DNA of 64,000 nt. Origin: Ptychomitrium polyphyllum (Eukaryota). Both the position numbers and the translations under genes were made by a program. This document shows, piece by piece, positions 1-64,000 of the stretch; the first letter of the stretch is position 1; every line of letters starts with the position of its first letter. Under the pieces are notes generated by a model. That model saw only the letters and a program-made list of their open reading frames with translations. It was not told the DNA's origin and did not search any database. Location of the stretch: the NCBI GenBank assembly GCA_973851085.1, contig OZ316775.1, positions 22,692,001-22,756,000 on the forward strand. Reading direction: 5' to 3'.

Positions 1-316
1 AGGGACTTGTGACAGTTTTAGAGGTTATATTTGAATTCTGAATGTGAACTTTTAATGGAATCTGTTCACAAAACCCGTAATATTCTCTTTAACAAGTGCA
101 TACATCGACGTAGAATCGGAGATGTGCTCATCAAACTTGTGGGTTTAGGAGAGCAAGGATTCGGTTTGAGACTCTAAATTATATTCTGTTATTTGTTCAA
201 ATTGTTAGCTCAGGTTTGAACTGTTTGTCTTTAAAAGTTGCTTTGAGATTCGATGGAATAACTTTCAGATTCAATTTCTAGGGTTGTTTGGTTCAAGCAA
301 ATAATGTGGAAGGGGC

Positions 317-2161
317 ATGGAATCTGCAGGTGATCAACTGGCAGAAACTTGGAGGAGAAACTGGCGAAGGATAGGGACTTCGATGGAGCTGACGAGGAGC
401 TGGGGCCGGGGTTCCAGTATTCGCAGATGCAAGCCTCGCCAACGAGGGCAGCTTCTCCTCCGCGAATGCTCTTGGAGGAGGACCCTATTTTCAAAGAGCC
501 TCCTGTGGCAACTGTTGTTAGCGTTTCCAGGTCAGAAGGGACGGCTTTCCAGCTGATATACACGATAGATTTTGAGTATCGACAGTTCAAGTGGCGTCTT
601 GTCAAGAAAGCGACTCAGGTTTTCTCCCTTCATAGTGCAATCAAATTCCGGGCGCTAGTTGAGGATCTCCATGAGAAACAAGAGCAGGCTAGAGAGTGGT
701 TTCAAAATTTAGGTATAGGTGACCACACGGGCATCAACTTGCACGTACAGGAAGAAGAGGAGCAAGATGAGAACCCTTCCGCAACCAGAAAAGACATCCC
801 TTCCAGCGCTGCTTTGCCAGTCATGCGGCCGGCTTTGGGACGTTTACCCACGATCACCTACAGGGCTCAGAATGCCATGCAGGATTATCTAAGACATTTT
901 TTGGACGATTTAGATATTGTCAATTCCCGGGAAGTCTGTCGCTTTCTAGAGGTTTCGAAGCTGTCGTTTGCACCTGAGTATGGTCCAAAGCTTCACGAAG
1001 GTTATGTCATGGTTCAGCATCTGCCAAACTTTTCCAAGGAGTCCACTGGGTGCTTGGCTTGTTTTAAGTCATGCTGCTGTTGCAATCCCAACTGGCAACG
1101 GGTTTGGGCGGTTCTCAAACCCGGATTTCTTGCTATCCTTGGAGATCCTTTCGATGCCAAGCCCCTGGATATCATCGTGTTTGATGTACTGCCCCCCGTG
1201 GATCGAGGAGCTACGGAGGGGTTGATAGCCCTAGCGAGGTTAAACAAGGAACGGAACCCTTTGCGGTTTAGCTTTATGGTTACATGTGGCACCAGAGCTG
1301 TCAGAATTCGAACCCAACGGGCGGGACGCGCGAAGGACTGGGTTGCAAACATCAACGATGCGGGTTTAAGACCTCCAGAGGGATGGTGCCATCCTCATCG
1401 ATTCGGCTCCTTCGCACCACCTCGTGGTTTTTCTGATGGTAGCGAGGCTCAGTGGTTTGTAGACGGAAAAGCTGCTTTTGAAGCAATTGCTACGGCAATT
1501 GAGAACGCTAGGTCAGAGATATTTATTGCAGGGTGGTGGCTTTGTCCGGATCTTTACCTCAGACGACCGTTTAGCAGAAATGAAGCTTCCCGGCTGGATC
1601 ACCTTCTCGAATCTAAAGCGAAAATGGGAGTTCAAGTATACATTTTGTTGTACAAAGAAGTTGCACTGGCTTTGAAGATTAACAGCAATTACACAAAGCA
1701 AAGGTTGCTTGGGTTGCATGAGAACATTAAGGTTCTTCGGTTTCCTGATCATTTTTCGTCGGGGGTGTATCTATGGTCGCACCACGAGAAATTCGTCATC
1801 GTGGATCACCATGTTTGTTTTCTTGGAGGGCTTGATTTGTGTTTCGGTCGTTATGATTCCCCTGACCACCGAGTTTCTGACTATCCCAGCGCAATTTGGC
1901 CTGGAAAAGATTATTATAATCCAAGGGAATCGGAGCCTAATTCATGGGAGGACACTATGAAGGATGAATTGGACCGGCAGAAGGTTCCACGCATGCCCTG
2001 GCATGACGTTCACTGTGCACTTTGGGGGCCTCCTTGTCGTGATGTTGCTCGGCATTTTGTTCAGAGGTGGAATTATGCAAAGCGCAGTAAAGCTCCAAAC
2101 GAGAATACTATCCCGTTGCTTCTGCCTCAGCATCACATGGTTATTCCTCACTATCTGACAG
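317..2161 (+). CDS. PLDzeta: Phospholipase D zeta (PX/PH-domain PLD), coding exon 1; probable start ATG 317 is out of frame with the main ORF (first in-frame ATG is 427)
   Basis: The ORF at 349 encodes PX (YTIDFEYRQFKWRLVKKATQVF) and PH (WQRVWAVLKPGFL) regions, HPHRFGSFAPPRG, the first HKD motif SHHEKFVIVD, and PRMPWHD. Similarity ends at IPHYLT where a G|GTATTC donor occurs (2161/2162). Confidence 0.9.
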
Positions 2162-2478
2162 GTATTCGCTGCTCTCCAGTTTGCTTCACTTATTGCCACT
2201 TTTATAATCTCGCAGTAGATGGAGTGTGCAAAGGTACTGTTTGCTTTAGTTCTTCTGGAAGATATTTTAAGTTGTTCTTTGTTTTTCGAGGATGAACCTT
2301 AGACCGAACACTCCACTTAAAATGGTCCCTCTCTCAACCCACCGATACTCTCCAAGCAACAGAATGGACAGATTTTAGTGTATGATCTACTTTTTCTCAC
2401 CAAATTTTGGGCTTTTATCTAGAGTGCCGATCAGTGATGGGGCCGGATAGTATCGTACTAACTTAACTTTGGGAACAG
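2162..2478 (+). other. GT-AG intron of PLD zeta (317 nt, phase 1)
   Basis: GTATTC donor at 2162, ACTAAC branch-like motif at ~2457, AACAG acceptor ending 2478. Splicing joins G+GT (Gly) and puts the two ORFs in frame. Confidence 0.88.
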
Positions 2479-4127
2479 GTAATGAGGCACTTGAAGCGCA
2501 GGCAGAGGTTGAAAACGAACTTCATAGGCAATCATCTGCACAGGAGCAGTTGACTTCAGCACGGTCATCCTACTCCGATATCCCCTTGTTGCTTCCGAAA
2601 GAGAACGAACAAGACGAAGTCGCTCAAGGTGCAAGTAATGCCAGCAATGAAAACGTCCAGGTTTCTCGCCATCCTAGCATCTCCAGCAGTGAGATTGTGC
2701 AAGTTGCGCGTCATGCCAGTACCGAGCTCGTTCAGGGGATACAACGAGCTTTCATTGGTCTCTCACCATTGCGAAATCCCATGCCCCCGAACTCCACCTC
2801 TAATGATGAAGAGAGGGCTTTGTTGTCAGATGTTCCTATGCAAGCTTTTGTTGGAGACTCAGTGGTGGATGCAGACGAGTCACGGCGGAAGAGTACTACA
2901 GGCTCTGGTCGGCCTAAGAGACAATCGCGCGCGCGGAAGGCTGGTTCTAGATCTGAGTGGTGGGACGTGGATGAACATGAGTTGGGTGTATTTGACGCAG
3001 TAGGGGAAGTAGGGCCACAAACTTCTTGTCGATGCCAAGTCATACGCAGCGTAGGCCAGTGGTCAGCCGGGACAAGCCAAGCGGAAGAACGCAGCATTCA
3101 CGAGGCTTACTGCTCACTCATTGAAAAAGCAGAGTATTTTGTGTACATTGAGAATCAATTTTTCATTTCTGGCTTGGAGGGCGACGACACAATCCACAAC
3201 AGGGTTCTTCAAGCTTTGTACAGTCGGATCATGAGGGCATTCAAGGAGCATAGGTGCTTTCGGGTGATAGTAGTTCTTCCTTTACTGCCTGGGTTTCAAG
3301 GCGGGGTAGACGATGGTGGCGCTGCGTCAGTACGAGCCATAATGCATTGGCAGTACCGAACTATATGTCGGGGTAAAAACTCATTGCTTGAGCGTCTTTC
3401 CAATGAGCTCGGTACACAAGCTGATGATTACATCACCTTCTACGGACTGCGCTCTCATGGAAAGCTTCACGAATCTGGACCATTAGCAACAAGCCAGATT
3501 TACGTTCACAGCAAGATCATGATAGTTGACGATTGGTCCGTGCTCATTGGATCTGCTAACATCAACGATAGGAGCCTGCTGGGTTCCCGGGACTCGGAAC
3601 TGGCGGTTGTGCTGGAGGACAATCAGTTCATCAGGTCGAGTATGAACGGGAAGGTATGGAATGCAGGGCGGTTTGCGCACTCATTACGAGTTTCTCTGTG
3701 GGCAGAGCATCTTGGTTTGCGTGCCTCCGAGGTGAATGCAATTCGGGACCCTGTTTGTGACTCGACCTACAAGGACCTGTGGATGTCAAGAGCCAGAACC
3801 AACACAACGATATACAAGGACGTCTTTGGGTCCATCCCTGATGATTCTATCCGGTCTCGTGTTGTTCTTCGACAAGCAGTTTTGTTGCGCAAGGACAGAT
3901 TCAGCCACAACACCATTGATCTTGGCATTGCTCCTGCCGGTTCCAAGCCTGCGAACGTGGCTGCACCCACTACTGAAGAGGATCGTCTAGTTTCTGACCC
4001 TGATCATTGTATAGATGCAATTAGTGGCCATTTAGTATTTTTCCCCCTTAGATTCATGGCGGAGGAGGATCTGAGGCCTGTATTCAAGGAAAGTGAATAC
4101 TACGCCTCTTCCCAGATATTCCACTGA
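2479..4127 (+). CDS. PLDzeta: Phospholipase D zeta, coding exon 2
   Basis: CQVIRSVGQWSAG, YIENQFFIS, second HKD motif YVHSKIMIVD, GSANINDRSLLGSRDSE and C-terminal SEYYASSQIFH typical of plant PLD zeta; TGA stop ends at 4127. Confidence 0.93.
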
Positions 4128-6699
4128 CTGTTTATCTTTGAGGATTTACTGGTGAGAGGGCTCTAGTTGAAGACCTTACAGCTTTTGCTAGAGTATTCTG
4201 CTTTGGGCTCTACAGATATTACTTTGTGGGACATTTGTAAACAGCCCTCCCTAAGTTGTCATACATAATTGGAATAAGAAAGTAAAATGTGATGAGACTG
4301 TATTTTCGTGTTAAAGTTTTGTAGTGATTGTATGGACTGGCCCGGACTCCCGTCATCTCATTTGGACATCCCAGGTCAGTGTTGTAGGGCTTTGCTCTCC
4401 TTTTGCTGGAAGAAATTTCGAGTTGGCTATTACTTTTTCCTCTCTTTGAAAATGTTTCGGTTGTAGAGTTCATTTTGCAGGTTTCGGTAGAAGGTTTTAT
4501 TTCATTCTTGGTTGCCCGTTTATCTTACTCAAGCGAGAGATGCCACGATCTTATAATTTGAGGAACCTTTTGCTACCCAAGGGGTAATGTTAGCTAGATG
4601 ACCTCACCACTTCTAATGATGAGCAAAACCATCTAGCGAAAAAATATTATGCAAGCAAAATATTAGCTAAGAAACATTATGCAAACATTTGGCACATAAA
4701 CATTATATTGATTGTTAAACTCTCAATTTTAATCTTGCATGTATTGTATTAGATTTAATCAAAGAAAGGGGTTGGGAATCATTTCTACATATTATGCAAT
4801 TGTATGTTGTTAAAGATGAGGTTCTTCTTTTTAGTAGATTGTCTCTAATGACTGCTCAATGTTGAATTATGAATTCTTAGGTTAATTTTTCTCACAAATA
4901 AAAAGCCCTTTTTAAACTTTACATCATTGGCATTCTTCTATAAGCTTGTACAATAAGAAAATGAACAAAGCTATGTAGAATTATGATCTTTGCCAAGCAT
5001 TTTATTCTAGAGAAAGTGTCACTTCTACAACTTAAAAGTATTTTATACATCCTTTAGAACCTTTTGAATGTGTTTATTATTCTACACATTTGTAAAGAAA
5101 AATTATGACACTAACCTATCAATACAAAAGAACATATAAGTATCTAGCTCAAATAGATAAATAAACTTTGCATATAGAATATAATAAAAATATTACTAAA
5201 TATTTACTTCTTTTCTAGAATTGAACAATCAATGCACACTTAAATTTCATATTAACTCAAGTATCTATAATAACCAAGACCAAATTGTCCAAACTTAAAT
5301 GCCTAAATATCCTTCTTTCTATTTTTTAAAATTTGATCTTCTTGTCTTCTAGCTAATAGAAAACCATTAAAGAAAATGAAAGAAAAGTTCCCTTAGCAAC
5401 TTATTCTAACTTTGTGTTGATTTACATAAATTCTTTCTAACTCTATAGTTCTTACTTAATGACCACATTTTGATCCAACAATTACATAATTTATGAATTT
5501 AAAATAAGATTAAACTAAATTTGAATTACATATATTTTTAAATATAATATTAAGTACATAAAATATTTGTTTATACATAATAAATAGTCCATTTCACAAC
5601 AATGACAATCTTGAGGCATAAACAAAATTACTTGCGCTTATTTATTCTATGCTTAATAATTGTGCTTTTAAAAAATATAAATTAATTTTATAGCAAGAAG
5701 ATTTTGTTGGTAAAAATTATAATTATAGTAAAAATAAGAATATAGAAAAGTGGTCTATTAGTGCACCTTTTATTTGATCTTATAGAAAACATATCATTTT
5801 AAAAATCTAAGATTTTATATAAAAAGAAACAAACCAATTGTGCAAGCATTTCAATTAATTTTTTTGGAATATTTCAAATGAATTTTAAATTGTGACCTTT
5901 TTGAAAATGATATGGCAAATTCAAACTAGACTTCAAATGTTCCAAGGAATCTAATTTTACATCCCTTAAGAACCTATTACATAAAAATGACTTGTTTACA
6001 TGTCTTTCCATTATATTATAATCCATAACACTTTGTTACCTAATAGACTTAGATTTGTCTACCATATGTTTCATTTTGTGAAAATACCACAATAAAAATA
6101 CTTTTTTTACCAACTTCATTAAATTTCAACAAGACATACCATAAAGCGGCTTTAAATTGGAAGAAAGATGCTTGAAGTTAAAAAGATCTTTTGAACATTT
6201 TTACTATTTTACCACAAAGTTTGTGCTCTAGTAAAATAGTATATTACTATTTGAATGGCATTTGCAAATACAAGGACAAAGTATACCAAATTTATAAGAG
6301 CAATTAAATTCTTTGACATTATAAGATAACATGATAGAGTTGTTTATGCAAGTGAGCTTAGGGCGTTCTATTTGCATGTGAGCTGTAATTGAGCTCGTGC
6401 AAAGAAAGAACTCGTAAGAGACCCTGCAAGGATCTTCAAGGATCTTCAAGAGCTTGTTTTGACATCACGTTATGACGAAGCCACCTTGACGTGTGTCGGA
6501 CATGGGGTGCATCTCTCTCTTTGCCGTTACACGTCCAACGACTTAATTGTACTAACAATTACAAGACGATGGAAATCCTCACCACAGCACAGCTCGGCGA
6601 CCATCACTTGCTCTGCTCTGGAAATGCACTGCGCAGGGCGGAGCAAACAATTTTGCCAGGCCCCGCTTTCTTTCGGTGTACCGTGGAGATGCCAGGGTG

Positions 6700-7753
6700 G
6701 GGCCCGCCGAACTTGGACGAGCCAGTATCGTGAGGTGCCGGTAGGGACGAGAGAGACGGACGAGAGATGCAGGAACGCCACAACGCAGAGGGCGATGCCG
6801 GAGAGTGCGTTTGTGTCGCATGGTGGAACGTTTTCGTGAACACTTTGAGGCCGTGTTTGCCCCCAGGTGGCGTGGGCTTTGCCATCTCGCGCGTCCCGTC
6901 TGCCGCTTCTCAGTCAGGTTAGTGTGGTGGTTGTACCATTCATTCCCTTCTTTGCTTTCGTTCCGCCGCAGACGGTTCGTGATTGTGTTTCCGATGTGAT
7001 CGGACAGGTTTCAATTGGTACGTTTCGCTCAGCTGTTGGAAACCGACTGTGGGTTCATTGCGATTAGTGGTGTTCGGGGCTTTAGAATGGACACTTGATC
7101 TTTTTGAGATTGAAAACCTAGTTTGCTTTGTTTGCTGCCTCTGAGTTTCTAGTGGGGTATGTTTGGGAGTTTTCAATGGACACTGTCGGAGGTTGATTCT
7201 TTTGTGTCGCGTGGTGTCTCTTGCGCTTTTGAGGTTCTCGTTTAGGTCAGATTGTAAAATTCTGATAATCATGAGGTTTTCTGTGAATTTGCATCTTCTT
7301 TAGGTCTCTCTAGCTGGGAGTTGAATGTTGGGGCAGTTGATAAGCTGCATTTTTTTCGTCTCTTCTGGCGACTTAGCTTTTTCTTTGTGGCACCTCCTCC
7401 TTCAAGTCTGTTAGGAGCTGCACTTTTTTGAGAATTGATTTGCTAGGACACTTAGTTTATCATTCAAGTACTGAAATTAATTGAGGATGTGAATTTTTGA
7501 TAAAATTTTGACCCACTGAGGCAGTTTGAGGAACTGGTCGCAGGATTTCTGCTCTTTGAGCTCATGAAATGGGCTCCAAATGTGTACCTCGTTGGAAACT
7601 AATTTTTTTTCTGTGGAATTGTGCTGATTATTGCAGATTGAAATCAGGTTTTACGGAAGCTGAAGAAACCCTGAAGTAGGCATTTTGGTGCAGTCACCTT
7701 ACCGTGAAATCAAAGCTGCAATCCGTCCAGGCTGTCCAGCGGTTTGTTGAGCT
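6700..7753 (+). promoter_or_regulatory. Probable 5' leader of the 7754 gene, containing a 5'-UTR intron (acceptor TTATTGCAG ending 7636)
   Basis: GC-rich block at 6.5-7.0 kb followed by T-rich intron-like sequence, a CTGAT branch-like motif and a TTGCAG acceptor. The donor is not fixed (candidates near 6917, 7008 and 7018). Confidence 0.45.
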
Positions 7754-8497
7754 ATGGAAACAGCGAGTGTTTTGTCAAGGTGCTCCTCCTCGTCTTCAAT
7801 TACCCACAGGAGTTCTTCTGGTTCACATGGCTGCAACCTACAGTTGTCAAATGGACCCCGTTGTTACTGTTCTTCCAGTACTTTGAAACTGAATCCAATC
7901 GCATTTAGTAGACTGGCAGGAGGTTTAAACCACGTCCTATCAATCGGCAACAGAAGTATACGGGAGCAACTTAGGGTGAAAAGAGGGATATCAGGGAAGC
8001 GATATACAGTAATGCGCTGGGGAGGAGGGCAGGACAACGAATCAGGTGAGGAGCGACCCGAAACCCTCTTCATGCGAGAGCTTGCGAAGCGCAAGAAATT
8101 GGGTCAAGATGTTGGCACCAAGGAAACAGATACCAAAACCAAAGAAGAGGAGACTGAGAAGAGCTACAGGAAGCCTAAGTTAACGGATGATACAGCTGAT
8201 CAAAGGAAGCGCTCGATGGCGCTTAACAGTGAAGGTCTGGAAGGATTAGTGCCGAGAGGGCAGGAGCTTGTCAAGCTAGGCGGTTCCTTTTGGTTGTCCT
8301 TGTGGCCGCTCATTGCAGCTAGTCTATTGGCATTTGCGGCTGCTTATCTATACTTCGGTCCTGCATTTGTGCACACTGGAAATCGATCCAGTCTACCCCC
8401 TTATGTTGATCCCTACCAGCTTTTGGAGTCAGAACAGCTGCCTTATCAGGTTGGCCCAAATCGAGTGCCATACAATACCTATCGATCGCCAGAATAG
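7754..8497 (+). CDS. Uncharacterised plant protein, probably plastid-targeted with one transmembrane helix; intronless CDS
   Basis: 247-aa ATG ORF with a Ser/Arg-rich, acid-poor N-terminus (transit-peptide-like), a DQRKRSMALNSEGLEGLVPR block recalled from conserved plant proteins, a hydrophobic segment FWLSLWPLIAASLLAFAAAYLYFG, and PPYVDPYQLL. Confidence 0.8.
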   Translation: METASVLSRCSSSSSITHRSSSGSHGCNLQLSNGPRCYCSSSTLKLNPIAFSRLAGGLNHVLSIGNRSIREQLRVKRGISGKRYTVMRWGGGQDNESGEERPETLFMRELAKRKKLGQDVGTKETDTKTKEEETEKSYRKPKLTDDTADQRKRSMALNSEGLEGLVPRGQELVKLGGSFWLSLWPLIAASLLAFAAAYLYFGPAFVHTGNRSSLPPYVDPYQLLESEQLPYQVGPNRVPYNTYRSPE

Positions 8498-9419
8498 TTA
8501 CGACGATCTGATATCTAGACTTGTATATCTTGGCAACATTGTAGTATTCTTTGTGTGGTTCATTACGGAGAAGAACAATCATTGATTGTTGGATACTATC
8601 AGAAGATGCTTTTGGGCCATTGGACTTCATCGACATAGTCACTGAAGGCTTGAGCTTAGTATTGGTTCATTGTGTGCCCAGTATTTGTAGGCACAGTTAA
8701 TGTACATTTTTTGATCCGCTCTCCGGATCTGATCTGCAATTACAGCTTGACATCTCTGTGTTCATTACTGGAAGTTTCATTTAAACATTTATGGGGTGTT
8801 CACGTACTCAAATGTGCAGTCTAGCTTGATTTTGTATGTTGTTTTGCTTATGTTTTCAATTTGTGCAAATCACATTTGTGAGTGTAATCAGGGGCATGTG
8901 ATGGGTTTATAGTTCTACAAGTTTGTGCACAAGGATATTCAGGTGCTGTGACTAGGTGCAGCATGGTCTGCAGCGGCTGCACAGCTCAATACTGTGCAGT
9001 TGCAGTGATATTCTGTTGCAAAAGTATCTTAAAGGAATAGTGAAGGCTCAATATTAGAATCTTTTGGATCTTGCTCAATCTTGTCTCAGTATTGTACATT
9101 TCCATCACCAACTACAACCTTAGTGATTGGATCTTGTTCAGTCCTCTTGGATGATGAACCATCAGGGGTTTCAAAATAAGGGCATGCCAATAACTTCAAA
9201 AGCAGGCCCTTGTAATTGGAAATGGAATTGCCCTTCCACATGCATGAATGGCCCTACATCTACATGTATGGGCTCCATTGAGTTTGTGTATCCATTTCTG
9301 AATGATGGTGGCTTTAGAACAAGTGAAAGTACTTTAGGAGTTGATTACAGTCTCAGTCAATCCTCTGTGGCCAGACTTCCTCCAAGTTGCCCACGAAACT
9401 TGGCATTTTTTATCTACAA

Positions 9420-9586
9420 GTGTTGACAAAAAGACTCTGTGAAAGGCCTATATTCACACAAGTGGTGACAAAAAGACTCTGTGAAAGGCCTATATTCACA
9501 CAAGTGGTGACAAAAAGACTCTGTGAAAGGCCTATATTCACACAAGTGGTGACAAAAAGACTCTGTGAAAGGCCTATATTCACACA
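9420..9586. repeat. Minisatellite: 4 copies of a 42-bp unit (GTGGTGACAAAAAGACTCTGTGAAAGGCCTATATTCACACAA)
   Basis: Directly visible with near-identical copies; it produces the repeating VVTKRLCERPIFTQ peptide in the ORF track. Confidence 0.95.
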
Positions 9587-10294
9587 GATCTCCTAGATAT
9601 TGAAATAGTTATGATTGTGACAAGGATTGTATTGACAAGGATTGTATCGATGATGATACAATTTAAGTGGTTGTCTTTTCAATGTCAGTTGTTAGAGGTT
9701 GCAAGATTCTAGAGGCTCCAAAGCTCTTATAAGTTCACTGAAATTTGGAAGTAAGTTCAATAAAAATCCAAAAATAAGAAGTCAAAACCTTTAGAACATC
9801 CTTGTAACTATCAAACTTAATTCCTAAACCCTCAACCCTCAGCTTTCAACCACCTACGTTTAATTTTTAACCTTAAGTTTTAAATCCTAAATCCCGAAAA
9901 TAAGAAATTCTAAATTTTGACCTCTAAATTTGAACACTTTAAATCTTAGATACTTTTGTAAATGTGTGTTAAATATAATTTTCCAAAAATTCACTAAAAA
10001 ATGTAAACAAAAGATTTAGTAAAATAACCAAGAGATGTGTGTAAATTCAAAATGCAATTCTATGCATGGCTATTTCCATAATGGTGGAATAAACCATAAA
10101 ATTTATTTTAAGTATATATTATATGTACAAGTTGTTTAATTTATTTTATAAAAAAATCAACTAAAATCAAATATAATTGTAACCAACCAAAGATTCCATT
10201 TGATACTTATAAACTAATGTGTAAGGCCCATTCTTATTAAATAAGCTTTTATACACCAAATTATGATATGATTTCTTAAAATATTCATACAAGA

Positions 10295-13200
10295 TATTAT
10301 AAATATAGATTTGGAAACATACTCTTTAAAACCTTTTAAAACCTTCTAGTATATTTTATTAGTTTCTTACAATACTTTCAATGCTTCTATAGCCACTCAA
10401 ATCCTTTAAAAAATTCTTAAGAAGGTTCCTTATACTTCTAAAAAATTCTTAAATTTAATAAAAAGCTTCTTTAGAAGTATCTTAGAAAATACAAACATCA
10501 TAGTATAAATAGGAGGTAAGTCACAATATACCATAGTCTTGCCAACACAAGTTGTAGATTATATTGTATCACATCCTTGTTCTAGTGTTTGTATCAAGTT
10601 CTTGTTAATCATTAGCTCTTTGGAAGATAATTCTTGGAAACCAATTTGTATCAGCTTTTTGTTCATTGTGTCCCTAACAATTTGGCGACACTATTCTTCA
10701 TCTTTGTTAGTGCTAAGGTTTATTTGAAAAAAATAATGGATTTTTTATCTTTTTTAGAATTCTAAAGTATTATAGAAATTGTAGATTACCTTCTTTTAAG
10801 CTGATACCACAAGTTTATTTCTTTTGTTTTTAAAAACATGTGTTATTTCTTTTGAAGAAGGATTAATCTTTCAAAAGACGTAAATTACCCTCTTTTTGAA
10901 ATATTGATAGTTTTATTGTCGCTGATAGTTATAAGTATATAGATTTTTTCTTGAGAATATGAAAGATCCTTGGAGGTTGCAAATATTCCTTCTTCCAAGC
11001 TTATTCTTTGTTTGTTTTTTTTTCTTCACTTCAAAATTTTATTAATCTAAGTATAAATACCTGATTAAAAACATCAAAGAATAAATATGCAACTATTGCA
11101 AATCTTCAAGAGCTATAAAAATACAATTTAAACAAAGTTGTTAAATACAAATTGAACAAAGCTATTAAATACAATTTGAACAAAGCTATTTAACTTTAGT
11201 ACCACCAAAATTTGAAAGCAGAGCTTCTATCAAAAAATTAATTCAATTGTAAGAACCTAATATTGGAAGAGAAGTCTTATGTCAAAACCATGTAGAGCCA
11301 AAGCAAATTAATTCAATTGTAAGAACCTAATATTTGGAAGAGAAGTCTTACGTCAAAACCATGTAGAGCCAAAGCTTAGTATACTAGACAAGTTTGATGG
11401 ATTAAGATCAAAGTTGAGAGGCTTCAATCAATAAATAAGATTCTTTCAAATTGTATCAATCTTGCTATCCTGACAACACTACTTAAAATGAATTTGTACC
11501 CATTTTTCTATCAAACAATGCACAATTATGGTTTGCACCATTAATGGAGAAGCAGTCACCATTGTTGAACAACTTAGACTCTTTTATAGAAGCATTAACA
11601 TCTATTTTTGGAGACATTGACCAAGAGAAAGTAGTTAACACTAGAACTTGGAGTCCTTAACAAGGACTATGCTTGCCTACTATATATATTTCAAAGTTTT
11701 GCTAACTAATTTGCAGCCTTGATTGGAATGACAAGGCCTTTGTCATACAATTCTAATAGGCTTGAGAGAGAATGTGAAAGTATTGCTATTCAAAATGCCA
11801 AGGATTGACATGTTGGACATATTAATTATTCAAACTATAACATGTGATAATAGATTATTTGACAATTGCCAAGAACAAGGCTTAGGATGGGACTAGTACA
11901 TCAAGGTATGGCAATCATTTCTTCAAAATGATTAGTAAGTTGACCACTAGGATTGAAACCTATGCAAATTAATATTGTCCAATATAGGCATTTGTTCCTA
12001 GAAAAGAAGGAAAGATGTCAAAGTGGAAACCCTATGTTTGTATTGCAGTAAGTCTAAATATAAAATGCTCAATTACCAAATCAAGACATTGATATAATGG
12101 CATGCTTCATGATTAAAGATTTTGCAACTAAACACCATATGGTGTTGATGAATAAAATACATCTCACACTTGTTAAAATTATTGATGGACAATCTCTTGT
12201 GTCTTGTAATATTATCAAAGAATCTCAACCTTTGGAAGTTACTTTAAGAGACCAAGCATCTAAGATTGTCTTCAATATTATTCAATGTTGAATAAATCCT
12301 ATTTTCTTGGGCTTTCTTTGGTTTTAGTTACATAATCCAAACATTAATTGGCACTTACAAAGTTGTGGCCACAAAGAAAAGATATAAAGGTCTAAGGAAT
12401 TTTCAACCATCATTTATTGGAATTAAGGTGCTCCTAAAAGCGGCCAAGGATTAACCAATCTATGCCATTTATACCATGCCAATGATTGATTCTATATAAG
12501 AGATTAATCAAGGCATATTCCATCAATACCAAGATTATAAGGATGTTTTTGAAAAAGGAGTGCATATATTTTATTCAAGTATTAGCCTTATAATTGCGCC
12601 ATCAAGTTATAAGAAGGAACCCAACCACTTTTTGGACTTATCTATAATTTATCACAAATTAAATTGATTGCCTTAAAAAAATATATCGATGAAAATCTCA
12701 GAAAGGGCTTCATTTAACATTCCAAATCACCTACTGGAGCATCCATCTTATTTATAAAGAAGAAAGATGGATCACTATATATGTGCATCAACAATCAAAG
12801 CCTTAATAAGGCGCACCAAAAGAATTGGTATCCATTACTATTAATCTCAAGAATTCTATAACAACGTGGCCAAATAAATATATTTACGAAGATCATTTTT
12901 ATAAGAGCCTAAAACCACTTACGTATCAAAGTAAGAAATGAATGGAAGACGGTCTTTTGATATTATTATAGCCATTTTGAATACAACGTTATGCCTTTTG
13001 GCCTTATTAATGCCCTTGCAGTCTTCTAGCACATAATGAATGATATTTTCTATGAGCATTTGGACAACTTTGCAATCATCTATTTGGATGACATTTTGAT
13101 ATATTCAAGGGATGAACAAGATTATAAATATCATGTGTAATTGATTATAGAAAAACTATGCCAGCAAAGATTATATGCCAAATTGGAAAAGTGTCTTTTT

Positions 13201-14059
13201 CATGAATTTTCGGTTGATATTTTGAGCTACATTATTTCTAAAGGAAGAATCCATATGGGTGAAAAGAAAATAAGCATTGTCATAAAGTGGAATATAAGAA
13301 GATCAATTTGGGATGTTCAATGCTTCTTGGAATTTGCAAATTTCTACAAAATATTTAATGAGGATTATTCTAAGATTGTAAGTACTATTGATGCAATTTA
13401 TTGGGAAGAAAAAATTCACTTGAAATGAAGAGGCAGAGGAAGCATTTTAAGGTTTTTATAAATCATACATGACAGCTCCAATCTTTATACATTCAAATTC
13501 ATCAAAATCTTTCTATTTGGAAGTGGATGCCTTAGATTTTGCACTTAGCTTGGTACTCTCACAATGTGACAAAGACAAAAGACTCCACCCAATTGCCTTT
13601 TGTTCAAAGAAGTTCTTAGCGGCAGAGATCAATTATAATATATATATTAAAGACTTACTTGCAATTGTGGATGAGTTTGAAAAATGGCAATATTTATTGG
13701 AAAGAGCTCAACATACCATCATGATAGCCACAATCCATAAAGACCTTAAGTACTTTATGAGCGCCTGTATTCTAAATCACCTTCAAACAAGATAGAGTAT
13801 GTTGCTTTTTAGATTTGACTTTGTCATTATCTATTGACTTGACACCTACAATGTACAATAGATGCATTTCTTTAAAGATCTTATTTTCCTTTTAAACTTG
13901 AAAATGACATTTTGGATCCACAAAAAACGATTTTCTTGAAAGCAAAAAACTCTTCAGTTGAAACCAGAGACTTTCACTATAACATTCCATCTTCACATAT
14001 TTGAGAAGGCTCTGAGGATTGATATCTTAATTTCAAATATGAAGAAGTCCTTCAAGAAT
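10295..14059 (+). mobile_element. Degenerate Ty3/Gypsy chromovirus-type element 'F' (5' LTR ~10295-10679, gag, PR, RT, RNase H), 3' truncated
   Basis: LTR ends ...CCTAACA followed by a TTTGGCGACAC PBS-like site. Remnants of RT (YLDDILI at ~13081) and RNase H (FYLEVDALDFAL) with many stops. Interrupted at 14060 by an opposite-strand LTR. Confidence 0.8.
11235..11375. repeat. Tandem duplication of ~70 bp within element F gag
   Basis: AAATTAATTCAATTGTAAGAACC...ATGTAGAGCCAAAGC occurs twice head-to-tail with two differences. Confidence 0.9.
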
Positions 14060-17000
14060 TATTAGATACACAAGAAACAAGAAGCAGAAACGAAGTGTTT
14101 TCCAAGAATTAGCTTCCAAAGAGCTAATGACTAACAAGAACTTGATACAAAGACTATAACAAGATAAGACTCAAGATGATCCACAATTTGTGTTGGCAAG
14201 ACTAAGAAATACCTTGTCTTGCCTCCTATTTATACTATGATGTTTGTATCTCCTAAAATACTTCTAAAGAAGCTTCCTACAAGGCTTAAGAATGTTCTGG
14301 AAGTCTAGGGAACCTTCCCAAGAAGATTCCTAAGATGTTGGAACCTTCCAAAAAAGCTTCTAAGGAGTTGGAACCTTCCTTGGAAGTTTCCTAAGGTAGC
14401 GGAACCTTCTTAGGAAGTTTTCTAAAGGGGTAGAACCTTCCTAGGAAGCTTTCTAAGGTGATGGAATCTTCATAGGAAGTTTCTTCAGAATTTACTTAAG
14501 ATAATACAACCTTCTTAGGAAGTTTTCCAAAGTGGAGAATATTCCTAGGAAGCTTCATAAGAATATGGAAATGCTATGGAGACATCTAAAAGTATTCTAA
14601 GAAGTTACTATAGTATACTAGAAGGTTCTAGAATGTTCTAAGGACTTTGTTGCATGATTTATGTCCGTGACATCACCTCCCCATTTAGCAACAAGTTCCA
14701 TGAGGAGCTCTTTTCTTGGCTTGTTTGTCACATTTTTACAAAATCCAAAATTTGTCGAAGGAGTGAAGCTACATACTTTGCTTGTTGTTCTTTGTTCACT
14801 GGTTCAACTGGTCTTTGCAAGAAGCGCCGATGACCACCAGCCAAGACTTCTGTTGTTGAAATGTCCCATCCCAAGATCTGATCTTAATAAATCCTTCAAA
14901 ACATCCTCCAAATAAGATTTCGGGTCCTCTAGGAGTGACTCTTCCAATTTCTAACAAGATGACTAGAGCGCGAGCATTTGAATCAAGACTGGAATGTGAA
15001 AGGCAACTGGACAATATTTCTGCACGAGGTTGTACTTGACGTTGGAATGTCCATCTCATATCTTGGCTTAGATCCTCCGTTACCAAGGGCAAAGAAAGTT
15101 GAATTGGCTCAACAAATGCTGTTGTTGATGAAGGCATGGCCGACTGCTCTTCACGCATATCCATGATAACATGAAGATTTGACATACTGGCTAGGATCTG
15201 GAAATGATCTATCTTGGAAATAATGCTGCATACAATTGGAGGTTTGAATATCTCTCCTCCCTTCTTATACTTGTCTATGAAGGAAAAACTTCTCTATGAA
15301 GCTAACGGCTATTGATGACACATCATCACTGACCTGGTTTCTGAAGATATCTTTGGTGAAATTCGCGTACCTTCTCGGATGCATTTGTTACATTCGTTGA
15401 AGGTTCCCATGTTAAGTCATTGATGCCATATCCTTGCCAATGTATAAGATACTCCACAAGTCCGTTCTTGATGCGTGAATCTAAGATCTCTTTCACTTCA
15501 TATTCAATTTCATTATTGATTTCCAACGAAGGAGGCGGAAGGACAATTCTTTCTAGTATATATGATTTGTTATAGGTTTTCAACAATGATACGTGGAATA
15601 TTCGATGAATTAGCATGCTTGGTGGCAACTTTAGGCGATAACTAACCGGATTTATTTGTTTGCTTATTTCAAATGGTCCCAATCTTTGATAGTCCAACTT
15701 CTTTGATGGTCTGTTTGTTTATATATTTTGTCGTAGGAGCCATACGCTATCTCCAACCTTAAACTTTGGATGGTCCTTTCGATGGCGATCTGCATAAGTT
15801 TTGTAACGATCTTGAGCTTGTTGTAATTGGAAGGTAATTTCTTGATGGATTTTAGCAAGTTGAATTGCAAAATCCTCTGCTGCAGGACTTCCAACATGCT
15901 TCAGTTGAAATGGATCTGCTCGAGGATGATGTCCATAGTTTGCAAAGAATGCACTATATTGTTGTAAGCAAATTTTGCCAAAAGCAAGAGGTCCATCCAA
16001 TTGTCTTGCTGGTAGTTTATGCTACAACAAAGGTATTGCTTCAAAATTTAATTCACACGTTTGGTTTGGCCATCAGTTTGCGAATGGTGTGCTGAAGAAA
16101 GATTGATCTTTACACGCAGCAGCTGGAATAGAACCCGCCAAAAGTTGGAAATGAATTGCGGCCCCCGATCGGATACAATATCATCTGGTAGTCCATGTAT
16201 GTGGTAGACATGATTTAGGAACAACTTGGCAGTTCCTTCTTCCGTTACCGTCTTGTTGCATGGAATGAAATGTGCCATTTTGGTAAATCAATCTACCACT
16301 ACCAAAATAGAATCCTTAGAATCGGAGTTTGGAAGGTCCGTGATAAAATCCATTGATAAAGACAACCATGGGTCCTTTGGCACTGGAAGCGGATGGAGGA
16401 GACCATGAGGTTGGTGCCTTGGTACCTTGGCACTTGCACAAGTGTCGCATAATTGAACAAAGTCCTTCACGTACTTCCACATTTGTAGCCACCAATAATC
16501 TCTAGCAATCAACTCCATTGTTTTATTGAATCCAAAATGTCCTGCTGCTGGAAAATCATGACGTGCTTGAAGGATCTTCAACCGCAAAGGGCCTGGAGGT
16601 AGGTACAAAAGTCCTGTATAATAAAGTAGGCCCTCTTGGAATTCAAAATCCTCATTGCTATTTAAAAGATTTCCATTGTCTTTGAGGCGCTTCTTTATAT
16701 TTGAAACAAAGACGTCATTCTTCAAAGTCTTTTGAATTTTGTCAAGATGGAATGTTGTCGTAATAATCGCTGCTTTCAATTGAAGATTCTCTGGCTTCAA
16801 AAAAATAGTCCTTTGTTGATTCAAAACATTATCTCTTGCTTGAGGAACTAAAGAAGATCTTTGGGAGATGGCATCTGACTTACCCTGCAAGCTACCAGAT
16901 CGATAGGTATTAACAAGGTCAAATTTGGAAAGCAACATACTCTACCTTACTTGACGGCGATTCAAAACACGTGCACTCATGAAATACTCCAAGTTCTTGT

Positions 17001-17200
17001 GGTTTGTGTATATTATGATGGTATGTTGAGCTCCTTCCAATAAATGTCGCCATTCTTCAAACGCATCCACAATTGCAAGTAGTTCTTTATCATGTATATC
17101 ATAGTTGATTTTTGCCGCTGAGAACTTCCTTGAACGAAAGGCAAGAGGGTGAAGTCTCCCATCTTCATCATACTGTGAGAATACTGAGCCAAGCGCAAAA
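14060..17200 (-). mobile_element. 3' half of host Gypsy chromovirus 'H' (RNase H, integrase, chromodomain, 3' UTR, PPT, 3' LTR 14060-14672)
   Basis: Minus-strand ORFs carry the integrase Zn finger and DDE core (SMDFITDLP, IVSDRGPQF, TDGQT) and a chromodomain (EYEVKEILDSR...YLIHWQGY). The PPT AAATGGGGAGGTGA abuts an LTR starting TGTCAC at 14672. Confidence 0.9.
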
Positions 17201-18401
17201 TGTCGCGCACCTCTCTTTGAGGAGCGTTTGCAACACTAAGGGCACAAGGGGGACTCCGGAGTGATGTCCGAGACTTGTGGCGCCGATAGAGAAGGGAACC
17301 CAATGGGCCTAGCGCGGGAAAGATCACAAGGGGGAGAAACATCCTTGCCCACGTAGACCGGGGGCCCTAAGGGATATATCTTAAGCATTAGAGGAATCAC
17401 AAAGAGCTGATTCTACAATGCTAAAGATTGCTCAAATCGGACTCGGGAACTAAAAGTTATGGCATCTCAAAGTTGAGATTGGCCAAGGGGCTGTCCTAGA
17501 CTGTAGCAGCCCTACCCAGTGACTGTATTGGAGTGGAATAGTCCAAGGAGGGACTCCCCGGGAGTCTCAAACCTTGGGAGAGGCGTACCTCCCACAATAC
17601 TAACTCAAATCAAAACATTTGAGGACTCTCTTGGCATCTACGCAAAGAGTAGATGACGATAGAGTGGTCGCTTGATACATTCGGGCATCCAACAAGGAAG
17701 ATATGGCTCCCTAAAGGTACGCTGAGAGTCTCGGAGGCTTCCAGCGGCTAAGTCCCAAGGGAGATCGGGTGGTCTTCCAAAACTTTAGGTGTGTTTAGGT
17801 TCAGCCAGCTCCAGAGGGCTAGGGGGCCTGCCAAATCCCATAGAGAGTACTATAAGGGAGGGTTGATCTCCCTCCCCACTCCCCTAGTGTCCCGGTAGCG
17901 ACCAAGGGTGAGTCCCGGTTGGTGGAGCTAGTGTTGGGGCTTCACTACGGGGACTCCCACACCATTGTGAGTCGGTGGATGGCCAGTTTCACAAAGGAAA
18001 CTAGTGAGACCAAGAGGGCACGCTTGTTACCATTAAGTTGGTATGGTGTCTTCACATCGGCACCATGATGGCCTACGGTGATCTTAGGATCATATGGGGA
18101 TCATGAGTGGTGGTGAGGAGACACCACTAAGTGCGGTTAGGCCGTATGGAATGAGAATAACATCAAGTGAAGCCTTGGACATGAATGGAAGTCTGCACCT
18201 AACCATGGGCTACCAATCAATTGGGTGTCCTAAGAAAAATGGTAGAAAGACTTGAAAAATGAGAATGGGGGTTAACCATGTGCATGTGAGGGGGTGTACA
18301 GAGTTGACAAGCGTGACGCTTGCAAAGGTGCATGACAAGGGTTGCGACATTTGGTATCAGAGCAGGCTTTGAGTATCCAAGTGCTACGTTGCAAGGAGGC
18401 T

Positions 18402-21400
18402 ATGGATAAGGAGAAGGCCGGTGATGGCGGTGAGCCCGGGGCCTCTAAATGACTACGCACAAGGGTGAACAAAGACCCCGATCCGATTAATGAGGCTCCA
18501 TCCTTTGATTCCAATGAGCAAGGAAATGACATTGGAGTCACCAAGGAAGCTGAAGAAACTCAACAAGACAAAGCGTTGGGAGGTGGAGAGTACTCAAGAG
18601 CTAGGAATCTTGAATCACTTGAGGGCCTAGAAAGTCAGGATCCTGACTTGAGTTTTTGCATGAAAATGCTTGAGTTCATGGACGGTGTGAACCAAGAACT
18701 TAAGCGTGGCAAAGAAAAAAGGATCCGTCAAGAGAGGTTGATTGAACACTTGATGGTACAAGGTTCCAGGTCCTCATCTTCAACCAAGAAGTTGGCCAAG
18801 GTGAACATGCCAAGCACTTTTTCTGGGCAAGGTAAGGCCAGGAAGGTGAAGGAGTTTCTTTTGGAAATGGACAACTATTATGATGTCCAAAAGCCGGAAG
18901 AGGTGGACAAAGTGTCAATTGCGGTGACCTTTTTGAAAGACCGTGCTCTTCAATGGTGGACAAGTAGAAAGGAGCAAGAGTCGGAGTTGGTGGCGACTTT
19001 GTCTTGGATCGGTTTTAAAGAGATTTTGAGTGAACGCTTCACTCCGGAATACCAAGAGTTGAGGGAGGGCATGAACTTGGTGCAAATGAAGCACACCGGG
19101 TTTCTCAAGACTTATGTGCAAGATTTCAACGCCCAAATGAATGCCACATTCAAAATGGATGAGTTTTCAAAGAAATGCATCTTTTTGGGTGGGCTTCAAA
19201 AGTGGGTGGTGGACGCCTTGTTTAAATTCCCAAAGCTTCCGGAGGACGTGGCGGGAATCATTAAGATCGCGAAAAGAATTGAAGCCGACGGACCCGAAAG
19301 AAAATCAAGTGGTCCCTCTCAACAACGTGGATTGAGCCGAAATGTATCTCGCGGCGGAGAACGCAAGAAATTTGGCTTTGGAAACAAACACAAGGGACAA
19401 GTAGATGGAAGGGCCTACAACAAAGTGGACCATCATGAGAGAAAACCATTCAAATTGGGAGATAAGAGTGCTGAGGTGAAGCACAAGCGTTGCCACGGGT
19501 GTGGCAAGATTGGTCACTTCATTGCGGAGTGCCCCGATAAAAAGGTGAGTACCAAAGCTTGTCACACTTGTGTTGTGGATCACATTTTAGAAGGTGGATT
19601 TGTGGCCAAGGCTAGTAGCCTTAAGCCAAGGTCGAGTATCTTATACCTTGAGGCCCAAATAAATGGCAAAAATGTCTCATGTTTGATTGACACAAGGGCA
19701 ACGCACTCCTTCATGAGTCCCAAGCTAGCAAGGGAGTTGGGCTTGTCGGCTCAAAAAACTAGCAAGCCCATCAACGTGCGATTTGCAAAAGGCAAATCGT
19801 ACGAGACAAAAGAGGTGGTGTTGGATGTGGCCTTAAGTAGTGGGACATTGGAGTTGAAAGAAAGTTTTACACTATGTGAGATGGATGAGGTAGACTTCAT
19901 TTTAGGTGATACTTTTTTCGAAACTCATGTGGTGGATGTGAAGCAAAAGCCAGCACGGTTACTAGTGTGCTGTGATGGAAAGGAGACAATATTGAAGTTG
20001 ACTAGGACTCTTATGGTTGCGGGAGGAAAGTTGAACTTAGTCTCCTTAGAACAATTAGAAAATAACCAATTTGTGGTTGTCATGCGAATGGAGCAAGAAG
20101 AGGGGAATAGGCCAAGTGCCAAGGAGATTAGGACTATTTCCAAGTGCATTTAAAATGTACTAAGTGGTTACAAGGATGTGCTCACCAATGAGCAGCCCGC
20201 AAAGTCACCGCCAAAAAGAGAAGTGGATCACAAAATTGAGATGATATCGGGAACAGTGCCCCCTTCAAAGGCTCCATACCGGTTGAACCAAAAAGAGCTA
20301 GAGGAATTGAAGAAGCAATTGAATGACTTGTTGGAAAGAGGCTATGTTAGGCCAAGTAAGTCGCCAAATGGAGCACCGGTCCTCTTCGTGGACAAAAAAG
20401 ATAGCAAGCTCCGCATGTGTGTCGACTATAGAGCCTTGAATAAAGCCACTATCAAGAACAACTATCCTTTGCCTCGAATTGATGACCTCTTTGATAGATT
20501 GGCGAGAGCTAAATACTTTAGTCGGATAGACTTGAAGTCGGGCTACTATCAAATCCGCATTGCGGATGAAGATGTGCCAAAGACCGCATGCCGCACTAGG
20601 TATGGGTCCTATGAATTTTTGGTGATGCCATTCGGGTTGTGTAATGCTCCTTCGACGTTCACAACCCTCATGAATACCATCTTTCGAGAAGAGATGGATG
20701 ACTTTGTCATTATCTATATTGATGATATCTTGGTGTACTCCAAGTCGGCGGAAGAACATGCAAGGCACCTCAAAGTGGTGCTTCAAAAACTCAGGGACCA
20801 CAAACTTTATGCCAACGGAGAAAAGAGTGAGTTTGCTCAACTTGAGATTGAGTTCTTGGGCCATATAGTGACGAATGATGGAATCAAGCCGGACATAAGG
20901 AAGATAAAGGCAATTAGAGAGTAAAAGCAACCTTCTACACAAAAGGGGCTGAGATCATTTCTCGGCCTAGCAAATTATTACAAGAGGTTCATACACAACT
21001 TCTCCAAAATTTCTAGACCTTTGTCCGACTTGTTGAAGAAAGGAGCTAGCCAAGTATGGGATGGATTTTGTCACCAAGCTTTTCAAGAACTCAAGAATAA
21101 GTTGTCACAACCGCTGGTATTGAAGTTTCCCGAGTTTGAAAAGCCCTTTGAGGTCTACATGGATGCAAGTGACTTTGCCATTAGCGGAGTGCTCATGCAA
21201 GAAGGCATGCCAATTGCCTATGAGAGCAAGAAGTTGGATGGATGCCAAACAAGGTGGCCCACGCACGAGAAAGAACTCTTTACCGTAGTGCATTGTTTGA
21301 AAACATGGCGGCACTACTTGGGCCTACATAAAACCAAAGTCTACACGGACAACGTGTCCTTGAAGTACTTTGAGTCACAAGCACAAATGAGTGCAAAGCA

Positions 21401-23018
21401 ATTGAGGTGGCACGACACCTTAGCACTCATGAATGTGGATTTGATCCACAAGCCGGGGCGTGACAATGTAGTGCCGGATGCTCTAAGTAGGCGGGAGGAG
21501 TTGCAAGCGATGGGCACAACCCAAGTCCTGCGAGTAATATACAAGGGAGAAGGCAATTTGGAAAGGAAGATAAGAGAGGGGTACATGAAAGACTCCAAAG
21601 CACAAAGGCTTCTCGGTGAGCTTAAGAAAGGTAAAAAACTTAAGGAAATTAAGTTGGAAAAGGGATTCCTCAAAGTACAAACAAAGTCGGATGTATGTGC
21701 CTCAAGGAAAACTACGGTTGTCGGTTTTGAAAGAGGAACATGATAGTCCCATAGCCGGCCATAGAGGGAAAAAAACCACCATAGCGGCGGTGTCAAGAAG
21801 GTACTATTGGCCGGGTATGAAAGCGGACATCTCTAGCTTTGTAAAATCTTGTGTGAAGTGCCAACTCAATAGAGCCTCTTATAAAAAGCAAGCCGGTCTA
21901 CTACAACCTTTGCCAATTCCGCCGGGTCCATGGTATAGCGTGTCCATGGACTTCATTACAAGTCTTCCAGAATTGCAAGGGCATGACGCCATCTTTGTGA
22001 TGGTGGATCGCTTTGCAAGTTGGCGCATATGGTGCCAACTAGAGGAACCGTAACTGCACATGAGACCGCAAAGCTATTCCTTGATGCATGGTGGAAACAT
22101 CACGGGTTGCCGAGAGTGATTGTGTCGGACCGAGATCCAAAATTCACTAGTGCTTTTTGGAAACATTTCTTTAGGAAAGTTGGAACCAAATTGACGTTTA
22201 GCACTGCCTTCTATCCTCAAACGGATGGGCAAACGGAACAAGTGAATGGAGTCTTAAACCAATACTTGAGGAACTTTGTGAGTGCGGACCAGTGCGATTG
22301 GGTGGATTATGTGAGCCTTGCGGAATTCAATTACAATGCGGCCAATCATTCGGCGACAAAGCAGTCACCATTTAAGGTGGCCTATAGAGTAGAGCCACTC
22401 CAGCCTGCCGACTTAGCTCTTGAAGGTGCACATTCAACACTAGAGTTTAACCAAGATGATGAGGACTTGGCCAAAAAGCGAGAACAAATGTTGGAGAAGA
22501 CCAAGCTTTTGTTGGAAAAGGCACAAAAGCGGTACGAAAAACAAGTCAATGCCGAAAGACGTGAAGTGGAGTATGAAGTAGGCCAAAAGGTATTGTTGAA
22601 TGTGAAGAATTTTAGCTTGCCTGAAGGCCTCACTCCAAAGTTTGCGAGGCTGTTTTCTATTGTGGAGCGGGTGTTTAAAGATGTGTATAAGTTTGAACTA
22701 CCATCCAAAATCAAAGTGCATCCAATATTTCATGTCACTCTGCTTAAGCCATTCAGAAAGGATACCTTGTGGTCCAATCGCAAACAAGTGATTTGGCCAC
22801 CGCCAGAGTTGGTTGGCGACCACTTGGAATACAAAGTAGAAGGAATTCTCAAGTGTAGGCACCACAAGAAAATAGGAAATGAGTATTTGGTGAAGTGGAG
22901 AGGGTACCATGAAAAGGAAGCAACTTGGGTAGCAGCCAAGGACTTGGAAAATGCTAATGAAGTGGTGGAACGCTTTGAAAGGGATAGGAACTCCAACAAA
23001 AGACAACGTTGGCATTGA
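18402..23018 (+). pseudogene. Disrupted gag-pol of copy A
   Basis: ATG 18402 is in frame with the 18465 ORF but hits TGA at 18450. Further stops end at 20153 and 20924, frameshifts occur near 21660 and 22020, and the protease DTG motif reads DTR. Confidence 0.9.
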
Positions 23019-23027
23019 TGAGGACAT

Positions 23028-23718
23028 TGTAGTTGTTAGTTTGTCTTCTTCCAAAACCAAGCAAGCGGAGCAGTATAGGTGGGTTCAAACACGGGGAAAG
23101 ACCAGCAGTATGAAATTGATAATGTTAATGTGACAATTGATAACTCATTCATTCTTCACAATGCAATCCCTGCACAATCCTCTTAATCAATTCACCGTCT
23201 TGCGGCTAATCAATAATATTCCAGCATTCTACTAATGCTTAATCTCTCTCCAAAACACTCCGATGACAATTCTTTTTTTCAATTTCAGTCCTTTGATTCA
23301 AACAATACGATGTAGTATTCTCAATTCTTACAATCTTACTCCTTATCTCTTCAATTCACTTACTGAATTCAACTTCACAGTACACAAATCTCAATTACAA
23401 GTCCAATAACACTTGCTTCAATTCCAATTCTATTTAAAAAAAACACAAAAGAACAAATAAAATAGAGGTAGCTCCAAGCTTTACCCCGGCTTACGACAAT
23501 CACTGTCTGGCCTCGATTCTCTTTCTCATAAGGCCTATATACCCTTACGGTTATCCTACAGATATCAAAAGCTACACAATTAGTTCCATAACCGTAAATC
23601 TTGCCTTCCTGCTGACTAGTAGCTCTGAATTGGACTAACTAATCTTCAAAATTCCAAATTTTACTACTATATAACTAGTAAATGACTGCAAAAACTATTT
23701 ACATATTCTACATAGCCC
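23028..23718 (-). mobile_element. 691-bp LTR-like insertion (TGTAG...CTACA, 23028-23712, plus 6 extra nt) present only in copy A
   Basis: Copy B reads GAGGACAT|CAATCTC contiguously, while copy A has the insert between these bases. 5-bp terminal inverted repeats are typical of an LTR; orientation is inferred from the purine-rich GGGGCTA preceding the minus-strand TG. Confidence 0.75.
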
Positions 23719-25567
23719 CAATCTCTTTTAGTAGGGAGAGAGAGGCTTGTAGCAGTATCTTCTTCACATCATGTATTGGTTCTTTGACTTATGGCAATGA
23801 AGTTCAACTTTTGTGTGTGCAAAGAGAAGAGTATAAAATGACGTCCTAGTCTTGTGCTTGTGCTAAATTGATAGAAGAGGGGGAATAGACATGTGAAACC
23901 AAGTTGGGAAGGCCGAGTATTGGGAACCAAGGCTGGGAGGAGGAATGGTTAAAACCATAAAACCTCTTAGTCTCGGGCTTGTCCGGGCGAGGACAAGGTA
24001 ATGGCGCGTGCTCATAAAAGCACCACTCCTACAGACTAACAAAAGTTTTTGCATGGGAGTCATAAACCCATGTCTCAAACGAGATAGTGGGATCTAGGTT
24101 GGGTGGAACTTGACATTACCCCCGTGCAATCGAGTCGTGGAATAAAAGCCACCTTGGGTTTGCAACCAAGACAACTTGGTGGAGCATTGAGGTCCAGCCT
24201 AGTCAAAAAGGAAGAGTTAGGGCAGTGTAGCCTAACTAGGGAGTGTATTCTAAGAGGGTCTCAAAGTAGGTAGGTCTAGAGTAGTTTAGGGCCCCAAGAA
24301 TTTGGTCTAGGGTGCCTAAATAGACCACCTCCTAAACGACACCTTTGAGACTTTGCTAAAGATTTATGACTGCATTGTGGGGGCTGCACCTTGGATGAAA
24401 CACAATGCTGCACCACTAGAGGATGGCAACCTTGGAATTGGTGTGCCAACTACAAGTATAGTCGATGAGGGCATCGACTCCATTAAGATGGAGGTGAGTA
24501 TCGCGCACCTCTCCTTGAGGAGTGCTCGCAACACTAAGGGCACAAGGGGGACCCCGGAGTGACATCCGGGATTTGTGGCGCCGATAATGAGGGAACCGAG
24601 TGGGCCTAGCGTGGAAAGGACTCATAAGGGGAGAAACATCCTTGCCCATGTAGACCGAGGGCCACGAGGGATAGATGGTGGGCATTGGAAGAATCACAAA
24701 GAGCTGATTCTAGAATGCTAAAGATTGTCCAAATTAGACTAGGGAGCTAAAAGTTATGGCATCTCAAAGTTGGGGTTGCCAAAGGGCTGTTCTGGACTGT
24801 GGCAGCCCTACTCAGTGACTGTACTGGAGTGGGACAGTCCAGGGAGGGACTCCCCGGGAGTCCCAAACCTTGGGAGAGGCGTATCTCCCACAATACTAAC
24901 TCAAATTGGACGTTTGTAGAGTCAATCGGCATCTACGCAAAGAGTAGATGACGATAGAGTAGTTGCTTGATACATTCGGGCACCGGATGAGGAAGATATG
25001 GCTCCCTGAAGGTCCGCTGAGAGTCCCGGAGGCTTCCAACGGTTAAGTCCCAAGGTAGATCGGGTGGTCTTCCAAAACTCTAGGTGTGTTGGAGTTTAGT
25101 CAGCTCCAGAGGGCCACGGGGCTTGACGAATCCTACAAAGAGTGCTATAAGGGAGGGCTGGTCCCCCTTGCCACTCCCTTAGTGTCCCCGTAGAGACCAA
25201 GGGTGAGTCCCGGTTGGTGGAGCTAGTGATGGGGCTTCACCACGGGGACTCCCACACCATTGTGAGCCGGTGGACGGCCAGTTTCACAAAGGGAACTAGC
25301 ACGTTTCAAAGGATACGCTTGTTACCACTAAGTGCGGTTAGGCCATGTAGAATGGAAGTAACACCAAGTGAGGCCTTGGACATGAATGGAAGTCCGCACT
25401 TAACCATTGGCTACCAATCAATTGGGAATCCTAAGAGAAATAGTAAGGGGAATTGGAGACCAAGTCTGGGGCTTGGAGAGTGAAAATAAAACTTAATGAT
25501 GTGCATGTGGAGGTGTACAAGGTTGACGGGCGTGACATTGTTAAGGTGCATTATGAGGGTTGCAATA

Positions 25568-26792
25568 GTGCCCTTCTTCCATCTTGCAAATAAGAACGTC
25601 CTCCTTAGAAAGATGATGTTGGAGAGGTTTTTACTCTCATAGATGTTGCAAAGCGTCTTCCACGCTTCTGTTGGTCCTTTGCAAGAGATCATAAGAGCAA
25701 AGTTATCATCATCAAGGTTGGCGGCAAGGATGCCAAAAGCCTTCTTTTCACGACGTTGGAACTCCTTCCTCTCCTTTGCATCCGCCAACAATGGTGGAGT
25801 AGCTTCATTCTCATCTATGATGTCTCAAAGGTCCAAAGAAGACAACAAGAGCTCCATCCTAACCTTCCATTGATAGAAGTTCTCATCATAAAACTTTTAA
25901 ATGACCCTCAAACCTTCACCTTCACTTGAAGCCATACCTTAAGAAGAGAGGTAACAACTGTATCTCCAAACAAACTATTTTGTTGATTCCTATGCTTCTC
26001 ACAAGTTTTTACAACTATGAATCTATAGACAAGCCTTTCAATTCATTATGTCCTCTCAATAAGCACTCTTGTCAAAGAGTTAACAAAATAACAACACCAA
26101 GCACAATAAGTTGGTATTAGGGAGCTAGAATTCCAACAAAGATACTATCAAGGTCTTATCATCTCTCAAAGCAACTCACTATCCAAAGAGTTTCAACATC
26201 CACAACCTTATAAGAAATCAAAAACATCAAATTAAGCACCTATATGTGCAAAACCTCAAAAATAGGCATTTCTAATTTTATTTTCAATAACTACCAAGTG
26301 ATCTTGATCCTCACAAGAACAACAACTACAATCACTTCAAGCTACTTTAAAAGGCACAACTAAGTATGAGTGGGCCCATAATCTATTGAAAAATGCAACA
26401 AAGCTAGTACAACAAGCAAGAAGAGAGAGCAAAGTTGCAACAAGAAAAGTGTGGAGTAAGATGTCTCTCACTTCTAAAATTCCTTTACTTATACTTCGGA
26501 ATCATCTACCAAAGTGTGCCACTTGGCCGCCATGTTTTTTCCTCCGCTGATGAGTGCTATGTGGCAGCCAACCCTAGCTGCCGTAGTTGCCGTAGCCGCT
26601 GCCTTAATCCTAACGGCCGCCCTAATTCTAGCCGCCATATAAAACCCTTATTGTTTTTTCTTAAGCCTAACCTCCGTATCCTCTATGGCTTCTTCCTTGA
26701 CACCCCTTTGATTATTAGCAACCTATCAAGCTCTAGTTATATACAAAGAAACTTCAACTATGATCACTTTATATGTTCCACCCTTTTCAACA
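25568..26792 (-). mobile_element. 5' half of a Ty1/Copia element (5' LTR 26384-26792, PBS, 5' gag)
   Basis: LTR TGTTGAAAAGGG... matches 55643-56052 in inverted orientation. PBS reads GATTATGGGCCCAC. Gag remnants include ENFYQWKVRMELLLSSLDL and EKKAFGILAANL...EAWKTLCNIYE. Confidence 0.88.
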
Positions 26793-27043
26793 AAATTATA
26801 CCTCAAAATATTTTTAGATGGATTTGAGCAATTTTTGCATTACAACATTTTAGCAACGTCCAAAAGAATAAATGCCTAAAGTGTTACATTTAAAAGGAGC
26901 AGATGTAATATTCCAATTCTAATAGAAAGGTCCCTATAAAGTCTATAATAAAGACAATATATAAACCATGTTCACATTCAAAATTGTTATTTCAAAATGG
27001 CCAAATGCAATACCAAGGTTGTACATTGTTATGCCATAATTTG

Positions 27044-27074
27044 CATATACATATACATATACATATACATACAC

Positions 27075-27114
<40 letters not shown>
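27044..27114. repeat. Compound (CATATA)n/(TA)n microsatellite
   Basis: Directly visible. Confidence 0.95.
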
Positions 27115-27117
<3 letters not shown>

Positions 27118-30100
27118 AATTTGGCTTTAAAAAGAATAATATAAATAATATTTAAATATATTATCTTTATAATATTTTAATAATACATAACCTATATATC
27201 AAATCTAGTTTCTTCATTGCAAATGATCTAGTATTTCTTCAATAATTTATTTAATAATTTATCTATATTCATTAATCTTCAATATAAAATAAATATTAAT
27301 TTAGTATTGAAAATGCATTGGAATTACGAATATTCAATAACACACATATATTCTAAAGAGTGGTGGTATTTCTTGTTTTAAAAGAATAAATTGGTTGTTC
27401 ACTTACTATATGTCAATTTTACACAATAATGGTTGCCTTCTATACCATAATCCATGAATACATTCATATACTTTTTTTCAAGAATGTCCTTCTTTTAAAG
27501 AAGTTGCATTCTAAAAAAATCTTTATACCATGTGCAATCCCCTTTTAGAAGCAATAATTTACTTCACTTCAATATGAACAAGAATATATAATGAGAATGA
27601 CATTTCAAAGATGATAAGACTATTCTTGCTAGTCATGCATAGCATGTATCAAATAGTGCTATTCAATTTAAGACTTTGTAATCTTAACCATTTTGGAATA
27701 GAATTTGACATGAATTTTGAATTCAAATTTTGAATCACTTATTCAAAGAATGGCAAATGCTAATAGATTGATTCATGGACTTTTACAAGTGACTTAATTA
27801 GCGTTTTGAAATATAACAATAAAATTTGTAACATTAATAATGAAATGCTTACTTTAATACATATTTTTGAGAGCTAATATTGATTAAAATAGTGGCTCAC
27901 TTTATAGAATTTTCAATGTCACCAATACAATAGATAACATGAGTATGCGGCGTTTATCTTGCCTAGGTCAATCTCGGAGAACATTATCATCCTCCATTTT
28001 TTTCAAAGGTTGGCAAGCCATTTTTATTTCAATTGAATCCGTACATAAGCTAGGTGTTGGTTTTTCACATCCTTCAGTGGCTACAATATTTGCAAATGAC
28101 AAATAGAGCTCAACACATAGATAGTTTAAAAAAAAAGTAGCAAATTGCATAAATAATATTTTGCATGTGATTGTACCTTTTAAATGAGCTCCATGGGTAG
28201 CAAGGATCAATTACTGCAATGTGTCCTATAGAAATCTATGACTCTTTCAACAAGTCTTTGTATGGACACCATTAATTGTCCCTTTTGTTATTGCAAAATT
28301 TTCTTAGTGTTTGCCTGATACATTTGACATTTCATTTCAAGATGTATCAAACTTTATTTTTATCATAATGCAAACAAAACAAAAATATCATGCATGCCTT
28401 AAAATGTGGCATGTAGTCCATAAATTTTTTTTAATTATTATTGAGTCAATTATTGTAATTAATCAGTGTATGTCAAAATAAGAATAATGTAGGTGTTTAA
28501 AATTTAATAATGTTACAAATCATTTTTAGAAAAATCGCAAATTGAGGTCAAATCATTCAATCACATGTATCATCTTACATCACAATTATTCATGTTTTTC
28601 ATGCATTCACCAAGAATAAAAGAATGAATTTGTGTACAAATTTCCAATTTATAATTGTAAGATTTTAAATAAGGATAAATACACAATCTTGAAAATTGTC
28701 AAAAAATGTACAATTGAAGCAATTAATTTTAGAAGTTTTTATTTCATTTAAATTTCTTATCTTTGGTTTTTTATTTTGGTTTTTACATAATCAAGCCTTT
28801 TATTTTTTGCCAAACAAAATGTGACTTCACTCAACTTTTTCAAATAAACTTCAACAAAATATGAATTTTTAGAAGCTTGTAAAAATAAATAGCTTAGCTA
28901 AAATGTGAAATAAAATTTTTATCTCTAACAAAAGAATTGACCTTTGCAAGGTCCTCCAATTTGTTGGAAGCCAAAGATTGAGCCTGTTTCAAATGTAAAG
29001 ACTTTAATTTAGAATTTAAGAACTTTAAGTTTTAAAAAAAGAAGTTGTCAATCATGGCATATCACAAATGACTATAAACAAAAGAAGTAAGTGTTGTACA
29101 TGCATATAGGCATAATACTTGGACAATCATAATACTTGATAAAGTTACAGATACTTGCATAACACTTGCACAAAGTTATTGTAAATATTGGAAATGTTCT
29201 TTTATTCATTTGTATCTAATTATTACTAATGCTATTTTAACATGAGGTCTTGTTATGCTTATTGACCAATTACTATAATTTCTACTATTTGTAATTCTAA
29301 AGGTATATAATGCATCATTTAAGATATCTACTTTAAATCATTATATATGTAAATTATTAAAAAAAATATTAGATTCAATATTAAGGTAACAATGAAATTA
29401 AACTGAAAGGTAGTTGCAAAATATGTGCATACTTTTGTCTAATATAATGACAAAGTTTGCTACAATAAGACTTAGAATTTAGAGTACTGGCAATCATAAG
29501 TAGGTACATGAAACATTTTATTACATATATATACTATTTTCACACGTTTGTAAATTTACGACACCATGTGACCATGTGATATTGCATTGTGTATATTATG
29601 TATTCTTACCATATTATATAGAAACTTTGAATCATCAAGAATCATTGTAGATCAATGTTCTTTTTAATACTTCAACCTATTTTTATTAATTTGATACCAT
29701 AAATATAAAATAAACTTTTATAACAACTATGCATTATTTCTATTTTATACATCAATGATAATTCATATTGTACAATATAATAAAGCAAAGCTTCACTACA
29801 AATGATGCATAGGAATAGTTATTGACTAATTTGCTAAGTTGAAGTTAGTTTGAAGTTGTTTCATCTCAAAGCCACTTCCGAAACCAATGTAGTATCAGCA
29901 AAGTTACCAAGATGGCACTAGCATTTAGATTCTACAGTTCATTTTGTACCAGCATCTTGCTATTGTTTTAATGTAGAAGTAACTCAAGAATCAACGTATA
30001 CATTTGCCATGACAATACAATCTTATTTTTATGTTGCATGTGAGCCGTCGCTATGAAAAGCAGAGAACATGATTAGTATAATTTGGTGATGTACCTCTTA

Positions 30101-30569
30101 CAAAATTGTTGAAATCTTTCCTGATTTTACAAAAAAATCCAAAGTTCTTGTCCCTTCTTGCAAAGATTTAATTTGTTTGAGTGATTTGGTGCAGTACAAG
30201 CTATTATTAGCAAAATATCCTCATTTCTAAACAAAATTTGTAGCTTGTATTACAAGACCTAATGACTTATTTAGCTTCCTTTTTTATTTACCAAAAAATG
30301 CGTGTATAAACCTTTGTTTTTTTTTCTTAACTCCCTGTTGCTAATAGAAAATATTCTTTGAAGGAGAGCATGTTTGATTTTTTTTGATACAAAAATAGTC
30401 GCCTATAATATTAAATATGGTATAAATTTTCCAAAATACTGAATTACTTTGTTTGAGAAATAATGTAGGTTATTAATGTAGTAAGAACTAAATTGAGGTT
30501 GAAGCAACCTTGTTAAATTTCATACATTTGGATTGTGTTACGAATATTGTCATTCATTGCTACATCTTG

Positions 30570-31425
30570 TGTTATGGACATAAGAAATAAGAAATGGATA
30601 CAAAGTGGTTCCTAAGAATTAGCTTCTAAAACAACTAATGAATAATAAAAATTGATACAAAGACTAAAATAAGGGCACAATACAATATGATCTACAACTT
30701 GTGTTGACAAGACTAATGTATATCTTGTCTTGCCTCTTATTTATATGATGATGCTTGTATTTCCTACAATACTTCTAAACAAGTTTCTTATGAAATTTAA
30801 GAATATTCTACAACTTTAACAAACTTTTCTCAGAAGTTTTTTAAGGACGTATAACCTTCTCAAGTAATTTCCTAAGCCAATAGACATTTTCTAAAAAGTC
30901 TTCCAAAGAGGTGGAACCTTTCTAAATTTTTTTTTAAAGGAAGGACATAACTGTGGAAGCATTGAAAATATTATAAGAAGCTATTATAATTCCCAAAATG
31001 TTCTAGAAGATTCTAAAGATTATATCATATGATCCATATTTATAACATCACTTCTTTCTTTAGCAACAAGTTCCACAAAAAGCTCTTGCTGTATCTTGCT
31101 CATTACATCTCCATAAATTTTAGATTTTTTTGAAAAAAAAAACAACATATTTTAATCATTGTTCATTCTCCATTGGTTCAATCGGTATTTGCAAGAAACG
31201 CTGCTAATCATTAATCAAGACTATTTTTATTGAAATGTCCCAACTCAAGATTTGATCTTGATTAAGTCTTTCAAAACATCCTTCAAATAGGTCCTCTAAG
31301 AATGACTCTTCCAACTTCTAACAAGATATTGAGAACTCAAGCATTTGAATTGAGACTTGATGTGAAGGGCATCTAGCCAATACCTTTATATGTGGTTGCA
31401 TTTGGCATTGGAGTGTATCTATTAT
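30570..31425 (-). mobile_element. Degenerate 3' LTR (30570-31047) and 3' UTR fragment of the H/E/F Gypsy family
   Basis: Collinear similarity to 14060-15060 (LTR, PPT and UTR). Confidence 0.8.
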
Positions 31426-34400
31426 ATTTATAATGGACAAAGTAACAATAAGATAAGGTTTTAATATTTTAGAATGTGGAACAAAATATGTCCAAGGTAT
31501 ATTTGAAATAAAGAGTTATAACAAGATACATTGACAAGACCAGAAGGTCTAAGCTAGATTACAAAAGATGCGTTGTCAAAACTGAGGATCCATTCAACCT
31601 AGACTCCTATATATACTAAGGTTACAAGCCTTGGAAGCTTCTTGATAAGCTTCTATTATATTGCTTTGTATTCAAGCAATTTCAAGTTCCTTCCTTAGAA
31701 GCTGCTTAAGTTGGAAAAACTTCCTCAAAAACTTTTTAAACCAAGGTAACTTCCTTAAAAGCTTCCTAAACCTTCTAAGAACTTTTCTAAATGCTTTTAA
31801 TATGTATGTCTATTGAATTACCTCCACTTCTAGCTTTGAAGTTTCCTAGGAGCATATTGCAATAAGTGCTCAATAATGTAAGAAGTTAAAAATTTGTTGC
31901 ATGGTGTTTGTAGTATACTCTAATTGCCTTTCACAATTCAAATGATGTATAGGTTCTTATAACCACCAATAGTATCCAATGCTTTCTTCTTGGAACCAAG
32001 CATGAACTTTTGTATCTTCATTGTGAATGCATCCTTTCAAACATTACTTTTGGATAATCTTTGTAATCTAACTCTATTTCAAAGACAAACACCAACGTTC
32101 TATTGTTAGGTATCTTTTGACGTGTTCTTGAACCAATCTATTCTTTGTCACGAGGTCGTTCACAAGAGCCACTTAGTTGAATTGATACTAATAGCATGAT
32201 ATCTGCATCTTGACTATCCTTATATAATATACCAAGCTATTCTTTAGAAACTATGATAAATTCAAAATATAATTGACTAATTTCTAAATCATGTTTTGGG
32301 CTTTGGAAACTTATAATCTAGGAATTTCTTTTTCTTCTACTTAAAAGCCCAAGCATTAAAAGTTTTCAAGATTATGCAACTTTACTGAGCCATTATTCCT
32401 TGTGTTGCTACTTTTGGTTTGGATGGATGCAGTCTTTGGAACTCACAAACTTTTTCTAGTGAATTGGCAAGATTGTTAGCTAGCTGTTATATGCGTTCAT
32501 TGATATCATATCTGTGCCAATGGACCAAATATTCTAGCTTTCCACGTCTTATCCGTGAGTCAAGCACTTCTTCCACTTCAAATTCATGCTGATCGTTGAT
32601 TTTGATCACAAGTGGTAGCAACAACCTTTGTTTAGGAATATTTGATTCCTTGTAAGTTTTCAAAAATGAAATGTAGAAGACGAGATGTACCTCCATTAAC
32701 ATTGGTAGTTCCAAATAATGTGCCATGTGGTTTACTTGTTTTTTGATTGCAAATGGTTCTATGCAATAGTCTAGCTTGTTACATGACATATTGGTCTTTA
32801 TATTGCATCAAAGGAGCCACACCTTCTCACCAACTTGGAATGGAAGATGTTCCTTTCTTATTGCATCTAATTGTTGTTTTGTATTGTTCTCAAGCTTCTT
32901 CTAATTTAGTCTTCATGGTTTTTTGAAGCTCTTCCATTTTTGTAGCAAATTCTTCCACTGCTGGATTCTCAAATTGTGGTGGCTGTAATATATCCATCTT
33001 TGGATGATGTCCATAGTTGAAGTAGAGTGGCTTTTGTTGGATGGAAGCGTGAGCGCTATTATTGTAAGCAAACTCAACCAATGTTAGGTAAGAAGTTCAA
33101 TCATTTTGTTTATAGTTGATGGTACCCCTCATTTTTTGCTCCAAGATCTGGTTGATTTGCTTTGTTTGACCCTTGATTTGAGGATGGAAGGCAATAGAAA
33201 GTTTAATGTCTAACTTAAAGATTTCAAAGAACAACTTCCAAAATCTTAATACAAATTGTGGTCCATGATCCAATATAATATTATTGATTAATCTATGGCA
33301 GCAATAAACATTATCTATAAAGAGTGTGGCAATCTCTTCATCCGTAATTGTTTTCTTGCAAGGTACAAAATATGCCATCTTGATCAATTGGTCTACCACA
33401 ACAAAGATGGTATCAAAAGAATTTGACAATGGAAGATTTGTAATAAAATCTATAGAAATAAAGAACCACAATTGCTATGGTATACGCAGTGATTGGAAAA
33501 ATTCATATGGATAATGTTGAAAGTTCTTCAATTAAGAACAAGTATCAGTTAAGAGTATAAACTTTTTAACAACTTTTTATATTTGAGGCTACCAAAAGTC
33601 TCAAGAGAGGAGTTCCAAGGTTTTGTTGAATTCAAAATGTCCAACCGTAAGAAAGTCATGATGTGTTTGAAGTACACAAAGGCAATTAGCCTTCAAGAAT
33701 ATATATACGTTCTTCAAAGTACAGAAGGTTGTTTTCAAATTTGAGCTTACATACATCTTTAGGGAGGTTGTTGAAACAACGCTTGATATTAAGAATAAAG
33801 AGATCATTGGTAGATGTCACACAACCCTAAATAAGGGATGATGGATCTTCCAAAATTGAAATGGTGGTTGTGCGTACACAAAATTATTTGGATTCCAACA
33901 AGATTGCTCATAGTTGATTGTGTGATGCCTCTCCATCCTTTAATGCAAGATATGACCGCTTTGACAAAGCATCTAACAACCTTTGCTGTTTTCTGAGTTA
34001 ATATGTGATGCAAAAATCAAATCGAAATAGTGACATACTTTAATAAGCTTGGCGGCACTTCAAAACACAAGCTGACATAAAATAGATTAAGTTCTTGTGG
34101 TTTGTATATACAAAAACTGGGTGCGCAGCACCCTTGAGCAAGTGAAGCCATTCTTAGAAGGAATTCACAGTTGCAAGGAGTCCCTTGTTGTAGATTTTGT
34201 AGTTGATTTCTGTGGCAAGAATTTTTTGAAATAGAATGCAATTGGATGGAGTTTCTTTTTTCTTTCTATTTGTGGCAAAACTACTTCTAATGCAAAGTTG
34301 GAAGCATCAATCTCAAGATAAAATTGCTTTGAAAAATCTGGATGGACAAAGATAAGAGTTGTGGTAAAAGATTGTTCCAATTTTAGAATAAATCCTCAAC

Positions 34401-35670
34401 ATTGTATTTCTAGCCAAGCTTTTCCTTGCATGTTAGTTCCAAGAGTGGTGCACCTATTTGAAAATAGTCATTGATGAAGATCTTATAGAAGTTTTCAAAT
34501 TAAAAAAAGCATTGGGCATTATATACCAATTTAGCATTGTCTAATTGTTGATTGCTTTAATCTTCTTTGGATTCATCAATAGTCCTTTATTGGAGATAAT
34601 ATATCTACTTGAGCTTTGTAGAATACACATTTATCTAGTTTGGAATACAAACCAACATCTTGTAGCTTTTGTAGGATTCTGCGGACATGTCTTTCATGTT
34701 CTTCTAGATCCTTTGAATAGATTAAGGTATCATTCAAATAGCGTACAATAAAATCATTAAGGTACTTCCAAAATATGTCATTCATTAAGTGCTAGAAAAT
34801 GGCAAGTGCATTAATAAGTCTAAGAGGCATGACATTGTATTCAAAATGTCCATATTTTGTTCAAAATTTCATCTTTCATTTGTCTCCTTCTTTAATGAAC
34901 ACCAAATTGTAGGTTCTTTGCAATTCTATTTTGGTATGGATCTTTGCTTGACCAAGTTGACTAATAAGCCTTGATAACAACGGCAATATAAATTGGTTCT
35001 TCACCACCATTTTGAAGCCACTATAATCAACACACATTTGTAAAGATCCATCTTTTTTCTTTATAAAAAGTGTTGGAGCACCAACAAAAGACTTTGAATG
35101 TTGAATGAAGTTCTTGGCTAAATATTCATCAATATATTCCTTTAATGCCAAAAGCTTATTTTGGAACAAATTATAGATAGGTCCAAATGGTCCCTAGGCG
35201 CTGTCTTGAAAGTCTAAGGCACAATCTTGGAAAAAATATACTAATAAAGTGCTTGCATTTTTTTTTTTTCATACATCATTGAACTCCTTATATTTTTCTA
35301 AAATGGTTGATAATGAAGCCACAAATTTGGAGGATAAAGTTGCATACACAACAAAAGAAACACTAGTCTTAGCTGCTTTTATGATTGCTTTAGGGCCAAT
35401 AAAGAGATGCTTTATAGTCTTACATGTATGTAATGATTCAACTCCTTCCCTAAGCTTATTGGTTTTAGTTTCTAGTCTTGGAAATTTTATTTTGCAAGGA
35501 TCCTTATCTATCTACGGTTTGTACTATTTGAGCAACAAAAGTTCTATAATGATTAGAATTATCGAAGACTTAATGACATAATAAATAACTTAGTTTCTAC
35601 AGTTGTTCAAACTAACTGTCAACAAATTGGTTTCATGAATAACAATTCCAAAAGATAACAACTGGCCATC
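31426..35670 (-). mobile_element. Degenerate Gypsy chromovirus 'G' (PR, RT, RNase H, integrase, chromodomain, probable 3' LTR ~31430-31900), 5' truncated
   Basis: Minus-strand ORF fragments EFEVEEVLDSRIRRGKLEYLVHW, SIDFITNLP, FYLEIDASNFAL and LKEYIDEYLAKNFIQHSKS. LTR limits are approximate. Confidence 0.8.
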
Positions 35671-37503
35671 CATTACTAGCATATATGATGCAACATAGTC
35701 TTTAAGCTCTTATAGAATCCTTTGGTATATTATAGTAGCTTTTAAGAATACTTTAAATGTCTCCATAGCCATTTCCACATCCTTAACAAATTTCCTACAA
35801 AAATTCCATCACCTCAGGAAAACTTCCAAGGAAGGTTATACTTTTTTGAAAAGCTTCCTACAAAGATTCCACCACCTTAAAAAATTTCCAAGGAAGGCTC
35901 CAATTCCTTGGAAGCTTCTTAGAAAGGTTCCATAGACTTTTAGAACATTCTTAAGCCCTATAGGAAGCTTCTTTAGAAATATCCTAGGAGATATAAGCAT
36001 CATAGTATAAATAGGAAGCAAGATAAGGTATTTCTTTGTCTTGCCAATACAAGTTGTAGATCATATTGTATCCTGCCTTACTCTAGTCTTTGTATCAATT
36101 TTTGTTAATCATAAGCTCTTTAAAAGCTAATTCTTGGAAAATACTTCAATTCTGCTTCTTGTTTCTTGTGTTCCTAACAGTTTGGCAAGACTACTCCTCA
36201 TTCTATCAAAGCTAAGGTTCTTTAAAGAAGATACTACATTACCCATCTTCTTTAGAATTCCATAGTGTCTTAGAGATTGCGGATTACCTTCTTCTAAGCT
36301 GATACCATAAGTTGGTTTCTTCTTTTAAAAACAAGTGCTATTTCTTTTGAAAAAGGATCAATCTTTCAAAAGATGTGGATTATCTTCTTTTAAAGGTATT
36401 CATAATCTTCTTGTCTTTGAAAATCTTAAATAATGGATAACGTACTTGAAACATCAAAGAATAGCTTTGCAGCTATTGCAGACCTCCAAGAGTTATTAAA
36501 CACAATTTGAACGAAACTTGCTCGTTTCAACACCACCAATAATTTAGAGCAGCACACTCGGCAAGTTGAAGAATCCAATGGCGATATTCAAAGTCTATAT
36601 CAAGAGGTTATTCGATTGCAAGAGACTAATATCATAAGAAAAGGCTTACGTAAAAACCATGCAAAGTCAAAGATTAGCATGCTAAACAAGTTTGATGGAT
36701 CAAGATCAAAGTTTGAAAGGCTTTGTTCAACAAATAAGGCTCTTTCTTAGTTTGTATCAATCTTGCTATCATAATGCCACTATTCAAGTGGAATTTGTAG
36801 CCATTCTTTTATCAAACAATGTATTATCGTAGTTTGCACCATTAATGGAAAGTAGTCACCATTATTGAATAATTTAGATGCTTTCATGGAAGAATTGATA
36901 TCTACTTTTAAAGACACCAACCAAGAGGAGGTGGCTGAAACAAGGATGTAGAGCCTACAATAAGTACAATGCTTGGTTGCTACATATACTGCGGAGTTTC
37001 AACAACTAACTTGCAACCTTGATAGAATGATAAGGTCTTGGTCACACGATTTTGATGGAACTTCGAAAAAATGTGAAGAACTTGCTCCTTACAATGTCAA
37101 AGGTTGAAACATTGGATTAATTCATTACTCAAGCAATAGCATGTGACAATAGACTATTTAAAAGGCGCCAAGAACAATGCCTAGGATGGCAATTGGTACA
37201 TCAAGGTATGGCAACTACTTCTTCAAAAGTATTGAAAAATTTACCACAAAGACCAGAATCTATGGAAGTTGATGCTGCCTAATTTAGATGTTTGATTCCA
37301 AAAGAAAGAGAAAGGCATCAAAGAAGAAACCTATGTTTATATTCTGGCAAGTTTAGGTATAAAATGCACAATTGCCAAAATCAAGGGACTACTTTTAACG
37401 CTCAAAACATAATGGTAGAATTGAAAAACAAGGCTGTCCAATCACAGTAGGAACCATGCAAGTAGACACTACAAGCAAACGACCATCAAATCAAGGTCTC
37501 TTA

Positions 37504-38648
37504 TGTCGCGCACCTCTCCTTGAGGAGTGTCCGCAACACTAAGGGCACAAGGGAGACCCCGGAGTGACGTCTGGGACTTGTGGCGCCAATAGTGAGGGGA
37601 ACCAAGTGGGCCTAACATGGGAAGGACTCCTAAGGGGGAGAAACATCCTTGCCCATGTAGACCAAGGGCCACGAGGGATGGATGGCAGGCATTGAAAGAA
37701 TCACAAAGAGCTGAACTAGAATGCTAAAGATTGTCCAAATCGAACAAGGGAGTTAAAAGTTATGGCATCCCGAAGTTGGAGTTGCCAAGGGGCTGTTTTG
37801 GAGTGTGGCAGCCCCGCACAGTGACTGTACTGGAATGGGACACTCCAGGGAGGGACTCCCCGGGAGTCCTGAACCTTGGGAGAGGCGTACCTCCCACAAT
37901 ACTAACTCAAATTAGACGTTTGAGGAGTCAATCGGCATCTACGCAAAGAGTAGATGACGATAGAGTAATTGCTTGATACATTCGGGCACCGGATGAGGAA
38001 GATATGGCTCCCTAAAGGTCCGCTAAGAGTCCTGGAGGCTTCTAGCAGCTAAGTCCCAAGGAAGATCGGGCGGTCTTCTAAAACTCTAGGTGTGTCGGGG
38101 TTCAGCTAGCTACAGAGGGCTAAGGGACCTGCCAAATCCCACAGAGAGTACTATAAGGGAGGGCTGGTTCCCCTCTCCACTCCCCTAGTATCTCGGTAGA
38201 GACCAAGGGTGAGTCCCGGTTGGTGGAGTTAGTGATGGGGCTTCACCACGGGGACTCCCACACCATTGTGAGCCGGTGGGCAGCCGGTTTCACGGAGGGA
38301 ACTAGCACGTTCAAAAGGGTACGCTTGTTACCACTAAGTTGGGGTGGTATCTTCACGCCGGCACCATGATAGCCCGGGGTGATCTTAGGATCACATGTGC
38401 ATTATGAGTGGTGGTGAGGAGACACCACTAAGTGCAGTTAGGCCGTGTGGAATGGGAGTAATTCCAAGTGAGGCCTTGGACATGAATGGAAGTCCGCACC
38501 TAACCTTTGGCTACTAATAAATTGGGTGTCCTAAGAGAAATGGTAAAAAGACTTGGAAAGTGAAAATGGAGGTTAACCATGTGCATGTGGGGGTGTACAG
38601 GATTGACGCGCGTGACGCTTGCTAAGGTTCATTACAAGGGTTGCGACA
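37504..38648 (+). mobile_element. Solo LTR of the A/B family nested in element E
   Basis: TGTCGCG...GCGACA, collinear with 17201-18349, flanked by a CTTA duplication (the uninterrupted site is seen at ~44615). No PBS or PPT. Confidence 0.93.
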
Positions 38649-39082
38649 CTTATCACTTCCAACTTCTATCTCTTGCTTTACCTTTCTTATCAAAATCAAA
38701 TTGTTAGATGATGAAATACTTAGTGAAGCTCTTTTAGACACCGATGCAATGGCATGCTTTATGGATAATGATTTTGCAATCAACACCACATGGTGCTTGT
38801 GAACAAAAACATCCCGCACTTGTTGAAGTTATTGATGGACAGTCTCTTGCATCTTGCAATGTTATTGAAGAACTCAGTCCTTAGAGGTTGTTTTAGGAGA
38901 CTGAGCATTTAAGATTGTCTTCAACATCATTTAATGCCGAACAAATCCTATTGTCTTGGGCCTTCTTTAGTTTGAATTATATAATACAAACGTTAATTGG
39001 CGCTTATGAAATGTGGTTTTGAAGAAAAGACGTCAAGGTATGAGAAATCTTGGCTATCATTTATTGGAGCTAAAGCATTTAT

Positions 39083-39649
39083 TATCGGGCTTCTGAGTGT
39101 TATATCCAATACTACCGGACTTTTTCTACCAATCTTAGTCTATGGGTACTATCAGATATCTTCCAACAATAACTACCAAGTGATAATAATAATCTATTAG
39201 TTTAGACAAACAAATGTAGATCACTTTTATAGGATCTTGAATCTAGTATTTAAATCCACGACCAAGAAAATTGAGGGTGTGTTGTATTTGGTTTTTTTTA
39301 TGAAACAAGTTCTACACTCCATTCTTTGATTCATTTATTAATTTTATCTTTGAGTATATGTTTATATGTAGGATTTTTCATTTTAGCAAGTTCTATAGTA
39401 GTTTATAGTTTTCTCCTTAATACTACCATGTCTCTTCTATTCAGTAGTATCAACTCTAAATTCATATAGATTGATTTTCCTAGATCAAGACTTTCTAATA
39501 AGGAACCACCAAGCTTCAAAATACTTGGTAATATCAATCATAATATTGGTGTAGCTAATCTTTCTTAAATAAGGATTTTTGATAAGAAACTATCAAGTTA
39601 TTGATTACATGGTAGTTATGGACCTTAACTGTTATAGACCTTAACAACA
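39083..39649. mobile_element. Probable solo LTR (567 bp) of another family nested in element E
   Basis: Interrupts the GCATTTATGA host motif with a TTTAT duplication on both sides; ends TATCGG...CAACA (degenerate TG...CA). Confidence 0.75.
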
Positions 39650-40993
39650 TTTATGAGAGCGGTAAAGGATAAACTAATATATTCTATTTATACTACACCA
39701 CTGTCTGGTTCTATGCCAAAGATTAATTAGGGCATACTTTAATAATATCAAGATTGTAAAGACGTTTTTGAAAAGAAGAATGCAGACATGTTATCAAAGC
39801 ATCGACCTTATGATTGTACCATTGAATTGCAAGAAAGAGCCCAACCACCTTTTGGACCTATTTATAACTTATCACAAACCGAGTTGACTGCCTTAAGAGA
39901 ATATATTGATGAAAACCTTGGAAAAGGCTTCATCCAACACTCTAAATCACCTACTGGAGCACTCATCCTATTTGTAAAGAAGACAGATGGGTCCTTACGT
40001 ATGTGCGTGGACTATCGAGGCCTCAATAAAGTGATAAAAAAAATCACTATCCATTACCATTAATTTTAAGACTTGTACAACAATTTGGCCAAGCAGAGAT
40101 ATTCACCAAGATTAATCTTAGAGGAGCCTACCTTCTTGTACGCATCAAAGAAGGAGACAAATGGAAGACATCCTTTTGATCTAGGTATGGCCATCTTTAA
40201 TACAATGTCATGCCTTTTGGCCTTACTAATGCCCCTACAGTCTTCTAACATATGATGAATGATATCTTCCATATAATACTTGGACGATTTTGTAGTCATC
40301 TACTTGGATGACATCTTGATATATTCAAACAATGAATAAGACCACAAATGTCATGTGTGACAAGTCTTACACCAGCGAGGATTATATGCCAAGTTGAAAA
40401 AGTGCCTTTTCTATAAATCCTAGATTGAATTTTTATGCTACATCATCTCCAAAAGAGGAATCTATATGGATGAGAAGAAAATAAGCACTGTTTTGGAGTG
40501 GAGTACGCCAAGATCAATTCAAGATGTTTAATGCTTCTTAGAATTTGCTAACTTCTATAAGATATTCATCAAAGGCTATTCCAAAATTGCGGCACCACTG
40601 ACACAACTTACGGGGAAGCAAAAATTCACTTATAATGAAGAAGCAGAAAGTGCCTTTCAAGGTCTTAAAAAGTCATTCACGTCGGTTCCAATCTTTATTC
40701 ATTCAAATCCATAAAAGCCTTTCTATTTGGAAGCGGATGCCTTTGATTTTGCGCTTGGCCCAGTACTCTCATAATATGATGAAGACGAGAGACTCCATCC
40801 TATTGCCTTTCATTCAAGGAAGTTCTCAGCAGCAGAAATCAACTATGATATACATGATAAGGAGTTACTTGCAATTGTGGATGCATTTGAAAAATGGCGG
40901 CACTTATTGGAAGGAATTCAACATACCATCACAATATACACAAATCATAAGAATTTAGAGCACTTCATGAATGCGCGCGTTTTGAATTGCCGT

Positions 40994-42545
40994 TGTCATG
41001 ATAAAAGAGCCTTGCTTTGGGAAAACACTAGACCTTTGGCAACTATTAATCACTCAGTTAGTTGACAAGATGGTATTTACCCAGTTATTTAAGTGAAAGA
41101 GTTATTTAATTATGCTTTTTAAACTTTATAAAGATCACAACCCAAATCCAAATCATAATTACATACTGCCATCATAAACCTGTTTATAATTTTGCTCATA
41201 TTTCTTATTATAAGAGTTTAATGAACCTAATATTTTGATTCTATATTTTTAAGGCAGTTATAAATTTATGATAAACATTTCGTAACCATAGCTATTATAA
41301 GCATTGAAGACCATGCTTTCAAAGTTCTCACTTCCCACTGCCACAGCTTGTGGATCCCCTCTACTTTATTGCTTCATAACCTTTTCTTCTATCATAAGTC
41401 TAGACTTAAAACTTTATTCACACATTATTAATCTTACAATAAACACTTTATTAAAATATCAACCTTGGAAACTCCTTCAATCCTCTCTTATGGCCCAAAA
41501 TGTACAACCATAACTTTGCTATATACAGCTCTTAAAGTTTTGACTACAATTTTTCTTATATCTTCCACTATACAAGCCTTTAATTTCCAAATGTTTACAG
41601 TATCATCTTAAAGTAGTTAGGATACTACTTTTTAAAGTCTATCACCAAATTTTCAATACACAAAAAGTTATAAGCACCTAAAGCAGCTGCTCCCTAAAAT
41701 TCAAGGTTGTTGATTCAACTTTACTCAAACTAGAGCCATGATTGCATATTAATTCCAAACGGAGCATTTGATAACATTCTAAAGAATTAATAAAGAAAAA
41801 AAAAAATTCCAACAAAAATGAATTCAAATTAAGAAGTGTACTATGAGATATGGTCAAAGAAAGAGCTACTTTAAGTAACAAGTGGGAGAGACCAATAGAG
41901 AAGAAGAAGGTGGTGGTCAAACCGCCACATCCACCTCTTATCTCTCCACATCAGCCCCTAATTTCCTTTATCAAGCCCTTATCTAACCATATCTTTAAAT
42001 AAAAAACAATCTAAATCCTTTTCAGTTGTTTTTTTTTTTATTCTTTTTTTTTGTTGAAACTTCTAGATTCCAAACTACAAAGGAAGACAAAATCATTCCT
42101 TACAAATCTAAAGTGGATCACTAAAACTAAAATAAAAACAAGAAAACAAGAAAAAAATTGAAGTTTAATGAATATAAAGTCATTATTGAGGCAGAATCAA
42201 ACACCAAGCCACAAATTTGGTTGACTGGATAAAGTTCAGCTACAGAACCGGTTTGAGTTTTATTCTTGTTGGATTAATTGACTGGGATGGCAGCACTTGG
42301 CTTGGTACTGCTAATGAGAACAACAGGCAGGAAAATAACACAATCAATCGGCGCCTTCACCCTGAGCTAAATCAAGATGCAGTTCTACCTCCAAAACACT
42401 CAAAACCATAGTTTCACCACGATCCTTTTTACCTAACTTCTCTTTTCATCCTAATACTCCTTTCTAAAACACAATAAATCAAAATCCACAAAAATGATAT
42501 ATATTGAGCTAAATTTTAAGCCATATAATTATTTACAGCACAACA
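40994..42545. mobile_element. Probable long solo LTR (1552 bp) nested in element E RNase H
   Basis: TG...CA ends with a CCGT duplication on both sides; the host sequence resumes (CCGTCAAGC) right after; no coding domains inside. Confidence 0.75.
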
Positions 42546-44487
42546 CCGTCAAGCAAGGTGGAGTATGTCACTTTCCAGATTTGACTTTGTCATTTCCTAT
42601 TGATCGATAGCCTACAGGATAAGCTAGGTGCCTTATTTCAAAGATCTTATTTAGCTCCTCAACTTGGAGATGATATTTTGAATCAATAAATGATTATTTT
42701 ATTGAAGCCACAGAATCTTCAAATGAAAGCAACATTTATTACCACAACATCCCATCTCAACAAAATTTGGAGGACTTTAAAAAATGATGTATTTGTTTCA
42801 AATATGAGGAGGTGCTTCAAAAAAAACAAAGATCTTTTAAATAACAATAGAGCCTTTAAATTCTGAAAGGGCTTATTTTATTATAAAGGGCTTTTGTACC
42901 TACTTCCAGATCCTATGTGATTGAAGATGCTTCAAGCACGTCATGATTTTTCAACAGCAAGGCATTTTGGATCCAATAAAACAACAAAGTTGATTGCTAG
43001 AGACTATTGGTGGCTGCAAATGTGGAAATATGTGAAGAATTTTGTTTGATCATGCGACACTTGTGCAAAAGCCAAGGTACCAAGACACCAACCTCATGGT
43101 CTCCTCCATTTGTTTTGAGTGCCAAAGAGTCCATGGTTGTTATTGTCAATGGATTTTATCACAAACCTTCCAAACTCCAATTCTAAGGATTCTATTTTGG
43201 TAATGGTAGATTGATTTACCAAGATGGCACACTTCATTCCATGCAACAAGAGAGTAATGGGAGAAGAAACTACCAAGTTGTTCCTAAATTACGTCTACCG
43301 CATTCATGGATTACCAAATGATATTGTATCTAATTGAGGGCCGCAGTTCATTTCCAACTTTTGGAAGGTTTTATTCTAGCTGTTATGCGTGAAGATCAAC
43401 TTTTCTTCAGCACACCATTTACAGACTCATGGTCAAACCGAATGTGTGAATCAAATTTTGAAGCAGTATCTTTGTTGCAGCATAAAATACCAATAAGACA
43501 ACTGGATGGATCTCTTGCCATTGGCAAAAATTGCTTATATTAATATGATGCATTTTTCAACAATTCAAAATCCATTCTTTGCAAACTATGGCTACCATCC
43601 TCAAGTAGATCCATTTCAAATCAAGCTTGTTAAAAGTCCTGCAATAGAGGATTTTGCAACTCAACTTGCTAAAATCCATTAACAACTTGCTTTCCAATTA
43701 CAACAAGCTCAAGATTGTTACAAAACTAATGCAGATTGTCATTAGAAGGACCATCCAAAGTTCAAGGTTGGAGATAGCGTATGGTTCCTACGATGAAACA
43801 TATAAACAAAAAGGCCATTGAAGAAGCTGGACTATCAGAGGCTAGGACCGTTTGAAATTAGCAAATAGATAAATCCGGTCAGTTATTGCTTCAAACTTCT
43901 ACCAACCATGCAAATTCATCTAGTGTTCCATATATCGTTGTTGGAAACCTACAACAAGTCATGTATATCAGAAAAGGTTGTCCCTCCGCCTCTTTCGGTG
44001 GAAATCAATAATAAAATGGAATATGAAGTCAAAGAAATCTTAAATTCACGCATAAAAAATGGATATGTGGAGTACCTTACACATTGGCAAGGATATGGCA
44101 TCAATTACCAAACATGGAAACTTTCAATGAATGTAACAAATGCATCTAAGAAGGTACATGAATTTTATCAAAAATATCCTCAAAAACTAGATTAGTGGTG
44201 ACGTATTATTAATGGCCGTTAGCTATACAGAGAAGTTTTTTCCATAGACAAGTATAAGAAGGGAGGAAAGATATTCAAACCTCCAATTATATGCAGCATT
44301 ATTTCCGAAATAGATCATCTCTAGATTTTAGCTAGTATGTCAAATCTTTGTGTTATTATAGATATGCGTGAAGAGCAATTGGCCGTGCTTTCTTCAAAGA
44401 CAGCATTTGTTGAATCAACTCAACTTTCTTGACTTTCAATGTTGGAGGATCTAAGCCAAGATATGAGAGAGACATTGCAACAGTAAG

Positions 44488-46158
44488 TGTCAAATTAAAG
44501 GATCTGCCTTTAAGGCTCAAAGCACAATGATAGAGTTGGAAAACGAGGCTATCCAGTTACAGTAGGGACCATGCGACTGGACACCACAAGGAAAACGACC
44601 ATCAAATCAAGGTCTCTTATTACCTTCAAGTCCTACCTCTTGTTTTACATTTCCTATAAAAATTAAGTTGTTAAATGATGAAATAATTAGTGAGGCTCTA
44701 TTAGACACTAGTGCAACGGCATGTTTCATAGACAAGGATTTTGCAACCAAACATCACATAGTGCTTGTGAAGAAAAAATATCTCGCACCTATTGAAATTA
44801 TTGATAACAATCTCTTGCGTCTGGCAACGTTATTGAAGAAACTCAATCCTTGGAGGTTGTTTTAGGAGATCAGGCATCTAAGATTGTCTTCAACATCATT
44901 CAATGCCGAACGAATTCTATTGTCTTGGGCCTTCCTTGGTTTAAATTACATAATCCAGACATTGACTAGCGCTTACGGAGTGTGGTTTCAAAGAAAAGAC
45001 GTCAAGGTACAAGAAATCTTGAACCATCATTTTTTGGAGCTAAGGCATTTATGAAAGCGGCAAAAGATGAACCAATCTATGCCATTTATGCCACACCAAT
45101 GTCCAGCTCAACAATAGAGACTAATCAAAACATACCTCGTCAATATCAAGATTATAAAGATGTTTTTGGAAAGAAGAATGTGGACATGTTACTAAAGCAC
45201 TGGCCTTACAATTGTACCATTGAGTTGCAAGAAAGAGCCCAACCACCTTTTGAACCTATTTATAATTTATCACAAACTGAGTTGACTGCCTTGAAAGAAT
45301 ATATTGATGAAAACCTTAAAAAAGGTTTCATTCAACATTCTAAATCACCTGCTGGAGCACCCATTCTATATATAAAGAAGAAAGATGCATCATTACGTAT
45401 GTGCATGGACTATTGAGGCCTCAATAAAGTAACAAAAAAGAATCGCTATCCATTACCATTAATCTTAAGACTCCTACAACAACTTGGCCAAGCAAAGATA
45501 TTCATCAAAATTGATCTTAGAGGAGCCTACAATCTTGTACGCATCAAAGAAGGAGACGAATGGAAGACAACTTTTTGATCTAAATATGGTCATTTTGAAT
45601 ACAATGTCATGCCTTTTGGCCATACTAATGCTCCAGCAGTCTTCCAATATATGATGAATGATATCTTCCATGAACATCTGGATGATTTTGTAGTAATCCA
45701 CTTAAATGACATTTTGATATATTCAAAGGATGAACAAGACTACAAATGTCATGTGCGACTAATCGTAGAAAAATTATGCCAGCGAGGATTATATGCCAAA
45801 TTGATGAAGTGCCTTTGCCATAAATCCTCGGTTGAATTTTTAGGCTACATCATTTGCAAAAGAGGAATCCATATGAATAAGCAAAAAATAAGCAGAGTCA
45901 TGGAGTGGAGTACGCCAAGAACAATTTGAGATGTTCAATGCTTCTTGGAAGTTTCAAACTTCTACAGAATATTCATCAAGAATTATTCCTAGATTGCGGC
46001 ACCATCAACACGTCTTACGGGGAAGCAAAAATCCATTTGGGATAAAGAGGCGGAAAAAGCATTTCAAACTCTTACAAAGTCATTCACGTCGGCTCCAATT
46101 CTTATTCATCCAAATCCATAAAAGCCTTTATATTTGCAAGCGGATGCCTCAAATTTTG
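44488..46158 (+). mobile_element. 5' part of host Gypsy 'H' (end of gag, PR, RT, start of RNase H), fused to the 3' UTR of element E
   Basis: [22 protein letters not shown] and MPFGHTNAPAVFQ motifs. It stops at ...GATGCCTCAAATTTTG, exactly where the minus strand at 17200 resumes (TTTTGCGCTTGG). Confidence 0.88.
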
Positions 46159-49100
46159 TGTCGCAACCATTGTAATGCACCTTAACAAGCGTTACGCGCG
46201 TCAACCCTGTACAAACTTTCACATGCACATGGTTAACCCCCATTATCACTTTTCAAGTCTTTCTACCACTTTTTTTTAGGACACCCAATTGATTGGTAGC
46301 CAATGGTTAAGTGCGGACTTCCATTCATGTCCAAGGCCTCACTTGGTGTTACTTCCATTCTACATGGCTTAACCGCACTTAGTGGTAACAAGCGTATCCT
46401 TTGAAACGTGCTAGTTCCCTTTGTGAAACTGGCCGTCCACCGGCTCACAATGGTGTGGGAGTCCCCGTGGTGAAGCCCCATCATTAGCTCCACCAACCGG
46501 GACTCACCCTTGGTCTCTACGGGGACACTAAGGGAGTGGCAAGGGGGACCAGCCCTCCCTTATAGCACTCTTTGTAGGATTCGTCAAGCCCCGTGGCCCT
46601 CTGGAGCTGACTAAACTCCAACACACTTAGAGTTTTGGAAGACCACCCGATCTACCTTGGGACTTAACCGTTGGAAGCCTCCGGGACTCTCAGCGGACCT
46701 TCAGGGAGCCATATCTTCCTCATCCGGTGTCCGAATGTATCAAGCAACTACTCTATCGTCATCTACTCTTTGCGTAGATGCCGATTGACTCTACAAACGT
46801 CCAATTTGAGTTAGTATTGTGGGAGATACGCCTCTCCCAAGGTTTGGGACTCCCGGGGAGTCCCTCCCTGGACTGTCCCACTCCAGTACAGTCACTGAGT
46901 AGGGCTGCCACAGTCCAGAACAGCCCTTTGGCAACCCCAACTTTGAGATGCCATAACTTTTAGCTCCCTAGTCTAATTTGGACAATCTTTAGCATTCTAG
47001 AATCAGCTCTTTGTGATTCTTCCAATGCCCACCATCTATCCCTCGTGGCCCTCGGTCTACATGGGCAAGGATGTTTCTCCCCTTATGAGTCCTTTCCACG
47101 CTAGGCCCACTCGGTTCCCTCATTATCGGCGCCACAAATCCCGGATGTCACTCCGGGGTCCCCCTTGTGCCCTTAGTGTTGCGAGCACTCCTCAAGGAGA
47201 GGTGCGCGATACTCACCTCCATCTTAATGGAGTCGATGCCCTCATCGACTATACTTGTAGTTGGCACACCAATTCCAAGGTTGCCATCCTCTAGTGGTGC
47301 AGCATTGTGTTTCATCCAAGGTGCAGCCCCCACAATGCAGTCATAAATCTTTAGCAAAGTCTCAAAGGTGTCGTTTAGGAGGTGGTCTATTTAGGCACCC
47401 TAGACCAAATTCTTGGGGCCCTAAACTACTCTAGACCTACCTACTTTGAGACCCTCTTGGAATACACTCCCTAGTTAGGCTACACTGCCCTAACTCTTCC
47501 TTTTTGACTAGGCTGGACCTCAATGCTCCACCAAGTTGTCTTGGTTGCAAACCTAAGGTGGCTTTTATTCCACGACTCGATTGCACGGGGGTAATGTCAA
47601 GTTCCACCCAACCTAGATCCCACTATCTCGTTTGAGACATGGGTTTATGACTCCCATGCAAAAACTTTTGTTAGTCTGTAGGAGTGGTGCTTTTATGAGC
47701 ACGCACCATTACCTTGTCCTCGCCCGGACAAGCCCGAGACTAAGAGGTTTTATGGTTTTAACCATTCCTCCTTCCAGCCTTGGTTCCCAATACTCGGCCT
47801 TCCCAACTTGGTTTCACATGTCTATTCCCCCTCTTCTACCAATTTAGCACAAGCACAAGACTAGGACGTCATTTTATACTCTTCTCTTTGCACACACAAA
47901 AGTTGAACTTCATTGCCATAAGTCAAAGAACCAATACATGATGTGAAGAAGATACTGCTACAAGCCTCTCTCCCCCTACTAAAAGAGATTGATGTCCTCA
48001 TCAATGCCAACGTTGTCTTTTGTTGGAGTTCTTATTCCTTTCAAAGCGTTCCACCACTTCATTGGCATTTCCCAAGTCCTTGGCTGCTACCCAAGTTGCT
48101 TCCTTTTCATGGTACCCTCTCCACTTCACCAAATACTCATTTCCTATTTTCTTGTGGTGCCTACACTTGAGAATTCCTTCTACTTTGTATTCCAAGTGGT
48201 CGCCAACCAACTCTGGCGGTGGCCAAATCACTTGTTTGCGATTGGACCACAAGGTATCCTTTCTGAATGGCTTAAGCAGAGAGACATGAAATATTGGGTG
48301 CACTTTGATTTTGGATGGTAGTTCAAACTTATACACATCTTTAAACACCCGCTCCACAATAGAAAACAGCCTCGCAAACTTTGGAGTGAGGCCTTCAGGC
48401 AAGCTAAAATTCTTCACATTCAACAATACCTTTTGGCCTACTTCATACTCCACTTCACGTCTTTCGGCATTGACTTGTTTTTCGTACCGCTTTTGTGCCT
48501 TTTCCAACAAAAGCTTGGTCTTCTCCAACATTTGTTCTCGCTTTTTGGCCAAGTCCTCATCATCTTGGTTAAACTCTAGTGTTGAATGTGCACCTTCAAG
48601 AGCTAAGTCGGCAGGCTGGAGTGGCTCTACTCTATAGGCCACCTTAAATGGTGACTGCTTTGTCGCCGAATGATTGGCCGCATTGTAATTGAATTCCGCA
48701 AGGCTCACATAATCCACCCAATCGCACTGGTCCGCACTCACAAAGTTCCTCAAGTATTGGTTTAAGACTCCATTCACTTGTTCCGTTTGCCCATCCGTTT
48801 GAGGATAGAAGGCAGTGCTAAACGTCAATTTGGTTCCAACTTTCCTAAAGAAATGTTTCCAAAAAGCACTAGTGAATTTTGGATCTCGGTCCGACACAAT
48901 CACTCTCGGCAACCCGTGATGTTTCCACCATGCATCAAGGAATAGCTTTGCGGTCTCATGTGCAGTTACGGTTCCTCTAGTTGGCACCATATGCGCCAAC
49001 TTGCAAAGCGATCCACCATCACAAAGATGGCGTCATGCCCTTGCAATTCTGGAAGACTTGTAATGAAGTCCATGGACACGCTATACCATGGACCCGGCGG

Positions 49101-52100
49101 AATTGGCAAAGGTTGTAGTAGACCGGCTTGCTTTTTATAAGAGGCTCTATTGAGTTGGCACTTCACACAAGATTTTACAAAGCTAGAGATGTCCGCTTTC
49201 ATACCCGGCCAATAGTACCTTCTTGACACCGCCGCTATGGTGGTTTTTTTCCCTCTATGGCCGGCTATGGGACTATCATGTTCCTCTTTCAAAACCGACA
49301 ACCGTAGTTTTCCTTGAGGCACATACATCCGACTTTGTTTGTACTTTGAGGAATCCCTTTTCCAACTTAATTTCCTTAAGTTTTTTACCTTTCTTAAGCT
49401 CACCGAGAAGCCTTTGTGCTTTGGAGTCTTTCATGTACCCCTCTCTTATCTTCCTTTCCAAATTGCCTTCTCCCTTGTATATTACTCGCAGGACTTGGGT
49501 TGTGCCCATCGCTTGCAACTCCTCCCGCCTACTTAGAGCATCCGGCACTACATTGTCACGCCCCGGCTTGTGGATCAAATCCACATTCATGAGTGCTAAG
49601 GTGTCGTGCCACCTCAATTGCTTTGCACTCATTTGTGCTTGTGACTCAAAGTACTTCAAGGACACGTTGTCCGTGTAGACTTTGGTTTTATGTAGGCCCA
49701 AGTAGTGCCGCCATGTTTTCAAACAATGCACTACGGTAAAGAGTTCTTTCTCGTGCGTGGGCCACCTTGTTTGGCATCCATCCAACTTCTTGCTCTCATA
49801 GGCAATTGGCATGCCTTCTTGCATGAGCACTCCGCTAATGGCAAAGTCACTTGCATCCATGTAGACCTCAAAGGGCTTTTCAAACTCGGGAAACTTCAAT
49901 ACCAGCGGTTGTGACAACTTATTCTTGAGTTCTTGAAAAGCTTGGTGACAAAATCCATCCCATACTTGGCTAGCTCCTTTCTTCAACAAGTCGGACAAAG
50001 GTCTAGAAATTTTGGAGAAGTTGTGTATGAACCTCTTGTAATAATTTGCTAGGCCGAGAAATGATCTCAGCCCCTTTTGTGTAGAAGGTTGCTTTTACTC
50101 TCTAATTGCCTTTATCTTCCTTATGTCCGGCTTGATTCCATCATTCGTCACTATATGGCCCAAGAACTCAATCTCAAGTTGAGCAAACTCACTCTTTTCT
50201 CCGTTGGCATAAAGTTTGTGGTCCCTGAGTTTTTGAAGCACCACTTTGAGGTGCCTTGCATGTTCTTCCGCCGACTTGGAGTACACCAAGATATCATCAA
50301 TATAGATAATGACAAAGTCATCCATCTCTTCTCGAAAGATGGTATTCATGAGGGTTGTGAACGTCGAAGGAGCATTACACAACCCGAATGGCATCACCAA
50401 AAATTCATAGGACCCATACCTAGTGCGGCATGCGGTCTTTGGCACATCTTCATCCGCAATGCGGATTTGATAGTAGCCCGACTTCAAGTCTATCCGACTA
50501 AAGTATTTAGCTCTCGCCAATCTATCAAAGAGGTCATCAATTCGAGGCAAAGGATAGTTGTTCTTGATAGTGGCTTTATTCAAGGCTCTATAGTCGACAC
50601 ACATGCGGAGCTTGCTATCTTTTTTGTCCACGAAGAGGACCGGTGCTCCATTTGGCGACTTACTTGGCCTAACATAGCCTCTTTCCAACAAGTCATTCAA
50701 TTGCTTCTTCAATTCCTCTAGCTCTTTTTGGTTCAACCGGTATGGAGCCTTTGAAGGGGGCACTGTTCCCGATATCATCTCAATTTTGTGATCCACTTCT
50801 CTTTTTGGCGGTGACTTTGCGGGCTGCTCATTGGTGAGCACATCCTTGTAACCACTTAGTACATTTTAAATGCACTTGGAAATAGTCCTAATCTCCTTGG
50901 CACTTGGCCTATTCCCCTCTTCTTGCTCCATTCGCATGACAACCACAAATTGGTTATTTTCTAATTGTTCTAAGGAGACTAAGTTCAACTTTCCTCCCGC
51001 AACCATAAGAGTCCTAGTCAACTTCAATATTGTCTCCTTTCCATCACAGCACACTAGTAACCGTGCTGGCTTTTGCTTCACATCCACCACATGAGTTTCG
51101 AAAAAAGTATCACCTAAAATGAAGTCTACCTCATCCATCTCACATAGTGTAAAACTTTCTTTCAACTCCAATGTCCCACTACTTAAGGCCACATCCAACA
51201 CCACCTCTTTTGTCTCGTACGATTTGCCTTTTGCAAATCGCACGTTGATGGGCTTGCTAGTTTTTTGAGCCGACAAGCCCAACTCCCTTGCTAGCTTGGG
51301 ACTCATGAAGGAGTGCGTTGCCCTTGTGTCAATCAAACATGAGACATTTTTGCCATTTATTTGGGCCTCAAGGTATAAGATACTCGACCTTGGCTTAAGG
51401 CTACTAGCCTTGGCCACAAATCCACCTTCTAAAATGTGATCCACAACACAAGTGTGACAAGCTTTGGTACTCACCTTTTTATCGGGGCACTCCGCAATGA
51501 AGTGACCAATCTTGCCACACCCGTGGCAACGCTTGTGCTTCACCTCAGCACTCTTATCTCCCAATTTGAATGGTTTTCTCTCATGATGGTCCACTTTGTT
51601 GTAGGCCCTTCCATCTACTTGTCCCTTGTGTTTGTTTCCAAAGCCAAATTTCTTGCGTTCTCCGCCGCGAGATACATTTCGGCTCAATCCACGTTGTTGA
51701 GAGGGACCACTTGATTTTCTTTCGGGTCCGTCAGCTTCAATTCTTTTCGCGATCTTAATGATTCCCGCCACGTCCTCCGGAAGCTTTGGGAATTTAAACA
51801 AGGCGTCCACCACCCACTTTTGAAGCCCACCCAAAAAGATGCATTTCTTTGAAAACTCATCCATTTTGAATGTGGCATTCATTTGGGCGTTGAAATCTTG
51901 CACATAAGTCTTGAGAAACCCGGTGTGCTTCATTTGCACCAAGTTCATGCCCTCCCTCAACTCTTGGTATTCCGGAGTGAAGCGTTCACTCAAAATCTCT
52001 TTAAAACCGATCCAAGACAAAGTCGCCACCAACTCCGACTCTTGCTCCTTTCTACTTGTCCACCATTGAAGAGCACGGTCTTTCAAAAAGGTCACCGCAA

Positions 52101-53817
52101 TTGACACTTTGTCCACCTCTTCCGGCTTTTGGACATCATAATAGTTGTCCATTTCCAAAAGAAACTCCTTCACCTTCCTGGCCTTACCTTGCCCAGAAAA
52201 AGTGCTTGGCATGTTCACCTTGGCCAACTTCTTGGTTGAAGATGAGGACCTGGAACCTTGTACCATCAAGTGTTCAATCAACCTCTCTTGACGGATCCTT
52301 TTTTCTTTGCCACGCTTAAGTTCTTGGTTCACACCGTCCATGAACTCAAGCATTTTCATGCAAAAACTCAAGTCAGGATCCTGACTTTCTAGGCCCTCAA
52401 GTGATTCAAGATTCCTAGCTCTTGAGTACTCTCCACCTCCCAACGCTTTGTCTTGTTGAGTTTCTTCAGCTTCCTTGGTGACTCCAATGTCATTTCCTTG
52501 CTCATTGGAATCAAAGGATGGAGCCTCATTAATCGGATCGGGGTCTTTGTTCACCCTTGTGCGTAGTCATTTAGAGGCCCCGGGCTCACCGCCATCACCG
52601 GCCTTCTCCTTATCCATAGCCTCCTTGCAACGTAGCACTTGGATACTCAAAGCCTGCTCTGATACCAAATGTCGCAACCCTTGTCATGCACCTTTGCAAG
52701 CGTCACGCTTGTCAACTCTGTACACCCCCTCACATGCACATGGTTAACCCCCATTCTCATTTTTCAAGTCTTTCTACCATTTTTCTTAGGACACCCAATT
52801 GATTGGTAGCCCATGGTTAGGTGCAGACTTCCATTCATGTCCAAGGCTTCACTTGATGTTATTCTCATTCCATACGGCCTAACCGCACTTAGTGGTGTCT
52901 CCTCACCACCACTCATGATCCCCATATGATCCTAAGATCACCGTAGGCCATCATGGTGCCGATGTGAAGACACCATACCAACTTAATGGTAACAAGCGTG
53001 CCCTCTTGGTCTCACTAGTTTCCTTTGTGAAACTGGCCATCCACCGACTCACAATGGTGTGGGAGTCCCCGTAGTGAAGCCCCAACACTAGCTCCACCAA
53101 CCGGGACTCACCCTTGGTCGCTACCGGGACACTAGGGGAGTGGGGAGGGAGATCAACCCTCCCTTATAGTACTCTCTATGGGATTTGGCAGGCCCCCTAG
53201 CCCTCTGGAGCTGGCTGAACCTAAACACACCTAAAGTTTTGGAAGACCACCCGATCTCCCTTGGGACTTAGCCGCTGGAAGCCTCCGAGACTCTCAGCGT
53301 ACCTTTAGGGAGCCATATCTTCCTTGTTGGATGCCCGAATGTATCAAGCGACCACTCTATCGTCATCTACTCTTTGCGTAGATGCCAAGAGAGTCCTCAA
53401 ATGTTTTGATTTGAGTTAGTATTGTGGGAGGTACGCCTCTCCCAAGGTTTGAGACTCCCGGGGAGTCCCTCCTTAGACTATTCCACTCCAATACAGTCAC
53501 TGGGTAGGGCTGCCACAGCCCAGAACAGCTCCTTGGCAACCTCAACTTTGGGATGCCATAACTTTTAGTTCCCGAGTCCGATTTGAGCAATTTTTAGCAA
53601 TCTGAAATCAGCTCTTTGTAATTCCTCCAATGCTTATGATTTATCCCTTGTGACTCTCGGTCTACATGGGCAAGTATGTTTCTTTTCCTAGGGGTCCTTC
53701 TCATGCTAGGCCCACTCGGTTTCTCTCACTATCGGCGTCACAAGTCCCGGGCATCACTCCGAGGTCCCCCTTGTGCCCTTAGTGTTGCGGGCATTCCTCA
53801 TGGAGAGGTACACGACA
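46159..53817 (-). mobile_element. Full-length but disabled Ty3/Gypsy chromovirus, copy 'B' (5' LTR 52670-53817, 3' LTR 46159-47211)
   Basis: Reverse complement of copy A with essentially identical ORF translations and the same stops and frameshifts, PBS and PPT. Confidence 0.95.
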
Positions 53818-54811
53818 AGTTAGGTGTAGACTTCCATTCATATCCAAAGCCTCAATTGGTGTTACTCCCATTCCACACGGCCTAACCACACTTAGTTGTG
53901 TCTCCTCACCACTACACATAATCCCCATGTGATCCTAAGATTACTCCGGGTCTATAGTGCCGGCGTGAAAATACCTCCCAACTTAGCGATAACAAGCGTA
54001 TCCTTTTAATCTCACTAGTTCTTTTTGTAAACCGATCATCCATCAACTCACAATGGTGTAGAAGTCCCCGTGGTGAAGCCCCAACACTAGCTCCACCAAC
54101 CGAGATTCGTCCTTGATTAATACCAGAATACTAGAAGAGTAGGGAAGGGGACCAGCCCTCCCCTATAGTATTTTTTGTGGGATTTGGTAAGCCCCCTGGC
54201 CCCCTAAAGCTAGCTGAACCCCAACACACCAAAAATTTTGGAAGACCACCCGATCTCCCTTGGAACTTAGCCGCTGGAAACCTTCGGCACTTCCTGCGGA
54301 CCTTTAGGGATCCATGTCTTTCACATTTGATCTCTGAATCTAATGAGCAACCATTCTATCATCATCTACTCTTTGCGTAGATGCTGATAGATTCTTCAAA
54401 CGTCCAATTTGATTTAGTATTCTAAAAGATATGCCTCTTTCAAAGTTTAGGACTCCCAGGGAGTCCATCCCTGCACTGTCCCAGTCCAGTACAGTCATAG
54501 TCTAGGGTTGCCACAGTCCAGAATAGTCCCTTGGCAGTCCCAATTTTGAGATGCCATATCTTTTCTCTTGTCCGATTTGGGTAATCTTTAGCATTCTAGA
54601 ATCAACTCATCGTGAGTCCTCCAATGCCTACAATTTCTTCCTTATGGCTCTCGGTTTATATGGACAAGGATGTTTCTTCCCTTTGGAATCCTTCCTACGC
54701 TAGGCCTACTCAGGCCATTTCACTATCGGCGCCATAAGTCCCGGACGTCACTCCGGAGTCTCCTTTGTACCCTTAGTATTGCAGGTACTCCTGAAGGAGA
54801 GGTGCGTGACA
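53818..54811 (-). mobile_element. Older, 3'-truncated LTR 'C' of the A/B family abutting the 5' LTR of copy B
   Basis: Collinear with the family LTR from its TGTCACGCAC start (54811), lacks the last ~145 bp, and is more diverged. Confidence 0.88.
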
Positions 54812-56052
54812 ACGAGCCAGAGGAAGTACATTGAAGAGATGTTGAAGCGATTCAACATAGAAGACTGCAAGGTAGTGGGAACGCCCTTGGAGGCTAACTT
54901 GGAATTTATGAAGCTAAGTGATGAGGAATATGCTTAAGTAAAGGGCAAAATGCAAGGCGTTTCATACAAGGCAGAAGTAGGGTGCCTCATGTATACCATG
55001 GTAGGCACAAGGTTTAATCTTGCGTTTTCGGTGAGTGTTGTGACCCAATACATGTCCAAAGCCGGCTCCATGCACTAGGCAACCATTAAGATGATCATGA
55101 AATACTTGAAGGGCACCTTGGACTTTGTGTTGTGTTTGGAAGGTAATAACATTGAATTGCAGGGATTTTGTGATGTGGATTGGGCTGAAGATGCAAATGA
55201 TAGGCGCTCTACAACGAGGTATGTGTTCTTTGTTGGAGTGGGAGCTATCTTTTGAAACTGCAAGAAGCAACCCACAATTGCAAAGTCAACCATGGAGGCG
55301 AAGTATATGGCGACAAATCATGGTACAATAGAAGCAATTTGGCTGAGGCAATTCTTGGAAGATATTGGACTTGTATAAGTGAATGCAACATCCATCATGT
55401 GTGACAATCAGGGATGTCTTGCCTTTGCCAAGAATCCCAAGCATCACTCACGAACAAAGCACATCGACATTCAATATCACTTCATGAGAGAGAAGATTGA
55501 AGATGGAGTGATAGATATGAGGTATTGTACAATAGAGAGCATGCTTACTGATTTCTTAATAAAAGCATTGGTAAAAAATAGATACCACTTATTGACAAGG
55601 TCAATTGGATTAAAGGTCCTTTGAGCAATAGCAAAGTGGGACTGTTGAAAAGGGTGGAACATATAAAGTGATCCTAGTTGAAGTTTCCTTGTGTATGACT
55701 AAAGCTTGATAGGTTGCTAATAGTAAAAAGGGTGTCAAGGAAGAAGCCATAGAGGATACGGAGGCTAGGGTTAAGAAAAAACAACAAGCGTTTTGTATGG
55801 CGGCTAGGATTAAGGCAGCCGTTAGGGTTAGGACAGCGGCTAGAGCAGCTACGACAGCTAGGGTTGGCCGCCACATGGCACTCATTAATGGAGAAAAATG
55901 CATGGCTGCTAAGTAGCATACTTTGGTAGATGACATCAAAGTATAAGTAAAGGGGTTTAAAAAGTGGGAGACATCTTACTCCACACTTCTCTTGTTGCAA
56001 CTTTGCTCTCTCTTCTTGCTTGTTGTACTAGCTTTGTTGCATTTCTTCAATA
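54812..56052 (+). mobile_element. 3' half of a Ty1/Copia element (end of RT, RNase H, PPT, 3' LTR 55643-56052)
   Basis: SQRKYIEEMLKRF, FCDVDWAEDANDRRST, IMCDNQG and HSRTKHIDIQYHF motifs; purine-rich tract before the TGTTGAAAAGGG LTR. Confidence 0.92.
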
Positions 56053-56756
56053 AATTCAAATCAAGTGTTTAAACTTGGTAGGTGCAAAATGCTCTTAACT
56101 CAATCAAAAAGTTAGATTATAAAGCTCCAATTGTACCTAGAAAAGAGAAGATTAAAATTTGTGCTTATATTGAGGATCTCGATGGATACAAATTTAAGCT
56201 CATATAAAGGAAGAATTCTTGTGAGCCAATTTGCCAAGTCAGTAATTGCATTAGTAATTGTAATTGTTCCATTTTTGTCATCAAGATGTATGATATTTTT
56301 GTCTCAAACTACCAATAAGAACTAATAATAATTTTTGATGCTTAAAAAATGACTGAAGCTTGATGATATTTTGTAGCACTTAATTCATTTTGCTTTTTTT
56401 ACATGCTTAAATTATTGCTCTTTAGAATTTTGTCACATTTAAATTCATACATTTTAAGCATTTCTTAATTTGTCAAACTTAAACTTTAATAAAAGATTTG
56501 GCTTAGGCATATGGAATGAAGCTTCTTGCACAAAAAGACTATCCTAAAAATTAGGTATGTTATAAAAGACAAACAATACTATTAAGTGAATTAATAGATT
56601 GTTCAGTTTCCTTTATATTTAGCACAAAACTTCACTAATGTTTGTATATACTTTGGGACAATGGTCTATTGCTTTGGATGCTTCAGCTTGAGATTTTAAT
56701 CGTTCTACCCCCAAATATTAATCGTGGGGAAGTGTTTTGGTGTTTTGGGGTTTCAG

Positions 56757-57357
56757 AAAACATATGCTTACGTAGGCTATGACTTGGATGAGACAAGGTC
56801 AACAGTTCTTGAATTTGAATACAGCTATGGCAAAAAGGACTATCCAAAGGGTACCGGATATGCTCAGGTGCGATTTGCCATAGTTTAAATTCTAAGCGAT
56901 ACCACATATCATTCTGAAGGGACATGCTATGGACCTCAGAAGCAGAATACATTACCCTCCTACACTGACATTGCGACGATATTTGGATGTGCTCCTAATG
57001 AAAAACTGATTGAGAGGTCCTTGACAAGTTCTTTACAGTGAAGCATGGTGTATCAAATGTAAACCGGCATAGGGGTGGTAGTTACTTCTTGTTATTAATG
57101 CTATTATGGTGATTTTTGTACCGTATGCTGCAGAACAGGCAGGATAGCATAGCATAGCATAGGATAGTGAGGATGAGATTTGTTTCCTTTGATTCATTGA
57201 TGGTCTTGTGAAGCAGATAGCTATAGGTACTGAAGACGTTTTTAAGACAGCAGACGCTTGTGAGTTGATGGGTGGCAAAACTGTTCGTGCTCCCAGTGCT
57301 TTACCAAGAATGAATACCAAAATCTATTTGAATGAAGATCCCGACGGCTGGAAAACA
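56757..57357 (+). pseudogene. GLX1: Glyoxalase I (lactoylglutathione lyase) C-terminal exons 56757-56867 and 57217-57357; 5' part of the gene not found
   Basis: The spliced translation KTYAYVGYDLDETRSTVLEFEYSYGKKDYPKGTGYAQ|IAIGTEDVFKTADACELMGGKTVRAPSALPRMNTKIYLNEDPDGWKT matches the plant two-domain GLX I C-terminus. Both exons have AG/GT borders in phase 0. A VFVD continuation at 57814 is preceded by TG, not AG. Confidence 0.75.
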
Positions 57358-58722
57358 GTAGGTTTCTCGCCATGCTTGCCTTGCTGGTGTCGGAGTCCCT
57401 CCTTGCAAGGATACACAGGATGCGTGTACAGCATATAACGGTGTTTGAATCGTCAATCCACGTTGTAGATTGCAGTGCTGGATTAAAGTGCTGACTCAAT
57501 GGTGGCTTGGATGTGTTCAGGTTTGGGTTGACAATGAGGATTTTACCAAAGAGCTTGAGCCAGCTTCCTTCACCCATCAAGTGAAATGCATAACCACAAA
57601 TAAAAGGCAACAACTGTAGGATGGCTATCTCAGCCCAAGTTCATCTCCAACTTGGAAATTTCTGCTCCGCTTTTATAATATTATCAATAGGCTCGGTGGA
57701 GTATGAATCGGATACGCTTGGATCATACAAGTTTTCAGCAAAATGCATACAATTCTCCACGTAATTCAAGACAAGAGATGAAACATTTAGGTTTTATGAA
57801 AGCATTAACTCTGGTCTTTGTAGACTGCCATGGCAACGAGTATTCTAAGAAACACAGAACCGTTGGACCGTCAATTGCAGCACAGTGTTGTGATTGTGTG
57901 AAATCGCGTGCTTTCTCAAACTCTACTGTAACATCTGAGTTTGTGATTCCAACTCATCCGTGCAGATCGTGATGTTTGCCCTAAACCCTAAACTTTGAGT
58001 ATCGTACTAGTTTCGAGAATGGCGAAATTCGTACGGCTGAACTCCGGAACGATGTCGAAACGACTTCGACTTGAATACACGTTTCCGTGCCAGGAGAGGG
58101 TTTTCAGAAGATCACACAAGCGTGTATTTTGCACGTTTGTTGTGAAGCTTCGATCAATTGCAGAACAACCCTCACCCTTGATCAGTTGTGTTCAGCGTGA
58201 TTATTGACAAGTAAACATGTACTTGGGTTGGCTATCTGTTAAAACCTTAGCGCCAAACCAGAGGATGACGAAGTCTTTAAATGTTCAATCAGATGATGCG
58301 GATCACTTTCAAACTTACATTGAAAGTATAGACTGGGCGTGAGGATGATGGCACGGAGTACTTTGGAATTCTGCCCTCGACACGGTTCATTAGGATTTTG
58401 ATGTGAAGCGAATCTTGTGTTAAATTTGGAATGCCACTGTGAAGGAGCATCTTCTTGTTCGCGAAAAGCAGGGAACACGGGATGTTTGTGATCACATGTG
58501 ATGTATTTGCGTACATTTTGTCACGGAGTCGCTGGTATTCTTCGTACGTTGGAAACGTAGGCCCTACTAAAGAAACTCGAGAGCGATGTTGACAAAGAAG
58601 TGGCGCCTGCGACGACCGTCAGAATCGGTGGTTGATGTTGATTTGCACGCGCGTCGAGACTGGGAAATTTTCAAGCAGTACGAGCGCGTGGCTTGCGATT
58701 AATAAATGGCGCCAGGTTTCAG

Positions 58723-58915
58723 GTGCACCCGCTGCTGGAGGACATTGTGATATTCAAGGTCAAAGATGACGCGAACCCGAAAGACCTAACGGCGACCATG
58801 AAGCAATGCACAGGCTCCGCTAGCCGGACGGAAATCACCGTGGGGACCACACTCACGGTACAATATCCTCGAACCGCTTCTTGCTGAATTGAGCACTGCA
58901 GGTTGGACACACATG
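58723..58915 (+). pseudogene. Possible relic of a stress-responsive A/B barrel (Dabb) domain gene
   Basis: LEDIVIFKVKDDANPKDLTATM resembles the Dabb N-terminal motif (IEHIVLFKVKDD...). Preceded by TTTCAG, with an out-of-frame GWTHM downstream resembling FTHM. Match is from memory only. Confidence 0.4.
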
Positions 58916-61135
58916 AGTGACTGCATCTTGACCTAGTATGAACAATTTCTGCAAAGAACGCATTCGCGTTATAGTTTCTTGGCCAGCAAATAGGTTGTGA
59001 TTCGACGATTCTTTCCTAAGCCGAAGAATCATAGAATCACAATCTAACACAGTGAGTCACGGAAATGCGATATGAGTGATCACTTGGATGCAATTATATG
59101 ACGCATTGGCATCGACCAGGCGATAAGGCAGAGCTGAGCTAGGTCCCGGCCTGATTTGACCTCACGTTTGGATTCAGCATTCAATGTCCTGCCCGCTAGT
59201 AGATCACAGTACAGTATTGGATGAAGGGAGAATCTGGCGAGAAGCTCGAATTCTCTTGAGATGGTCATGTTAAACCGTTACTGTTACAATCCCCTCAACT
59301 TGCCATCCTCATTCTTGGAAGCTGCCAATCTGACGTCTGAGTACCGACAGACCAGGCTTGCAATTCTTTGAGAACGTTCCAACTTATTTAGAGATCCGCT
59401 TGTATCCTTTCCACCCTTGCTTTGTGTCATCCTATTCTCTGATGCAGGAAGAACTGTTGCAATTGACGATCGTATGGATGACGTCATGGATGTGCTTGCT
59501 AGATGGAAACAGCCAGGGGTTTGGATGTAGTTACAATCTCAAAAGTCTGAAAAATATGTTTTTTCACAATTTTGGGTTCCTTTTAAAAATGGCAATTTAG
59601 AAGGAGTGGTGGCAAATGAATTCAACATGTCTTGTGCTTGAATGCTTAAAGTGCAGGTTATAGATGCTCTTGCAGTATAACTTATTGAAAATGAACTTGG
59701 TGGTACAGACAAACTTGGGAGGCGTGACTCAACCACTAGCCCGTTCTGTGTGACCAATGACTGACCAGAGTGACGTTGTTCGAGTATAATACATTAAAAA
59801 TTTATGTGGTGCGAGGCCGCTTCTCGTAGAAGTAACATAACAGGTGCTTGCAAATTAGCAACCTAGACTGGCTTTCTGCCGAAATTGCGAAGGTGTGAGC
59901 CGCGTTTGCTTGCGACTCCAGCGTTTCTGGACTTCGAGCCTTCCAACTTGCTGGGGTGTACTGTACTCCTCATTGCATAGTCTGCATTGGGGGAGCGTGG
60001 CCCTCAACGCGATATAGCACTTGCCTCGTCGCCCCCTTCTATGCCGGCCACAGCTCGACCATCTGCTTGGTCCCATATATGTATGGAAGAGCTCCCCCGC
60101 GCCTAAGATCTTAGTTGGTGTTTCATCATTACCTTCAATCTAGCATGGACCCGTAGATCGCCGTGATCGTCCACTTCTTCTGCGAGTTACTAGTAGCACA
60201 CAATATAGGAAGCTAGAGATTCTGAAGGTTTGTTAGACAGTGTTTATCAACAACCTTAGAGCACAGAACAATACAGACGCTGGACCAAGTCTTTTTCTCT
60301 AGGTTTCCTTGTCTAGATTCCAGGCAGCTTGATCTCTTTACTTTGGAGACAGCCCTTCAGCATGGTTTTCTGGGTTTAAATCTTAGGGTTGTAGTCATTC
60401 TTTTCGGCCGGTCATTCTATGGTGATCACGGTGCCCATGCTGCTTGCTTCCTGATTCAATCAATCCGGAATCCCTTAAGCTGGTCGATGACAACATTTGT
60501 GTACTATACTAAGAATTACTTTGGAGCGGTGGGTTTGGTTCGTCAATTTACAGGCGTCTATCCCACTACCACATTTTGCAAGGTACAATAAACGTCGAGC
60601 TTTTCGGTAAGCCTTCAAAAGTCACTTGGAATTGGTTGTTTTGATTATGGTTGAAGCCCTTGAAGTGTAAACTCTAAACTAAAAGTTGTGCAGAAATCTC
60701 TGCAGCCAGGCACAGGGCAAATTGCAAAACTATAAGTGCTCTTTGGTCCGATATGCTGTGTAAATCAGTCAATTTAGCAACGCCATTATTGTATTTTAGA
60801 CCACTGAAGATCTCTCTCGTATGACCACCCAGTTTGGTTGTTGGGCATAGAAGTTAATGTCACATTCGGCATGTGGGTGTGCTATATGTAAGATTGGTTT
60901 CTAAATAAATATTGTCTAGGTTTGAGTTTGGCCACCAAGTGATACATAATAGAGCCAACTAATACCACGCTTGCATCAAATATTTTGTACGTTGGTCTTA
61001 CTTCTTTTTTATAGGTTAAATGAACTCACTTCAAATTTAATTAAATGATCTTCGACCCTGGCAGATATATTATCTAACGAGCTGGTGAATAACGAGCTCA
61101 GAGTATATTGCTGAAAATTCGAATGCAACAATAAA

Positions 61136-63415
61136 ATGGAAGAGGATCAGGGTAATCGGGAGCTCCAGAAAAGGGTTAAAAGGGATTCAAATGATGACGA
61201 TGCTGTTGCAAGTGGCTCTGGATCACTAGACCACACCGGTTATCATCAAGACTCAGCTAATGAGTCCGGAAAGAAAACCCTTGGTACCTACTTTTTGAAA
61301 ACCGCAATCCGGATGTTACGAGATTACATCAATGATTTGAAAACATCGAACATCTCGATTAATGATGATGTGCGGAGGAGGATTGAGGAGTACGAAGCTC
61401 TATTAAATGAGCTTGAGGCGAGAAAGAAAGAAAAGCCAGACACGACACTCCTGGCCGGCGAAGATCGTGTCAAACTGATTCCGATGTTGCTGGATTACCA
61501 GGCTGTACTCTTGTCCGAAGCTTTAGACCAGGGCAATACTGATGTTCAGGCTCAGCCTGAGGTTATGGAAGACAGGTCGGAGCTTAGGACCAACGAAGTC
61601 AGTGGAGTACCAGTGTACTTGTCGGAAGCTGATTTTTTAGAGGGTGGGTACATGAAGCCTTTGACCGCTGCGCTGGACTTGTGTGCGAAGCAAGTTCACA
61701 ACTTTGTGAGTCTTCTTCCCTCTGTCATAATTTTTAAGCTTCTCTGTGACCACGTCGTCAAAACCCTGTCACCAGCAGCTCAAATGAACTTTGAGCGGTA
61801 CCACAACATACTAGTACTATTTCAAAATCAGGACCAGCTTGAGGGAGTTGAGATTCCGAGCAACCTCCGCAACAGCCTTAGTTTCTGCTTTGAATCCCTG
61901 GTTGGGTTAGCAAGACGCTTCCAACAAGTGGAAGATCTGCTTAAAAAGTGTGGTAGCCCTGAATGGTACAAAGCGGCTCTGGAGCTGGCTGATGTGCGAA
62001 CTCTTCGACGGATAAAGAGGTGTTCGGAATTCTCCTTGGTAATTCGAAACTGTGAGTGGAGCATGGACTTGGTTGAACTGGCTTTCCATGCACTACAGAG
62101 GCTCCTCACTGAGGGTACATACACTGTAAGGGATGCTTCTTTCAAGTGGTCCGAGGAAAAAGAGAGGATGGTTTTGGAAATTCCGGGAAAACTTGAAAGG
62201 GAAAATAATAGCCAGGATGGTGTTTTGTTGGAAGTCTGCAGAGACTTGGAAAGGAAAGACTTGGCTGCTTTAACACAAGAACTAGAGGTGCTGGTAGTAT
62301 CTGAGAAGGCTCAGAAACGATTCTACCAAGGCTTGTCTAGCGCTCATAACGTTGCATATTACTTAAATGAGAAATTGAACGGCCCAACTCCCGGCATAGA
62401 AAGTTATCTGCCATATACCTTTACCAAGATAGATCATTCAAGTTTAAAATACTTAGAGTATTTGGACAAGGGAAGTTCAGGCATGGTGGCCATAAATGAA
62501 TGGAATGGAATTAAAGTGGCTGTGAAGAGCGTTAGGTGTCATGACATGAGCAGAACCAAGTTTGAGCAAGAGGCAGCCGTCCTTGGCATGGTTCAGCATC
62601 CCAATGTAGTGCGCCTCATTGGCTGTGGATTTATTGAAAAAAGAAACACAGGGATGCTCGTGATGGAGCTGATGGAGCATGATCTTCGCACCATCATAGA
62701 ATCCCGCCTCAAGGTCCTTCCCGAAGGGACGAGTCCCTTCTCACCAATTTTGGCCATTGACATCATGCTCCAGGTCGGTCAAGCCATGCGGTACCTTAAA
62801 GAACATGACATCCTACACCGTGACCTCAAAGCCAAGAACATACTGGTCAATCTGATAGAGCCCTTGTCCCTTGACCTAGAGGCAGACTCTGCCAACACTA
62901 ACTTGATGACGCTTCCAGTCTCGGCGGTGCTGCCGCACACACAAGAGAATTATGTGGCCAAGCTGGCAGACTTTGGACTGGCCAGGTGCATGTCTCAATC
63001 TTCATATGCCCCAACCTCTATGGTTGGCACTACCGGATGGAGAGCTCCCGAAGTGTACAAGATGCGTGACCCCGAGGTAAACCCATCATACAAGTGGCCG
63101 GCAGATGTATATTCGTTTGCCATGATGTGCTATGAGATCTTGACAGGCAGGATGCCGTTTGAAGATGAGCCCAACCACGGCTTGGACTTGCACTCCAAGA
63201 TCGTGGAGGGAGTGAGACCATCATTGGACAATCTCAATCCCAAAGTTCCTGAAGCCTTGAAGGAACTCATTCAACAATGCTGGGCCACTGAACCTCTCAA
63301 ACGACCCGGTTTTGATCAGATTGTGAAGAGATTGTGGGAGTGCAAGTTGCAAACTTTAATGCCCGGGTTTGAACAAATTATGCTCACTCCTAACCGCGTA
63401 CTAAGGTTGGGCTAG
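61136..63415 (+). CDS. TKL/RAF-like Ser/Thr protein kinase with a long helical (MLKL/HeLo-like) N-terminal region; intronless CDS
   Basis: 759-aa ATG ORF with DKGSSG, VAVK, FEQE, HPNVVRLIG, HRDLKAKN, KLADFG, WRAPE, DVYSF and CW...RP motifs. A GGCAG acceptor ending 61064 suggests a 5'-UTR intron. Confidence 0.92.
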   Translation: MEEDQGNRELQKRVKRDSNDDDAVASGSGSLDHTGYHQDSANESGKKTLGTYFLKTAIRMLRDYINDLKTSNISINDDVRRRIEEYEALLNELEARKKEKPDTTLLAGEDRVKLIPMLLDYQAVLLSEALDQGNTDVQAQPEVMEDRSELRTNEVSGVPVYLSEADFLEGGYMKPLTAALDLCAKQVHNFVSLLPSVIIFKLLCDHVVKTLSPAAQMNFERYHNILVLFQNQDQLEGVEIPSNLRNSLSFCFESLVGLARRFQQVEDLLKKCGSPEWYKAALELADVRTLRRIKRCSEFSLVIRNCEWSMDLVELAFHALQRLLTEGTYTVRDASFKWSEEKERMVLEIPGKLERENNSQDGVLLEVCRDLERKDLAALTQELEVLVVSEKAQKRFYQGLSSAHNVAYYLNEKLNGPTPGIESYLPYTFTKIDHSSLKYLEYLDKGSSGMVAINEWNGIKVAVKSVRCHDMSRTKFEQEAAVLGMVQHPNVVRLIGCGFIEKRNTGMLVMELMEHDLRTIIESRLKVLPEGTSPFSPILAIDIMLQVGQAMRYLKEHDILHRDLKAKNILVNLIEPLSLDLEADSANTNLMTLPVSAVLPHTQENYVAKLADFGLARCMSQSSYAPTSMVGTTGWRAPEVYKMRDPEVNPSYKWPADVYSFAMMCYEILTGRMPFEDEPNHGLDLHSKIVEGVRPSLDNLNPKVPEALKELIQQCWATEPLKRPGFDQIVKRLWECKLQTLMPGFEQIMLTPNRVLRLG

Positions 63416-64000
63416 TAATCAGGACATTGGCCTACATGTATACACTACCAAAAATAAGGATTGATTAAGATTCTTTTAAATATTATGGTATCTTAAAAAG
63501 AGTGTCTTAACTAACCCTCATTCTAGCTAGTAAGAGTTATTATCCAAGCTCAATTTGTAAATACTTCATTTCAAGTTTTAGTAATGATAAGTCTTGTTCC
63601 ATTTGATTTGATTTATTACATAGGCTCCATATTGATAGAACTCGATTTGAGTTATCTTAAAAAAAATCAGTAAGTGGTGAGAATCATACTTAATTTGCAT
63701 TTTGTCAGAACTTCCATATTGAAATAATTTCAGCAATATAATTGATAAAAATTTCAAGTTCTTCAAAAAAGCTTAATACCTTGTCTTGTCGTTGATTAAA
63801 AAAACAATTTGAAGATGGATGCGAAAATGAGATGACTGCCTATATTATAACAATAACTTTCTTCTTTCTTTTTCTTCTCCCATCTCCCATCGAGAAGGTG
63901 TAAACTAGCCCCAAAACAATTTCCTCAAACAATGGGTACATGAGAATTTGATACAGCATAGTTGGTGATCCTGTGAATAGTGATCGACAATAGCCGGTGA

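What the first reader, a model, noticed from the sequence alone, without database searches (positions are those of the whole stretch)
17196..53817. Swapped target-site duplication reveals a 21-36 kb inversion between two inverted retrotransposon copies
Seen: copy A is preceded by CAAAA (17196-17200), but its own 3' flank is GTGCC. The matching duplication (TTTTG, 46154-46158) flanks the 3' LTR of copy B instead. The host Gypsy RNase H reads ...GATGCCTCAAATTTTG on + up to 46158 and continues TTTTGCGCTTGGCTCAG on - from 17200; the uninterrupted motif GATTTTGCGCTTGG is visible at ~40745. One insertion site is therefore split 29 kb apart in opposite orientations. Inference: the segment between A and B was flipped by ectopic recombination between the inverted repeats, or the assembler mis-oriented it.
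Basis: partly seen in the sequence, partly recalled or inferred. Interest (0 to 1): 0.85.

Follow-up and report, generated by a model that had tools for sequence, protein, structure and literature searches.

The report
Moss inversion between homogenised retrotransposon twins
In a moss genome, two opposite-facing dead retrotransposons share a near-identical 7-kb core but keep unrelated tips, and two older elements around them are cut into halves that face opposite ways, so the 21 kb between them, in which no host gene was found, was likely flipped by a repair event that also copied one element into the other.

Summary
Observation confirmed and extended. In a Ceratodon moss (PLDζ 99% to C. purpureus), the TSD TTTTG and its host Gypsy RNase H are split 29 kb apart in opposite orientations. 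The halves overlap by exactly 5 bp on two intact paralogues. A Copia is split the same way, which is a second witness.

It is not a simple crossover. The reciprocal flanks do not match (GTGCC/TAACT) and about 2.9 kb of the Copia is missing. A and B share a 7,230-bp core at 99.75% identity, in two strata (1/5,176 and 16/2,015 differences), while their tips differ by 17–22%. Contigs from one sequenced sample (possibly the source) hold A's tip-to-core junction and B's allele at single-copy depth and the core at about double, so the duplication looks real.

Best reading: a real inversion (about 85%) by crossover-associated gap repair or long conversion, then a second recent 5-kb homogenisation. 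No spanning read tested the orientation. No host gene was found inside.

The class is known (Galileo 2z3, L1/Alu inversions, yeast flip/flop region), and this scan noted similar swapped-TSD inversions on other DNA. The long homogenised core is the twist.

The parts
17196..17200 (-). TSD copy 1 (TTTTG on -, CAAAA on +), flanking A's 5' end
46154..46158 (+). TSD copy 2 (TTTTG), flanking B's 3' end
44485..46158 (+). Host Gypsy H1, first half (gag remnant, RT, start of RNase H); no 5' LTR seen
14036..17200 (-). Host Gypsy H1, second half (rest of RNase H, integrase, chromodomain-bearing end, 3' LTR); outer limit approximate
17201..25567 (+). Copy A: chromodomain Gypsy (5' LTR 17201-18349, PBS 18352-18363, gag-PR-RT-RH-IN-chromo 18453-23018 with 2 in-frame stops and frameshift(s), 3' LTR 24499-25567)
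46159..53817 (-). Copy B (5' LTR 53817-52670, 3' LTR 47211-46159)
17201..17505 (+). A 5' tip, 17.4% (53/304) from B's 5' tip; switch to shared core from 17506
   Evidence: exact contig 17450-17535 across the switch in X2 and X3
17545..22720 (+). Young stratum of the shared core: 1 difference in 5,176 bp; identical runs of 1,741 and 3,434 bp (partner 53474-48299)
22721..25426 (+). Older stratum of the shared core: 16 differences in 2,015 bp, 691-bp insertion excluded (partner 48298-46284)
23028..23718 (.). 691-bp insertion only in A: LTR-like TGTAG...CTACA (23028-23712) plus 6 bp, no TSD
   Evidence: the form without it is in paralogous contigs
25427..25567 (+). A 3' tip, 21.5% (26/121) from B's 3' tip and foreign to the LTR body it ends
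46159..46283 (-). B 3' tip, attached to TSD copy 2
53514..53817 (-). B 5' tip, preceded by TAACT of LTR Z
53818..54811 (-). Older LTR Z of the same family (994 bp); its 3' ~155 bp were not found in the window
25568..26792 (-). Copia first half: 5' LTR 26792-26384 (outer flank AATTT), putative PBS, gag to about codon 121, cut by A's 3' end
   Evidence: exact contig across the A/Copia junction, 25534-25660, in X2
54812..56052 (+). Copia second half: end of RT and RNase H (about residues 1085-1351 of P0146), PPT, 3' LTR 55643-56052 (outer flank AATTC)
25568..46158 (.). Minimal inverted segment, 20,591 bp: retrotransposon remnants and AT-rich DNA; no host gene found
37504..38648 (+). Solo LTR C of the A/B family inside H2 gag (flanks CTTA / CTTAT); shows that this family leaves solo LTRs; used as outgroup

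Best explanation
Two opposite-facing Gypsy copies share a 7.2-kb core but keep different tips, and two older elements are split across them, so the 21 kb between them was likely inverted by one homologous repair event that likely also copied the core, followed by a likely second, recent 5.2-kb conversion. In detail: the element inserted in host H1 (TSD TTTTG) survives only as two tips, A's first ~305 bp and probably B's last ~125 bp. The tips do not overlap in LTR coordinates and add up to less than one LTR, so the element was most simply a solo LTR (inferred). A break in it was probably repaired from the inverted full-length neighbour nested in the Copia: one end invaded that neighbour's 5' LTR, the other its 3' LTR, and the 7.2 kb between was copied in. 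Resolution as a crossover flipped the interval (inferred). The neighbour was already a composite of more than one element, made by deletion(s) that removed the Copia middle and the end of LTR Z (inferred). The new inverted repeat later recombined again and reset 5.2 kb to near identity. At 9.4e-9 per site per year (a P. patens rate, borrowed) the strata date to about 420 and 10 thousand years.
For: Shown: split TSD with a 5-bp in-register overlap on two paralogues. Copia LTRs face opposite ways (88.6% alike; flanks AATTT/AATTC, chance of >=4/5 about 0.04); gag lies on - and RT/RH on +; 22 of 23 full-length relatives hit both halves and none hits a middle part in the window. Core 7,230 bp with 18 substitutions; tips 17.4% and 21.5% apart; strata differ at Fisher p=1.7e-8. 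Run contigs: A-tip exact contigs at depth 452/497/547 (X2) and 43/43/65/43.5 (X3); B allele at 17544 at 542 and 56.7; core exact contigs at 1191 and 1302 (X2), 90.4 (X3), and 1113 (X2). The core looks foreign to the H1 insertion: A's 5' tip is 14.2% from the shared 3' LTR, shares a minority state with it at 1 of 25 informative sites, and fails a relative-rate test against C (35 vs 12, p=0.001). The core looks composite: its LTRs are 12-13% apart, yet its ORFs have 2 in-frame stops where 10-13 would be expected at that age (p=0.003 to 0.0002). Gap repair with the two ends invading different repeats, copying ~17 kb, or resolving as a crossover, is described in yeast (PMC5741057, passages).
Against: Orientation is untested: no laid piece spans a copy. 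The solo-LTR step is not shown. B's 3' tip fits the shared LTR almost as well as A's tip lineage (8 changes; Poisson 0.046 vs 0.138). A's 3' tip is clearly foreign to its LTR body (branch 14.9% vs 4-5%), so this model needs an older mosaic junction within ~26 bp of the new one. The relative-rate test is not significant with Z as outgroup (26 vs 19, p=0.37). Depth is a weak copy measure: two other single-copy-looking contigs had depth 260 and 360, and paralogous contigs with 8-10 differences reached 661-1176. S2 may be the source sample. The Copia halves could be two elements of one family.
Confidence: 0.45

Rival explanations
1. Real inversion by an ordinary crossover between full-length inverted elements, plus a separate deletion; afterwards B acted as donor and overwrote 7.2 kb of A by one-way conversion, then 5.2 kb again.
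For: Needs only two conversion junctions, both in A. A's 3' tip is foreign to its LTR body while B's 3' tip is compatible with it (branches 14.9% vs 6.5% against 4-5%). All evidence for a flip applies equally.
Against: A's 5' tip and B's 3' LTR would be sister LTRs of one insertion, yet they are 14.2% apart and share 1 of 25 informative states. It needs a 7-kb tract across copies about 15% apart; plant inter-element LTR tracts were mostly 100-1000 bp (PMC7251063, passages; LTRs only).
Confidence: 0.3
2. The homogenised core is real but arose without crossover; the assembler mis-phased the two copies across the 5.2-kb near-identical stretch, so the inversion is an assembly error.
For: Flipping within the core would rejoin both split elements; the longest identical run is 3,434 bp; no laid piece spans it; the assembly method is unknown.
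Against: The assembly keeps both copies' private bases, and those checked are in run contigs. The window has no N. Accurate reads over ~4 kb would bridge both identical runs (inference). In yeast, long-read assemblies of a similar 4-kb inverted repeat agreed between laboratories (PMC9731477 section 10).
Confidence: 0.13
3. One simple crossover between two near-identical inverted copies, with reciprocal TSD exchange.
For: One TSD pair is exchanged and the copies are inverted.
Against: The second pair is not exchanged (GTGCC vs TAACT). A5 matches B5 and A3 matches B3, not A5-B3. The tips are 17-22% apart.
Confidence: 0.02
4. The shared core is an assembly artefact: one copy's sequence was pasted into both sites.
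For: 5.2 kb with a single difference between otherwise divergent elements.
Against: An exact contig crosses A's tip-to-core switch in both runs, B's allele at 17544 has its own contig, and core contigs have about twice the depth of tip contigs.
Confidence: 0.03

Closest known systems
Galileo-generated inversion 2z3 of Drosophila buzzatii (Delprat et al. 2009, PMC2775673; passages read)
   Same: Two copies of one transposon family in opposite orientation at the breakpoints, with a TSD split between them.
   Different: There both TSD pairs are exchanged and the copies are reciprocal chimeras with one crossover window. Here only one pair is exchanged, the other site has a deletion, and both copies carry the same 7.2-kb core. 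Here the elements are LTR retrotransposons, not DNA transposons.
Retrotransposon recombination-mediated inversions (L1-RMI, Alu-RMI) between human and chimpanzee (PMC2603318; passages read)
   Same: Inverted retroelements, non-matching TSDs used to tell the derived orientation, some events with deletions.
   Different: Non-LTR elements, average inverted sizes 0.8-14 kb in their table; the term 'gene conversion' does not occur in that text. The ancestral state there came from outgroups and PCR, which could not be done here.
Saccharomyces chromosome XIV flip/flop region (Salzberg et al. 2022, PMC9731477; abstract and section 10 read)
   Same: A ~24-kb segment between a several-kb inverted repeat that is repeatedly homogenised; one arm can gain a mobile-element insertion.
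   Different: There the arms are essential sporulation genes and re-inversion is shown across strains. Here the arms are dead retrotransposons, the segment has no detected gene, and recurrence or polymorphism is untested.
Ty-mediated gap-repair gene conversion in S. cerevisiae (PMC5741057; passages read)
   Same: Two broken ends invade different repeats and copy a long stretch; gap repair can resolve as a crossover.
   Different: Selected laboratory events between chromosomes. Rebuilding of a solo LTR into a full element is recalled from older yeast work and was not in the passages seen.

Membership tests
TE-mediated inversion by ectopic recombination (exchanged-TSD type) | Two homologous copies in opposite orientation at the breakpoints | tested here: met
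TE-mediated inversion by ectopic recombination (exchanged-TSD type) | TSD of one insertion split between the two copies | tested here: met
TE-mediated inversion by ectopic recombination (exchanged-TSD type) | Second TSD pair also exchanged | tested here: not met
   GTGCC vs TAACT; no partner found in the window; ~960 codons of Copia missing
TE-mediated inversion by ectopic recombination (exchanged-TSD type) | Copies are reciprocal chimeras with one crossover window | tested here: not met
   Both are chimeric but share one core, with switches near both ends
TE-mediated inversion by ectopic recombination (exchanged-TSD type) | Opposite orientation in another genome, or reads spanning a copy | not testable with these tools
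   No genome held; only short contig pieces lay on the copies
Homogenised inverted repeat / flip-flop region | Arms more alike than their history predicts, in more than one round | tested here: met
   Two strata, 1/5176 vs 16/2015, p=1.7e-8; tips 17-22% apart
Homogenised inverted repeat / flip-flop region | Both orientations recur among strains | not testable with these tools
   Only one sample (S2) held a large share of the stretch
Ty3/Gypsy chromovirus (copies A and B) | gag-PR-RT-RH-IN order with C-terminal chromodomain, LTRs, PBS | tested here: met
   Pfam order, LTRs and PBS; clade within chromoviruses not determined
Tcn1 clade of chromoviruses | Phylogenetic placement; mostly self-priming without a tRNA PBS (PMC6317226 passages) | tested here: inconclusive
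   No tree against reference clades was made; A and B carry a tRNA-Met-type PBS (motif recognised from memory), which is atypical for Tcn1
Ty1/Copia (split witness element) | Copia gag at the N-terminus, RT then RNase H at the C-terminus, LTR pair | tested here: met
   PF14223; 70% identity to full-length Copia polyprotein P0146

The most novel reading that the evidence does not exclude
A solo LTR was regrown into a full-length retrotransposon by gap repair from an inverted neighbour. That one event flipped 21 kb and built a 7-kb inverted repeat of dead retrotransposon DNA that keeps re-homogenising and toggles the segment among Ceratodon accessions, like the yeast flip/flop region but with no gene under selection.
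Probability: 0.15. Interest if true: 0.55.

Novelty: new variant of a known kind. Interest (0 to 1): 0.32.

Why it matters
Transposon-mediated inversions with exchanged TSDs are well known, and no host gene was found in this one, so a phenotype is unlikely. Its value is mechanistic. It records two rounds of multi-kilobase sequence exchange between dead plant LTR elements whose tips are 17-22% apart, far longer than the 100-1000 bp tracts reported for plant LTRs. It shows that LTR-pair dating fails at such a locus: the LTRs within each copy are 12-16% apart while the two copies are 99.75% alike. It is a small, PCR-testable locus in a model moss for asking whether retrotransposon pairs act as self-maintaining inversion switches.

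Tried and rejected
No whole genome was held, so family-wide trees and comparison with R40/GG1 were not possible.

The run search found 3 runs, 2 of them one sample. X1 held a small share and gave only paralogous pieces. All were contigs and none spanned a copy.

The 691-bp insertion had no exact cover in X2 or X3, only a ~94% paralogue in X3. The tool filters records and read 87% of X2, so this is inconclusive.

The metagenome scan gave 1 locus, L001, over 30% from every LTR here, so it was no use as an outgroup.

The multiple alignment inflated B's 3'-tip distances (16.9% against 12.1% pairwise); the pairwise values are used.

A window search for the rest of LTR Z and for partners of GTGCC, TAACT and CTCGT beside an LTR end found none (three loose pattern matches were not at family LTRs).

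In the Pfam scan of 20 frames, 2 hit a family (the Copia gag and a chromodomain/SH3 remnant), both retrotransposon. 12 of the 20 lay inside the inverted segment. I scanned a hand-picked subset of the frames of 70 aa or more listed, and a gene with short exons could be missed.

Exact look-up of the 61115-63415 ORF found nothing.

Earlier findings by place and by sequence: none.

Ten paper searches listed no paper on this locus or on a homogenised inverted LTR-element pair in a moss, judged from listings and abstract starts. No supplements were opened.

Rejected: coincidence of the TSD, a simple single crossover, and copy-paste by the assembler.

Full report
Setting. The window (no N, 39.6% GC) is from a moss of the genus Ceratodon: the PLDζ frame at 334-2160 is 571/578 identical to C. 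purpureus KC19_10G042100 and 92% to P. patens. No whole genome was held.

Observation. Every stated motif is in place. The host Gypsy H1 stops at 46158 on + and resumes at 17200 on -. Aligned separately to two uninterrupted paralogues, the halves overlap by exactly the 5-bp TSD (H2 1152/1148, H3 1542/1538) and have the same distances to them. So they are halves of one insertion site, not of different subfamilies.

Second witness. A's 3' end abuts a Copia gag on - (PF14223), preceded by a putative PBS and an LTR at 26792-26384. Beyond B and the truncated LTR Z, Copia RT/RNase H runs on + from 54812, followed by a PPT and an LTR at 55643-56052. The two LTRs are 88.6% alike and face opposite ways; the outer flanks are AATTT and AATTC (chance of 4/5 or better about 0.04). 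Of 43 homologues, the 23 full-length ones were used: 22 hit both halves, the same protein (P0146) is best for both, and about residues 122-1084 match nothing in the window. That the halves are one element is inferred. The inverted segment is at least 20,591 bp and at most 36,617 bp. No host gene was found in it (subset of frames scanned).

The reciprocal site. A's 3' flank is GTGCC and B's 5' flank is TAACT. No partner for either, nor the last ~155 bp of Z, was found in the window. At least one deletion of about 2.9 kb or more accompanies or precedes the flip.

A and B. Both are chromodomain Gypsy elements. They share a core from 17506 to 25426 (7,230 bp without a 691-bp insertion in A) with 18 substitutions. 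The tips differ by 53/304 and 26/121. The core has two strata: 1 difference in 5,176 bp and 16 in 2,015 bp (p=1.7e-8), about 10 and 420 thousand years at 9.4e-9 (rate from PMC11871058, passage, set for P. patens). Within each copy the two LTRs are 12-16% apart, but the coding region has 2 in-frame stops against 10-13 expected at that age. So the core joins LTRs from different elements. Ordinary retrotransposition gives identical LTRs (established knowledge), so it would not make two such copies; DNA-level copying is inferred.

Raw-data check. Three runs were listed; X2 and X3 are one sample and may be the source. On 17051-17950, exact contigs over A's tip had depth 452 and 497 (X2) and 43, 43 and 65 (X3). 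An exact 86-bp contig, 17450-17535, crosses the tip-to-core switch in both runs (547; 43.5). A contig with B's base at 17544 has depth 542 and 56.7. Exact core contigs have 1191 and 1302 (X2) and 90.4 (X3). In one search an exact core contig had 1113 and the exact A/Copia junction contig 521. This fits two core copies and one of each tip. Against: the tool warns that depth is no copy number; two other exact flank contigs had 260 and 360; four paralogous contigs with 8-10 differences had 661-1176; only the longest pieces were shown (16 of 1,706). X3 had no cover at 17171-17200 and 17591-17620, where X2 had. The longest identical runs are 1,741 and 3,434 bp.

Who donated the core. A's 5' tip and the shared 3' LTR do not look like sister LTRs: 14.2% apart, 1 of 25 informative sites shared, relative rate 35 vs 12 with C (p=0.001), though 26 vs 19 with Z (p=0.37). 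So the element at the TTTTG site seems to survive only as tips of ~305 and ~125 bp. They do not overlap in LTR coordinates, which a broken solo LTR requires; solo LTR C shows that the family leaves such remnants. Against this, A's 3' tip is foreign to its LTR body (p about 1e-6) while B's fits either origin, which favours B as one-way donor. I give the solo-LTR gap-repair model 0.45 and the B-donor model 0.30. A real inversion by any route is about 0.85, and mis-orientation by the assembler about 0.13.

Comparison. Exchanged TSDs at inverted copies are the published hallmark of ectopic inversion (PMC2775673, passages; PMC2603318, passages). This case meets two of the four sequence criteria and fails the reciprocal-TSD and single-crossover ones. 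The homogenised arms resemble the yeast flip/flop region (PMC9731477, abstract and section 10), and the proposed repair resembles Ty-mediated gap repair (PMC5741057, passages). Plant LTR conversion tracts were mostly 100-1000 bp and shorter between elements (PMC7251063, passages). The C. purpureus genome paper notes autosomal structural variation between R40 and GG1, and the word 'inversion' does not occur in its main text (PMC8245031, passages). Clade notes come from PMC6317226 (passages). Ten searches listed no report of this locus (see Tried and rejected); supplements were not read. The scan's own notes list four swapped-TSD inversions in other genomes (unchecked).

Verdict. A real split insertion site with a second witness; most likely a true inversion with long, repeated homogenisation of the flanking retrotransposons and an extra deletion. 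It is a known class with an unusual anatomy and no detected gene. Novelty: new variant of a known kind. Interest 0.32.

Noticed in passing
window 334-4127 (+): Phospholipase D zeta gene, 571/578 identical to C. purpureus KC19_10G042100; it lies in two long open frames, apparently with a single intron.
   Followed up: partly
window 61115-63415 (+): 766-aa open frame with a kinase domain; the best named C. purpureus matches are only 60% and 56% identical, so it may be accession-specific or unannotated in R40/GG1.
   Followed up: partly
window 23028-23718: LTR-like insertion with 6 extra bases and no TSD; could be a captured cDNA piece rather than an integrase product (speculation). Not seen exactly in runs X2/X3 (inconclusive).
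   Followed up: partly
window 46119-46121 and 40712-40714: H1 and H2 share an in-frame stop at the same position just before the split site although they are ~83% alike.
   Followed up: no
window ~44485: H2's 3' region joins H1's gag with neither H2's 3' LTR nor H1's 5' LTR: probably another deletion.
   Followed up: no
window 40994-42545 and 39083-39647: Two insertions in H2 (about 1.55 kb and 0.56 kb) with no match elsewhere in the window.
   Followed up: no
window 26384-26792 (-) and 55643-56052 (+): Both Copia LTRs end in TA rather than CA; the 5' one is followed by a motif that resembles a half-tRNA-Met primer site (recalled, not tested).
   Followed up: no
window 32433-35311 (-): Decayed chromodomain Gypsy remnant inside the inverted segment.
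   Followed up: partly
window 24980, 25083, 25226, 25341 and B partners: All four A/B differences in the shared 3' LTR are G-to-A changes in B relative to the other LTRs.
   Followed up: no
window 9416-9586: 42-bp tandem repeat, 4.1 copies, 99% match.
   Followed up: no
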